Positions 1 through 64,000 of a stretch of DNA of 64,000 nucleotides are shown here, piece after piece. The position numbers and the translations under genes are program-made. The stretch is from Candidatus Gastranaerophilales bacterium (GTDB lineage Bacteria > Cyanobacteriota > Vampirovibrionia > Gastranaerophilales > Gastranaerophilaceae): positions 30,300-94,299 of the forward strand of contig CALURK010000004.1 of assembly GCA_944323165.1 (NCBI GenBank), written 5' to 3'. The number at the start of each line of letters is the position of its first letter. Position 1 is the first letter of the stretch. Under the pieces are notes generated by a model that did not search any database, was not told the origin of the DNA, and saw only the letters and a program-made list of their open reading frames with translations.

Positions 1-369
1 CTCTAATGGATTAAGATTATTATGCAGCATTTCTTCAATTTCCTTAATTGAAATAACTTTAGGTAATCTCTGCGGAACTTTTGGTTGTTCAAGAGTTGAG
101 GCAGGATTTTTTGTAATAATTCCTGTCGACGTTGCCCATTTAAAAAATCCTCTTAGTGAAGCTATTTTTCTTATTACACTTGTTGGGGCAAGATGATTTT
201 CTCTTAATTTTCTTACATAGGTGTTAATCGTCATTCGGTCTATTTTTTCTATATCATCTATGCCTTGAGAAAATTCTGAAAGGTCACGGCGATAAGCGTC
301 TATCGTGTTTTGAGAAAGACCCTTTTCAAGCTCTAAGTATTCCAGATATTGTGCAATTATTTGGTACAT
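1..369 (-). CDS. xerD: Tyrosine recombinase XerD/XerC, N-terminal part (runs off the left edge)
   Basis: Manual translation from ATG at 369: MYQIIAQYLEYLELEKGLSQNTIDAYRRDLSEF...LAPTSVIRKIASLRGFFKW...NPASTLEQPKVPQRLPKVIS, the typical Xer core-binding domain. XerC versus XerD is not certain. Confidence 0.85.
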   Translation of the reverse strand, partial: MYQIIAQYLEYLELEKGLSQNTIDAYRRDLSEFSQGIDDIEKIDRMTINTYVRKLRENHLAPTSVIRKIASLRGFFKWATSTGIITKNPASTLEQPKVPQRLPKVISIKEIEEMLHNNLNPLE

Positions 370-373
370 AATT

Positions 374-1759
374 CTATAATTTTAGATAAGCTTCTCTTAT
401 CAGATAATCCTCTAACATTTTCATATCTGAAATTGTCGCAGTTGTGTCATTAATTATTATACAAAAAGCGTACTTATTACCTTTTTTTGTTGTTAGAAAT
501 CCCGCAATAGAACTTAAATCTCCGTGTGTGCCTGTTTTAGCTTTCAAGTTATCTTTTATCGGCAACATTCTGTGGGTTAAAGTTCCTTCTCCCGGAGCTG
601 GAAGGTGTTCCATTATTGGATTATCCTTTGTTTTAATTAAAAACTCAGATATAAAATCTGCACTTATTAAATTATTCTTAGAAACTCCACTTGCGTCGGT
701 TAATCTTATTTTTGAATTATCAAGACCTATTTTTTTGCAGTATGCATTAAAAACTTTTATTCCGTTAATATCAGTTCCTTTATCATCATACATCTTGCCT
801 CCTGCAAGTTTGGAAACTGTTTCTGAAGCCATATTATTACTGTTTTTTAAAATATCGTCTATAGCTTCTGAAATAGGATGAGTGACTTTGTTAATTTCTT
901 TATCCCCGGATTTTACGGTGTCTGTTATAAAATTTTCTTTTAAATAAATGTTTCTATCATGAATTGTGTTTGCTAATCTTACATCAAAATATCTTTTTAA
1001 ATTATTTGTCGGTATACGAATAATTACAGGCTTATTAACAGTTCCTTTTAGGGAAAGGGTGTTTGCAGAAATTGAATTATCTCTTGAAACTGAAACGTCA
1101 TTTTTATCTGAGGTAACTACATTATTTAAAAATACTAAAGGATATTTGCTTGGATTAATTATTGTCGCAAGTTGTCCTTTTTGTGTTGGCATAATCGTAA
1201 TCTTTATTAAATTCCCGTCAAGATTGTAAGAATTAAATCTTGGCATAAGTACGTTCATATCATCATCCCATTGCCAGCCTTCTCCCCAATCTTTTTTTTC
1301 TAATATGCTGTTATCTACATAAATTCTTTCTGTTTCAGGGCTGATACTTCTTACAAGATTCTTTAAATCTGAAGATGTCAAGAAAGGATCTGCTCCGAGT
1401 TTTACTATGTAGTTATTTTCCCCTCTTTCATATAATGTTGTAGTAAATTCATAATTATCTCCAAGAGCATCTACTGCAGGTATGAGCGTGAGAACTTTTT
1501 GAACGGATGCAGGGTGCATCAAAATTCTCTCATTTAATTCGTAAACAGGTTTGCCTGAATTTAAGTCTTTTATAGAAATAGCTATAGAATTTTTTTCTAC
1601 ACCTGAATCATTAATGACAGAAGAAAAATCGCATTTGTCAGTTTTTACATTTTTAGCTTGGACTGAAAGTGTCATTAACAAAACTAATAACACAGAAAAT
1701 AGCTTTTTCATTTTTTTATTACCTCGTAAGAGTTTTTGATGTCTTTTAAAATTGTGCAT
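374..1759 (-). CDS. dacB: D-alanyl-D-alanine carboxypeptidase/endopeptidase (PBP4, peptidase S13)
   Basis: SxxK (PASVQK), SNN and KTG motifs. Signal peptide MKKLFSVLLV; likely start at 1711. Confidence 0.9.
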   Translation of the reverse strand: MHNFKRHQKLLRGNKKMKKLFSVLLVLLMTLSVQAKNVKTDKCDFSSVINDSGVEKNSIAISIKDLNSGKPVYELNERILMHPASVQKVLTLIPAVDALGDNYEFTTTLYERGENNYIVKLGADPFLTSSDLKNLVRSISPETERIYVDNSILEKKDWGEGWQWDDDMNVLMPRFNSYNLDGNLIKITIMPTQKGQLATIINPSKYPLVFLNNVVTSDKNDVSVSRDNSISANTLSLKGTVNKPVIIRIPTNNLKRYFDVRLANTIHDRNIYLKENFITDTVKSGDKEINKVTHPISEAIDDILKNSNNMASETVSKLAGGKMYDDKGTDINGIKVFNAYCKKIGLDNSKIRLTDASGVSKNNLISADFISEFLIKTKDNPIMEHLPAPGEGTLTHRMLPIKDNLKAKTGTHGDLSSIAGFLTTKKGNKYAFCIIINDTTATISDMKMLEDYLIREAYLKL

Positions 1760-2529
1760 TTATTCCGAAATTCACACATTTTTTCTAAATCGATTTCTGC
1801 ATAGATAGCACCTTCAACTTCGTCAATCTCATCAAGAATGTTTCCGTCGTAGTCAATTATCATTGAATGTCCTAAATTTTCAACTCCGTCAGCAAGTAAA
1901 CCTGTCTGAGTAAGTGCGACAGTGAAGGTTTGATTTTCAATTGCTCTTGCTCTTGTGAGGGTATCCCAATGAACTTTTCTTGATTTAGGCCAGGCTGCCA
2001 TGTTAACTAAAATATCAGCTCCTGCTTTTCTATAGGCTCTGTAAATTTCAGGAAAACGTATATCATAACAAATCGATATTCCGAGTTTTACACCTTCAAT
2101 TTCAACCATAACAGGATTTTTACCTACGCTTATGTAGCTGTTTTCCGTATCGCCGTTGTATGAATAAAGATGGTTTTTATCATAAATACAGATAACTTTT
2201 CCTTCTCTATTTATTACAGGGCAAGTGTTAAAAAGTTTGTCGCCGTCTTTTCTTACAAAACTTCCGCCTAAAATGTTTACTTCAAATTCTTTTGCGATAT
2301 TTTTAAGCATACTAACAGCTTTTGATTCTTCAAGATTTTCAGCAGAAGCGGGAAATGAAGGACAATCCCAACCTACTGTCCATAATTCAGGCAAGAAAAC
2401 AAAGTCGCATTTCTCGTATTTGTTTAAATTTGCGGTTAAAAGATTTTTGACAGTTTCAATATTTAATTCAAGATTTCCAATAGCAGATTCCATTTGGACT
2501 GCCAGTAATTTTACTTTTTTCTTCTCCAT
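1708..2529 (-). CDS. Carbon-nitrogen hydrolase (nitrilase family)
   Basis: Catalytic triad motifs LPELW, YDKNHL, ICYDIRFPE. Confidence 0.9.
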   Translation of the reverse strand: MEKKKVKLLAVQMESAIGNLELNIETVKNLLTANLNKYEKCDFVFLPELWTVGWDCPSFPASAENLEESKAVSMLKNIAKEFEVNILGGSFVRKDGDKLFNTCPVINREGKVICIYDKNHLYSYNGDTENSYISVGKNPVMVEIEGVKLGISICYDIRFPEIYRAYRKAGADILVNMAAWPKSRKVHWDTLTRARAIENQTFTVALTQTGLLADGVENLGHSMIIDYDGNILDEIDEVEGAIYAEIDLEKMCEFRNKCTILKDIKNSYEVIKK

Positions 2530-3209
2530 ATTCCGAATTTGTATACCTCATCAAATGCTTTAGGAGCTTTTTGTTCAAGTTCTTCAAGACTTTTTTGTAA
2601 TTTTTGTCGAGCTTCCTCTTCATCTCCGTTCGGTTCTATGTAGATAGGCTCTCCATATATGTTAATTAAGTTGGTTGCAAAAACAGGACATCTTAATTCG
2701 TCCCAAGACGGAAATTTTGCCCAAGTAAAGTTTTTTGAATACCAATATACAGGAACAACAGGAACGCCTGCAAGTTTTGCAATTTTTATAGCACCGTCTT
2801 TTGCAACCCTTGCCGGTCCTCTTGGACCATCTACCATCATTGCACAATTTTCGCCGCGCTTAAGAGCTTCTATCATCTGCATACTTGCTTCTACCGCACC
2901 TTTTTTACCTTTTGAACCGCGGATAGTTTTAAACCCCCAACGCTCTACTACTTCTGCAATAACGTCTCCGTCTTTTGAACGACTAATTAGTACATTTGTG
3001 TTTGCCCTGTTTGGAAGCCCATGTATGCAAAATTGATGTGCGTGCCACATTGCGTATAAACAAGGCGTTATATTGGGATTGTCTACTTCTATTATTCTTG
3101 TAAAAAGCTCTTGAGTTTTTAAAATTCTAAATACTGTTTTTGAGATTATTTCAGTATTTTTTCCGTCTAAAATTCTAACCATACATCGTATTATACTATA
3201 AATCGGCAA
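2511..3209 (-). CDS. DUF374 / lysophospholipid acyltransferase family protein
   Basis: WH, SRSKDGD, RGS and DGPRGP motifs. Confidence 0.8.
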   Translation of the reverse strand: MPIYSIIRCMVRILDGKNTEIISKTVFRILKTQELFTRIIEVDNPNITPCLYAMWHAHQFCIHGLPNRANTNVLISRSKDGDVIAEVVERWGFKTIRGSKGKKGAVEASMQMIEALKRGENCAMMVDGPRGPARVAKDGAIKIAKLAGVPVVPVYWYSKNFTWAKFPSWDELRCPVFATNLINIYGEPIYIEPNGDEEEARQKLQKSLEELEQKAPKAFDEVYKFGIWRRKK

Positions 3210-3235
3210 AAATATGCTATACTTAAAGTTGTGAT

Positions 3236-3853
3236 GTGATAAAGGATTTAAAAGACATGAAAAGATTGTTAATTATGTTATTTTTTCTTATGCCAATAGC
3301 AGTTATGGCAAGTTATAACGATATTTATATAGCAGATATCAAGTATGACTGGATTGATAAAACAGCAATGGAAAAAGAAGCTATTATAAGTGAAGTTAAG
3401 GATATAATTTTTGAAACTCCTATTGAAAAACAAAATAATTTTAGGGAACAGTTTAAAGATAGATTGAAGGATAAAAATCATTTGGATAATTATTTTGCAG
3501 CTTCTGCGGGGTATAAAGAGCTCGGGGATTATAATTTATCAGCATTTTATTATAAAAAAATGAAGAATATTTACATGTACGCTATTCAAGATAAAAAAGA
3601 TGTTTCTAAAGCTTATTATTACGATGCAATGGGTAAATTAAGATATATTGATTTTATCTATGGAGAGTATCCTGACTATCCTTATTATTCCATTCAATAT
3701 AGAGTTAGCGGAAAACCCGTGAGTGCAATATATTTTGTATCCAAAGATTGCCAATATCTTTTTACTCCTGATGGCGAATTTGAAGGAGTTTGGTATAAAC
3801 ATAATCTTTATAACAAGGATTCTGAAATAACTCTGACAAGAACTTCATACTAA
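3236..3853 (+). CDS. Exported hypothetical protein with MORN-like beta repeats
   Basis: Signal-peptide-like MKRLLIMLFFLMPIAVMA; segments YYYDAMGKL and FTPDGEF. Confidence 0.65.
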   Translation: MIKDLKDMKRLLIMLFFLMPIAVMASYNDIYIADIKYDWIDKTAMEKEAIISEVKDIIFETPIEKQNNFREQFKDRLKDKNHLDNYFAASAGYKELGDYNLSAFYYKKMKNIYMYAIQDKKDVSKAYYYDAMGKLRYIDFIYGEYPDYPYYSIQYRVSGKPVSAIYFVSKDCQYLFTPDGEFEGVWYKHNLYNKDSEITLTRTSY

Positions 3854-3878
3854 AAAAATAAATTTTATCTGAAATTGT

Positions 3879-3920
3879 AATAATTTGTAATAAAAAGTCA
3901 ATTTTTTATTACAAATTATT
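3879..3920. repeat. Perfect inverted repeat, 18-bp arms around GTCAAT (operator or terminator)
   Basis: AATAATTTGTAATAAAAA-GTCAAT-TTTTTATTACAAATTATT read directly. Confidence 0.8.
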
Positions 3921-3964
3921 TTTATGTATATAGGGAATAATTAAGTTAAATATGGGGAATTTAT

Positions 3965-4417
3965 ATGGTTAAAGTAAGTAATAAAGTAGCCTTACCACTT
4001 ACGCAAACGGCCAAAAAGCTTTCAGCATCCAAAAAAGCACTTGGAGGTGCAGCATTAGGCAGTATATTTTGCCTTACTGATTTTTTAACAGTACCTGGCG
4101 CTTTTAAGTTAAAATATAATACTGACGGTGAAAAAATTGAAGGTACAAACAGGAAGTCAGGTTTAAAAGAATTGGGGAAATGTGCAATAAAAGGGTTGGG
4201 CTATTTTGCAGTTTCAACAGCAATTTTAGGCTTGGGTGCTTGCGCAGGACCTATCGCAGCGGGACTAGCTTGGGGAGCATCTTATGGTTCGACTTCTGTT
4301 TTAAATGATATATTTGAAAAGCTATTGCCATCAGAACAAAAACTTGTAGCAGAAGCATGTAAGAAGAAGGGAATTGATATTGATGCTGAAATGCAAGGAT
4401 TAGATCAGTTAACTTAA
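3965..4417 (+). CDS. Hypothetical small helical membrane protein
   Basis: 150-aa ORF with GGGG RBS-like element and Gly/Ala-rich hydrophobic segments. Confidence 0.7.
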   Translation: MVKVSNKVALPLTQTAKKLSASKKALGGAALGSIFCLTDFLTVPGAFKLKYNTDGEKIEGTNRKSGLKELGKCAIKGLGYFAVSTAILGLGACAGPIAAGLAWGASYGSTSVLNDIFEKLLPSEQKLVAEACKKKGIDIDAEMQGLDQLT

Positions 4418-4569
4418 TAAAAATTCTTTTTGCAGTTCTCCTTGTCTTTATCTTCTTCAACCCATACGAGCGTAATCTTAAGCGGAATAGCTTCAAAAGG
4501 ATTTGAAGCTGCTTTATCATACTTATTTATTTTTTGATTAACTAATTTAAAAAAACTTTTTACTTTCAT
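4414..4569 (-). CDS. Possible 51-aa hypothetical protein (MKVKSFFKLV...KKNFY)
   Basis: Manually found ORF filling the gap between 4417 and the tmRNA promoter region; no homology evidence. Confidence 0.3.
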   Translation of the reverse strand: MKVKSFFKLVNQKINKYDKAASNPFEAIPLKITLVWVEEDKDKENCKKNFY

Positions 4570-4678
4570 AATTATATCTTTACACTATATGTAGTTGGAT
4601 AAATTAACCAAAATAATGAATTAAAAAAAATAAATATGACAGAAGTGTTTAGTAAAAAAGTCTAATTAAGAAAAAGTA

Positions 4679-4707
4679 TTGTAAAAGAAGAAATAATGTC
4701 ATATACT
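4679..4707 (+). promoter_or_regulatory. sigma70-type promoter of ssrA
   Basis: TTGTAA-N17-TATACT, about 30 nt upstream of the tmRNA 5' end. Confidence 0.6.
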
Positions 4708-4736
4708 GTAAATACGCACATTGAGAAAGTTAATAA

Positions 4737-5134
4737 GGGGATGTACTGGTTTTGACGCCGTGATTGGTAGATCCGGATTGCGAGTGCGGGCGCTGTTCCC
4801 GCTTATCAACGAGCAAACAAAATTAAATGCTACAGATAACGTTGTAGTTGCTGATTTCTCTAGAGCTGCTGCTCGTAGAGCTGCATAACAGACTTTGCAG
4901 TCAGCCTCTGATAGAGCCCAGCTTGCCGGCTTTATCGGACCACTATGCAAGCTGCAGTACGCAAATGATGGTATGCGTATTAAGTTAACCATTGGAGGTT
5001 AGGCTTCCGCAAAAAGTCTTTGGTCTGATTCAGGTTTTGTAACTTTCCGTATCAGATTGAGCTAATAAGTTACTACACTCGTAGAGGTCAGTTTTTATCC
5101 ACGATGGACGCGGGTTCGACTCCCGCCATCTCCA
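4737..5134 (+). ncRNA. ssrA: tmRNA (one-piece)
   Basis: 5' GGGGATG pairs with 3' CATCTCC-A, including the G3-U alanine determinant; T-loop GGTTCGACTCCC; internal tag ORF ending in AA-stop. Confidence 0.95.
4829..4888 (+). other. tmRNA tag reading frame (A)ATDNVVVADFSRAAARRAA*
   Basis: Resume codon GCT after TTAAAT; 19 codons then TAA. Confidence 0.85.
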
Positions 5135-5143
5135 GTAATTATT

Positions 5144-5539
5144 TTAATATTTCAATTGTTGCCGAATCCACTCCATAATTACTGATACAATATACTCTTG
5201 TTGGCTTGGAGTAAGTTCTTTTCCTTTTGGAATTTTATGCCATTTCTCTATACAACCGCGGCAACAAGTTGCGGTGGCGTGCTGTGCTATAAAAACCGGA
5301 TGTCCCTTCATCGGGGTTTGTTTACCGTCATTCGGTATAATTGCGGGAGAAACCCTGGAGCTTATAAAATCTCTGGCATGTGATTCGATTACATCAAGTC
5401 CCTTGGTATTAATATACTCAATATCTTTTGGTTTCAGCTTAAATTTACTTCTAAAATTTGATTTTGCGAGTTTATCTAAAATATTCATAGTTTTACAAAT
5501 TTTCAATGTAGTGATTAATTCCGTAAAATATTTTACCAC
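5144..5539 (-). CDS. DUF4186 family protein
   Basis: NDGKQTPMKGHPVFIAQHATATCCRGCIEKWH signature; likely start at 5488. Confidence 0.85.
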   Translation of the reverse strand: MVKYFTELITTLKICKTMNILDKLAKSNFRSKFKLKPKDIEYINTKGLDVIESHARDFISSRVSPAIIPNDGKQTPMKGHPVFIAQHATATCCRGCIEKWHKIPKGKELTPSQQEYIVSVIMEWIRQQLKY

Positions 5540-5599
5540 TTTAATAATTGATTTTTAATTTCTTTTAATATACTTTTTTCTGAGAAGGGAGAGAAAATA

Positions 5600-6502
5600 T
5601 TGATAAGACGTAAAACTATCGGTACATTAAACGGAATTATTGCGGCAACAAGTTACGGGCTTAATCCATTGTTTGCTTTGCCTCTTTTTGCAAGAGGTAT
5701 GCAGGTTAATTCTGTACTCTTTTACAGATATGCAATTGCTGTAATTCTTTATGGACTTTGGCTTACGATTCACAAAAAAATGTCGTTAAAAATCCATAAA
5801 AAAGATATCATTCCGGTTTTTGCTCTATCTCTTCTTTTTTCTTTATCATCTTTGACTTTATTTGATGCGTTCAATTATATAGAAGCGGGAATTGCCTGCA
5901 CAATTCTTTTTATTTATCCTATATTGGTGGCTTTAATGATGGCTATATTCTTTCACGAGAAACTTTCTAAAGTTGTCATTACTTCTATATTTTTAACATC
6001 AATAGGAATATATTTGTTATACAACGGAAAGCCCGGAGCTCCTTTAAATTTGCACGGAATTATTATGGTAATTGCTTCTGCATTTTTGTACGCTTTTTAT
6101 ATTGTAGGAGTGAAAACTAATAAAACTATTAAAAATATTAACAGTGCAAAATTAAGTTTTTATGTAATGTTATTTGGACTTGTTGTTTATATTTACAATT
6201 TAGATTTTTGTACAAATCTGCAAATCCCTCAGAATCCTTTTATGTGGATTTGTCTATTTGGTTTATCAATATTTCCGACAATTATGTCTTTAGAAACTAT
6301 AACTATTGCTATAAAATTAATAGGTTCTACAACTACAGCCATACTTGGTGCTTTAGAACCTTTGACGGCAATTGTTGTGGGAATGATTTTTTTTGAAGAA
6401 CGTTTAACGGTAAAAATCTCATTAGGTATATTTTTGATTTTGATGGGTGTAATTTTGATAATTTCGAAGGATAAATTATCACATCGTCATCATAAAGAAT
6501 AG
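5600..6502 (+). CDS. DMT/EamA family transporter
   Basis: About 10 hydrophobic helices, duplicated EamA pattern, LEPL motif. Confidence 0.85.
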   Translation: MIRRKTIGTLNGIIAATSYGLNPLFALPLFARGMQVNSVLFYRYAIAVILYGLWLTIHKKMSLKIHKKDIIPVFALSLLFSLSSLTLFDAFNYIEAGIACTILFIYPILVALMMAIFFHEKLSKVVITSIFLTSIGIYLLYNGKPGAPLNLHGIIMVIASAFLYAFYIVGVKTNKTIKNINSAKLSFYVMLFGLVVYIYNLDFCTNLQIPQNPFMWICLFGLSIFPTIMSLETITIAIKLIGSTTTAILGALEPLTAIVVGMIFFEERLTVKISLGIFLILMGVILIISKDKLSHRHHKE

Positions 6503-6514
6503 GGGAAATGCGCT

Positions 6515-7057
6515 ATGAAAAGATGTTTTTGGGTAGACGAAAAATCTGATATTTATAAAAAGTATCATGATGAAGAATGGGGTGTTCCTAAGTACGATGA
6601 CAAAGAACTCTTTGAACTTCTTATTTTAGAGGGTTTTCAAGCAGGATTAGCTTGGATTACGGTTTTGAAAAAGCGCGAGGCTTTTCGTGAGGCTTTTGAT
6701 AATTTTGACGTTCAAAAAGTTGCAGAATACAATCAGGATAAGATTGATTCGCTTATGCAAAATGCAGGAATTATAAGAAGTAGAAATAAAATTTTAGCAG
6801 CAATTAATAATGCAAAAATTTTTATGGATATTCAGCAGGAGTTTGGAAGTTTTTCTCGTTACATCTGGAGTTTTACGGAAAATAAAGTTATAAAAAATAA
6901 AACTGATAAAATTCCCGTCAAAACCGACCTTTCTGATAAAATCTCCAAAGATCTCAAAAAACGCGGAATGAAGTATGTTGGTTCTGTAATTGTCTATTCG
7001 TATTTGCAAGCAATAGGCGTAATTAATGATCATGAAACTACTTGTTTTAGATATTAA
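6515..7057 (+). CDS. tag: DNA-3-methyladenine glycosylase I
   Basis: RCFW, YHDEEWG, LEGFQAGLAW and C-terminal DH...C zinc motif. Confidence 0.93.
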   Translation: MKRCFWVDEKSDIYKKYHDEEWGVPKYDDKELFELLILEGFQAGLAWITVLKKREAFREAFDNFDVQKVAEYNQDKIDSLMQNAGIIRSRNKILAAINNAKIFMDIQQEFGSFSRYIWSFTENKVIKNKTDKIPVKTDLSDKISKDLKKRGMKYVGSVIVYSYLQAIGVINDHETTCFRY

Positions 7058-7111
7058 GTAGCAAAAAATTTTTTGTACTATAATATTTTTTATAAATAGA
7101 GGAAAAACACT

Positions 7112-7447
7112 ATGCTGAGAGTAGATTTAAATGACAAGAGATACATGTGTTCTCCTGAATTTTGGCAGGATAAACACAATTCAGAAACGGCATCATTAAT
7201 AGATGATTTAATGTTCCAAAGGGATCTGTTAAGTACGATACCGCAGGACAGTCCAAAAGATTTTTTTCAAAGATCAGACGGGTTTGTAGTGCGCAAAAAT
7301 AAATTGGGTTTCTTAAAATTTCTGAAAGGTCCTGGATATTATGAAAGTAAATTTGCGGATAACATGAACAAGCAATATGAACTTATAAAAGCAGATTTAA
7401 AACACTTATCCAATAAAGCCAAAAATGAAATAAATTATGAGATATAA
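7112..7447 (+). CDS. Hypothetical protein
   Basis: 111-aa ORF with GAGG RBS. Confidence 0.6.
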   Translation: MLRVDLNDKRYMCSPEFWQDKHNSETASLIDDLMFQRDLLSTIPQDSPKDFFQRSDGFVVRKNKLGFLKFLKGPGYYESKFADNMNKQYELIKADLKHLSNKAKNEINYEI

Positions 7448-7458
7448 TCAAATAAATA

Positions 7459-9315
7459 TTGCGTAAATATTTACAATTATACCTGTTTTTGTTACGATTT
7501 AATAGCGATATAGTTTTTAATAGGGAGATGAATAAATTGAAAACCAAAATGAAATCCAATAATTGCGGAGAGTTAAATCTAAGCAATTTAAATGAAGAAG
7601 TAACCCTATCCGGCTGGGTTTCCACAGTGAGGGACCTGGGTGGAATTTTATTTATAGAATTAAGAGATAGAAGCGGATTCTTTCAATTAGTAGCTAACCC
7701 GCAGATTAATCCTGATGTTCACAAAGCTTTTGAGAAAGTAAGAAGTGAATATGTAATAATGGTAAAAGGAAAAGTTACAAAGCGTCCGGAAGAAACTTAT
7801 AATGAAAAATATCCAACCGGTCAGGTAGAAATGTATCCGGAAAGTGTTGAAATTCTTGCAGAATCAAAAGTTCTTCCTTTTGTTTTGGGTGATGAAAATG
7901 TTTCAGAAGATGTTCGTTTAAAATACAGATATCTTGATATTAGAAACGAAAAAATGTTACACAACTTGAAAACAAGACATAACATAGTTCAAGCTGTTAG
8001 AAATTATTTAAATAAAGAAGAATTTTTAGAAGTAGAAACTCCGATCTTAATAAAAACAACTCCGGAAGGAGCAAGAGATTATCTTGTACCATCAAGAGTT
8101 CAGCCTGGCAAATTCTTTGCACTTCCGCAATCACCTCAAATTTTCAAACAGTTATTGATGGTGGGTGGAATAGAAAAATATTATCAAATAGCAAAATGCT
8201 TCAGAGATGAAGACTTAAGAGCAGACAGACAGCCGGAATTCACTCAAATAGATATGGAAATGTCATTTGTAGAACAACCAGATGTGATAAAGGTTGTAGA
8301 AGGTCTTTTAGTTGAGGCATTTAAGGCTGCCGGAGTAGAGATTAAGCCTCCGTTTATCCAAATGCCTTGGCAGGAAGCAATGGACAGATACGGTTCTGAC
8401 AAGCCTGATACGAGATTCGGTCTGGAATTGTTTGATATTGGCGATATTATTCTTGAGTCTAACTTTGAGATTGTTAAGAATACTCTTTTGAATGGTGGTA
8501 TTGTTAGAGGTATAAGAATTCCTGGCGGTGCTAAATATTCAAGAAAAGATATTGATGATATTACTAAACTTGCAGTGTCATTCGGTGCAAAAGCTTTAGC
8601 AAATATTATTTATAATGAAGACGGAACAGCAAAATCTCCAGTATTGAAGTTTGTAACAGAAGAACAAGCAAAACAAATTCAAGAAAGAGCTGGTGCTCAA
8701 GCCGGTGATATTATATTCTTCGTAGCAGACAAACCAAAATTAGTTTACGATATTATGGGTAGATTAAGACTTCATTTTGGTAAATCTTTAAATCTGATTG
8801 ACGAAAGCAAACATAATTTGTTGTGGGTTGTAGACTTCCCAATGTTTGAGTGGTCAGATGAAGAGGGTAGGTATATGGCAATGCACCATCCGTTTACTTC
8901 TCCAAATCTTAATGATTTAGATAAACTTGATAGCGGTGATTTAGGTAATGTAAAATCAATAGCTTATGATATAGTTTATAACGGAACGGAACTCGGCGGC
9001 GGCTCTGTAAGAATTCACTCAAGTGAAGTTCAAAAGAAAATATTTAAAGCTTTAGGTCTTACAGAAGAAGAAGCAACTGAGAAATTCGGTTTTATGGTAA
9101 ATGCTCTTCAATATGGAACTCCGCCTCATGCAGGTTTAGCTATAGGGTTAGACAGATTAGTAGCATTGTTGTGCAGAACAGATTCTATCCGTGATGTAAT
9201 AGCTTTCCCTAAAAATGCTAGTGCAAAAGATTTGATGAGTGATGCGCCTGGAGAAGCTTCTCTACAACAACTGAGAGAATTGCATATTAAAAGTACCGTA
9301 AAAAAAGATAACTAG
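7459..9315 (+). CDS. aspS: Aspartate--tRNA ligase
   Basis: OB-fold RDLGG, motif 2 FRDEDLRADRQPEFTQID, HHPFT, motif 3 GLDRL. Real start is probably 7528-7549 (RBS AGGGAG). Confidence 0.97.
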   Translation: MRKYLQLYLFLLRFNSDIVFNREMNKLKTKMKSNNCGELNLSNLNEEVTLSGWVSTVRDLGGILFIELRDRSGFFQLVANPQINPDVHKAFEKVRSEYVIMVKGKVTKRPEETYNEKYPTGQVEMYPESVEILAESKVLPFVLGDENVSEDVRLKYRYLDIRNEKMLHNLKTRHNIVQAVRNYLNKEEFLEVETPILIKTTPEGARDYLVPSRVQPGKFFALPQSPQIFKQLLMVGGIEKYYQIAKCFRDEDLRADRQPEFTQIDMEMSFVEQPDVIKVVEGLLVEAFKAAGVEIKPPFIQMPWQEAMDRYGSDKPDTRFGLELFDIGDIILESNFEIVKNTLLNGGIVRGIRIPGGAKYSRKDIDDITKLAVSFGAKALANIIYNEDGTAKSPVLKFVTEEQAKQIQERAGAQAGDIIFFVADKPKLVYDIMGRLRLHFGKSLNLIDESKHNLLWVVDFPMFEWSDEEGRYMAMHHPFTSPNLNDLDKLDSGDLGNVKSIAYDIVYNGTELGGGSVRIHSSEVQKKIFKALGLTEEEATEKFGFMVNALQYGTPPHAGLAIGLDRLVALLCRTDSIRDVIAFPKNASAKDLMSDAPGEASLQQLRELHIKSTVKKDN

Positions 9316-9336
9316 GTTTATTGGTTTAAAATAAAG

Positions 9337-9369
9337 AAAAGACTTGCTTATATATGGCAAGTCTTTTTT
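9337..9369 (+). terminator. Intrinsic terminator (bidirectional)
   Basis: AAAAGACTTGC-loop-GCAAGTCTTTTTT. Confidence 0.8.
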
Positions 9370-9406
9370 GTAAAAATATAAAAGGAAAAGGAAAATAAAT
9401 ATTTTA

Positions 9407-10414
9407 TTAGCCACTGCCCCAATCAAATACAGAACTAATCGCATCATCAATAAATGATTTAACAGACTGAATTTCAGTATTAATAGATTCAAGCTCTGTA
9501 GAAAGGTTATCAATTTCTATATCAAGCCAATTTTCTTTTTCAGAAATGGCAGCTTTTTGTTCTTCATACCAAGCTGTTATTTCCTCTCTAATATCTGAAT
9601 CTACTCTCGATTCAACAGCTCCTTGTGTAATAAAGAAAGTTAATGATGTATCAGGTTCATAATTTCCTTCATCATCAACTTTTGCAAGTTGTAATGTTCC
9701 GCTAACCAATCCATCATTAATATAGTCTTCATTGGTTTTAATTTCGTTGTTGTATTCGCTTGTCCATCCATTAGCTGCGGCAGCTTCAAATATAGGATAA
9801 TAAAAATCAAGAACTTGGTTTATTAATTCTGTAGCTTTAGCAGATACGTCTACAATAGTGTCAGTTCCAGTATCTTCTCCAGTTAAAGTTTTAATAACAC
9901 TTGCAGCATATTCTGCTTCAACGCTTCCGCCATCACGTACGTTTTTAATATGCTCAGCTGTAAAATAGCTTCCGTAATCACCTAATAAAAGTTTTGATAA
10001 GATTTCAGGAATTTTGTCTTTAGAGAAAGTCCCGCCTCTACCCATAGAATCCATCGCAGACGAGCCTAATGCTGAGGTAATTGCGTTTGCGTAATCTGCA
10101 CTTAATACTACTTGCCCTTTATAATCGGTTAAAATCATTGAATTATCTGTTTTTATGGGTTGAGTACCTTGTGTAATAGGCATAAAATTACTACCATGTC
10201 CCATTAAATAATTGTAATTAATTTTGTTATACTGTCCGTTATCATAATAAGCAATGCTTTTGGTCTGTAATTTGCTGTTATATTCTCGTGCAAGATCGCT
10301 CTGCTCTCTAGTAATAGCCATTTTTCTCATAGAGGCTACAGAAATACCGTACTCGCAATCAGCTTTGCGGGCGGTCAATGTTAAAAGTCTAATATTTGAG
10401 CAGGCTAATCCCAT
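9407..10414 (-). CDS. Hypothetical protein with helical/coiled-coil N- and C-termini (MGLACSNIRLLTLTARK family)
   Basis: 335-aa ORF with RBS AAGGA; heptad-like termini, S/T/G/D-rich middle; sigma28 promoter upstream. Confidence 0.85.
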   Translation of the reverse strand: MGLACSNIRLLTLTARKADCEYGISVASMRKMAITREQSDLAREYNSKLQTKSIAYYDNGQYNKINYNYLMGHGSNFMPITQGTQPIKTDNSMILTDYKGQVVLSADYANAITSALGSSAMDSMGRGGTFSKDKIPEILSKLLLGDYGSYFTAEHIKNVRDGGSVEAEYAASVIKTLTGEDTGTDTIVDVSAKATELINQVLDFYYPIFEAAAANGWTSEYNNEIKTNEDYINDGLVSGTLQLAKVDDEGNYEPDTSLTFFITQGAVESRVDSDIREEITAWYEEQKAAISEKENWLDIEIDNLSTELESINTEIQSVKSFIDDAISSVFDWGSG

Positions 10415-10448
10415 TTTTCTTTCCTTTATTGTCCCTTTTATAATACTG

Positions 10449-10476
10449 TTATCGGCATTTTTTCTATAAACTTTAG
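10449..10476 (-). promoter_or_regulatory. sigma28 (FliA)-type promoter
   Basis: Minus strand CTAAA-GTTTATAGAAAAAAT(15)-GCCGATAA, an exact consensus match, 35 nt upstream of the ATG at 10414. Confidence 0.85.
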
Positions 10477-10492
10477 AAAAATAGAGAAAATT

Positions 10493-10510
10493 TTTACAAT
10501 TCTTTACAAA
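10493..10510 (+). promoter_or_regulatory. OmpR-family (HLR1/RpaB-like) direct repeat
   Basis: TTTACAAT-TC-TTTACAAA. Confidence 0.45.
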
Positions 10511-10572
10511 ATAGTCAATTCTTTGTTATTTTCTGTTTTATACATGTTAGAAGAAATAGTGTAGGAGTTTTT

Positions 10573-11736
10573 ATGAACGAAATTATCCCGGTAAATACGA
10601 ATAATACTATAGTAGTTCCGCAAAAGAACAAAGTTCCGAGCTTTAGAGCGACTGCATTAACAGGTAATAATGATATTGATAGTTTTATAAAAGAGCGCGA
10701 AAAACAGCAAAAAAGTGCAAAACGCAAAGAATATATTTATTATGGATTTTTAGGAACTCTTGCTGCGACAGCTATTGGTAGCTTGTATTTTATGGCAAAG
10801 CAAGGGAAAGGTATGGGAAAAACAACAAATGAGTTGAAAGAGATTTGGTCGGACTTAACAAAATCTGCTAAAATTGATGATTTGGCACTTCCAGAGAGTC
10901 TAAGAAATTTCATGTCAAAATTTAAAAATAGTGTAAATAACCCTGAAGTTCTTAAAAATAGAGGTGGAAAACCAACAAAATCTGTTTTATTGTATGGTCC
11001 TCCGGGAACAGGTAAGACTACTTTTGCTAAAGCTTTAGCGAAGGAATTTCCTGATTCTAAGTTTGCGTCACTTGATGTAACAAGTTTGGGCTCAGAATTT
11101 CAGAGTGTCAGCGAACGTAATTTGAATAAAGCGGTTGATATGATTTGTAAAGAAGCAGATTCAAATCCTACTAAAAAATTCTTTGTGTTTATTGATGAGA
11201 TTGATTCAGTAATGATGGTAGATAATAGCTTAAATGCAAAGCAATCAAATGATATGTTGAATGAATTTAAAAAGTGTTTCACAGAAAAATTAGGTAAGCG
11301 TGATAACATTATAACGATTGGTGCAACTAACCTTCCTATAGATATCGAGAAAGGAGTTGTAATCGGCGGTAAGAAGTTAGACAGACCTATGTTAGACAGA
11401 TTCAGTGAAAAAGTTTTGGTAGATCTTCCAACAAAAGATCAAATTATAAATACTGTAAAATACCATTACAAGAATTCTTCAATGGTAAGTGATAAAATCA
11501 AATCTGGTTCTGAAGAATTGAATAAAATAGCAGAGTTTTTATCAAGACCAGAGCATAATACATCATTCAGAACATTGGATTCTATATATGATGCTACGGC
11601 CGCATCTATAAGTGGTACAGAAAAATATGTAGAAATTGCTGATATACTAAAAACAATAAAAGGAAAGCAGCATGAGATGAATTTTACGGATGCAGATTTT
11701 GCAAAATTACTTTCTGATTTGAAGATGACAATTTAA
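10573..11736 (+). CDS. Membrane-anchored AAA+ ATPase
   Basis: Walker A GPPGTGKT, Walker B FIDEID, SRH GATN...LDRF; one N-terminal TM helix. Confidence 0.9.
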   Translation: MNEIIPVNTNNTIVVPQKNKVPSFRATALTGNNDIDSFIKEREKQQKSAKRKEYIYYGFLGTLAATAIGSLYFMAKQGKGMGKTTNELKEIWSDLTKSAKIDDLALPESLRNFMSKFKNSVNNPEVLKNRGGKPTKSVLLYGPPGTGKTTFAKALAKEFPDSKFASLDVTSLGSEFQSVSERNLNKAVDMICKEADSNPTKKFFVFIDEIDSVMMVDNSLNAKQSNDMLNEFKKCFTEKLGKRDNIITIGATNLPIDIEKGVVIGGKKLDRPMLDRFSEKVLVDLPTKDQIINTVKYHYKNSSMVSDKIKSGSEELNKIAEFLSRPEHNTSFRTLDSIYDATAASISGTEKYVEIADILKTIKGKQHEMNFTDADFAKLLSDLKMTI

Positions 11737-11796
11737 AGAAATGTTACAAAAGAGCAATTTTTGTAAGAGAATGTTTTTTTATAATATAAAGGTTAG

Positions 11797-13107
11797 ATGC
11801 AGGGAAGATTTATGACAGCAGAAGTAAACAACAATATCAAGTTTAGAGCAAATAGTTTGACGATGGCAGCCCCGAGTGGTGTAAATTATAATAAAAGGTC
11901 AACCGCTCCAATGCCTCAGGAGATGCCGGCTGAAGATGTATTTATGTTACAGGCAATGGCAGAAAAGAAAGCTGAAAAGAAGGCTAATTCTCAAGCTAAT
12001 TGGAATAAAGCCGGTGTTTTGGCGCAGATAGGTATAGCTGTAGGTATGCTTCTTGGTGCTGTAGGAATGTTTTTTGGCACAAAGCTAATGGCAAAATCGG
12101 CAAGCGGAGCTTTAAAGGGTGAAAGTAAAAAACTTATGGATACTTTAAACCCTGTTGATGTAAGTAAGGAAAAGACTTTTGAACAGTTAACACTTTCTCC
12201 GGAAATGCAAAAAGTTGTTGCAGATATGAAAACTCGTATAGAAAGAGCTGATGCTTTGAAGAAAAAGGGTGGTTCCGGCGGCTCAGGTATTATGTTATAT
12301 GGAGAGCCGGGCGGCGGTAAGAATGCTTATGTTTATGCTTTAACAAAATATATGCAGAAGAAGTTTCCGGGTTCTGAGTTATATGAAATGAATGTTTTAA
12401 AACTTACAGACAAGTACGTTGGTGAAACTGAAAATAATATTATGGGATTTGTAGAGCAATTAACAGCAAAAGCTAAGGCTAACCCTGATAAGAAATTTAT
12501 AGTATTTATGGATGAATTTGATTCAATAGCAAGAAAAGAAGATGGTCTTGATAAAAAAATGGGCGAAAAATTCCAAAATGCTTTTAAACTTACACTAACA
12601 AAGCTTACCGCAATGGATAATGTTCAAGTAATTGCAGCAACAAATAAGGCTGAAAAAGATGCAGCTTTGAATAAAGTGTTAGATGAGGCAATTTTGAACA
12701 GATTCCCGCAAAAGATTTTTGTACCGCTTCCTACTAAAAAACAATTGAAGAAGGCTATAGTTGAGCATTATAAAACTCTGCCATCAGAAGTTGTTGATAA
12801 AGAGTTGACGGATATAAATAGTTCAAAATTAGACAGTATATGTAAAGATATTGCAAAAGAGTCACATCATGCTTCTTTCAGAGATTTACAATACATATTG
12901 GCAGAAGCTCGTATCATTTCAGAATCAGGTACCAGAAAAGAAGGTTCGCCAATTACAATAAAAGATTTGAAGGCAGCTGTAAAAAAACATGCTGAGCGAG
13001 AAAACTGGAGTGCAAAAAGCAAGGCAGTTAAGGATAAAGAGAATAATGGTTTTTCTTTTAATGACTTGTCATTTATGCAAAAACTATTATTGTTGTTTCA
13101 CAAGTAA
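11797..13107 (+). CDS. Membrane-anchored AAA+ ATPase, paralog with variant Walker A
   Basis: GEPGGGKN, FMDEFD, AATN...LNRF; N-terminal TM helix; likely start at 11812. Confidence 0.88.
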   Translation: MQGRFMTAEVNNNIKFRANSLTMAAPSGVNYNKRSTAPMPQEMPAEDVFMLQAMAEKKAEKKANSQANWNKAGVLAQIGIAVGMLLGAVGMFFGTKLMAKSASGALKGESKKLMDTLNPVDVSKEKTFEQLTLSPEMQKVVADMKTRIERADALKKKGGSGGSGIMLYGEPGGGKNAYVYALTKYMQKKFPGSELYEMNVLKLTDKYVGETENNIMGFVEQLTAKAKANPDKKFIVFMDEFDSIARKEDGLDKKMGEKFQNAFKLTLTKLTAMDNVQVIAATNKAEKDAALNKVLDEAILNRFPQKIFVPLPTKKQLKKAIVEHYKTLPSEVVDKELTDINSSKLDSICKDIAKESHHASFRDLQYILAEARIISESGTRKEGSPITIKDLKAAVKKHAERENWSAKSKAVKDKENNGFSFNDLSFMQKLLLLFHK

Positions 13108-13109
13108 AA

Positions 13110-14855
13110 TTAATGCTTTTTAATTTTATCAGCAAGTTTTTGACATCTTAGTTTTTCGATTTCTTCCATAACCTTACCGACAGGAATTTCCCAAGCGCCT
13201 GATGTCGGGCATTGGAAAGGTTTAATGCTCTTGTACCAGGCGATATCATCACCGTCAACCTTAAACCATCTCCATTCAACAATTCTGTTAAATAGTCCAA
13301 AAGTTTTTATACCCAAAGCTCCAGCAAGGTTCATAACACCGTTGTCGGTTGTAACCATCAAATCCATACAATTCATTGCACAAGCCGTATCTTCCCAATT
13401 CTTGAAAGTTTTTCCGAGCCTTATTAACTGAGCTTCTTGCGGGATTCTATCCATTTGTCGTGTTAAATCGTCAACTTGGAAACTGTATACTTCTACATCA
13501 GGTAATTCCATTAACGGATATAAGTAGCTTAGAGGGATATCTCTGTCGGTTTCTTTGCTTGCTAGGGTTCCTTCATAAGCTATACCGATTTTAATCTTGT
13601 CATTGTCATTAATATGTCCTTTTCTGAAAGCGTTAATTTTCGTTTTTGGAACTTTTAAGTAACCACCTGCTTTTGGTATAGTGCTAGGTTTAGTTTCACA
13701 AACAATCGGCAAGTCCATCATCGGTATCCAATAATCATAATTTATGTTTGGAATTTGATCTTCTGAATAAATTTCAACACCTAATTTTGAATCTTTAAAA
13801 AGTTCTATTAACGGTTTCTGAACTACTAAGGAAACTTCTTTGCACAATTTCTTTAGTTCATCCAAAAATCTTACGAACATGATTGAATCACCAAATCCTT
13901 GTTCAAAATGTACAAGGATACGCTTATCTTTTATGTTAACCTTAATATTCCATCTCTTCTTTTTCGACGTAAGCAGTTGTGGAAATGCTACGTTTTTCAA
14001 ATCTTCTTTTTGGAATCTGTGTTGCAGGAATTTAAATCCTTCAGAGAAACGTTTGTGTCTTACAAGGTATGCTCCGTATGCGTGTAAATCCGAGTGAGTT
14101 GGATTTAAGTACATTAGCTTAGAATAGAATTCGTCAGCTTTTTGTATCTCATCAAATTTTCCGTACACGTAAGCAAGGTTTTTAACAACAATTCTGTTGT
14201 TTGGTGCAAGTTCATAAGCTTTTGTAAGGTATCCGATTTGTTTATCCTTGTATTTGTCCTGATAACAGGTTGAATAAAGATGACCAAGCATATTGTATAT
14301 AGAAAAATTATTAGGATTTTTCTCAAGTGCTTTTTCGTAGTATTCAATTGCTTTTTTATTGTCTTTAATATCTGTATAAGTTAAATCTGCTAAGTATACG
14401 TATACATCTTCTTTGTCAGGAGAAATTTCTTCAAAACGTTTGAGGAATTTTATTGCTAAATCAGCATTTCCGATGGCTTTCATACATAAACCTATGTTTT
14501 TATAAATGTTTATTGGAAATCCTGAATATCGCATTATATTTCTATACTGTTCAATAGCTTCTATGTATTTTTTATCAAGATTTAATTTTTGCGCATAATT
14601 TATCGCCTGGTTAATATATTGGTTAATAGTGCTATTTCTTTCGGCTTCATCAGTAATAGAGGGTATTACTTCTCGATATATTTCCAAGCCTCTGTCATAG
14701 TTATTATTTTTACAATAATATTCAGCCATTGCGACATCCATAGACGTTATTAAATCTTTTGAATTGTCCATTGGAACTTCTTTTCTTACTATTAAACGTT
14801 TTGAAACTTGCATTTTTCCCTCTGAATTAGTTATGTGACTCTTATGTGTTATCAT
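13110..14855 (-). CDS. TPR-repeat protein with C-terminal GT9-like glycosyltransferase domain
   Basis: TPRs (AIEYYEKALEKNPNN...), EQGFGDSIMFVRF, DLMVTTDNGVMNLAGALG. Confidence 0.8.
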   Translation of the reverse strand: MITHKSHITNSEGKMQVSKRLIVRKEVPMDNSKDLITSMDVAMAEYYCKNNNYDRGLEIYREVIPSITDEAERNSTINQYINQAINYAQKLNLDKKYIEAIEQYRNIMRYSGFPINIYKNIGLCMKAIGNADLAIKFLKRFEEISPDKEDVYVYLADLTYTDIKDNKKAIEYYEKALEKNPNNFSIYNMLGHLYSTCYQDKYKDKQIGYLTKAYELAPNNRIVVKNLAYVYGKFDEIQKADEFYSKLMYLNPTHSDLHAYGAYLVRHKRFSEGFKFLQHRFQKEDLKNVAFPQLLTSKKKRWNIKVNIKDKRILVHFEQGFGDSIMFVRFLDELKKLCKEVSLVVQKPLIELFKDSKLGVEIYSEDQIPNINYDYWIPMMDLPIVCETKPSTIPKAGGYLKVPKTKINAFRKGHINDNDKIKIGIAYEGTLASKETDRDIPLSYLYPLMELPDVEVYSFQVDDLTRQMDRIPQEAQLIRLGKTFKNWEDTACAMNCMDLMVTTDNGVMNLAGALGIKTFGLFNRIVEWRWFKVDGDDIAWYKSIKPFQCPTSGAWEIPVGKVMEEIEKLRCQKLADKIKKH

Positions 14856-15054
14856 ACAATGCTTTTTGAGAGAATTAATCCTTCAAATAAATGGTTGTTA
14901 AAAGGATTTGGATTTATTGTTATGGAAAATTTCTTACCATATATGCTTCAGTTGTCCTAAAAAATATTTCCACCTCCCCCTTTACCCTTGTATATGTTTT
15001 TAATATAATGAACTTGCATAAGAGAGCGTTTTTTTATAAAGAAAGGAAAAGCTT

Positions 15055-16251
15055 ATGAAAAAATCAATTAAAGATTTAGGTGACATCAAAGGAAAAGTTG
15101 CTCTAGTAAGAGTTGACGTAAATGTACCTTTGGATGAAAACAAAAACGTAACAGATGATACTCGTATTCAGGCAATTGTACCTACTGTAAAATATTTAAA
15201 AGAAAAGGGTGCAAAGATTGTTTTAATGGCACACTTAGGCAGACCAAAAGGAGAAAAGAACCCTGAATTTTCTTTGGCTCCAGTAGCTAAATATATGTCA
15301 AAAGTTTTTGGCGAAGAAATCGTATTTATTCCTTCTGTAGAAGAAGCAAAACCTTATGTTGACAAATTAGTTGACGGTCAGGTTGCTTTGTTGGAAAATA
15401 TCCGTTTCTATAAAGCAGAAGAAGCAAAAGACGATGATATGACATTTGCAGAAGAACTTGCAAAATTAGGTGATTTTTATGTAAATGACGCATTTGGTGC
15501 AGCTCACAGAAATCATACTTCAACTGCAAAATTAGCAAAAATTCTTAAACCGGCTGTATCAGGTTTATTGATGGAAAAAGAAATCAGATGCCTATCTCAA
15601 GCTCTTGATAATCCAACAAGACCATTTACAGCAGTTGTAGGCGGCGCTAAAGTTTCATCTAAGATTGGTGTTTTAGAAAACCTTCTTGATAAAGTTGATA
15701 ATATGATTATCGGCGGTGGTATGGCTTATACTTTTGTAAAAGCTAACGGTGGAAAAATCGGTAATTCAATCTGTGAAGATGACCAATTAGATGTTGCAAA
15801 GGCTATCGAAAAGAAAGCTCAAGAAAAAGGCGTTAAGCTTGTAATGGCAACAGATGTTCTTGTAACAGACGATTTTTCAGGTAATGGAACAAACAAATTC
15901 GTTAAAATTAACGAAATTCCTGACGGATTTGAAGGTGTTGATGCAGGCCCTGAGTCAAGAAAGGCTTTTGCTGAAGTATTAAAATCATCTAAGACTATTC
16001 TTATGAATGGTCCTGTAGGTGCTTTTGAAAACCCTAAATTCGCAGAAGGTACAAAGGCTGTATTGGAAGCAATAGTAGAAGCAACTAAAGCAGGTGCTAC
16101 ATCTGTAATCGGCGGTGGTGATTCTGTTTCTGCTGCTAAGAAATTCTTTAAAGCAGAAGATTTCACTCACGTTTCAACAGGTGGCGGAGCTTCTCTTGAA
16201 TTTATCGAAGGAAAAGTTCTTCCTGGTGTTGCTGCGTTAGATGACAAGTAA
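15055..16251 (+). CDS. pgk: Phosphoglycerate kinase
   Basis: RVDVNVP, LLENIRF, NDAFGAAHR, GGAKVSSK, STGGGASLE. Confidence 0.98.
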   Translation: MKKSIKDLGDIKGKVALVRVDVNVPLDENKNVTDDTRIQAIVPTVKYLKEKGAKIVLMAHLGRPKGEKNPEFSLAPVAKYMSKVFGEEIVFIPSVEEAKPYVDKLVDGQVALLENIRFYKAEEAKDDDMTFAEELAKLGDFYVNDAFGAAHRNHTSTAKLAKILKPAVSGLLMEKEIRCLSQALDNPTRPFTAVVGGAKVSSKIGVLENLLDKVDNMIIGGGMAYTFVKANGGKIGNSICEDDQLDVAKAIEKKAQEKGVKLVMATDVLVTDDFSGNGTNKFVKINEIPDGFEGVDAGPESRKAFAEVLKSSKTILMNGPVGAFENPKFAEGTKAVLEAIVEATKAGATSVIGGGDSVSAAKKFFKAEDFTHVSTGGGASLEFIEGKVLPGVAALDDK

Positions 16252-16271
16252 GTTTTAATTAAATATGAACT

Positions 16272-16310
16272 AAGTCGGGTGCGGTTCAAATGACTGCACC
16301 CGACTTTTTT
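16272..16310 (+). terminator. Intrinsic terminator of pgk
   Basis: AAGTCGGGTGCGGT...ACTGCACCCGACTTTTTT. Confidence 0.9.
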
Positions 16311-16356
16311 ATTACATATAAGATTTTTTGTAAAGAATTATTTTACAAAAAGTCAA

Positions 16357-16802
16357 TTTTTTATGCCCAAAATACTTTATATAAATAAGGTTAGAAAAAT
16401 AAGGTAGGTTTATTATGGAAAAAATTGGTTACAATCCGTATTTTTACAGTTATCCTCAGTATTTATCAAATAATTTGGGTAGTGTGGGTACAACTAATAT
16501 TTCTCCAAACTTTCGAGGCAATGGGGTTGGAGTAGCTAACCCGTCAGTAAATTATACAACCCCACCTGATACTGTTGAAATTTCAGCAGGCAACAAAATA
16601 AATGAAGCGAGCAATCTGGAAAAAAAGACAGGAATGTCTACGGGAGCAAAAATCGGACTAGGGATTTTAGGTACGGCAGCAGCTGCTTATGGTTGTGTTG
16701 TTGGTCATAGAATGATTAATAAACCAAGTCTTGAAAAAGTTGCAAAAAATTTCTCCGAAATCTTTAGACGTGATGTATCAAAAGACGAAGCTCAAAAAAT
16801 GG
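16357..16802 (+). repeat. Duplicated segment, copy 1 (upstream region plus first ~130 codons)
   Basis: Near-identical to 17871-18322, which has a 6-nt in-frame insertion. Confidence 0.9.
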
Positions 16803-17458
16803 CAAATAGGTATAAAGAGATTTTTAAATTAAAAGATGATAAAGATTTTAGAAAAGAATTATTTAAGCAAATTAAGAAAGATTATGGGTTAGAGAATACT
16901 TGCTATGATTTATCTATAAAAAAACTAAAAAAGGGTGAAAATGGTCACTTTACACCATTTGGAGAATGTAAGCTAGTTAATGATGTTGACGGTCCGAGTT
17001 TTTATTTTAATTCTAAGGGCAGTGTTGCCGTTGATGAAAATTGGGCAAAATCAAGAGAACTTTTTTTTAATACTATAATTCATGAATTAAATCATGCTAA
17101 ACAATTTGAAATTGCATATAGAACAAATTCCAAGGATGCATTAAATGCTTATATAGGGAACATAAAAGATGAGTTACCTTTTATTAATAAGTTAGAGCAA
17201 AAAAGCTACGATATTATTGCTGAATTAAAAAAAACAATGAAAGAATTTTTGGGAACTACGCCAGCAAATAGCTTAAATAAAGGTTCAAAAGATTATGAAT
17301 TAGGACTAAAATATATTGAAAATCAAAAGAATTATATTAATCCTTCTAAAGATCCTATTAAATATCAGAAACAATTTGTAGAAAAAGAATCTTTTAATGT
17401 TCAAAATTTGATGGATAATAGTCTTAATTATTTCTTGTCTCCTTGGCGAATATTTTAG
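16415..17458 (+). CDS. Putative zincin metalloprotease-like protein (HExxH), paralog 1
   Basis: IIHELNHAKQ, TM helix AKIGLGILGTAAAAYGCVVG, distal EKE as candidate third ligand. Confidence 0.75.
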   Translation: MEKIGYNPYFYSYPQYLSNNLGSVGTTNISPNFRGNGVGVANPSVNYTTPPDTVEISAGNKINEASNLEKKTGMSTGAKIGLGILGTAAAAYGCVVGHRMINKPSLEKVAKNFSEIFRRDVSKDEAQKMANRYKEIFKLKDDKDFRKELFKQIKKDYGLENTCYDLSIKKLKKGENGHFTPFGECKLVNDVDGPSFYFNSKGSVAVDENWAKSRELFFNTIIHELNHAKQFEIAYRTNSKDALNAYIGNIKDELPFINKLEQKSYDIIAELKKTMKEFLGTTPANSLNKGSKDYELGLKYIENQKNYINPSKDPIKYQKQFVEKESFNVQNLMDNSLNYFLSPWRIF

Positions 17459-17599
17459 GAGCAAAGCAGGGATAGAATGCTTCTATTAATTGGGCATACT
17501 TGTCTAATAAAATAACCTTAGTTGATTAGGGTGTAATTTTGTACCGATTTGAGAACAATTAATTTAAAAAATTTTAACTACTTATTTTGCCATTTGACT

Positions 17600-17625
17600 A
17601 GATTCCGAAATAAATTCGGAATGAC
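17600..17625. repeat. REP-like 26-bp palindromic element
   Basis: AGATTCCGAAATAAATTCGGAATGAC; identical at 17788 and reverse-complemented at 25538. Confidence 0.85.
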
Positions 17626-17676
17626 ATTAAGTTTATGTAGAATATGTCCTGCTGATTTTTCATCACCTTTATCACA

Positions 17677-17775
17677 TTCCCCGCCCCTTGAAGGAGGGAA
17701 TGTATAAAGCTTGTGTCATGCTGAACTTGTTTCAGCATCTACCTTCCCCCTCCTTGAGGTAGGTGGCTAGGGGGT
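17677..17775. repeat. REP-like cluster: two C/G-rich hairpin elements flanking a variant 26-bp element (17715-17740)
   Basis: TTCCCCGCCCCTTGAAGGAGGGAA; GTCATGCTGAACTTGTTTCAGCATCT; CTTCCCCCTCCTTGAGGTAGGTGGCTAGGGGG. Confidence 0.7.
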
Positions 17776-17787
17776 GGAGTGAAAAAT

Positions 17788-17813
17788 AGATTCCGAAATA
17801 AATTCGGAATGAC
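17788..17813. repeat. REP-like 26-bp palindromic element
   Basis: Identical to 17600-17625. Confidence 0.85.
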
Positions 17814-17870
17814 AAAAAGAAAAATTGTTTGAATTTTAATAAAAATTTACAATATTAAGGTTTTAAGCAA

Positions 17871-18322
17871 TTTTTTATGCCCAAAATACTTTATATAAAT
17901 AAGGTTAGAAAAATAAGGTAGGTTTATTATGGAAAAAATTGGTTACAATCCGTATTTTTATAGTTATCCCCAATATTCATTAAATAATTTGGGTAGTGTG
18001 GGTACAACTAATATTTCTCCAAACTTTCGAGGTAGTGGGGTTGGACTAGCTAGTCCTCAAACGTCAGTAAATTATACAATACCACCTGATACTGTTGAAA
18101 TTTCTGCCGGAAATAAAATAAATGAAGCGAGTAATCAAGAAAAAAAGACAGGAATGTCTACGGAAGCAAAAATCGGACTAGGGATTTTAGGTACGGCTGC
18201 GGCAGCGTACGGTTGTGTTGTTGGTCATAGAATGATTAATAAACCAAGTCTTGAAAAAGTTGCTAAAAATTTCTCCGAAATCTTTAGGCGTGATGTATCA
18301 AAAGACGAAGCTCAAAAAATGG
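17871..18322 (+). repeat. Duplicated segment, copy 2
   Basis: Near-identical to 16357-16802. Confidence 0.9.
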
Positions 18323-19104
18323 TAAATAATTATAAAGAACTTTTGGAAATAAAAGATACTGAAGAATTCTGTAAAAAAGCATTTGAACAAGTAAAAAAAG
18401 ATTATGGATATGAAAATATACCAATAAAGTTAAATCTGGAATATTTGCCTGATAAAGGTTTCAAAACAATGATATCTAATAAAGTTGGGGCCTCTTGGCG
18501 TGATACCGAAGGAACAGTGTCGTTACACATTCCAGATGTAAAAAATGGAGCTCCTCTTGCGAAATATAGTAAATCAGAGATGATAAAAAATTTGATTCAT
18601 GAATTTCAACATGCCAAACAAACTGAGTATGCTTGTCGAACTTCTTTGCCAAAATACGTAGAAGCGATAAAGAAGAACTGTTCATATGATCTAGAAAAAG
18701 AGCTTAAACGAATTGACTATATACTTAAAAACGAATATGATCTAAAAAAATATGCAGAAAAAAATAAATTCTCTATACAAGAAGCAAAAGAAAAATTGAA
18801 AAACATGAAAGAATTATTTATAAAGCATAAAGATGAAATTAGTAAAATAAAAAAAGAAGTAACAAATACAAAATGTGACGAACGCGTGTTAAATGAATTA
18901 TTTGGCAAATATGAAAAATTTGCTCCTAATTCAAAAGAATATGCTCTTGGATTAAAATATATAGAAAATGCTTCGAATTACATCAGTGGCAAAGTAGATA
19001 AAAAAAGATATTATGAACAAATATTAGAAAAAGAAGCTCATCAAACAGGTAAAAACTTTAATCAGATTTACAACTACTTTGCAAATCCTTGGCGGTTGTT
19101 TTAA
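17929..19104 (+). CDS. Putative zincin metalloprotease-like protein (HExxH), paralog 2
   Basis: LIHEFQHAKQ; N-terminus shared with the 16415 paralog; C-terminal LGLKYIEN...EKE...PWRLF. Confidence 0.75.
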   Translation: MEKIGYNPYFYSYPQYSLNNLGSVGTTNISPNFRGSGVGLASPQTSVNYTIPPDTVEISAGNKINEASNQEKKTGMSTEAKIGLGILGTAAAAYGCVVGHRMINKPSLEKVAKNFSEIFRRDVSKDEAQKMVNNYKELLEIKDTEEFCKKAFEQVKKDYGYENIPIKLNLEYLPDKGFKTMISNKVGASWRDTEGTVSLHIPDVKNGAPLAKYSKSEMIKNLIHEFQHAKQTEYACRTSLPKYVEAIKKNCSYDLEKELKRIDYILKNEYDLKKYAEKNKFSIQEAKEKLKNMKELFIKHKDEISKIKKEVTNTKCDERVLNELFGKYEKFAPNSKEYALGLKYIENASNYISGKVDKKRYYEQILEKEAHQTGKNFNQIYNYFANPWRLF

Positions 19105-19107
19105 TTA

Positions 19108-19785
19108 TTAGCACATAACAATCCAGAGCAGTTTTCGTGACAAGCGCCCAAAATAAATAGCGATTATGCTGAAAAATATATCATAAAAGATTTGGACTCC
19201 GCTTTGGGAGGTTATCCAGCTTGTTACCAAATCCATTGGGGCGTGTCTTAGGGTGGCGACAAACAGCATATAAAGTATTCCTAATACGTGGATTGTAAGG
19301 ACGCCTATAATTGAGATTAAAAATATTCTGAGAAAATCTGTTTTGCCTTTAAGAAGGGTGCCTGCAAAGAATATAGCCGGTATAAAGGCAAGTATATAGC
19401 CAAATCCGTATTCAAACATGTAGCTTATGCCGCCTCCGAGGGCGAAAATTGGGAAAAACAGACCTAAAATTATGTAAATTAAAATCGACAGTATTCCGAA
19501 TTTTCTGCCCAAAAGTGCAACAATAAAGAATACAACTGGTATTTGCGGTATGTATTTATAACTTTTTATGAAATGGTGCAAGATTTCATAGTCATTAACG
19601 TCTTGTGATAAAAAAGTAAATGTGTTCAGCGGAAAATACGGATGTTTAAGTGTAACTTGCGTAAATGTTGCAATAATTATTAACAAGACGCATAGTCCTG
19701 TTAGAATGAGCGTCCCCAAAGTAATCTTAATAGGTTCGCCCTTGTATTTGAAGCTATTTATTTGTTTTGCAACACGTTTACTCAT
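19108..19785 (-). CDS. bioY: Biotin transporter BioY
   Basis: YIILGLFFPIFALGGG...GFGYILAF; multiple TM helices. Confidence 0.75.
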   Translation of the reverse strand: MSKRVAKQINSFKYKGEPIKITLGTLILTGLCVLLIIIATFTQVTLKHPYFPLNTFTFLSQDVNDYEILHHFIKSYKYIPQIPVVFFIVALLGRKFGILSILIYIILGLFFPIFALGGGISYMFEYGFGYILAFIPAIFFAGTLLKGKTDFLRIFLISIIGVLTIHVLGILYMLFVATLRHAPMDLVTSWITSQSGVQIFYDIFFSIIAIYFGRLSRKLLWIVMC

Positions 19786-20330
19786 TTTATTTCTATTAAA
19801 GATTTTAGTTTTTCTATATTTTTATTGTATATTACTTTAAACTTGTCATAAAAAATATTTTCAGTCCACATAATTAAGGCATCTTCGTTATTATCCTGAT
19901 AATACCCCTTTCTTGTTCCGAGTGACTGAAATCCGTATTTTTCATATAATTTAATTGCAGGAATATTAGATACTCTAACCTCGAGAGTTAGGTATTTTAC
20001 CCCATCTTTATAACAATCATCGACAATAGCTTTTATTAAAGCTTCTCCGATGTGATTTCTTTGATAAGAATTTTTGACAGCGATGGTGGTTATATGTCCT
20101 TCATCTAAAATATGCCAGGTTCCGGCATATCCGACCAATTCCCCGTCAGGAGTTTTAGCAGTATAGTATTTTGCAAGATTATTTGACATTTCGTCATAAA
20201 AAGATGACTTTGCCCAGTGGTGTTTGCCATAAGCTTCTTCTTCAATTGTGACAACACCTTCTACATCGTCCTTTGTCATTTTGTTTATAAAAATTTCAGA
20301 TAATTTTACTATGGACATATACTTTCCCAA
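19782..20330 (-). CDS. rimI: Ribosomal-protein-alanine N-acetyltransferase
   Basis: GNAT fold: GHITTIAV, LEVRVSN, RKGYY...EDALIM; likely start at 20318. Confidence 0.9.
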   Translation of the reverse strand: MGKYMSIVKLSEIFINKMTKDDVEGVVTIEEEAYGKHHWAKSSFYDEMSNNLAKYYTAKTPDGELVGYAGTWHILDEGHITTIAVKNSYQRNHIGEALIKAIVDDCYKDGVKYLTLEVRVSNIPAIKLYEKYGFQSLGTRKGYYQDNNEDALIMWTENIFYDKFKVIYNKNIEKLKSLIEIK

Positions 20331-20578
20331 TCAATATCATCTTCGGTTTCTTCGCCCGGTTCTATTATTTTGTCGCCGTCTTCAAGCATAAGCATTAATG
20401 ATAATTTCAACTGTTTTTTGTAATTTTCAAGAGCTTTTTCTTTTGTTTTTGCGCAAAATGCAAAACTTGGAATTTCTTTAATTTCAATATAATAATAAGG
20501 ATTTCCGTTAAAATCCAAGTCAGTTCCTTCGATTAGAGTCCAAGGAAGGTTCATATAATAATCTAAGTCTTTATTCAT
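20309..20578 (-). CDS. HicB-like antitoxin-domain protein
   Basis: LDYYMNLPW...YYIEIKEIP...TKEKALEN...LEDGDKIIEP resembles the HicB N-terminal fold. Confidence 0.6.
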   Translation of the reverse strand: MNKDLDYYMNLPWTLIEGTDLDFNGNPYYYIEIKEIPSFAFCAKTKEKALENYKKQLKLSLMLMLEDGDKIIEPGEETEDDIDWESICP

Positions 20579-21185
20579 CCAAAGACCTCTCGGTTAAAGG
20601 TTGTTTAATCATAATACCGTCACCGCCTATAACATCTGCTTGTCTGCCGTTTATGTACAGATAAACAGGAAGATTTGTATTGGCTTTTGCGGTTTTAATA
20701 AGCTGACGCACTCTTGTATATGTGCTTTCGGTGCCGCCTCCACCTTCAAAAGTCGAAGATAAATCTATCATTACGCTTCCTTCACCTTCTCTTACGGACA
20801 AAATCTTTGTTCCTTGAGGAATTTCTGAGGAGTAGCCTTTGGATTTTTCCCATTTGCTTGGTGCGGACATCAATTCTTTTATTGCGTACGCAAAACACGA
20901 TTTCTCGACGGTAGTGTCGCATTCTCTGTTTAGGGAATGTAAGTTGCCGTTTGAGTCTGTAACATATATTTTTATAGTTTTATAGCTGTGCTTTTTAGAA
21001 GGTTCTGCGACTTTTTCAGGAACTTCTTCGCCGCTTGTCGGCTCTGTAATATCTTCTATTGGCGGTAATGAGTTATCTTTTGCAAGCGGAAGGTGAAAGC
21101 CTTCTGCAGTAAAGAAAGAAAAATATACATAAGCCACTGATATAACTATTAGAATAAATAATCCAAGTTTTTGAGAAAAATTCAT
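20571..21185 (-). CDS. GerMN-domain protein
   Basis: N-terminal TM; AIKELMSAP, SEIPQGTKILSV, IDLSSTFEGGGG. Confidence 0.8.
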   Translation of the reverse strand: MNFSQKLGLFILIVISVAYVYFSFFTAEGFHLPLAKDNSLPPIEDITEPTSGEEVPEKVAEPSKKHSYKTIKIYVTDSNGNLHSLNRECDTTVEKSCFAYAIKELMSAPSKWEKSKGYSSEIPQGTKILSVREGEGSVMIDLSSTFEGGGGTESTYTRVRQLIKTAKANTNLPVYLYINGRQADVIGGDGIMIKQPLTERSLDE

Positions 21186-21190
21186 GCAGA

Positions 21191-22045
21191 TTAATCTCCT
21201 TTTACAAATATTTTACCATCAATTTTAACTTTGTTGTCAACAATATTTACATTCTCAACATTTGCTCTGCAGTTTTCTGTATTTAATAGTGCAAGAGTGA
21301 ATTCAAGAGGGTTTACAAGGTTTAACAGATTAGCTACCTTAGAAAGAGAAAGGTTTCCGTATGCGCTATCAAGCTTGATATTTCCTGCGCGAATTTTCCC
21401 GTCTTTTACCGTAAACGCTGATGATGCTACGAATACTCTGTCTTTTTTAATAGGAGCAATCGGGAAATTATAGCCTGTCAGGATGTAGAGTTGATTGTTT
21501 TGTATTTTTGTACTTACGCTTGTTATTTGAAATAATGGATATGCTATATTATTTACTTTATCGAGAATTTTTTTGTAATCTTTGTCTTGTAAAGCTTTGT
21601 TTATGCTTTCAGCGGAAAGCTGCATGTCATAAGAAAACTTCATATCAGACTTAAATTCTATAGGATCCTTTGTGTAATCTACATAATTATAATTACTGAT
21701 GGATTTTAAGTGTATGTATGGTATCGGAATGTCTTCTGATACAATATTTTCTCCTGTGATTTCAAGGTTCTTAAAAATACCTTTTTTCATACTGGAAGTT
21801 GTGTATCCTTCAAATTTAACTTTGTATTTCCCGCCGGTTTCTTTTTGTAATGATGATTTAATGATATGTTCTGCAATACTTTCTGTAAGCGGGTTCATTA
21901 TTGCAAAGTGTTTGTGGTTTTGCAGGTAATCCTGAGAGTATTTGTCTTGAGAATAACTAACATTTATTGTTAGCATCATCAAAATAATAACTGATAAAAT
22001 CTTTTTCATAATTCTTATTCCTTCATACTTAAACTTCTCATCCAT
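21191..22045 (-). CDS. Exported protein, DUF2993/LmeA-like
   Basis: Signal peptide MKKILSVIILMMLTINVSYS; beta-rich pattern. Confidence 0.5.
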   Translation of the reverse strand: MDEKFKYEGIRIMKKILSVIILMMLTINVSYSQDKYSQDYLQNHKHFAIMNPLTESIAEHIIKSSLQKETGGKYKVKFEGYTTSSMKKGIFKNLEITGENIVSEDIPIPYIHLKSISNYNYVDYTKDPIEFKSDMKFSYDMQLSAESINKALQDKDYKKILDKVNNIAYPLFQITSVSTKIQNNQLYILTGYNFPIAPIKKDRVFVASSAFTVKDGKIRAGNIKLDSAYGNLSLSKVANLLNLVNPLEFTLALLNTENCRANVENVNIVDNKVKIDGKIFVKGD

Positions 22046-22062
22046 AAAATAATGAGATAGTT

Positions 22063-22683
22063 TTAATTATTTTCTTTTACACCTTTATAAAACTCATTTG
22101 TAATCAATTGAGAGTATTTATCTTTTTGACTGATAGAAAGAGCTAGTTTTTCGTTTCCGTCGGATGTTTTAACACTTGCAACCACGCCTGTTATATCTGA
22201 AAACGGCAATTTTGTAACTTCGGCTTCGAATTTTGCATAAGGAACTTGTTTTCCGTACACATTCATAGAGCCTCTTCCGGTAATTTTTATATCTTTTACG
22301 GTTATTGCTTGATATTTAAACTTTTCGGCTAAGTCTTTTAATTTTTTATCTACTTTATCACTTTTGATATCGCTTTCAGTAAGCAGTGCTTTATCTCCGG
22401 AATCTATTATAACCATTTTTTGTCCAGAGGCTTTGTGTTCCGCTAAAATAGCCTTGTATCCAATCAAATTTACTGCGTTATCAATCTGGAATTCTTCATT
22501 CAATCCAGAAAAGTTCCCTATTTTTTTTGCGCTTTCTAACGCGTGTTCTTGTATAAAATTTCCGACACTTATTTTTATTGCTTCAACATATTTTTGTCCG
22601 CCGATTGCATTAAAACCTATTATTGCAAGGACTAACAAAAATGCGTTAAAAATTATCTTTATTAATCTAAACATTACTTGCAC
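22063..22683 (-). CDS. Hypothetical membrane-anchored protein
   Basis: N-terminal hydrophobic helix; co-directional with neighbours. Confidence 0.7.
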   Translation of the reverse strand: MQVMFRLIKIIFNAFLLVLAIIGFNAIGGQKYVEAIKISVGNFIQEHALESAKKIGNFSGLNEEFQIDNAVNLIGYKAILAEHKASGQKMVIIDSGDKALLTESDIKSDKVDKKLKDLAEKFKYQAITVKDIKITGRGSMNVYGKQVPYAKFEAEVTKLPFSDITGVVASVKTSDGNEKLALSISQKDKYSQLITNEFYKGVKENN

Positions 22684-25314
22684 CCATTGTTTATGTTATG
22701 TACAATTATAACTATGACAAAGAGTGAAATCAATCTGGTAAATACGGCGGAAGTTGACATAAATGACGCAACACCTGCTATGCAGCGTTATATCGAGATT
22801 AAGCGGGAAAATCCTGATTGCCTGTTACTGTATAGAATGGGTGATTTTTACGAAACTTTTTTTGAAGATGCTGTAATGTTGTCAAAAGAGCTTGAAATAA
22901 CTTTAACAGGCAGGGATTGCGGTGCCTTGGGAAGAATCCCGCTTGCCGGTATTCCTATTAAGGCGGTTGATGGTTATCTGGAAAAATTGGTCGCAAAAGA
23001 TATTAAAGTTGCAATTTGCGAACAGCTTGAAGATCCAAAACTCGCAAAAGGTATTGTTGAAAGAGGGGTTGTGAGAATTATTACTCCTGGTACCATTATT
23101 GAGAGTAATTTCTTAAATCAAAATAGCAACAATTATATGTGTGCAATTTTTAAGAACTCTAATCCTTCAAAAAAGGCTTCATCAAAAAATGATGAGTTAT
23201 GGGGTTTTGCCTATACTGATATTTCTACGGGTGAATTTAAGGCAACTCAATTAAATTATGACACTCTTGTTACTGAACTTGTAAGAATTCAACCTTCTGA
23301 AATTGTTGCTTCAGCAAAAAAAATGAAACTTCAACCTTTCCAAATTGTTCCCGAGGAAAAAGTGGATTTGCCGGATGAAATTTTAAATAATTACAACTGT
23401 TCTAAGGTACCGGAGAAGGTTTTTGAAGAAAATTTTGCAAAGGAAAATCTTAAACAAGTTTTCAAAATAAATGACTTAGACGCAATATCTTACAATTCTT
23501 GTCCTTTAGGTTTTCGTGCTGCAGCTGGACTTTTAGCCTATATTTGGGAAAATACCAAAGAAGGTTTTCCAAAATTTGAGAGAATTGAGCCGTATGAAAT
23601 TTCTGAATTTATGTCGATTGATTCGGGAACGAGAAAAAACCTTGAACTTACTGAAACTTTAAGAGAAAAAAATAAATTCGGCTCTCTTTTATGGGCAGTG
23701 GATAAAACCTCTACCAATATGGGCGCAAGACTTTTAAAATCTTGGATTTGCCAACCTTTGAAAGAAAAAGATAAAATCCTTAAAAGACAAAATATTGTTA
23801 AAAAACTTGTTGAAAATTCTTCCGAAAGGTACAAAATTCAAGAGCTTCTAACGCAAATTTATGATATCCAAAGATTATCTACAAGATTGAGCAACACTTC
23901 TGCTATGCCAAGGGATTTTTTGAGCCTTAAATCTTCTATCAATTATTTGCCTGAATTGGTTGAAGTGACTGGAAGTATCGGATTAGATATTTTTGAATGT
24001 ATTGAAAATGATTTGGATAAATTAAAAGAATATGCAGAAATTATTGAAAAAACTATAAAAGAGGATGCTCCTGTAACTATAAAAGACGGTGGAATTATTA
24101 AACAAGGGGTAAATGCTGATTTAGACTATTTCAGAGACCTTATGTTCAATGGAGAGAGCTGGCTTAAAAATTTCGAACAAAAAGAAAAAGAACGTACTGG
24201 AATTAATATCTTAAAAGTCGGATACAATAGAGTTTTCGGGTATTATATTGAAGTTACTAATTCCAATTTGAATAGAGTCCCTCCTGAATATATCCGAAAA
24301 CAAACTCTTACAGGTGCTGAAAGATTTATAACGGATGAACTCAAAAAACACGAAGATGAAGTTTTGACAGCCCAGGTAAAAGCTTATGAACTTGAGTATA
24401 AGCTCTTTAGCAATTTTAGAGATTATTCAAAAGAATTTGTTACTCTTATAAGAGATACGGCAGAATGTATCGCAAAGTTAGATGTTTTCACCTCTTTTGC
24501 AACAGTTGCCACAGAACAAAATTATACTTGTCCTGAAATTGACGAATCAGGTGATTTTGTTATTAAAAACGGGCGACATCCTGTTTTGGAGCAAATCTTG
24601 CCTTTGGGAACCTATGTTTCTAATGATATAGAACTTTCAAGCAGTGACAAATCTAAAACGCAATTTATGATTTTAACAGGGCCTAATATGGCAGGTAAAT
24701 CTACATATATGCGTCAAAATGCCCTTATAGCTATTCTTGCTCAAATAGGTGCTTTTATTCCGGCAGATTACGCTAAAATTGGGATTATTGATAAAATCTT
24801 TACGCGTGTCGGAGCAAGTGATGATTTAACCTTGGGCAAATCTACTTTTATGGTGGAGATGACTGAAACGGCCTGCATTCTCAATAATGCGACTGAAAAA
24901 AGTCTTATCCTTATTGACGAAATCGGACGCGGTACAAGTACATACGACGGTGTTGCAATAGCTTGGGCTGTTGCAGAATATATTGCTAATAATATTAAAG
25001 CAAAATGTATTTTTGCAACACATTACCATGAGCTTAATGTAATGACTAAGACTTATCCTAACATTAAAAACTTTAGGATAACTGTCAGTGAAGAAAATGG
25101 AGAAATTGAGTTTTTGCGCAAAATTGTTCCTGGAGGTGCAAGCAAAAGTTACGGTATTCAAGTTGCTAAAATGGCAGGTTTACCTAATTCCGTTGTTAAA
25201 CGCTCGGAAGAACTTATGGCTAAAATGCAAAAAGATTTTTCTAAAAATCTTGCTACAAGAAAAAAACTTGCTGAAGAAGATTTGAACGCACCTCAACTTA
25301 ATTTATTCCAGTAA
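22678..25314 (+). CDS. mutS: DNA mismatch repair protein MutS
   Basis: YRMGDFYETF, Walker A TGPNMAGKST, DEIGRGTS, FATHYHEL; likely start at 22714. Confidence 0.98.
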   Translation: MHPLFMLCTIITMTKSEINLVNTAEVDINDATPAMQRYIEIKRENPDCLLLYRMGDFYETFFEDAVMLSKELEITLTGRDCGALGRIPLAGIPIKAVDGYLEKLVAKDIKVAICEQLEDPKLAKGIVERGVVRIITPGTIIESNFLNQNSNNYMCAIFKNSNPSKKASSKNDELWGFAYTDISTGEFKATQLNYDTLVTELVRIQPSEIVASAKKMKLQPFQIVPEEKVDLPDEILNNYNCSKVPEKVFEENFAKENLKQVFKINDLDAISYNSCPLGFRAAAGLLAYIWENTKEGFPKFERIEPYEISEFMSIDSGTRKNLELTETLREKNKFGSLLWAVDKTSTNMGARLLKSWICQPLKEKDKILKRQNIVKKLVENSSERYKIQELLTQIYDIQRLSTRLSNTSAMPRDFLSLKSSINYLPELVEVTGSIGLDIFECIENDLDKLKEYAEIIEKTIKEDAPVTIKDGGIIKQGVNADLDYFRDLMFNGESWLKNFEQKEKERTGINILKVGYNRVFGYYIEVTNSNLNRVPPEYIRKQTLTGAERFITDELKKHEDEVLTAQVKAYELEYKLFSNFRDYSKEFVTLIRDTAECIAKLDVFTSFATVATEQNYTCPEIDESGDFVIKNGRHPVLEQILPLGTYVSNDIELSSSDKSKTQFMILTGPNMAGKSTYMRQNALIAILAQIGAFIPADYAKIGIIDKIFTRVGASDDLTLGKSTFMVEMTETACILNNATEKSLILIDEIGRGTSTYDGVAIAWAVAEYIANNIKAKCIFATHYHELNVMTKTYPNIKNFRITVSEENGEIEFLRKIVPGGASKSYGIQVAKMAGLPNSVVKRSEELMAKMQKDFSKNLATRKKLAEEDLNAPQLNLFQ

Positions 25315-25537
25315 TAATAAATATTTAAAAATTTTACCCAAAGAAAAAGGATGCAAAAAGCATCCTGAAAATCCAACTATCACAAATCAATATATTAAAA
25401 ATCTATTTATCGGTCGACATCGGTTTACTTCCCAATTATTTTCTTGTTCTCTGTCGACCTCTGCTGACTCTGTTACCATCTGGCGCGGTCGACAGGGGTA
25501 AATATTTCTATTTGAATTTATTTTCCCTGTTCCGCTT

Positions 25538-25563
25538 GTCATTCCGAATTTATTTCGGAATCT
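25538..25563. repeat. REP-like 26-bp palindromic element
   Basis: GTCATTCCGAATTTATTTCGGAATCT, the reverse complement of 17600-17625. Confidence 0.85.
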
Positions 25564-25610
25564 CTCCTGAGTCTTAACTGTCAGTGAAACCAAAATCTCC
25601 CATTAAACCA

Positions 25611-26129
25611 CTATAGCGGCTTGTTCCAAAGTGATTCTGAAAATTTGCTTTGAAGAGCACCATTTTCAACTGATAAAGAAACATTGCTTGGTGTGAAGAT
25701 GAACACCATATCACTGATTTTTTGTGCTGTTCCGTTCAACGCATGAGCTGCACCGCAAACAAAATCGATTGTTCTTTGTGACTGTTCTTTATCTAAAAGA
25801 TCTAAGTGTAAAATAACAGTTTTCTTATCGATTAATTTTTTTACAATCTGAGCTGATTCTGAGAATGAACGAGGTTCGATAACTGTTACTTCTCCGGATT
25901 TGTATGAATTTGGATGAGAAACAACTTTTGATTCTCTTTCAAAAGAACGTTCAATTTTGTTGTTATTGTTTACTCTTGTTCCGTACATAGTGTCTAGAGC
26001 TAAAGTACCATCTGTGTCATAATCGCTGTCGCGATCTACTAAATCCATGAACGCGTCTTCGTCGTTTCCTTCATTAAAACTTTTTGTGAAAAAGTTTACA
26101 AATCCTTTTAATCCTTCTGATAATGCCAT
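25611..26129 (-). CDS. sepF: Cell division protein SepF
   Basis: IEPRSFSE, QRTIDFVCGAAHALNG, FIFTP; follows yggS. Confidence 0.92.
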   Translation of the reverse strand: MALSEGLKGFVNFFTKSFNEGNDEDAFMDLVDRDSDYDTDGTLALDTMYGTRVNNNNKIERSFERESKVVSHPNSYKSGEVTVIEPRSFSESAQIVKKLIDKKTVILHLDLLDKEQSQRTIDFVCGAAHALNGTAQKISDMVFIFTPSNVSLSVENGALQSKFSESLWNKPL

Positions 26130-26148
26130 TTCTCCTCCAATTTATAAC

Positions 26149-26931
26149 TTATGTAAATAACTTTCTGCCTATTCTGATGATTGTTGCACCCTCTCTTAGT
26201 GCAATTTTGTAATCGTTACTCATTCCCATGGACAGCTCTGGTAGCGTAACTCTAAACTCTTCTTCCAGTTCATCTCTGAACTTGCGTACATCACTAAACA
26301 ACCTGCCAAGCTCGCTCTCTGTAGCCCCAATCGGTGCCATATTCATTAATCCGCATACCTTGATGCCTTTTAATGTCAGGATTTCTTCTAATTCAGCTTT
26401 TAGAGCTTCTTTGCTGTATCCGAATTTCTGTTCTTCGCCCGCGTTGTTTACTTGTAGAAAAACTTTCTCTTCTTTGTCTAAATGACAGGCCGCTTCCGAT
26501 ATCTTTCTTGCTAATTTTAGGGAATCTACAGATTCTATTACATCAAAGTGCTCTACTACTTTTTCAGCTTTATTAGTCTGTAGATGACCTATGAAATGAA
26601 AAGATGAATTTTCTCTTACCTCAAACGGGAGGCTTTCTATCTTTTCTATAGCTTCCAAAGCTCTTGATTCTCCAAAATTTCTTAGCCCTGCTTCGTATCC
26701 TGCAAGTATTGCGTCTAATCCGAAATATTTTGTTACTGCAACTATTTTTACTTTAGAATGTACGATACTTTTTTGAATTTCCTGAAGGTTAGCTCTTACT
26801 AAAGCCCTATCTATATGTACTTCCTGCCCCCATTTGCTTGCAGGAATCAATCCCTTTTCATCCGAGTCTGCTTTGTGATAATTAATATCGTCCCCTGGGT
26901 TAGCATTCTCGCTTTGTGATGGTTTTAACAT
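26149..26931 (-). CDS. yggS: PLP homeostasis protein YggS/PipY
   Basis: VAVTKY, FGES, HFIGHLQTNK, LSMGMSND, IRIGRKLF. Confidence 0.93.
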   Translation of the reverse strand: MLKPSQSENANPGDDINYHKADSDEKGLIPASKWGQEVHIDRALVRANLQEIQKSIVHSKVKIVAVTKYFGLDAILAGYEAGLRNFGESRALEAIEKIESLPFEVRENSSFHFIGHLQTNKAEKVVEHFDVIESVDSLKLARKISEAACHLDKEEKVFLQVNNAGEEQKFGYSKEALKAELEEILTLKGIKVCGLMNMAPIGATESELGRLFSDVRKFRDELEEEFRVTLPELSMGMSNDYKIALREGATIIRIGRKLFT

Positions 26932-27154
26932 TTCCCCAACCCTCTATTGTATTATATACCAGAAATCATGTGCTGTACAAGAGTGTATTTGTAACAACTT
27001 TTGCCTTTTTTTAAATCATGCCCAAACCCATGATTTGCATGGATTTCGACCATGTCTAAAATATTAAGTTTTGTAAAGTTCAATCTGTTTTGTTAACAAC
27101 TTGACATGTTTTTTATGTGTTTTTTACAAAAAAGGCATGCCTTTTATTTAATTA

Positions 27155-28465
27155 TTATTGACCGAGATATGCAAGTGTTTCCATTACACTGCTTGCCGTT
27201 GAAAATACTCTCGAATTCATTTGAATCATTCTTTGAGCGGTAATCATATTGGTAAGCTCTGTTGCAATATCTACGTTAGAACCTTCATATCCGCCGGATT
27301 CAATTGAACCGAAGGAAACTTCGCCTGCCATACCGTAGTAAACGTCGCCTACGTTAGCACCCCATTCCCAGAGGTTGTTGTTGATGGATACGAGACCTTC
27401 TTCGTTAACCATTGTGGCAAGTTCAATTACGAAGTTAGAATTTTCAATTGTAGCACCGCTTGCTGTAACATCATCGCCGCGGATAGTTACACCTTCAGGA
27501 GTTGTGTATTTCCAGTGTACGGTATATGTATCATCCACATATTGAGTTAAAATCGAACCGTCGCTGTATGTAGCAGCCATAATACCATTTTCATCAACAG
27601 TTGTGGATTTTAGAGTTATAGAAGTGTTGTAGTTTACCATTTCTTGAAGTGATACGACCTGATTAATAACATCAGAAGTATTATTTGTACTGCTTAATCC
27701 TGTTTCACCAAGGAAGTTACTTGTTGTACCCGGTTCATTGAATGTAATATCACCTGTGTAAGTAATTCTTCCGTCTCCGGTTACCGAAAATGTTACATCA
27801 TTAATACCGGCGTCTTGTAATTGCTGGTTGAATGCATTAAGAATTTCATTAATGGTAGGGTCGCCTTCTTCAATGGTTAATAAAACATCAGTATCACCTA
27901 CAGTAGCAGATATGTCGCCTGCTTTGATAGCTGCGTTATTAAGCTGGCTTGTTTTTTTGTTGCCGAGATTCGGATCCCCTTGTACTGTTGCACTTAGGTT
28001 TTTAGGCACTTGAACAGTTTTTCCTGAGCTTGCATTTGAATATGGAGAATCTGCGGCAACAACTTTCATACCTGACTGTGTTACAACATTCCCCTCTGAG
28101 TCTGTTGTGAATACGCCATCACGTGTGTAGTATAGCTTGCCTTCAGAATCTTGAACTACAAAGAAGCCGTTTCCGGAAATCATAAGGTCCATGTCTTTTC
28201 CCGTGCTTACAAAGTCACCGGAATTAAAGTTTCTTGTAATACCTCCAATTTTTACACCGAGACCGATTTGTCTTGGGTTTGTACCGCCTCCGTCTGTGGT
28301 TGCTGCGCTTCCGTATGACAGGGTATTTGAATACAGAGTTTCAAATGTCATGTTTGCAGCTTTAAATGCTGTCGTATTGATGTTTGCAACGTTGTTTGCA
28401 ATAACATTAATTTGCTGCTGACCGGCGTTAATACCGGTACTGGCTGTGTGTAGAGCTTGTGTCAT
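27155..28465 (-). CDS. flgE: Flagellar hook protein
   Basis: N-terminal IANNVANINTTAFK, YTRDG, C-terminal EGSNVDIATELTNMITAQR; 436 aa; follows flgD. Confidence 0.9.
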   Translation of the reverse strand: MTQALHTASTGINAGQQQINVIANNVANINTTAFKAANMTFETLYSNTLSYGSAATTDGGGTNPRQIGLGVKIGGITRNFNSGDFVSTGKDMDLMISGNGFFVVQDSEGKLYYTRDGVFTTDSEGNVVTQSGMKVVAADSPYSNASSGKTVQVPKNLSATVQGDPNLGNKKTSQLNNAAIKAGDISATVGDTDVLLTIEEGDPTINEILNAFNQQLQDAGINDVTFSVTGDGRITYTGDITFNEPGTTSNFLGETGLSSTNNTSDVINQVVSLQEMVNYNTSITLKSTTVDENGIMAATYSDGSILTQYVDDTYTVHWKYTTPEGVTIRGDDVTASGATIENSNFVIELATMVNEEGLVSINNNLWEWGANVGDVYYGMAGEVSFGSIESGGYEGSNVDIATELTNMITAQRMIQMNSRVFSTASSVMETLAYLGQ

Positions 28466-28487
28466 TGTTTCCTCCCGTTTGTACTAT

Positions 28488-29084
28488 TTATGCTTTTGAT
28501 TTTGTCGTGCCGGATTGTGTAGTTGCGGCAGTGTTCGTTGTTGTTTTTGTATTTGAGTCTGTTTCTGTGCTGGAAGAAGTGTCCTCGGATACACTTTCTC
28601 CCGGCTCTCTGATTGATGTAATATATGCGATTGAATAGTATTCGCCGTTAACTTTAATCTTACCTGTTCCGTCTTTGAAGTTTGCTTCAGTTACGGTTCC
28701 TGAAACTTCAGTATATTTAGTACTGTCTTTTTCATCAGGAATCTGAAGAGTAACCTCTTTACCTATCATAGAAAGTGTTTGAGAAATTTCAGAATTGTAT
28801 GCCATATCGGCGTACATTGCAGAAATGTATTCAACACAGTTTTCTAAGCCTTCATTCATCTGAGTCATCTGTTCAAGTGATGAATATTGTGCCAATTGAG
28901 CAAGCCATTCCGTGTTATCTGTAGGCTGCGTCGGATCCTGATTCTGGAGCTGCTGGAGCATAAGAGTCAAAAACATATTCGGATCTGACGTGTCGGTAGA
29001 TGTTGTTCTGTTTTTCATCTCTTCTGCTTTTTGCATAGCAGTCATATTTTGCATTGATGTGATTTCTGATGTTATTACACTCAT
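28488..29084 (-). CDS. flgD: Flagellar hook capping protein
   Basis: FLTLMLQQLQNQDPTQP...LAQLAQYSSLEQM. Confidence 0.92.
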   Translation of the reverse strand: MSVITSEITSMQNMTAMQKAEEMKNRTTSTDTSDPNMFLTLMLQQLQNQDPTQPTDNTEWLAQLAQYSSLEQMTQMNEGLENCVEYISAMYADMAYNSEISQTLSMIGKEVTLQIPDEKDSTKYTEVSGTVTEANFKDGTGKIKVNGEYYSIAYITSIREPGESVSEDTSSSTETDSNTKTTTNTAATTQSGTTKSKA

Positions 29085-29102
29085 AATTTACTCTCCACCC
29101 TT

Positions 29103-30434
29103 TTATACCTTACCATTTTCGTTTTCTATAAAGGACATCATCCTGTCGAACTGTTCTTTGTCTCTTTGTTCTCTTTGAGGATTCTGTTCTTTATTACCGC
29201 CTCTGGAGCCTTCCTGCTCTGTCCAGTCGGTGTTGTACTCACTTTCCTGAGTATCGTTAAGTTTTACAGTGACATTATCTACACTTACCCCGTGTGACAC
29301 TAATGTGTCTTTCAAGCCGTCAAGCCCCTTCATTATTAAATTTCTTGCATCCTGTGTTGCAACAGTAAACTGGGCTGACAAACCCTCTTTTGTATTAATC
29401 AATTGTATTGAAACTTTGCCGAGAGATTCCGGATTCAGAACAATATTTAGTTTAGAACCGTTTTGCATTCCCTCCATCTGCTTTGTTATCTGTTCAATAA
29501 TCTTGCTTGGCGTAATCTCTACAGATGCGGTCTTACTGTTTGCCGTTTGAGTATTTTGAGTCTGCATTGCCGGTTTCATTTCCGTCGTAAAATCCGCATC
29601 TGCTTGAAGCATAGCTTTTACACCCTGCTCTTCCGGTGACTGGTTCTGCATCAAATCCGAATCACCGGCGCTGCTGCTGTCAGAACTTTCTGCGTCAAGA
29701 GATTCAATGTTTAATTCCTTTAATTGATCTTCGTTTATAATATCTTCTAATGCTTCTGTTGAACTTTTGCCGGACTCATTTGTTACCTTCGTAGTTTCTG
29801 TAGTTGTTTGAACATCTGCAGCGGTTTCAAATTCTTCCAGAAAACTGTCAAGATTTTTATTAAAAACCAAGTTTTCTTCCGCTGTTTCAGTGTTTACCGT
29901 TTCAACCTCTTTTAAATCCGTTCCGTCGGTTTGTTCGGTTTGGTTAGTTTTTTCATCAGTTTCCTTTTTTTTCTCTTCATCATCATCTTCTTCAAGGTGA
30001 AGCAGTTTTTTTGCTATTTCTTTTGCATCCAAATCTTCCGTAACCTCAGTAGAATCCTCAGTTTCAGCAGCTTCTGCCGCATTAACGGATGCAATTTCAC
30101 TGTTTTCTTCCGAATCAGATGATGCACCATCCTCATCTGCAGCCCGTTTTAAAAATTCGATTAATTGCTTGATATCATAAATAACGCTTCCTGCAAATGT
30201 CTCATTTTCAGCGACTGATTTTAAAGTTTTGCCATTTCCTTCATCTTTATCTTGAATATTTTCTTCCTTATTGGCAGAACCAATATCCGTTGACTTATCG
30301 TTTTCAAAGCTTGTTTTCTGCTTATCAAATAATTTCTGAAAATCTGTTTGAGTAAATGTATCATTGCCTAATTTTGAGACGGATGATAAATTATTGCTAA
30401 TACTGTTTAAATTGTTTAATAAATTTTGAACCAT
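29103..30434 (-). CDS. fliK: Flagellar hook-length control protein
   Basis: Acidic disordered region plus C-terminal LNPESLGKVSIQL...AQFTV domain. Confidence 0.88.
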   Translation of the reverse strand: MVQNLLNNLNSISNNLSSVSKLGNDTFTQTDFQKLFDKQKTSFENDKSTDIGSANKEENIQDKDEGNGKTLKSVAENETFAGSVIYDIKQLIEFLKRAADEDGASSDSEENSEIASVNAAEAAETEDSTEVTEDLDAKEIAKKLLHLEEDDDEEKKKETDEKTNQTEQTDGTDLKEVETVNTETAEENLVFNKNLDSFLEEFETAADVQTTTETTKVTNESGKSSTEALEDIINEDQLKELNIESLDAESSDSSSAGDSDLMQNQSPEEQGVKAMLQADADFTTEMKPAMQTQNTQTANSKTASVEITPSKIIEQITKQMEGMQNGSKLNIVLNPESLGKVSIQLINTKEGLSAQFTVATQDARNLIMKGLDGLKDTLVSHGVSVDNVTVKLNDTQESEYNTDWTEQEGSRGGNKEQNPQREQRDKEQFDRMMSFIENENGKV

Positions 30435-30435
30435 T

Positions 30436-30879
30436 CTAACCTATCTTAAATCTTGCTGATGTAATGTCATCTATTTCTTTCATTTCAAGGTGTAAGAATT
30501 CTTGATAATATTGTTTCTCTTGTTTTTCTTTTAATTTTTTTAAAACTTCAACCTTTTGATGAGCTTCTTTTACCTCTTGTTGTTTTCTTGCAAGTATTGC
30601 TTTTGTGTTTGCAATTATTCTTTCCTGATTTTTTGCATCTTGAGCAAGTTTTATTCCAAAAGTCCGATATTCTTCCAACCTAAATATCTCAAGATTTTCT
30701 GAAATAGAAAGTTCCTCTTGCAGTCTGGTATTTTCTTCCTGACGATTTAAGATAGCTTGAAGCTTTCCTTGCTGTTCATTGAGAGCAGTTAAAATTCTGG
30801 ACATTTCCATCTGTCGCTGTTCTAACTCTTTTTCTCTCATGTCAAGCACGACCTGAAGCCGAAACTTGAATTTCTTCAA
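30436..30879 (-). CDS. fliJ: Flagellar export protein FliJ
   Basis: KFKFRLQVVLDMRE...LKKLKEKQ...EMKEIDD; TTG start with GAGGTAGG RBS. Confidence 0.88.
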   Translation of the reverse strand: MKKFKFRLQVVLDMREKELEQRQMEMSRILTALNEQQGKLQAILNRQEENTRLQEELSISENLEIFRLEEYRTFGIKLAQDAKNQERIIANTKAILARKQQEVKEAHQKVEVLKKLKEKQEKQYYQEFLHLEMKEIDDITSARFKIG

Positions 30880-30954
30880 CTTACCTACCTCGTCCTGTCT
30901 GAGTACTATTTGTACCTCTTATACTTTACAGCATGTTGGCATGACTACCATCGT

Positions 30955-31821
30955 TTATTTGGTGTAATTATTTATAATTGTATTGGGATGTATACCTTTT
31001 ATTCCTTTATATCCTCTTTGAGGGGTGTAATTCCAATTATATTCTCGATAAAGAGGCTCTATATATTCTTTTATTCCTTGCCATATAATATCAGTATTGT
31101 ATTCTTCACCCTGTCTTTTTAAATATTCTAACAATAACTCCGTCTGAATATTTCCTGCTCCTCTTCCTATCCCACAAAGTGAAGAATCAACTATTATATT
31201 GCGTTCTTTTTTTAATTTATTTATAAACTGAATACCCAATCCAAAGGAAAGCTGGATATTATTGTGCGAATGAAAGCCTATTTCTATATTTTTATCAACA
31301 AGTTCATTGTACACGTCAATTATTTTATCTAAATCTTCAGGAAACATTGAACCGAATGAATCAACTATATATAGAGAGTCTGCACCTATGAAATTGGCTC
31401 GTTTACATAATTTTTCAAGCTCAATTTCGTTATAGTCTATAGTGTTTGAGGCTTGAAGAAATACTTGGTATCCTTTGGATTTAATTTTTTCTGCTGTAAA
31501 TGATATTTTATCTAAATCTTCCTTATAAAAAGCTATTCTTATTATGCCAATATTGGTTTTTAAATTTAAGTTATCAATATTATATTTGCCATAATCAAAC
31601 ATAAGAGCATAACTTTGGCTGCTTTCATTCAAATCTTGAGGTTGATTATAGAAGACGCTTTCTGAATTATGTATACAATCTCTCAGCCATCCGCACTCTA
31701 CAATGTCTATGCCGGACGCTCTAAGAAAGTGTATGATCCCGGCAATTCTTTCTTTTCCGAAATTTGAATTTACAACATAAGCACCATCTCTAAGAGTACA
31801 GTCTAAAATCTTAATTCCCAT
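30955..31821 (-). CDS. DRE-TIM metallolyase (HMGL/4-hydroxy-2-oxovalerate aldolase-like)
   Basis: ILDCTLRDG, IVDSFG, GFHSHNN, GIGRGAGN. Confidence 0.8.
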   Translation of the reverse strand: MGIKILDCTLRDGAYVVNSNFGKERIAGIIHFLRASGIDIVECGWLRDCIHNSESVFYNQPQDLNESSQSYALMFDYGKYNIDNLNLKTNIGIIRIAFYKEDLDKISFTAEKIKSKGYQVFLQASNTIDYNEIELEKLCKRANFIGADSLYIVDSFGSMFPEDLDKIIDVYNELVDKNIEIGFHSHNNIQLSFGLGIQFINKLKKERNIIVDSSLCGIGRGAGNIQTELLLEYLKRQGEEYNTDIIWQGIKEYIEPLYREYNWNYTPQRGYKGIKGIHPNTIINNYTK

Positions 31822-31903
31822 CTTTAAACCTCTTCACATATCGTAACAAAAAAAGGTTGTATAGGCAATTTTTCTTTTGTTGTAGACTTTATATAAGTAA
31901 TAA

Positions 31904-32854
31904 GTGTGTAAAAAAGGAAATATTATGACAAATTCAATGTTCACTCCACAACCGAATTATTCAGGTGTAACAATACAAATCGCGAATCCGTCGGTTTATG
32001 CCGGAGGAAATCCTAATAATAGTTGTCCTCAAAGACAAATTTTAAATGATGGAGGGTTTTATGTAGCAAATCCTTATTGTAATAATGTTGGTGCACTTCC
32101 TGGGAATAATATACAAAGTCCGAATAATATGGTAATACCTGAAGATAATGCAAAAAATGATATTATGCCTAAAGCGTTATCGTATCCTCCGCAATATTAT
32201 CTGAATAATTATAACTATCAGAATGTCCCTTCTAAAGATATTATTCCTGAAAATAATGTCACTACAAAGGACAGCGTAGAAGAAAAACCAGAAGAAAATC
32301 CGACAGATATTTTACCAAAAGAAGATGTTAATTCAGTTGGGGCTTACAAAAATTATGCAGCAACTCCTTCAAAACCTGAAGATATGACAAAATCTGCAAA
32401 TATAATAGAAGATTTGGATAAAAGGGCTGCGGATGCAGAAGAAGAAAAGAAAAACAAATCTCAGCAAGATATAGTTCCATTAACTGATGAGTATATAAAA
32501 TCATTAGAAAACTATCTTGATAATCCCAATGATGAAATACGTCTAATGGCTTCCAAAGAAGTTCTATCACGTTTAGATGAGGATAAAGACAGATATAATG
32601 ATGCTGCTCTAAATGCGCTTTTGAATAAAATGCTTCAAGATCCTTCAAAATTGATAAGAATAGCAGCATTGAGCGCGTTTGCTTCTCAACTGGCAAGCGG
32701 AAACGATTATACTGTAAGTCTATTGCACAATATCCAGCAAAATCCGAATGCCGATAAAGAAGATATTCTTCAGGCAGCTGATATCTTGCTGAAGATGTCA
32801 GCAGGAAAAGAAGTTAAGGATATACCAAATCCTTCAGGAAATGAGCAAACTTAA
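31904..32854 (+). CDS. Hypothetical protein, N/P-rich N-terminus and HEAT-like C-terminus
   Basis: LDNPNDEIRLMA and LQDPSKLIRIAAL HEAT-like repeats. Confidence 0.7.
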   Translation: MCKKGNIMTNSMFTPQPNYSGVTIQIANPSVYAGGNPNNSCPQRQILNDGGFYVANPYCNNVGALPGNNIQSPNNMVIPEDNAKNDIMPKALSYPPQYYLNNYNYQNVPSKDIIPENNVTTKDSVEEKPEENPTDILPKEDVNSVGAYKNYAATPSKPEDMTKSANIIEDLDKRAADAEEEKKNKSQQDIVPLTDEYIKSLENYLDNPNDEIRLMASKEVLSRLDEDKDRYNDAALNALLNKMLQDPSKLIRIAALSAFASQLASGNDYTVSLLHNIQQNPNADKEDILQAADILLKMSAGKEVKDIPNPSGNEQT

Positions 32855-32871
32855 TATAAAGGATAAAACTT

Positions 32872-33309
32872 ATGGGAATTATGGCTAACATAGTTTGTAA
32901 AACAGCGGGTGTCGCAGGCATGAGTGCCGTTCTTTATGATGCTTATTCTTTGGGAAAGGCTAATTCAAAAAGGGTTTCCGAGGATGCAGAGGCGGATAGG
33001 TTTATAAAAATTCACGCTGAAACCAGAACTTTGTCGACTGAAAGTCCTATAAAAAATGCAATGCAAAAAAGGGTTGCTAAGTGGAGAGCTGATATGCCAT
33101 TTATGTCTACACTGTACAGCATCAAAGGGTTTACAGGAGGTCTTCTGGATTCTCTTGCAGACAACATCGTCCCTGCAGCCTGTGCTTCAATAGCTTTAGC
33201 TGCGAAAGGAACTTTTGCAAAAATTGGTGCCATAGGGCTTGCAGGATATGGAGTTTATCAAGTTGCAAAGGAAGGTTTTGGATTTACCAAAAAAACTCCC
33301 ATGAGTTAG
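32872..33309 (+). CDS. Hypothetical small membrane protein
   Basis: RBS AAGGA; Gly/Ala-rich hydrophobic segments. Confidence 0.7.
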   Translation: MGIMANIVCKTAGVAGMSAVLYDAYSLGKANSKRVSEDAEADRFIKIHAETRTLSTESPIKNAMQKRVAKWRADMPFMSTLYSIKGFTGGLLDSLADNIVPAACASIALAAKGTFAKIGAIGLAGYGVYQVAKEGFGFTKKTPMS

Positions 33310-33686
33310 CACAGTTTCTTTAGTGTATTCTTTGAATAACTTTCAAGCTTGTTAGGATTTATGTCTAAGAGTTTTTTTGTGGAAGATTCTGCCTCTTTTT
33401 CACTTTTTGATGTATACAGACCTGCTTTATATAAAAGCTTCGGACAAACAAACATCATTGTCATAAGTCCTCCTCCTAATCCAAATAAACTTGCATTTTT
33501 CCACGTTGCAGTGTAACTTCTTGCAATTACGGATGTCAAGGCTCCTGCTACTGTCGAAATTCCTGCGGCATTTATTACTGCCAAATTTCTCTCCGTCCTC
33601 TTTGCACTTGCAGAGTCATTATTGCGCCCCTTAAAGAATACCTTAGGGGCTAAGGCATTTACAGGTTGAATCATAATAACACACAC
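33306..33686 (-). CDS. Hypothetical small membrane protein
   Basis: VFFKG motif then two hydrophobic helices. Confidence 0.65.
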   Translation of the reverse strand: MCVIMIQPVNALAPKVFFKGRNNDSASAKRTERNLAVINAAGISTVAGALTSVIARSYTATWKNASLFGLGGGLMTMMFVCPKLLYKAGLYTSKSEKEAESSTKKLLDINPNKLESYSKNTLKKLC

Positions 33687-33851
33687 TTTCTTTATATCTC
33701 TATTACTATTTTAAATTGTATTTACCCTCTTTTACATAGTTCTTTAGAATTATTTTTTAAATATTGACTTTTTAATTTCTAAAATTAATCATACAAATAG
33801 ATGTATTCAAATATACGAAAAAATGCCAGAATGTATGTGTGAGAATATATT

Positions 33852-34337
33852 ATGCCCTTTGTCTATAGACTTCAAAAAATTTTAGATTTTAGAATTCGTA
33901 AAAAAGAAGAACAGTTGCTGGTAGTGCAGAAAGCGCAGCAAGAAGTTTATATAGCAGAGGAAAAAATTCGACAAAATGAAGCGGAAATCCGACAAACAAT
34001 TCAAAATAAAAAAACGGCTGATTTTAGAATGATGGAATATTATGATAATTATTTGCATCACCTCTGGGATAAGGCGGACGCTCTGGAACAGGAAAGAAAA
34101 AGGTTACAAGCTATTTTGGATGAAGAAAAAAACAAGCTGGTAAAACTTGAACAGGCGGTAAAAGTTGTCGAAAAGCACAAAGAAAAACAAAAGGAAGCGT
34201 ACTTAGAAGAACAAAAAGCTATTGAGTTAAAACAGTTTTCAGAAATTGGTGTACAAAGGTTTTTTATACATTCAAGAGAAGAAGCGGAAGAGCAAGAACT
34301 GCTTGAACAATTACAGAAATTGGAGAATGAACAGTAA
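33852..34337 (+). CDS. fliJ: Second FliJ-family protein
   Basis: PFVYRLQKILDFR...VKVVEKHKEKQ...ELKQFSE. Confidence 0.8.
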   Translation: MPFVYRLQKILDFRIRKKEEQLLVVQKAQQEVYIAEEKIRQNEAEIRQTIQNKKTADFRMMEYYDNYLHHLWDKADALEQERKRLQAILDEEKNKLVKLEQAVKVVEKHKEKQKEAYLEEQKAIELKQFSEIGVQRFFIHSREEAEEQELLEQLQKLENEQ

Positions 34338-35560
34338 TGAATATTGATGTAAATTCAAAAGTAACCACAACTAGTAGTATTTCTACTACTACAACATCTA
34401 AATCACAAGCAGAAGAGTCTGTAAAATTTTCAGATGAGCTTTCAAATCTTTCTTCAAAAGAGGTCAGTGAAAAAGAAAAAGTTAATGACGAAAATAACAC
34501 GAAGGAAAAAGATTCTATCGAGAATAAAGAAGAAAAAGTAGATAAAAAAGTTGATGAAAAAGTCGACGGAAAAAAAGAACAAAAAATAGATGAAAAGGTA
34601 GAACAAAAACCAGAAGTGAATGCCAATGAAAAGTCAAAAGAAGAAATAACGAATAAGGTTGATAACAAAGATAGGGAAAATGGGGATAAAAATTTAGAAG
34701 AAACTCCTATTTTGATGGATGATATTATGGATGGTTTAGAGGACGTCTTTGTCGCAATGAACAATAAATTCAATCAACCGGACGATAATATTAAAGATGT
34801 AGAGAATTCAGCCGATAAGAATATAAAAAACGAAGGTGATGTATTGATAAATAACGATGTAAACATTCAAGAACCTAAAGATTTAGCTTTTCAAATGAAT
34901 GCTAATATGAACTTTAACAGCGATGGTCAGCCTTTTGCGAATTTTATGAACAATCAGAATGATCAAAAATTAAGTTCTTCAGCGAAGGACTTGGCAGAAG
35001 AAAAAGCGATTTTATCAACAATGAGTGAAAATATTGCGATGGCAAATAAAAATCGTGTGTTAAATGAACAGGAAACTCAAAATCAATCGAAAGTAAAAAC
35101 TGTTTCAAATTCAGAAGGGGTTAAAAAGGTAGACAAAAAGACGAATGTGACGGTGGAAACAGTTGTAAAATATGACAATATTGTTATGAACGAAGGTGAT
35201 GTTGATTTCTTTGCTAAGCTTGTAGAAAACGGTCAAGCAGACATGACACAAGCTACTGCTAAATCCTCAAAAGTTTCCAAAACTCTTGCAGATATGCTTG
35301 CTAAATCGATGAAAGATAACCAACCTGTAAGAATAGATTTTGACAATAATATTTCTGTCATTATAAAAGTAGGTAGAGATGGAAAAATTTCAGCAGATTT
35401 TCTTCCGAGTTCTCAAGTCGCAGAAGCTTATTTAAAAGAAAATTTACCGCTTCTAAGGCAGAAATTTGAAGATAACAATATAGAATATGATGAATTAAAC
35501 CATCGAGAACAAAAACAAGACGAAAAAGAAAGACAAAAGAAGGAACAAAAAGATGAATGA
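34337..35560 (+). CDS. Second FliK/SctP-like length-control protein (divergent)
   Basis: K/E-rich disordered region; C-terminal ISVIIKVGRDGKISADF...LKENLPLLRQKF; follows fliJ. Confidence 0.65.
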   Translation: MNIDVNSKVTTTSSISTTTTSKSQAEESVKFSDELSNLSSKEVSEKEKVNDENNTKEKDSIENKEEKVDKKVDEKVDGKKEQKIDEKVEQKPEVNANEKSKEEITNKVDNKDRENGDKNLEETPILMDDIMDGLEDVFVAMNNKFNQPDDNIKDVENSADKNIKNEGDVLINNDVNIQEPKDLAFQMNANMNFNSDGQPFANFMNNQNDQKLSSSAKDLAEEKAILSTMSENIAMANKNRVLNEQETQNQSKVKTVSNSEGVKKVDKKTNVTVETVVKYDNIVMNEGDVDFFAKLVENGQADMTQATAKSSKVSKTLADMLAKSMKDNQPVRIDFDNNISVIIKVGRDGKISADFLPSSQVAEAYLKENLPLLRQKFEDNNIEYDELNHREQKQDEKERQKKEQKDE

Positions 35561-36389
35561 TTTGTACACAACAGCAATTAACACCCAAAAAGCCACAGTA
35601 GAATGGATGGATGTTCTGGCTGACAACCTTACAAACGTTTATACTCCGGGCTTTAGGGAAAATAAAGTTACTTTCAAAACTTTTCTGGGCGGGGCAGTTA
35701 TTGACAATAACGTAAAAAACCTTGGGCAAGGTAAATCAACTCCGGGTACTTCTAATGAGAATTTGTTCTTTGAAGGTTCAGGTTATTTTATGTTAAGAAG
35801 TCCTGACGGAAATGTTCAATATACTCGTCTGGGGGAATTCACTTTTGACTCAGAAGGTGTTTATCGTGCACCGAGCGGAGCAACTGTTCAAGGTTATATC
35901 CTGAATGATAAAGGCGAAATTATGTCAGGAACTCAATCAATAGGTGCAGATTTGTATGAAGAAACGGCTCTTAAAGGTGGTGCTTTAAGTATTCCGACAA
36001 CGAATATTAAACTTTGGATAGATCCTAATAATGGTAAATTCCTTGGTAAATATGATGAATATGAGATAAAAAATGACGGTACAATATACGGAAAAGCCGA
36101 TGGCGGCAATCGTTCAGTACCTCTTTACAAAATAGCAACAGCCAATTTCCATAATCCGAATGGTTTGTATGAAATTAAAGATGGCGTTTTTGTTGAAACT
36201 CCTGAATCAGGTAAGCCGGTTGTAGGCCGTGGTGAAATTCGTTCAGGTTTGTTAGAACAAGCAAATACTGATTTTAAAGCTAATATGTCAGATTATCAGC
36301 AGGCGAAAGTTCAAATGGAACTTGTAAATGCTTTGATTAAGTCAAACAAAGATCTGTTGCAATCAGCAATGGAAATGGCAACACAATAG
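35553..36389 (+). CDS. Flagellar rod/hook family protein (FlgE/F/G-like, 278 aa)
   Basis: LADNLTNVYTPGFRE, YTRLGEFTFDSEG, GLLEQANTD. Confidence 0.8.
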   Translation: MNDLYTTAINTQKATVEWMDVLADNLTNVYTPGFRENKVTFKTFLGGAVIDNNVKNLGQGKSTPGTSNENLFFEGSGYFMLRSPDGNVQYTRLGEFTFDSEGVYRAPSGATVQGYILNDKGEIMSGTQSIGADLYEETALKGGALSIPTTNIKLWIDPNNGKFLGKYDEYEIKNDGTIYGKADGGNRSVPLYKIATANFHNPNGLYEIKDGVFVETPESGKPVVGRGEIRSGLLEQANTDFKANMSDYQQAKVQMELVNALIKSNKDLLQSAMEMATQ

Positions 36390-36504
36390 TGCTATGTAAG
36401 GGCGACATAGGTGGTTAAAAATCCTAAAGTCAAAATTGAAACTTACAGTCACCTGAGATTACCAACTTACAAGATTTTAAAATATTAGTTAAACTCCGTT
36501 TTAG

Positions 36505-36536
36505 AGGGATTAAGGGATGAACTTTAATCCTTTTTT
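36505..36536 (+). terminator. Probable intrinsic terminator
   Basis: GGATTAA-N10-TTAATCC followed by a T run. Confidence 0.55.
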
Positions 36537-36542
36537 ATTTGT

Positions 36543-46152: not shown

Positions 46153-46295
46153 AATAGTGCTATTTATATTTCGGCTAGTGTAAAATCTTAACAGGAAGGA
46201 TATAACCGACCTGTTTTCTTTTGGTTTTAATTTATCCCATGGCCGGACAGTAAGGTAATATATTTTATTTTGATACTCAATATAATAAGTTTACG

Positions 46296-46865
46296 ATGTC
46301 AAAATCAAGGTATAAAAAAAGGGATATTAATACGTTAATTTTGTTTGCTCAAAAAGGTGATTCTAAGGCTTTGGAGGAGCTAATTCGACGTGTACAGAAA
46401 AATATTTATACAATGTTTAGTTATTTGACAGACAAGCGCCATGATATTGCTGATCTTACGCAGGAAGCGTTGTTAAAAATGGCTAAGAATATTAAATCTC
46501 TCAAGGATATTAATCGTTTTAAGCCTTGGTTAAATCAAATTGTAACAAATATTTTTTATGACTATGTGAAAAAGCATGAAACATATACAAAATTTGATTT
46601 AGACAATGACAAGCTATTGGAAATCAAAGATAAAATCGGATGTGAGCCGGGGGAAAAGTGTTTATTTGCTGAGATGGAAAAATTAATTAAAGCAGCTTTG
46701 CTTACATTGCCGGAAAATTTGAGAATAGTTCTTATTCTGAGAGAATATGAGGGCTTGAGTTACGACGATATTGCTAAAATTACAAATACTGCCCTTGGAA
46801 CTGTGAAATCAAGAATTTCAAGAGCAAGATTAAAATTACAACAGGAGTTAAAAGAGTTTATTTAA
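46296..46865 (+). CDS. ECF RNA polymerase sigma factor
   Basis: Region 2 DLTQEALLK...FKPWLNQI; region 4 LREYEGLSYDDIA...GTVKSRISRAR. Confidence 0.93.
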   Translation: MSKSRYKKRDINTLILFAQKGDSKALEELIRRVQKNIYTMFSYLTDKRHDIADLTQEALLKMAKNIKSLKDINRFKPWLNQIVTNIFYDYVKKHETYTKFDLDNDKLLEIKDKIGCEPGEKCLFAEMEKLIKAALLTLPENLRIVLILREYEGLSYDDIAKITNTALGTVKSRISRARLKLQQELKEFI

Positions 46866-46879
46866 GGAGAAATTTAACA

Positions 46880-47416
46880 ATGGAAATAACATGTGCACAG
46901 ATGGATGTTTTATTATCATTTTACGTTGAAGGTGATTTAAGCAGAGCATTAAAGGCTAAGGTAGAGGAACATTTAAAGAAGTGTCCTGCCTGTAGAGAAA
47001 AATATGAGATAATTAAAACAATGATTCAAGATTTAAAAACTTCTGTTGATGATAGAGAAGAAATTTACTCTTCAAAATCTAACGGCCAATATCGAATATT
47101 TCAAAACAATCTTTCTGCTTACGTAGACAATGAACTTCCGCAGGATGAGAGTATTAAAATAAAGAAATATACGATTAATAATAAGCAAGCAAGAAAAGAG
47201 CTTGAGGATACATACAATATAAGGCGTTTAATGAGTGAATCTTTTAATAAAACGAAGCTTGATGCAAAGCAGGACTTTGCAAGAAATGTTTTAAGACAGC
47301 TTAATCCGAATGAGGATTATTCCTTTTCAATACATCCTGTATTGAAGCTGGCTGCGGCGTTTGTCATGACTGTTTTGATTTTGTCAGCAATAATAGTTTT
47401 TTCACTCACATTGTAG
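46880..47416 (+). CDS. Zinc-binding anti-sigma factor (zf-HC2)
   Basis: HLKKCPAC; C-terminal TM; directly after the ECF gene. Confidence 0.85.
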   Translation: MEITCAQMDVLLSFYVEGDLSRALKAKVEEHLKKCPACREKYEIIKTMIQDLKTSVDDREEIYSSKSNGQYRIFQNNLSAYVDNELPQDESIKIKKYTINNKQARKELEDTYNIRRLMSESFNKTKLDAKQDFARNVLRQLNPNEDYSFSIHPVLKLAAAFVMTVLILSAIIVFSLTL

Positions 47417-47424
47417 GTTAAACT

Positions 47425-47460
47425 AAAGGGGGCTTGGCGATTTCGCCAAGCCCCCTTTTT
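47425..47460. terminator. Bidirectional terminator
   Basis: AAAGGGGGCTTGGCGA-TT-TCGCCAAGCCCCCTTTTT. Confidence 0.9.
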
Positions 47461-47463
47461 GTT

Positions 47464-49968
47464 TTATTCTTCTTTTGGAGGTTCTTCCTTATTTTCGTCT
47501 TCTTTCGGAGTTCCCTCTTTACGTTCAAAGATGATCTTATCATCTTGAAGTTTTAGTACAATTGTATCTCCAGGCTTATAAGCATTTGTCAAAATCTCTT
47601 CGGCAAGAGGATCTTCAATTTTCTTTTGAATTAATCTTCTAAGAGGTCTTGCACCATAAGCTTCGTTGTATCCGTCTTTTGCAAGATAATCTTTAACTTC
47701 ATCTGTTACTTCAATAGAAAGTTCTCTTTCTGAAAGACGCTTGAATAAATCCTTCATCATTAAATCAACGATTTGTCGGATTTCTTCTTTGCTCAAGTGA
47801 GAGAATACGATTATATCGTCAATACGGTTCAAGAATTCAGGTCTGAAGGCTTTTTTCAATTCTTCATTAACTGTTTCTTTTAACTTTTCGTATTTATCCT
47901 TCTTAGCATCTTCCGCTGTTGAGAAGCCTAGCTTACCTTGAGTTGTAATCATGCTTGCGCCGACATTTGAAGTCATAATGATTACGGTATTTTTAAAGTT
48001 GATATGTCTGCCTTTCGCATCAGTAAGACGTCCGTCATCCAGAATTTGAAGCATTATGTTAAACACATCAGGGTGAGCCTTTTCTATTTCATCGAAAAGA
48101 ATTACAGAATAAGGTTTCTTCCTTACAAGTTCCGAAAGATGTCCGCCATCATCATAACCTACATATCCAGGAGGTGAACCGATAAGTTTTGCGGTAGAAT
48201 GTTTTTCCATAAATTCTGACATATCCACTCTTATCATGTTATCTTCACTTCCGAAGATAGCTTCTGCAAGAGCTTTAGCTAATTCTGTTTTACCGACACC
48301 TGTAGGACCTGAGAAGATAAAGCTTCCGATTGGTCTATTTGGTGATTTTAAACCAACTCTTGCACGTCTTATAGCTTTTGATATTGCAGTAACGGCTTCT
48401 GATTGACCGATAACCCTGTTATGAAGAGTTTCTTCCAACTTAAGAAGTCTTTCGGACTCGCCTTCTGTTAGTTTTGTAACCGGAACGCCAGTCATTGTTG
48501 CAATAACTTCCGCAACATCTTCTTCTGTTACTGTTGGTTTGTTTGCATCGTTTTGTCTGCGCCATTCCTCAGTTACTTCACGAATTCTATCTTTCATATT
48601 TGCTTCATCATCTCTTAATGCTGAAGCCCTTTCAAATTCCTGATTTCTTATGGCTTCTTCTTTTTCCTTAACAATTTCTCTTAATTCTTTATCAAGTTCT
48701 TTGCCTTCAGGAGAAAGAGTGCAAACCTTTAATCTTACTTTAGAGCTGGCCTCGTCAATTACATCGATAGCTTTATCCGGCAAAAATCTGTCATTTATAT
48801 ATTTGCTGGACAATTTTGTAGCCGCAACAATTGCCTCATCCGAAATATGAAGGTTATGGTGCTCTTCGTATTTCGGTTTTAAACCTCTTATAATTTCTAT
48901 TGTTTCATCAATAGAAGGTTCTTCGATTATTACAGGTTGAAATCTTCTTTCAAGGGCTGAATCTTTTTCAATGTATTTGCGGTATTCATCGGAAGTTGTA
49001 GCACCGATTACTTGAATTTCACCTCTGGAAAGTGCTGGTTTCAAAATGTTTGCAGCATCAATTGCACCTTCTGCAGCGCCAGCGCCGATTAAAGTGTGCA
49101 TTTCATCGATTACAAGAATTACATTACCTGCTTGGCGAATTTCGTCCATAATCTTTTTAAGACGTTCTTCAAATTCACCACGATACTTTGTTCCTGCGAT
49201 TAAAAGCCCCATATCAAGTTGTATAATCTTCTTATTTTCCAAAATATCAGGAACTTCATTATTAACTATTCTAATTGCTAAACCTTCAGCCACAGCTGTT
49301 TTACCAACACCTGGTTCACCTAATAAAACAGGGTTATTTTTGGTTCTTCTTGCAAGAATTTGAATAACACGTTCAATTTCTTTTTCTCTGCCGACAACAG
49401 GATCAAGTCTTTGTTCTGCTGCTGCTTGAGTTAGGTCTGTTCCAAATTCATCCAAGCTAGGAGTTTTAACTTTGCTTGCCTGTGATGAACCAGAAGAGGA
49501 TGATCCGACACCGGCACCTGTTGTTTGAGGTTTAGAATCACCAAGCATTTTTACAACATTGCTTCTGACTTTGTTTAAGTCGACACCAAGATTCTCTAGA
49601 ACCCTTGCTGCAACACCTTCACCTTCTCTTATAAGTCCAAGAAGCAAGTGTTCAGTTCCGATATAGTTGTGGCCAAGTTGTCTTGCTTCATCCCAAGATA
49701 ATTCCAAAACTCTTTTTGCTCTTGGCGTAAATGGTATTTCTACAGCAACAAAGCCGGAACCTCTTCCTATAATTTTTTCAACTTCTATTCTCGCATCTTT
49801 GAGGGTAACCCCCATTGACTTAAGAGTTTTAGCAGCAATACCGGTACCTTCTCCGATTAAGCCCAAAAGTACCTGTTCTGTGCCGACAAAATTGTGTCCC
49901 AAGCGTCTGGCTTCTTCCTGAGCCAGCATTATTACTTTTATTGCCTTTTCAGTAAAACGTTCGAACAT
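47464..49968 (-). CDS. clpC: ATP-dependent Clp protease ATP-binding subunit ClpC
   Basis: Clp N-domain, Walker A GEPGVGKT and [11 protein letters not shown] domain. Confidence 0.97.
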
Positions 49969-50237
49969 TTAATAAATTCCTCTTCTTATAAATATATTTA
50001 TCTGAGTATATATTACAAAAAATGTGCACTTTTTTCAAGAGGCAAATGTATTGGGATACTACTCAGACTACAAGATAAATGTTCTGTAGAGATATTCAGG
50101 TTGGGGCACATACTTGATGTGCACCCAACTCTTTGCTAAAATAAGTTGAAAAATATTAGTTATTACAATAAATTACTATCTTGTCACAGAGAATAACACA
50201 AGTTTGAAATTTTAAAAGAACTGTTGTTACAGTATTC

Positions 50238-51071
50238 TCATTCGTCTATTCTTACATTATATTTATTCAAACCTTCTTTTATATTCTTAGCTTGATTTTC
50301 CTTTGGAGTATCTCCAAACGTAAATGAGCTATTTATTTCAAACGTTGGGATAGCATGAACGTTCCGTTCTACATCTTTTAGTATAAACTGACTTGTTTTA
50401 TTATCCCAGGCATAGCTTTCTACGTATCCATCTCCATTTTTTAAATATATATCTGTTTCTTTTGGTTTTGTTCCGAATAATTCATTTATAAGATTAGTAC
50501 TAGCCGGATATAGCCCCATTTTTTTAGCCACATAATCTTTATTTGTATAATATTCTTTATTATTTTTATAAAGCCTATATTTTCCCGTCCCCTCTCCTTC
50601 TTCAGTCATACGTTCTACTAAATAACCGCTTTTGCCAAAGGACTTAACTTCTCGATTATAAGAATTATCTGAATATATTTGTCTTACATCGTCTTTATTT
50701 ACAACCTTTTCGACTCCATTGACATCTTTCATTGTCTCAAAACTTTTCAATGAAATTTTTATCTGGTTCTGTATAGTACTTATACCTTCTTTAGCTGTGT
50801 ATATTATCGTATCTTTTATTTTAGCGAGTTGTACATATTTTTTGTGTGGTAAATTTTCTATTTGCTTCTCATAACTTTTAGCAGCGTTATCAATTTCTTT
50901 TTCTGCTCCTGCTAATAATTCAGATAGTTGATTTTTTTCACCTCTGGTTTCAATTTGCTTGTTCTTGTTTTCCCCTTTAGCTGCTAGTTGGCTAATTTTT
51001 GAATCCAAATTTGAGATAATAGAGATAACCTTTGCTCCAAAATTGTTTGTCATAGTAAATACTCCTTTCAT
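50238..51071 (-). CDS. Hypothetical protein with sigma28 promoter
   Basis: 277-aa ORF; likely start at 51053 (RBS AAGGAG). Confidence 0.75.
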   Translation of the reverse strand: MKGVFTMTNNFGAKVISIISNLDSKISQLAAKGENKNKQIETRGEKNQLSELLAGAEKEIDNAAKSYEKQIENLPHKKYVQLAKIKDTIIYTAKEGISTIQNQIKISLKSFETMKDVNGVEKVVNKDDVRQIYSDNSYNREVKSFGKSGYLVERMTEEGEGTGKYRLYKNNKEYYTNKDYVAKKMGLYPASTNLINELFGTKPKETDIYLKNGDGYVESYAWDNKTSQFILKDVERNVHAIPTFEINSSFTFGDTPKENQAKNIKEGLNKYNVRIDE

Positions 51072-51101
51072 ATAGTTAAATTTTTACAACTTATATTTTG
51101 C

Positions 51102-51128
51102 ATTACGGCATTTTTTTGAAAAACTTTA
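51102..51128 (-). promoter_or_regulatory. sigma28-type promoter
   Basis: TAAA-GTTTTTCAAAAAAAT(15)-GCCGTAAT. Confidence 0.7.
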
Positions 51129-51449
51129 GAGTATTTAGTAAGAAGCTGCCACTACTACTACCTTACTGTTCTACTACTACTGCGTTTGAACCTATTGTAA
51201 CAATTTTTTAACAATTGAATGCTTTTCTATAAGCGAAGTCTCTGGACTCTGACTAAGAACGGTAAGCTATTTGTCTATAAAAGCATTTAAAAAAAAATAT
51301 GACCAAAAGTATATTTTCCACGAATTTGCTTAAAAATTTAAAAGCAATAAATCCCAGAAGCTTTGGCTCATATATTTGGTGCAGTTGCAGCAAGTATATG
51401 AGGCTCTTTTGCAGTTAACATAAAAACAGAATTGCACAACCAGCATGAA

Positions 51450-52076
51450 TTACTTTATATTTGGAAAAGCATATATTGAACCGTCATCACCCCTCCATCT
51501 CATATAACCCATTTTAGGGGTTTTGTCTATGTCTACGACGGAAACAAGTGCCCAGTTGCCTCTTATTGCCGTTACTCGAATTTGCCTTACATATCTTAGA
51601 GTCGAAACATTTTGAGATAAGTCTTCACTTTTTGCGTGAAGAACTTCTATTTCATCGGGAGAATCTTTCATTAGACGTAAGCCGTATTTTCTTCCGTACA
51701 TATTATAAAAGTTTAGCCAAGGCAGGAATTGTAAATTGTCTTCAGTTTTTACCCAGCCTTTAGCTCCGGTTTTTCTATCATAAATAACTTCAACCCAGCC
51801 TTCATCACCAATATCTGATACGTATAAAAAGCCTAGTTTTTTATCGTTTATCAAAACGCCAAATACATTATCAGGCATAGTTTCCGGATTGTATGAGAAT
51901 TCCATTTTCTTTATTACTTTTGAATTAGCTTCCGGATGAGAAAATATTGTAATATTTTCTCCCGTTTGATACATTCCGATTACTGTTTTGGGAATACTTT
52001 CTACGTAAAACGGCATTGTATCTGCAAAAACGGGAAGTGTAAGAAGTAAAAATAATATAATTAATATTTTTTTCAT
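51450..52076 (-). CDS. Exported hypothetical protein (possible SH3b-like repeats)
   Basis: Signal peptide MKKILIILFLLLTLPVFA; GWVEV...GWVK and GNWALV...GYMRW. Confidence 0.7.
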   Translation of the reverse strand: MKKILIILFLLLTLPVFADTMPFYVESIPKTVIGMYQTGENITIFSHPEANSKVIKKMEFSYNPETMPDNVFGVLINDKKLGFLYVSDIGDEGWVEVIYDRKTGAKGWVKTEDNLQFLPWLNFYNMYGRKYGLRLMKDSPDEIEVLHAKSEDLSQNVSTLRYVRQIRVTAIRGNWALVSVVDIDKTPKMGYMRWRGDDGSIYAFPNIK

Positions 52077-52203
52077 AAAAAGTCCCTCTGTATTTGATAT
52101 TATATCACTATAAATATTATGCCAAGATTTTTTAGAAAATGGTGAGTTATTTTATAAATTTTTGTAAATATTTATTAACATATAGACAAGTTTTTCATAG
52201 ATC

Positions 52204-53229
52204 TTGTTTTACATGATGTATGTAAGTGAAAGAAAGGAAGTGTGTATGAACCCAGTTGGAATGAATGTAAATGGTTATGTGAACTATAGTGTTGCAAAGA
52301 ATCAATTAAGAGATAATACTCAAACCGTGTCATCCGGCAATACTGATACGCTTCAGGCTCCTGCATTTAAAGGGGGAGTTAAAGTGAATAGTAAAAATGG
52401 TTTAAAAGTTTTATTTGCTTCAGTTGCAGGAGCTTTAGGTATCGGAGTTGCTACGAAAAAGGTTCATGAAACTATAAATAAAGAACCTGTTGTTGGGGAA
52501 AATGTGAAACCAAAAGATGCAGAAATCTTATTAAATCAATTGAAAGATAAAAACGGTGGAATTGAAAGTATACAACGTGATGTTGATGTAAGAGAAAATT
52601 ATGATATTACGGAAGTCCGATTTAAAGACGGAAATTCTCTACTTTTCCAAGACATTGATACAGAAGAAAATACTTTGAAAAAATTGCAAAATAGTGCTTT
52701 AGGTTATAATAAATCCGGATTATTCAAAACTTATAGAGATAATTTACAATATTTGTATGGCAAACAAATGGATGATATTTCGACAGTTATAGAACAGCCA
52801 AAAGAACAGGTTGTTATAGATAAGGCTGATTTTACAACTAAACCTTCTGATAAGGATAATTTTTATAATCCATATTTAAATTATTCAAGGCAAGATGTTG
52901 CTAAAAAACTGCGTTATGGCGAGAATTCTATGTTCCAAAACAAATCAGTATTAGATAGAATTAAATATTCAATAGAATACAAGTTAGGTAATGAAAATCC
53001 AGAACCTGCTGATATAAGAGCTTTGAAGTTGAATGGATATGGAAAAGAAAATAATGCTTACGTCTATTATGACAAAAAGACTAACTTGTCTACAATATTT
53101 GACAGCTATGGTTCTCCAGTAGCGCAAGTAGCGTTCAATACTAATTATCAGAATCGAGGGGATGAAATACCTTCTGACTACAAACTTTACTCCTTTTACG
53201 CGAATGATAAATTTAGACAATTTAAATAA
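52204..53229 (+). CDS. Hypothetical protein with AFKG motif and TM helix
   Basis: Likely start at 52246 (RBS AAGGAAG); VLFASVAGALGIGVA. Confidence 0.75.
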   Translation: MFYMMYVSERKEVCMNPVGMNVNGYVNYSVAKNQLRDNTQTVSSGNTDTLQAPAFKGGVKVNSKNGLKVLFASVAGALGIGVATKKVHETINKEPVVGENVKPKDAEILLNQLKDKNGGIESIQRDVDVRENYDITEVRFKDGNSLLFQDIDTEENTLKKLQNSALGYNKSGLFKTYRDNLQYLYGKQMDDISTVIEQPKEQVVIDKADFTTKPSDKDNFYNPYLNYSRQDVAKKLRYGENSMFQNKSVLDRIKYSIEYKLGNENPEPADIRALKLNGYGKENNAYVYYDKKTNLSTIFDSYGSPVAQVAFNTNYQNRGDEIPSDYKLYSFYANDKFRQFK

Positions 53230-53233
53230 AAAT

Positions 53234-53270
53234 AAAAAAAGACCTGCTATATTAGCAGGTCTTTTTTTTT
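53234..53270. terminator. Bidirectional terminator
   Basis: AAAAAAAGACCTGCT-ATATT-AGCAGGTCTTTTTTTTT. Confidence 0.9.
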
Positions 53271-55743
53271 ATTCTCTAAAGCTCAAATCAGGAATCGATT
53301 TTTTTAAAGTTGAACGCAGATTTGCCATTTGTGTTTCAATAGCTTCATCTGTCATTGTAGAATTAGCATCTTGCATTCTTATTCTAAACGCAACAGACTT
53401 AAATCCTTCCTGAACGTGTTCTCCTTGATATACGTCAAAAACGCTGCATCCGGTAAAGACTTTGTTATCAATACCTTTTTTGATGATTTTTGAAAGCTCA
53501 TCCCAAGTTGTTTTATCAGGAACTATTACTGCCAAATCTCTTTGAACTTCAGGGTATTGAGGTAATTTCCTGAACTTTACTGTTGCAGGATTTACGGCAT
53601 TTATGAATAAATCCAAATCAAGTTTAAACACATAAGCATTTTGATTTAATTTCATCTTATTCTTTAATTCAGGATGAATTTCTCCGTAGTATCCGACAAT
53701 TTCAGGCTTTTTGCCTAAAAGAGTCAGAACTGCTGATTTATATGGGTGCATAATAGTATGAGTTTCTGCAAGGGCAGAATCTGCTAACAGTTCAAACTTA
53801 ATTCTTCTTGTAAGTCCAAAATCTTCTAAAATCTTATCTACAATACCCTTTACAGTATAGAAATCAACTTCTCCTGTATTTTGCCATATAGAATTCTGTA
53901 TGTTTCCTGTAATAACTCCGGCTAAGATTTGAGTTTCTTTAACTCCTGAATGTTTTTCGTCAGGTTCGCTAATCTTAACATAGCTTCTTCCGATTTCGTA
54001 AGCCCAGAAATCTTTCTGTCCGTTATCGTAGTTATATTTTAAACATTGTAAAACGCTTGCCATAAGTGTTTGTCTAAGCATTGTATAGTCTTCTGATGCA
54101 GGATTTTGAACATATACAGCTTTTTCCTTGTTATAGTTTACGTTGAATTGTTTTAACAGAGGCTCTCCAATTAATGAAGATGTTTGGATTTCGTTTAAAC
54201 CTTCTCCAGACATAATGTTTCGAACTCTTGCAATAACTCTTTCAGCATGCGAAATCTCTGCTGTTCCGGGTTTTGCAGGAAGAGTCGGAGTGATTTTGTC
54301 ATACCCGTTAATTCTTGCAATTTCTTCTATTAAATCGCACTCTCTTGTAACATCGCCTGCACGGAATGACGGGACAAGAACTTTGCAAGCCAATTCATTT
54401 TTACCAAGAATTTTAAATCCGAGTTTTTCCATAATTGCAAGGCACTTAGCAGGATCAATATCACAACCTAAAAGTCTTTTTACTTGAGGATATCTTATTG
54501 TTATTTCAATCGGTTCAAGTTTATTCTGTCCTGTTTCTACCATACCTTCAAATTTAGCGTCAGCATACTTCTCTAAAAGTTCTACTGCTCTAAATAAACC
54601 AGGTTTTACAGCTTCAATATCTATTCCTCTTTCATATCTTGCACAAGCATCTGATTTATAACCAACGCTTCTTGAGCTTTTTCTGTTTGATTGTGGGGTA
54701 AAATATGCAGCTTCAAGTGCAATATTTTTTGTATTTTCATCGATTTCAGAATTAGCTCCGCCAAAAACTCCGCCTAAACATACAGGCTTTTCTTTTGTTG
54801 CGATAACAACTGAGTCATGATTTAACTTTCTTTCTACTTCATCCAATGTGATGAGAGTTTCGCCTTCTTCTGCACGTTTTACGCACAGGTAGCCGTCTAA
54901 TTTGTCGAAATCAAACGCATGAAGCGGTGTTCCGTATTCAAGCATTACATAGTTTGTAATATCAACAACGTTATTTATAGCTCTTACGCCTGATGAAATT
55001 AATCTTTTTTGCATCCAATCAGGTGAAGGCTTTATTACTATGTTTTTCAAAAGCCCGATTGAATAATACTTGCAGACATCTGTATCTTTAATTTCTACTT
55101 CAAAATCAGCTTTTTTGGCTTCTCTGGAGGCGTATTCAAATTTTAGAGGTCTGTTAAATAATGCAGAAAGCTCTCTTGCAATACCGATTACAGAAACTTC
55201 ATCTCCTCTGTTTGCGGTTGGAGCTGTGTGTAGAATGTAATCTTTTTCGAACCCTAAAACATTTTCTACATCAAGACCTAAGCCTACATTTGGGAAAATT
55301 CTGTTGAGGACTAATATACCGTCTTCTTCTTGGTAATTTCTGTCTGAAACTCCAAGCTCGTCATCTGAACAAAGCATTCCTTGAGATTCAACACCTCTTA
55401 TAACGGCAGGTGTTAGCTCGAATTGTTCGCCTGTTTTTCTGTCTAAAACTTTGCTCCCAACTGATGCGTAAGGAACTACTTGACCGACTTCTATATTTTG
55501 TGCTCCGCAAACAACTGTTTTTAATCCTGAGCCGGTATTAACCGTTACAAGATGCAAATGATCAGAGTTCGGATGATTATCTATCTTTTCTATTTTTGCT
55601 GTTATTATATTTGTAAATTGAGGTCTGACTTCTTCTACTTCTTCAACTTCTAATCCGCTCATTGTTAACTCGTGAGCTATTTGTTTTACGTCTAAGTCAC
55701 TTAAATCTACTAATTCATTTAACCAGTTTAATGAAACCTGCAT
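53269..55743 (-). CDS. pheT: Phenylalanine--tRNA ligase beta subunit
   Basis: tRNA-binding OB fold (HPNSDHL, VVCGAQN), RYERGID, FDX-ACB domain (FDVYQG...KSVAFR). Confidence 0.97.
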   Translation of the reverse strand: MQVSLNWLNELVDLSDLDVKQIAHELTMSGLEVEEVEEVRPQFTNIITAKIEKIDNHPNSDHLHLVTVNTGSGLKTVVCGAQNIEVGQVVPYASVGSKVLDRKTGEQFELTPAVIRGVESQGMLCSDDELGVSDRNYQEEDGILVLNRIFPNVGLGLDVENVLGFEKDYILHTAPTANRGDEVSVIGIARELSALFNRPLKFEYASREAKKADFEVEIKDTDVCKYYSIGLLKNIVIKPSPDWMQKRLISSGVRAINNVVDITNYVMLEYGTPLHAFDFDKLDGYLCVKRAEEGETLITLDEVERKLNHDSVVIATKEKPVCLGGVFGGANSEIDENTKNIALEAAYFTPQSNRKSSRSVGYKSDACARYERGIDIEAVKPGLFRAVELLEKYADAKFEGMVETGQNKLEPIEITIRYPQVKRLLGCDIDPAKCLAIMEKLGFKILGKNELACKVLVPSFRAGDVTRECDLIEEIARINGYDKITPTLPAKPGTAEISHAERVIARVRNIMSGEGLNEIQTSSLIGEPLLKQFNVNYNKEKAVYVQNPASEDYTMLRQTLMASVLQCLKYNYDNGQKDFWAYEIGRSYVKISEPDEKHSGVKETQILAGVITGNIQNSIWQNTGEVDFYTVKGIVDKILEDFGLTRRIKFELLADSALAETHTIMHPYKSAVLTLLGKKPEIVGYYGEIHPELKNKMKLNQNAYVFKLDLDLFINAVNPATVKFRKLPQYPEVQRDLAVIVPDKTTWDELSKIIKKGIDNKVFTGCSVFDVYQGEHVQEGFKSVAFRIRMQDANSTMTDEAIETQMANLRSTLKKSIPDLSFRE

Positions 55744-55864
55744 TTTTATTTCCTCTCTACAATTTCCCTATATGTAAATTATACAATTAAAAAATATGAT
55801 AGCAATTTTTTTATTTTTGAGTTTTAATAATAATCAAAAAGTAAAAGTGTGGGGTGTATAATTT

Positions 55865-57079
55865 ATGATAAACAAAATCAATAGTCTTTCAGGTGTTCAG
55901 GGACAATACAAAGTTAATTTCAGATCAAATGAGCCTGTCACTAACCCGAATCAAAATGAAATAAAGCAGGATGTAAGTTTGGCTGGAACGGAAGCTTTGG
56001 CGGTTTATAATGCTCCTTTGTTAAAGCATCCTGAAAAGCTAGATGTCGAGCCGATTAAACCTGCTGAAATTAATTTTTCGGATTTAGATTCTATTGAAGG
56101 TGAAAAAATATACACTTCAGAGGGAAAATTGCATTCAATTTTTAATGAAGACGAAAATAATAGAACTTTGATAAAAAGATCTGAGGATAATGAAAATTTG
56201 TACTCTATAACTACTACCGATAAAAAGTCTGGCAATGTTATAAAAGAGGAACTTAGATTCTTAAAAGACGGTAAGGATGACGAAATATATATTACAGAGT
56301 ATTCTCCTGAAACAAAAAAAGAAGTTGCTGATACAAATTATATTGACGGCGTGCTCAGCAGTGCATCTAAAACTGTTACTAAGCCAAATGGTGATGTTGT
56401 AGTTGTTAGGAAAAGCTTTAAGTACAATGATTATAGCGTAACAAAGTATTCCGATAAGCACGATAAATACATAAGTGTTAGTTTTGACAAAAATAAACAG
56501 CTTAAACAAATAAGCAAAGAAAAAGAAGAAAAATTAAAACGACAAAGCTTTGAAATAAGTTTTTATAATGGCGGAATGATTTCTGTTGATAAGCACGAAG
56601 AAATTACTATTCCTAATAATTTTGGTGTAGAAAAGTTAAATGACATAAATTTAGTTCCATCAGAAAAATACAATCTGGATTTTGATGCAAAAGGTTTAGA
56701 TGGAGAGAAAACATATTTTTCTAATGGTGCAATTGAAACTAATTCCTTTGAGAGAAATGGTGAAAAAATAAAAGCTTATTTTGATCCTGACGGAAGATTG
56801 GCAAAGCTTGAACTTTCTAATAAGGTTATCAAATTTAGCGATGACGCCCAAAAGGTGCAAGAAAAACTTGATGATGGTAAAACAAAAACCACAACTTTGT
56901 ACGATGATGGTGATAAAAACGTAAGATTTGAGGACGGTAATGTCTATAAGGAAGTTCGTTTTAGCAAATTTGGAAAACCTACTTCATACCACGAAGGTGT
57001 AATCAATTCTGACTGCGAAGATGAAAATGATTTAGCACTATACTTCAATAAACTGGGAATGTTGGAGTTTACATACTAA
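55865..57079 (+). CDS. Hypothetical protein with MORN/YwqK-like beta repeats
   Basis: YTSEGKL, YFSNGAI, YFDPDGRL, FSKFGKP; N-terminal VNFRS motif. Confidence 0.7.
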   Translation: MINKINSLSGVQGQYKVNFRSNEPVTNPNQNEIKQDVSLAGTEALAVYNAPLLKHPEKLDVEPIKPAEINFSDLDSIEGEKIYTSEGKLHSIFNEDENNRTLIKRSEDNENLYSITTTDKKSGNVIKEELRFLKDGKDDEIYITEYSPETKKEVADTNYIDGVLSSASKTVTKPNGDVVVVRKSFKYNDYSVTKYSDKHDKYISVSFDKNKQLKQISKEKEEKLKRQSFEISFYNGGMISVDKHEEITIPNNFGVEKLNDINLVPSEKYNLDFDAKGLDGEKTYFSNGAIETNSFERNGEKIKAYFDPDGRLAKLELSNKVIKFSDDAQKVQEKLDDGKTKTTTLYDDGDKNVRFEDGNVYKEVRFSKFGKPTSYHEGVINSDCEDENDLALYFNKLGMLEFTY

Positions 57080-57843
57080 ACATTAGTTTTTTCAATAAAT
57101 CTGATAAGAGAATTATAAATTTCGGGATGGATTTTTCCTTCTCTGACTTCTCTGTAGAGTATTAGTAATGCTTCTATTCTGGAAAGTTTGCGCCTGTATA
57201 CGCGAGCTTCTCTTAGCGCGCTATATTTGTCAGAGATAGAAATTATCTGTACTCCAATGTCTGAGGGGTAAATATTCCCATCTAGAGCCGGATATCCAGT
57301 GTGCTTAAGGTTTTGATGGTGATATTTAATAAGCTCTAACGTTTCGTTTGAAAGGCTCTGTGTCTTTAAAAGTTCATACCCGAGAGTTGAATGAATATTC
57401 ATTATCTCTCTTTCTTTGATATTTAATTTTGCAGGTTTATTCAGTATTTTTGACGGTATCAAAACTTTGCCTAAATCGTGTAACATTGAGGCTTCTTTAA
57501 TTATTCCCTTTGCAACATCGCATTTCAAACTATCCGGTAAACAAGAGTAAACACCCATTGCAATGTTACAAGTTTCATTCATGTGACCGCCAGAGAGCTC
57601 TTTTAAAGTTTTGGTATCTATTGATGGTTTGATTTTATACTTTTTTAAAAGACTTTTTATATCTGGGTTTAAGTCAATCATGTTTTGGACAATGGATTTT
57701 TGAAGTTTTTCATCAGTACCATTTTTCAAAAAAGTTTTTCCGCTGTTGTCAGAATACACAAAGAAGCTACTGTGATTAATTTGCACAGCACCTTTCAAAC
57801 GGTATTTCTCTCTTTTCTTTTTAGGGGTACGGTTTAAAATCAT
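57076..57843 (-). CDS. HD-GYP domain protein
   Basis: LHDLGK, HH...GYP, DKYSAL. Confidence 0.85.
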   Translation of the reverse strand: MILNRTPKKKREKYRLKGAVQINHSSFFVYSDNSGKTFLKNGTDEKLQKSIVQNMIDLNPDIKSLLKKYKIKPSIDTKTLKELSGGHMNETCNIAMGVYSCLPDSLKCDVAKGIIKEASMLHDLGKVLIPSKILNKPAKLNIKEREIMNIHSTLGYELLKTQSLSNETLELIKYHHQNLKHTGYPALDGNIYPSDIGVQIISISDKYSALREARVYRRKLSRIEALLILYREVREGKIHPEIYNSLIRFIEKTNV

Positions 57844-58023
57844 AGCTCTTATTTATCTTGTAATTTGTAACACAAGTTTACAATAATTTTAATTTTTTTA
57901 CAATAGGCAGAGGGTGTTTCTCTAAAACAAAATGTGAATTCAATTCCCTAGAATAAAAAAGTCAAGTTTTGTGAGAGGTGCGACCCCCCAGCGGGATGCC
58001 GATGCGGGTTCAATTTCCCAAAA

Positions 58024-58048
58024 TAAAAAAGCCCCCTGAAAGGGAGCT
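58024..58048 (-). terminator. Terminator after the tRNA
   Basis: Minus strand AGCTCCCT-TTC-AGGGGGCT-TTTTT. Confidence 0.7.
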
Positions 58049-58051
58049 AAT

Positions 58052-58126
58052 TGGCGGCGGTAAGGGGAATTGAACCCCTGTTTGGAGAATGAGAATCTCC
58101 CGTCCTAACCACTAGACGATACCGCT
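58052..58126 (-). tRNA. tRNA-Glu(CTC)
   Basis: AGCGGTA TC GTCTAGTGGTTAGGAC G GGAGA TTCTCAT TCTCC AAAC AGGGG TTCAATT CCCCT TACCGCC G CCA. Confidence 0.93.
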
Positions 58127-58130
58127 AGAG

Positions 58131-58769
58131 TTATATTGGTGTATAATCCGAATAGATTATACTTGACCAGTCATCTTCAAAATAACTTATTTGTGTCAAT
58201 GTCCCGGTCTTTATCAAATTTTTAAACTGGCTTATTGAATCCAAATTTAGAGTCTTAGCAATCGCCGATTGAATAACATCAGGAGTTGTTACTACTATTA
58301 TACGATTTCCCTTATTTTCTTCAACCAATTTGTCAATAGTATCAGAAACTCTTTTATTAAAGTCTTCCAAGGCTTCTCCGCCTTTAGGTTTCTGTATAAT
58401 AGCTCTTGGCCCGTATTCATCAAAGACATCAGAATAAAGTCTACCGCTCCATTCACCGTGGTTTCTTGCAGGTAAATCTATTGTAGTAATGTCTTTTTTA
58501 AATAACTTAGCGATAATCTGAGCAGATTGTGTGCATCTAGCCGATGAGCTTGTGTAAATTTTATCATAAGCGACAGCTCTGTTTTCGAGATATTCACAAA
58601 CTTTTTCTATCTCTTCTTCGCCAAACTCATTTAGCTTAGGGTATTTTTCCGTATCGCAAATAATGCCGTCCATTGAATGAACGGTTGCGCCGTGTGCTAC
58701 AAATGTAATTTTACATTTACGTTTGAACATTTTGTACCCTCTTATTTGATTATACCACAAAAAACTCAT
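58131..58769 (-). CDS. Histidine phosphatase family protein (degenerate motif)
   Basis: FVAHGAT in place of RHG; SSSARCTQSA; likely start at 58730. Confidence 0.75.
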   Translation of the reverse strand: MSFLWYNQIRGYKMFKRKCKITFVAHGATVHSMDGIICDTEKYPKLNEFGEEEIEKVCEYLENRAVAYDKIYTSSSARCTQSAQIIAKLFKKDITTIDLPARNHGEWSGRLYSDVFDEYGPRAIIQKPKGGEALEDFNKRVSDTIDKLVEENKGNRIIVVTTPDVIQSAIAKTLNLDSISQFKNLIKTGTLTQISYFEDDWSSIIYSDYTPI

Positions 58770-58884
58770 AGTCTACAACTTTAGTTATAAAAAAATAAAT
58801 ATTTGCCATATTTTTGTATAATTGACTTTTCTAAAAAAAAAATTAAACTAATGGTGTATAGGTATAATAATAAGGAGACAGCCT

Positions 58885-59442
58885 ATGGGTAAACGATTAG
58901 ATGGTTCTTCGCTATTTAGCGGAATAAATGCAGGTTTAGCAAATTCTTTTGCACTGCTTTCAAGTCAATATAGTGACGGATTAACTTTGGAGAATTTAAC
59001 ATCTTCTCTTACAAATACGAATATAACAAATACAGCTTATGGTTCTACTTTTGCCTCTTATTTGACAAATAACTTTAATAGTGTTGATTCCAATAGTGAC
59101 GGAACAATTTCTGCTGATGAAATACAAAGACTAATGAGTAATATGGCAACTCAAGGTTTAACAAGAGAGCAGATAATGTCACTTGGAGCTTCATCAGGTA
59201 TGAGTACATCATTGCAAGAAACCGTTTTATCTCACTTCGATGACATTGATGCAAACAAAGACGGTAAGGTAACAAATCAAGAAATTAATGCTTATGGAGT
59301 TAATTCTGAAATAGAAAAACAAAAAATTGAAGATAGAAATCGTATTGTAAACAATATGTCGATGTTTTATGGAGATGATTCAACTGAGTATGAAGGAAGT
59401 ATGTTGGATTATAGATATCTTGATGATGACGAAAACAGTTAA
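58885..59442 (+). CDS. EF-hand domain protein
   Basis: DSNSDGTISADE and DANKDGKVTNQE loops. Confidence 0.8.
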   Translation: MGKRLDGSSLFSGINAGLANSFALLSSQYSDGLTLENLTSSLTNTNITNTAYGSTFASYLTNNFNSVDSNSDGTISADEIQRLMSNMATQGLTREQIMSLGASSGMSTSLQETVLSHFDDIDANKDGKVTNQEINAYGVNSEIEKQKIEDRNRIVNNMSMFYGDDSTEYEGSMLDYRYLDDDENS

Positions 59443-59460
59443 AGGTTGAGATTTATGAAA

Positions 59461-59493
59461 TAAAGGCGCTTTGTTTTAAACAAAGCGCCTTTA
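59461..59493. terminator. Bidirectional terminator
   Basis: TAAAGGCGCTTTGTTT-T-AAACAAAGCGCCTTTA. Confidence 0.85.
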
Positions 59494-59500
59494 TTTATTG

Positions 59501-60574
59501 TCATTCTTCTCTTTTTATATCGTGCGGTTCTATCGGTTTAGGTTTTGTCATAACGCTTATTATGCTCAAAACAATCATAATAAGTATTAAGACCGCTATG
59601 TATATAAAATAGTTCTTTAAAGCACCAGTAAAATATGTAGCGAGCGCTCCACCCACTATAGCAACAGAAGTAAGGATTGCAACGGTGATTTTTTGAGAAA
59701 ATCCAGCTTTTAGAAGTTTATGATGAATGTGTTCAGCATCAGCTACAAATGGGGATTTCCCCTTCATAATTCTTCTAAGACTTGAAAAAGTTATATCTAT
59801 AATAGGAACTGCGAGGACCAAGAATGGTAGTAAAACTGCAATAGCAGCGCCTTTCATAACTCCCGCAATCGATAATGTTGCAAGTAGAAATCCTGAAAAT
59901 AGAGCGCCTGAATCTCCCATAAATATTTTTGCCGGATTAAAATTAAATGTAAGAAAAGCAAGCATTGAACCAGCTAATATAAAAGCTATTAATGCTGTAA
60001 TCGGCTGAGCAGGAGTTACAGTAACGGCGATTAATGCAAGAGTAATCGAGCTTACGGTAATTACAGAACCAGCAAGTCCATCCACTCCGTCTATAAAATT
60101 AACAGCGTTAGAAATTCCAACAATCCAAAGTATTGTAATAGGGTAAGAGAAAATACCCAAGTTAATCACACCGCCCATAGGGTTAAATATGGTGTCAATT
60201 TGGACTCCTAACAGGTAAACAATAGTTGCTATCGAAAGCTGGATAACAAGCTTAAATTTAGCATCAAGGTTGTAAATATCATCTACCAATCCTAATAGAA
60301 ACATTAAAGAACCGCCAAGTAATATTCCTGAAAGTAAGCTTCCATAAGGATAGTAGCTGAGGAGTACCAAAAATAAGAAAGTTAGCATGGCGCTTGACCA
60401 AATTGCAACGCCGCCAAGTCTTGATATCGGGAATTTATGGATTTTTCTTTCATTAGGAAGATCGACCAGACCTTCTTTCTGAGAGAATTCTATTACCAAA
60501 GGAACGATAAATACACCGATGATGTAAGAAATAAATGCTCCTATTATATGTGCTTGAGTTAATTTTATAATCAT
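59501..60574 (-). CDS. Undecaprenyl-phosphate GlcNAc-1-phosphate transferase (MraY/WecA/TagO family)
   Basis: RKIH..PISRLGG, GLVDD, NAVNFIDGVDGL, FMGDSG, HIHH. Confidence 0.9.
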   Translation of the reverse strand: MIIKLTQAHIIGAFISYIIGVFIVPLVIEFSQKEGLVDLPNERKIHKFPISRLGGVAIWSSAMLTFLFLVLLSYYPYGSLLSGILLGGSLMFLLGLVDDIYNLDAKFKLVIQLSIATIVYLLGVQIDTIFNPMGGVINLGIFSYPITILWIVGISNAVNFIDGVDGLAGSVITVSSITLALIAVTVTPAQPITALIAFILAGSMLAFLTFNFNPAKIFMGDSGALFSGFLLATLSIAGVMKGAAIAVLLPFLVLAVPIIDITFSSLRRIMKGKSPFVADAEHIHHKLLKAGFSQKITVAILTSVAIVGGALATYFTGALKNYFIYIAVLILIMIVLSIISVMTKPKPIEPHDIKREE

Positions 60575-60583
60575 TTTCTTCCT

Positions 60584-61834
60584 CTAATATAGTGGATACT
60601 TCTTGCAAAGTTTTAGAGAATCGTTTCTTAAGTTTTCGAGAATAGTTTCGTTTTCGGAATTTTTGATAGCTTTAGAAATTATTCTTGCGACTTCTCTCAT
60701 ATCGTCCTCTTTAAACCCTCTTGTAGTCATGGCTGCGGCACCTAGCCTTATACCGCTTGTAACAAATGGACTTTGAGGATCATTAGGAACAGTATTCTTG
60801 TTAGCAGTAATGCCTACTCTTTCAAGGATATTTGCCATATCTTTTCCAGTCTTTCCTAATTTTCTTAAATCCAAAGTCATAAGGTGGTTTTCTGTCATGC
60901 CGCCTACGATATCCATTCCGTTATCAATAAGTCCTTGTGCTAAAGCGGCAGCATTTTTAACGATTTGTTTAGCATATTCCTTAAATTCAGGCTGCAAAGC
61001 TTCTTTTAAAGCAACAGCTTTACCTGCAATAATGTGTTCTAACGGTCCGCCTTGAATACCCGGGAATACTGCTTTATCAATAGCCGCTGCGTATTCTTCA
61101 TCACACATAATTATACCGCCTCTAGGGCCTCTAAGAGTTTTGTGTGTTGTCGTTGTAACAATTTGAGCGTAACCTGCAGGTGACGGATGGACTCCGCCTG
61201 CAATTAGTCCTGCTATATGTGCAATATCTGCAAGCAATACGGCACCTACTTCGTCTGCGATTTCTCTAAACTTTTTGAAATCGATTATTTTTGAATAATT
61301 ACTAGCTCCGCAAATAATTAATTTAGGTTTATGCTCAATAGCCTTTTGTCTTACATCTTCGTAATCAATGTTTCCGTTCTCATCAACGCCATAGCTTTTT
61401 ACATTAAAGTAAAGCCCTGAAAAATTTACTGGAGAGCCGTGGCTTAAATGACCGCCGTTAGACAAATCCATACCAAGAACTGGATCTCCGCATTTTAAAA
61501 GTGCTGTAAATACTGCCATATTTGCTTGTGCTCCGGAATGAGGCTGAACGTTAGCATGATCCATATGGAAAAGTTCACAAGCTCTTTTCTGAGCAAGTTC
61601 TTCTATTTTATCGATTACTTCGCAGCCGTTGTAATAACGTTTGTGAGGCTTACCCTCTGCATATTTGTTTGTAAGCACACTCCCGCAAGCTTCCATAACT
61701 GCTGGAGAGGTGAAATTTTCGCTGGCAATTAATTCTATTGTGTTTTGTTGCCTTTCTAATTCTTCATCAATGTATTTTGCAACATCTGCATCAACTTCTC
61801 TAATTTTATTTAAGTTCATATCCCCCTCCATCAT
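60584..61834 (-). CDS. glyA: Serine hydroxymethyltransferase
   Basis: [27 protein letters not shown]. Confidence 0.98.
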
Positions 61835-61893
61835 TTAGTGATACTTTCTTTAATTATATTTAAAAATACAAACTAAGTAAATATTGTAACAGC

Positions 61894-61929
61894 AAAAAAA
61901 AAGACTTTCTGTAAAGAAAGCCTTTTTTT
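61894..61929 (-). terminator. Terminator after clpB
   Basis: A-tract-GACTTTCT...AGAAAGCC-T-tract. Confidence 0.6.
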
Positions 61930-61947
61930 ACTTTTAATCATCTCAGA

Positions 61948-64000
61948 TTATTTATTAAATACTATTTCGTCGTCTTTAGCGTCGATTTTTATATTATCAC
62001 CATCTATGAATTTCTGTGCTAATAACAGCTTAGAAAGAGGGTTTTCAATCATTTGCATAATTACTCTCTTAAGCGGTCTTGCACCATATACAGGATTAAA
62101 TCCGCGTCTTGCAAGAAGTTCTTTAGCATCATCAGAGATTTCAAAGGTGATATTCTTATCTGCAAGCAATTTTCTTAAATGATCCATCTGAATATCAACT
62201 ATTGCTGACAATTGCTGCATTGTAAGAGCTTTGAAGAATATAGTTTCATCAACTCTGTTCAAGAATTCAGGTTTGAATCTCTCACGCATTACAGCCATGA
62301 CTTTTTCTTTTGTTTCTTCAAAATTACCGCCAGGGTTGTTGATTGAATCTTCCAAGATAATTTCGCTTCCGATATTACTTGTTATGATGATAACTGTATT
62401 TTTGAAATCGACAGTTCTACCTTTAGAATCCGTTAAACGTCCGTCATCAAAGATTTGAAGCATTATGTTGAATACATCAGGATGTGCTTTTTCGATTTCA
62501 TCAAAAAGTACAACAGAATAAGGTTTACGTCTAACAGCTTCTGTCAATTGTCCGCCTTCTTCGTAACCAACGTATCCAGGAGGAGCCCCGACTAATCTTG
62601 CTACGTTATGTTTTTCCATGTATTCAGACATATCTATTCTTATGATGGCGTCTTCATCGTTAAACAAGAATTCTGCAAGAGTTTTGGCAAGTTCTGTCTT
62701 ACCAACACCTGTTGGGCCTAAGAAAATGAATGTACCGATTGGACGTTTTGGATCTTTTAATCCTGAACGAGCACGTCTTATTGCATCTGATACGGTATCA
62801 ACAGCTTCGTCTTGCCCGATTAAACGTTTATGCAGAACATCTTCCATTCTCAAAAGCTTTTGCATTTCGCTTTCTACAAGTCTGTTTACAGGAATACCTG
62901 TCCATTTGCTTACAATTTGTGCTATATCGTCTTCATCTATTTCTTCTTTTAAAAGCTTGTTTTCGCTTTTTTCTTTGCCTTGAATTGATTGAAGTTTCTT
63001 TTCAAGTTCCATTAATTTACCATACTTAAGTTCTGCAGCAGTTTGCAAATCGGTATTTCTTTCTGCTTCTGCAATCTTTGTCTTAACTTGATCAATTTCA
63101 TCTTTGATTGCAGCTTCGCCTGTTATGGTATTTTTTTCAACTTCCCATTGAGCTTTTAGTTTAGAAATTTTACCTTCTAATTCGTCAATTTCAGATGTTA
63201 ATTTGTCGATTTTTGCAATACATTCTGGAGAAGTTTCTTTTTTCAAAGCTTCTCGTTCAATTTCCAACTGAATTTTTTGCCTCATCATAACATCGATTTC
63301 TTCCGGCATAGAATCTATTTCAATACGAAGAGCTGAGGCGGCTTCATCGATAAGGTCGATTGCCTTATCAGGTAAAAATCTGTCTGTTATGTATCTGTCA
63401 GATAACTGAGCTGCGGCAATTAGGGCACTATCAAGAATTCTTACTCCGTGGTGAACTTCGTATTTTTCTTTTAACCCTCTTAAGATTGAAATTGTATCCT
63501 CTACAGAAGGCTCATCCACTAATACCGGTTGGAAACGTCTTTCTAAAGCCGGATCTTTTTCGATGTACTTTCTGTATTCGTTGATTGTTGTTGCACCGAT
63601 TGTTCTGAGCTCTCCTCTTGCAAGCATTGGCTTTAAAAGGTTCCCGGCATCCATTGAACCTTCGGTAGCGCCCGCTCCGACTACGGTATGAAGTTCATCG
63701 ATAAACATTACAATCTCGCCGTTTGATTCTTGGACTTCTTTCAAAACAGCTTTTAGACGTTCCTCAAATTCACCTCTGAATTTCGCACCGGCAACTAAGG
63801 CGCCTAAATCAAGAGAGATTAATTTTACATTCTTTAAGCTCTCAGGTACGTCGCCTCTTATGATTCTTTGTGCCAAACCTTCTACTATAGCGGTTTTACC
63901 TACACCAGGTTCTCCGATTAGTACTGGGTTGTTTTTTGTTCTTCTGTTTAAGACCTGTATGATACGTCTGACTTCTTCGTCACGTCCGATTACAGGATCT
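61948..64000 (-). CDS. clpB: Chaperone ClpB (5' end beyond the right edge)
   Basis: The frame continues upstream of 63876 as [36 protein letters not shown]; long coiled-coil M domain; second Walker A GPTGVGKT. Confidence 0.96.

Follow-up and report, generated by a model that had tools for sequence, protein, structure and literature searches.

We tentatively propose that F[RK][GAS] forms the conserved core of an N-terminal leader specific to the lineage Candidatus Gastranaerophilales and that this leader acts in targeting; in its occurrence on many unrelated proteins it resembles an address label not described before. The window analyzed here, a stretch of 64,000 nucleotides, comes from a gut MAG of this group (Melainabacteria), an uncultured, non-photosynthetic cyanobacterial relative. 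The general claim of the original prediction, that a disordered, conserved N-terminal element is common to unrelated proteins lacking signal peptides and resembles a recognition or targeting signal, is upheld by our analysis, and all seven strong instances of the motif were found where it had placed them. Once three start codons are corrected, on the basis of ribosome-binding sites, orthologues and public gene calls, the Phe lies at residues 11-41 in the seven window genes, which are as follows (the minus-strand gene 33306, like the weak instance 50238, was originally named by the coordinate of its 3' end).

10573-11736, plus strand: AAA1, an AAA+ ATPase of the Cdc48/VAT D1 type, with VPSFRA (F24; FRA at nt 10642-10650) in a leader of residues 1-53, followed by a conserved NDIDSFIKE, a basic stretch and then a hydrophobic helix at nt 10732-10800, which was recognized by inspecting this sequence together with orthologues and falls under the Kyte-Doolittle cut-offs used for the other helices.
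11812-13107, plus strand: AAA2, an AAA+ ATPase and paralogue of AAA1 (32% identity), with IKFRA (FRA at nt 11842-11850), the F being residue 11 from the start at 11812 (M6 of the long open reading frame) rather than 11797, and a strong membrane helix at nt 12016-12084.
16415-17458, plus strand: a zincin-like (HExxH) protein with SPNFRG (F33; FRG at nt 16511-16519) in a disordered leader of residues 1-74, PPDTVEIS at nt 16568-16585, a membrane helix at nt 16640-16717 and a confidently folded C-terminal domain for which the PDB gave no fold match.
17929-19104, plus strand: a paralogue in tandem with 16415 that shares its leader, SPNFRG (F33; FRG at nt 18025-18033).
33306-33674, minus strand: a small, 122-aa membrane protein that has two hydrophobic helices, N-terminus MIQPVNALAPKVFFKG and VFFKG (FKG at nt 33627-33635); the start is probably the ATG at 33674 rather than 33686, which makes the F residue 14.
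52246-53229, plus strand: the gene first placed at 52204, an orphan of 327 aa with N-terminus MNPVGMN, whose start at 52246 (MNPVG) puts the F at residue 41, with APAFKG at nt 52366-52374 (F41) and a membrane helix directly after it at nt 52399-52455.
55865-57079, plus strand: a core gene adjoining pheT, with N-terminus MINKIN, VNFRS at nt 55919-55927 (F19), a second, degenerate copy VSLAG (VSFKG in distant homologues) and then an EALAVYN helix; the remainder consists of all-beta hairpin repeats.

Some details of the predicted arrangement require revision. The description of these proteins as orphans was inexact, as Pfam assigns two of the seven to the AAA ATPases, and the transmembrane helix said to come after the motif is present as a hydrophobic helix in six of the seven but not in 55865. 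The D-T/S/V-V/F element, thought to be shared, proved to be family-specific, with post-motif blocks reading PPDTVEISA (zincin-like), D[IV]D.FIK (AAA1) and DDVFMMQ (AAA2) and with independent support from two paralogue pairs only. The 33306 gene is placed between two flagellar gene clusters, on the strand opposite to the downstream cluster. Two further genes were rejected as members of the set.

50238-51053, minus strand: an open reading frame starting at 51053 (MTNNFGAK), a weak instance.
27155-28465, minus strand: the FlgE hook protein, with AFKA at residues 33-36 (F34; FKAA codons at nt 28355-28366).

The weak instance fails since NNFGA reads NNFEA in a near-identical strain, and the exact protein is present on one short contig only. 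The motif of FlgE is the known Flg_bb_rod GF[KR] and its context scores poorly (-2.7) on the leader flank profile; it is retained for comparison as a genuine flagellar export substrate. Chance matches to the regular expression include DUF4186 at 5144 and a ClpB fragment at 61948. The true pilin of the window (44720-45385) shows the canonical KNGFTLAEV, unlike the leader.

The leader begins with small hydrophobic residues at the extreme N-terminus (MINKIN, MNEINPI, MNPVGMN, MIQPVNA, MKINPIQ) and continues through a spacer (5-35 residues) that is poor in acidic residues and enriched for N, Q, S, T, P, Y and G to the core, [KR/polar]-P-x-F-[KR]-[GAS], in which the Phe is nearly invariant. A second short block, different in each family, often comes after the core, and more than half of the carriers have, 15-45 residues beyond it, a membrane helix of moderate hydrophobicity that is rich in Gly and Ala. 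The position is strictly N-terminal, with the motif about 10-55 residues from Met1. AlphaFold2 models of two tails give pLDDT <50 for residues 1-74 (16415) and 1-49 (55865), which are thus modeled as disordered. The first membrane helix lies 40-110 residues into the protein in nine of 16 carrier families compared to 19 of 341 others (odds ratio 22), and these helices have Kyte-Doolittle values of 1.5-2.1; the charge is alike on their two sides, so that topology is not settled by flanking charge. The leader also occurs well outside the window, in about 15 further unrelated Gastranaerophilales families, and the carriers come to about 20 unrelated families. Among them are a double AAA protein in which no membrane helix is predicted, a GNAT-like protein (a weak match), an MTP18-like membrane protein and, with a variant motif, a GH77 enzyme. 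Carriers of cytoplasmic type (AAA+, GNAT-like, GH77) would make no sense outside the cell, a point that speaks against targeting.

The bare tripeptide is modestly enriched, by about 1.5- to 2.5-fold. With the first 60 residues of each protein shuffled, seven window families carry the motif compared to 2.8 ± 1.6 expected (p=0.018), and among 409 families taken from related loci that total 782 kb the numbers are 37 and 23.0 ± 4.6 (p=0.0015). Composition alone thus gives about 23 of the 37 family-level matches, meaning that roughly 60% of regex matches are expected by chance, and F[RK][GAS] was not ranked first in an unbiased 3-mer scan. Both results would suit a motif with no common function, that is, a tripeptide that an AT-rich, N/K/F-rich proteome would often contain, compounded by paralogy and by gene conversion at the 5' ends of genes. 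Consistent with that explanation, four of the seven window instances belong to two paralogue pairs (AAA and zincin-like), and 16415 and 17929 share a 5' module that is almost unchanged in DNA (85-100% identity from about -45 to about codon 140, and about 50% beyond). Nevertheless, we regard it as the least probable of the readings considered, and as one already disfavored. A polar, acid-poor, non-hydrophobic leader together with the motif is found in 15 of 409 real N-termini and in none of 1127 internal pseudo-N-termini, by composite criteria that were chosen after the data had been seen. The link to a late first membrane helix is likewise not what an idle tripeptide would give. The flanks, however, are only weakly alike (leave-one-out flank profile, N-terminal versus internal, p=0.004), which together with the modest enrichment of the tripeptide counts against the leader as a common signal.

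It is conservation, rather than the frequency of the bare regex, that provides the strong evidence. AAA1 is a core gene found in synteny with aspS in other species, and all 119 of its homologues retain F[RK][GAS]; in the unrelated 55865 family the F is kept in 50 of 50, down to about 30% identity (29 match the exact regex), with F19 among the nearly invariant columns. Orthologues of 52204 keep SQAP[AS]FKG at 46-50% identity, and those of AAA2 read TINFKA and NTGFKA. The zincin-like family is more varied: among 68 full leaders, 44 match the exact regex and 13 are F-variants, Y occasionally replaces F, the motif is absent from one subclade, and in a distant homologue (P0070) a classical hydrophobic signal segment stands where the leader would be. 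Across families the motif is conserved inside otherwise divergent tails and its codons vary from one family to another, which points to selection at the protein level and argues against a tripeptide without function. The extreme N-terminus is also conserved, as would be expected more if the terminus itself were recognized than if an internal motif were.

The same conservation bears on the possibility that the motif marks a site of processing or turnover, either the cleavage site of a dedicated protease or a masked N-degron, in which a cut just before the Phe would expose F-[RK] as a ClpS-type destabilizing end and feed the protein into ClpC/ClpP. An F followed by a basic residue does look like the ClpS-type N-degron of the bacterial N-end rule, the window encodes ClpC (47464-49968), and upstream of the motif the leader shows little conservation, like a pro-peptide that is discarded. 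We nevertheless judge this very unlikely: conservation of the extreme N-terminus is unexpected for a part that is thrown away, no protease was linked to the carriers, and the motif, with G, A, S, N or T interchangeable at its third position and P at -2, matches no cleavage site known to us.

We propose instead that the leader would be read as an unfolded peptide at the N-terminus, its Phe fitting into a hydrophobic pocket on a membrane-associated receptor shared by the carriers, and that diverse proteins would thereby be brought to one export or insertion route. The cargo would comprise N-terminally anchored AAA ATPases, zincin-like proteins, small membrane proteins and proteins without a predicted helix. 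AAA domains must be cytoplasmic, and hence the tail is expected outside in the single-helix AAA1 and AAA2 and inside in the helix-less carriers, so that one receptor would have to read the leader before insertion or export. A different proposal, which we hold to be possible if rather unlikely, is that the element is a steady-state short linear motif and not a sorting signal, by which disordered tails dock the carriers on a common hub, the Phe motif, with or without a strand-like block (PPDTVEISA), co-localizing them by strand addition or pocket insertion. The hub might be a cytoskeletal or polar scaffold, a TPR protein such as the one at 13110-14855, or a partner in the periplasm, for example a TonB-like domain. 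In two species a TPR protein is found in synteny with the AAA pair, and in a third a shorter one is close by; the lineage encodes TonB, and PPDTVEISA resembles a TonB box of the D-T-x-V-V-T-A type. A conserved island within a disordered tail is the classical signature of such motifs, and cytoplasm-type enzymes among the carriers and second blocks specific to families would also be accommodated. However, docking of this kind leaves unexplained both the N-terminal placement of the motif and the conserved extreme N-terminus. Moreover, the tail of a single-helix AAA protein lies across the membrane from its ATPase domain while that of helix-less carriers is cytoplasmic, and a hub in a single compartment cannot serve tails in different ones.

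Returning to the targeting mechanism, the leading candidate for the receptor, though itself an unlikely one, is a flagellar-type export gate (the FlhB C-terminal domain), since no other exporter known in the lineage recognizes an N-terminal signal that lacks a hydrophobic core. Along the lines of the original prediction, which specifically inferred a chaperone-binding or cleavage motif for a flagellum-derived type III pathway, the carriers would then be substrates of a flagellar or flagellum-derived type III apparatus, leaving the cytoplasm via FlhAB-FliPQR, and the hydrophobic N-terminus and the Phe would serve as a rod/hook-like signal plus gate-recognition motif, or as a chaperone-binding strand; we doubt this version of the mechanism to the same degree. 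Full flagellar sets are reported in about 25% of Gastranaerophilales genomes, the remainder keeping flhB, fliI and flgG, for which a secretion role has been postulated; export genes are retained in the lineage even where flagella are incomplete (preprint 10.64898/2026.04.24.720558). Early flagellar subunits combine a hydrophobic signal within the extreme N-terminal residues with a critical conserved Phe that docks on the FlhB C-terminal domain, a two-part logic that the leader shares; only aromatic residues are functional at F45 of FlgB, and in Salmonella the signal and the Phe must be separated by at least 19 residues, with an optimum of 24 (PMC8983047; PMC9307174). The occasional Y for F in the zincin-like family matches this aromatic-only rule, the two modeled tails are disordered, 12 of 21 leaders compared to 84 of 371 others have I, L, V or P as residue 3 or 4 and are free of acidic residues over positions 1-12, and the window is rich in flagellar genes. 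The helices of type III secreted membrane proteins are moderately hydrophobic, as are those of the carriers.

Against flagellar export, FxxxΦ is absent from the leaders (a large hydrophobic residue stands at F+4 in eight of 24, judged by an unscripted hand tally to be at or below background), and in at least nine families the F lies at residues 10-16, closer than the Salmonella separation allows. To our knowledge, type III signals are normally not a sequence motif at all. Nine of the 16 carrier families have a real membrane helix, whereas the flagellar gate is not known to have a lateral exit, and AAA1, AAA2 and 55865 are slowly evolving core genes with housekeeping synteny. At 4-12% of genes, a rough frequency because the queries that retrieved the related loci themselves bore the motif and genes were called crudely, the carriers would greatly outnumber any known flagellar secretome. 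The sigma-28 promoter, sharply defined in the lineage, has a clear copy at none of the seven genes, no export-gate genes were found in the window or within 10 kb on either side, and Pfam detected no Flg_bb_rod similarity in the leaders.

We infer a targeting role, then, for an element that can be set beside several known systems. AAA1 and AAA2 may be likened to the N-terminally anchored AAA ATPases of the Msp1/ATAD1 and Bcs1 type, in having a short N-terminal tail, one moderately hydrophobic, basic-flanked helix and a classical-clade AAA domain, the last being the extent of any relationship seen; they differ in being bacterial and in their longer tail with its conserved leader. Tat signals (S/T-R-R-x-F-L-K) and class III type IV prepilins (G|FTLIE) likewise pair an N-terminal Phe with basic or small residues, but the leader has no twin arginine, a reversed residue order and no hydrophobic stretch directly after. 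Extended Sec signals (the ESPR of type V secretion proteins, YSIRK-G/S, KxYKxGKxW) are also short lineage motifs on unrelated proteins, upstream of a hydrophobic segment. They abut a canonical h-region and cleavage site, however, whereas the leader is separated from its helix by 10-45 polar or charged residues, and seven of the 16 leader families lack any hydrophobic segment; the sorting-signal models of Pfam and NCBIfam, including those of the ESPR, YSIRK and KxYKxGKxW type, did not match the leaders. Type III effectors of Pseudomonas syringae follow empirical rules: their third or fourth residue is aliphatic or Pro, acidic residues are absent from the first 12, and the first 50 are polar-rich. 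Leaders obey these rules more often than other proteins of the same loci, a partly circular result as leaders were recognized as polar and acid-poor. Effector signals of P. syringae have no fixed motif, unlike the leader, and we know of no injectisome in the Gastranaerophilales lineage. From early flagellar subunits the leader differs in that its Phe is followed by K/R and a small residue with no FxxxΦ, in a spacing that is often 5-12 rather than at least 19 residues, in carriers that are not axial proteins and mostly have a membrane helix, and in a set far larger than any known flagellar secretome. Like these subunits, it has a disordered N-terminus with small hydrophobic residues in the first positions and, tens of residues in, a single conserved Phe that is retained better than any other residue there and, in the few substitutions found, gives way to Tyr alone (PMC8983047; PMC9307174).

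The seven strong instances of the motif F[RK][GAS] all lie at the positions where the original prediction had placed them, genes on the minus strand having been denoted there by their low coordinate. Start codons were corrected at three of the genes from ribosome-binding sites, orthologue N-termini, and public gene calls. The seven genes, each with the position of the motif Phe after correction, are:

10573-11736 (+): AAA+ ATPase, AAA1; F24
11812-13107 (+): AAA+ ATPase, AAA2, start moved from 11797; F11
16415-17458 (+): first zincin-like (HExxH) gene; F33
17929-19104 (+): second zincin-like (HExxH) gene; F33
33306 (-): small membrane protein, start probably the ATG at 33674; F14
52246 (+): orphan, start moved from 52204 (MNPVG…); F41
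55865-57079 (+): gene with a beta-repeat core; F19

The description of these genes as orphans stands for five, which have no Pfam or NCBIfam family, but not for AAA1 and AAA2, which are AAA+ ATPases of the classical clade: they score 79.1 and 74.0 bits against the AAA model (PF00004, curated cut-off 21.2), and the best PDB matches of AAA1 are the D1 domains of Cdc48/VAT/p97 (E about 1e-30). Similarly, the hydrophobic helix expected after the motif is present in six of the seven genes, that of AAA1 being read from the sequence and its orthologues and scoring below the Kyte-Doolittle cut-offs that were applied, but the 55865 gene has none. The weak candidate NNFGA at 50238 reads NNFEA in a near-identical strain, and the D-T/S/V-V/F element thought to follow the motif is not common to the set. 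The blocks behind this element, PPDTVEISA in the zincin-like genes, D[IV]D.FIK in AAA1, and DDVFMMQ in AAA2, amount to two independent paralogue pairs. A search of PDB structures with the zincin-like C-terminal domain returned no match, and a PDB fold comparison of the 55865 domain gave local beta-hairpin-repeat matches only (Rhs, teneurin, OspA), with TM-scores below 0.2.

As judged from alignments, the strong evidence for the motif is its evolutionary conservation. In AAA1, [KVI]-[PIV]-[NS]-F-[RK]-[AS] is kept in all of the 119 homologues listed (73-100% identical), and AAA2 orthologues carry TINFKA and NTGFKA. In the family of the 55865 gene, all 50 homologues that have a full leader keep the Phe, at identities as low as about 30%, and 29 of them match the exact regular expression; in the family alignment F19 forms one of the nearly invariant columns, and none of the first 40 residues is better kept. 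A second block in this family, VSLAG-TEALAVYN, is VSFKG-TEALAAYN in distant homologues, where it looks like a degenerate second copy of the first motif. Among 1.8 billion proteins only three represent the 52204 family, and at 46-50% identity these keep SQAP[AS]FKG while the remaining leader has diverged. The zincin-like proteins have 91 homologues with 68 full leaders, of which 44 show the exact motif and 13 a variant that retains the Phe; one subclade has lost the motif. The codons of the motif vary among families (TTT/TTC; AGA, CGA, CGT, AGG, AAA/AAG; GCN, GGN/TCA), and selection therefore acts on the protein. Families also resemble one another at the extreme N-terminus, which follows M-x-[IV]-[NQ]-[PK]-[IV] with tips such as MINKIN, MNEINPI, MNPVGMN, MIQPVNA, MKINPIQ, and MRVNPIQ. 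In AlphaFold2 models built from family alignments, residues 1-74 of 16415 and 1-49 of 55865 have pLDDT values below 50, and these disordered tails precede confidently folded domains. We also considered an RNA-level or Shine-Dalgarno artefact and mis-called starts, and rejected them on the varied motif codons and on the ribosome-binding sites that precede the leader starts. The leaders are open over 50-75 codons in dozens of homologues from this 33% GC genome; by our own estimate, a non-coding frame at 33% GC meets a stop about every 13 codons.

Enrichment over background was assessed in 782 kb of Gastranaerophilales DNA, comprising the window and loci from genome, metagenome, and contig look-ups, in which crude ORF calls (longest-ORF heuristic) were collapsed into 409 families. 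In this set, whose related loci were obtained with motif-bearing queries, F[RK][GAS] occurs at residues 8-60 in 37 families, against 23.0 +/- 4.6 expected from shuffles of the first 60 residues (p=0.0015). The window alone gives 7 families against 2.8 (p=0.018), and the set without the query families 34 against 22.9 (p=0.016). The motif is favored in positions 8-45 over the remainder of the proteins (odds ratio 2.2, p=2e-4), and in an unbiased reduced-alphabet 3-mer scan it did not rank first. The bare tripeptide thus exceeds chance only modestly, and because of this most matches to the bare regular expression are noise, as exemplified by DUF4186 at 5144 and a ClpB fragment; AFKA in FlgE is the known Flg_bb_rod motif. 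The combination of the motif with a polar, acid-poor, non-hydrophobic leader is found at 15 of 409 real N-termini and at 0 of 1127 internal pseudo-N-termini, a comparison whose criteria were fixed after inspection of the data so that its p-value is optimistic. A late first membrane helix characterizes 9/16 carrier families versus 19/341 others (odds ratio 22, p=2e-7). That the leaders have no common function at all is, to our minds, the least probable of the readings.

The leader is also found on about 15 more unrelated families at other Gastranaerophilales loci (L labels, fetched loci outside the window), including:

L009:1807-4935 (+): double AAA protein, 1042 residues, no predicted membrane helix; QKPSFKA
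L009:4948: membrane protein, 702 residues; MQPNFKA
L015:7802-8692 (-): MTP18-domain (mitochondrial fission process) membrane protein, 33.7 bits
L015:8842: 544-residue protein; YNPQFKG
L034:18933 and L034:19510: two proteins of ~190 residues, no predicted membrane helix, one weakly GNAT-like; TINFRA and HLGFRA
L022:4375: protein with a DCYLMTT motif, no family match
L025:7714, L032:5112, and L042:15249: small membrane proteins
L026:7768-9732 (+): GH77 4-alpha-glucanotransferase (amylomaltase) with a 65-residue N-terminal extension and a variant core

Variant cores (F-G-A, F-Q-G/H, F-T-G) occur in more distant lineages. The N-terminal part of the double AAA protein is ankyrin-like as judged by eye, the DCYLMTT protein could, at a guess, be a cysteine protease, and the domains of some carriers are eukaryote-flavored or of cytoplasmic type (MTP18, GH77, double AAA). 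A synteny check of the zincin-family loci found no orthologues of the other carriers. Public gene calls for zincin-like genes often begin at a Met right before the membrane helix (MSTGAK…), which removes the leader (P0020, P0021, P0054, P0064, P0067, P0076, P0078, and P0083 among the homologues), and leader-bearing genes are therefore probably under-called in public annotations.

The zincin-like pair is a mosaic. Over 16370-19104 the DNA of the two paralogues is 85-100% identical from about -45 nt to about codon 140, a part that encodes the leader, the helix, and a juxtamembrane block, and about 50% identical thereafter. The pair is flanked by pgk and bioY, and this site is empty in a related species (L036); together with the mosaic identity, the empty site points to an accessory insertion that underwent either gene conversion at the 5' end or diversification at the C-terminus. 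Paralogues of the P0048 type show the same pattern. In P0048 itself identity is about 88% over the leader and about 26% over the remainder (alignment counted by eye), which indicates mosaicism or gene conversion rather than a new domain; the idea that its leader had been shuffled onto a new C-terminal domain was rejected, as this divergent paralogue still keeps HELKHAKQ. The best-conserved block of the zincin-like tail, PPDTVEISA (16568-16585), resembles what we take to be a TonB box of the D-T-x-V-V-T-A type. A similar EQDTVSFGQDK is carried by a 206-aa protein, apparently unrelated, that is encoded just beyond the window (L068:17803-18423), and the lineage has a TonB gene (L042:12724).

The window has a GC content of 33% and, by exact protein matches, is part of a metagenome contig of 139.9 kb (ENA ERZ24773227 NODE_203); the relatives of its proteins come from Candidatus Gastranaerophilales, Melainabacteria, or 'Vampirovibrio sp.' MAGs of human gut and rumen. 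Flagellar genes are abundant, and a canonical type IV pilin, ClpC, the ClpB fragment, and ordinary housekeeping genes are also present. The flagellar sets and RNA genes are:

27155-30879 (-): flgE, flgD, fliK, fliJ
33852-36389 (+): second fliJ, fliK-like gene, flgF/G-like set
40905-42379 (-): flgB, flgC, fliE
4737-5137 (+): tmRNA, tag ATDNVVVADFSRAAARRAA
58052-58126 (-): tRNA-Glu(CTC)

The mechanically called ORF at 4699-4992 (-), which shares sequence with the tmRNA, is spurious. Some of the flagellar genes are present twice, with two FliJ-like (30436-30879 and 33852-34337) and two FliK/Flg_hook-like (29103-30434 and 34337-35560) genes and, besides FlgE, a second FlgE/F/G-D1 protein at 35553-36389. 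Neither the window nor the 10 kb on either side contains flhA, flhB, fliI, or fliPQR. Other proteins in the window include a HEAT-like repeat protein (31904-32854, +) with an N/P/Y-rich leader (…PNYSGVTIQIANPSVYAGGNPNN…) that is without an F[RK][GAS] core, a lineage-conserved small EF-hand protein (58885-59442, +), and an 80-aa protein consisting largely of NPF- and GG-rich repeats (37447-37689, +; …SSNPFAQRGGNPFVTSNPFVNYG…), upstream of which is a near-consensus sigma-28 promoter (TAAAGTTT…GTCGATGA, 37364-37390). The 335-aa orphan at 9407-10414 (-; MGLACSNIRLLTLTARKADCE…) is the divergent neighbor of the AAA pair in every species examined. A perfect promoter of the sigma-28 type, TAAAGTTT-N11-GCCGATAA, lies upstream of it at 10449-10475 (-) and likewise upstream of its L034 and L036 orthologues, and the C-terminus of the orphan is weakly like the flagellin C-terminal GAxxNR motif (BLASTP E=0.037). 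Its product may be an unrecognized late flagellar (axial) protein.

The leader had been proposed to be a type III signal. The export signal of early flagellar subunits has two parts, small hydrophobic residues at the extreme N-terminus and a gate-recognition motif with a conserved Phe that fits into a pocket on the C-terminal domain of FlhB (PMC8983047; PMC9307174). At F45 of FlgB only aromatic residues work, and a separation of at least 19 residues is needed (PMC8983047; PMC9307174). The leader shares this two-part logic, its third or fourth residue is I, L, V, or P in 16 of 21 cases versus 191 of 371 other proteins, it conforms to the empirical rules for effector signals more frequently than other proteins do, and the AlphaFold2 models of 16415 and 55865 make it disordered, as is the early-substrate signal. 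Moreover, flhB and fliI are reportedly retained in the lineage, also in members with incomplete flagella (preprint 10.64898/2026.04.24.720558). However, the FxxxΦ pattern is absent, a large hydrophobic residue at F+4 being present in 8/24 leaders by an unscripted hand tally, a share that we judge to be not above background, and the 55865 family has E or P there. The Phe is only 10-16 residues from Met1 in many families (at least nine beyond the window genes); in the window the separation is sufficient in 16415/17929 (F33), 52246 (F41), and 10573 (F24) but not in AAA2 (F10-11), 33306 (F14), and 55865 (F19), although this lineage may follow another spacing rule. True membrane helices are present in over half of the carriers, AAA1, AAA2, and 55865 evolve slowly and lie in housekeeping synteny next to aspS and pheT, and the look-alike Flg_bb_rod motif gave no statistical signal. 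Carriers amount to 4-12% of the genes in the sampled loci, as recovered with motif-bearing queries and crude gene calls, far above any known flagellar secretome. The sigma-28 promoter, sharply defined in the lineage and found at 9407-10414 and its orthologues, precedes none of the seven motif genes; early substrates do not have to depend on sigma-28, and the evidence is weak for that reason. From these arguments on both sides we tentatively favor an N-terminal targeting leader; the narrower claim nested in this reading, with the flagellar gate as the leading candidate for its reader, is unlikely when taken on its own. Were the gate the receptor, this would explain the role of the flagellar export genes kept by non-flagellated members.

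In the working that we propose for the targeting leader, it would be recognized as an unfolded N-terminus, as suggested by its strictly N-terminal position, the conserved tip, and the near-invariant aromatic residue in a disordered polar leader, as well as by carriers that are unrelated and all without a classical signal peptide. AAA domains need ATP, and thus the tail of the single-helix AAA1 and AAA2 would have to end on the far side of the membrane, while the tail of carriers that lack a predicted membrane helix would be cytoplasmic unless the entire protein is exported. A single receptor could serve tails in such different compartments only if the leader were read before insertion or export. 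This compartment argument would favor transient targeting over a steady-state docking motif, and the latter, against which it counts, seems to us a doubtful choice; even as a docking motif the leader would still mark a lineage-specific protein network. The distant zincin-family member P0070 has a classical hydrophobic signal segment in place of the leader, which would predict that the C-terminal domain is cytoplasmic and the tail exported; the helix flanks are basic on both sides, so that the positive-inside rule does not fix the topology. A processing site or degron is improbable, the sole point in favor of a masked degron being the resemblance of Phe plus a basic residue to a ClpS-type N-degron.

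The Gastranaerophilales are uncultured, non-photosynthetic relatives of the cyanobacteria, common in the guts of herbivores and non-industrialized humans, and a large share of their genes is unannotated. A shared leader, if true, would be a first handle on a whole class of orphan proteins and would single out a group of co-sorted proteins that can be put to the test. In the most far-reaching version, which we consider quite unlikely, these bacteria use a previously undescribed general sorting signal read by a retained flagellum-derived gate that exports or inserts non-flagellar proteins. A hydrophobic tip and an invariant Phe would then be present on several percent of proteins, the cargo of the gate would include N-terminally anchored membrane proteins, and the flagellar export apparatus would have become a housekeeping route for secretion and insertion, retained even without flagella.

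Known sorting signals provide the frame for the targeting leader. The leaders match none of the Pfam and NCBIfam models of curated sorting signals (Flg_bb_rod, ESPR, YSIRK, Tat, and others), and a literature search for such a motif in Gastranaerophilales found nothing. In particular, mimicry of the Flg_bb_rod GF[KR] motif was rejected: INNTGFKAAA in a leader and INTTAFKAAN in FlgE look alike, but a scan of nine leaders with the model (PF00460, …N-x-x-T-x-G-F-K/R) gave no match with E up to 10, whereas FlgE scored 32 bits, and the flanks of FlgE score -2.7 on the leader flank profile. In ESPR, YSIRK, and KxYKxGKxW proteins an h-region and cleavage site directly follow the motif, whereas the leader has 10-45 polar or charged residues in between and 7 of 16 leader families are without any hydrophobic segment. 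Tat signals have a twin arginine in S/T-R-R-x-F-L-K before the h-region, while the leader has a single basic residue after the Phe and no RR. In class III type IV prepilins, G|F-T-L-I-E leads into a hydrophobic helix, as in the pilin at 44720-45385, which has the canonical form, whereas the residues after [GAS] in the leader are polar. The leader thus fails the defining features of early flagellar, extended signal peptide, Tat, and prepilin signals. Nevertheless, it would belong to a kind of signal that is already known, an N-terminal sorting or recognition signal, whose receptor is so far a candidate only; its closest likeness in logic is the two-part signal of early flagellar subunits, and in genomic behavior the lineage-specific N-region motifs of extended signal peptides.
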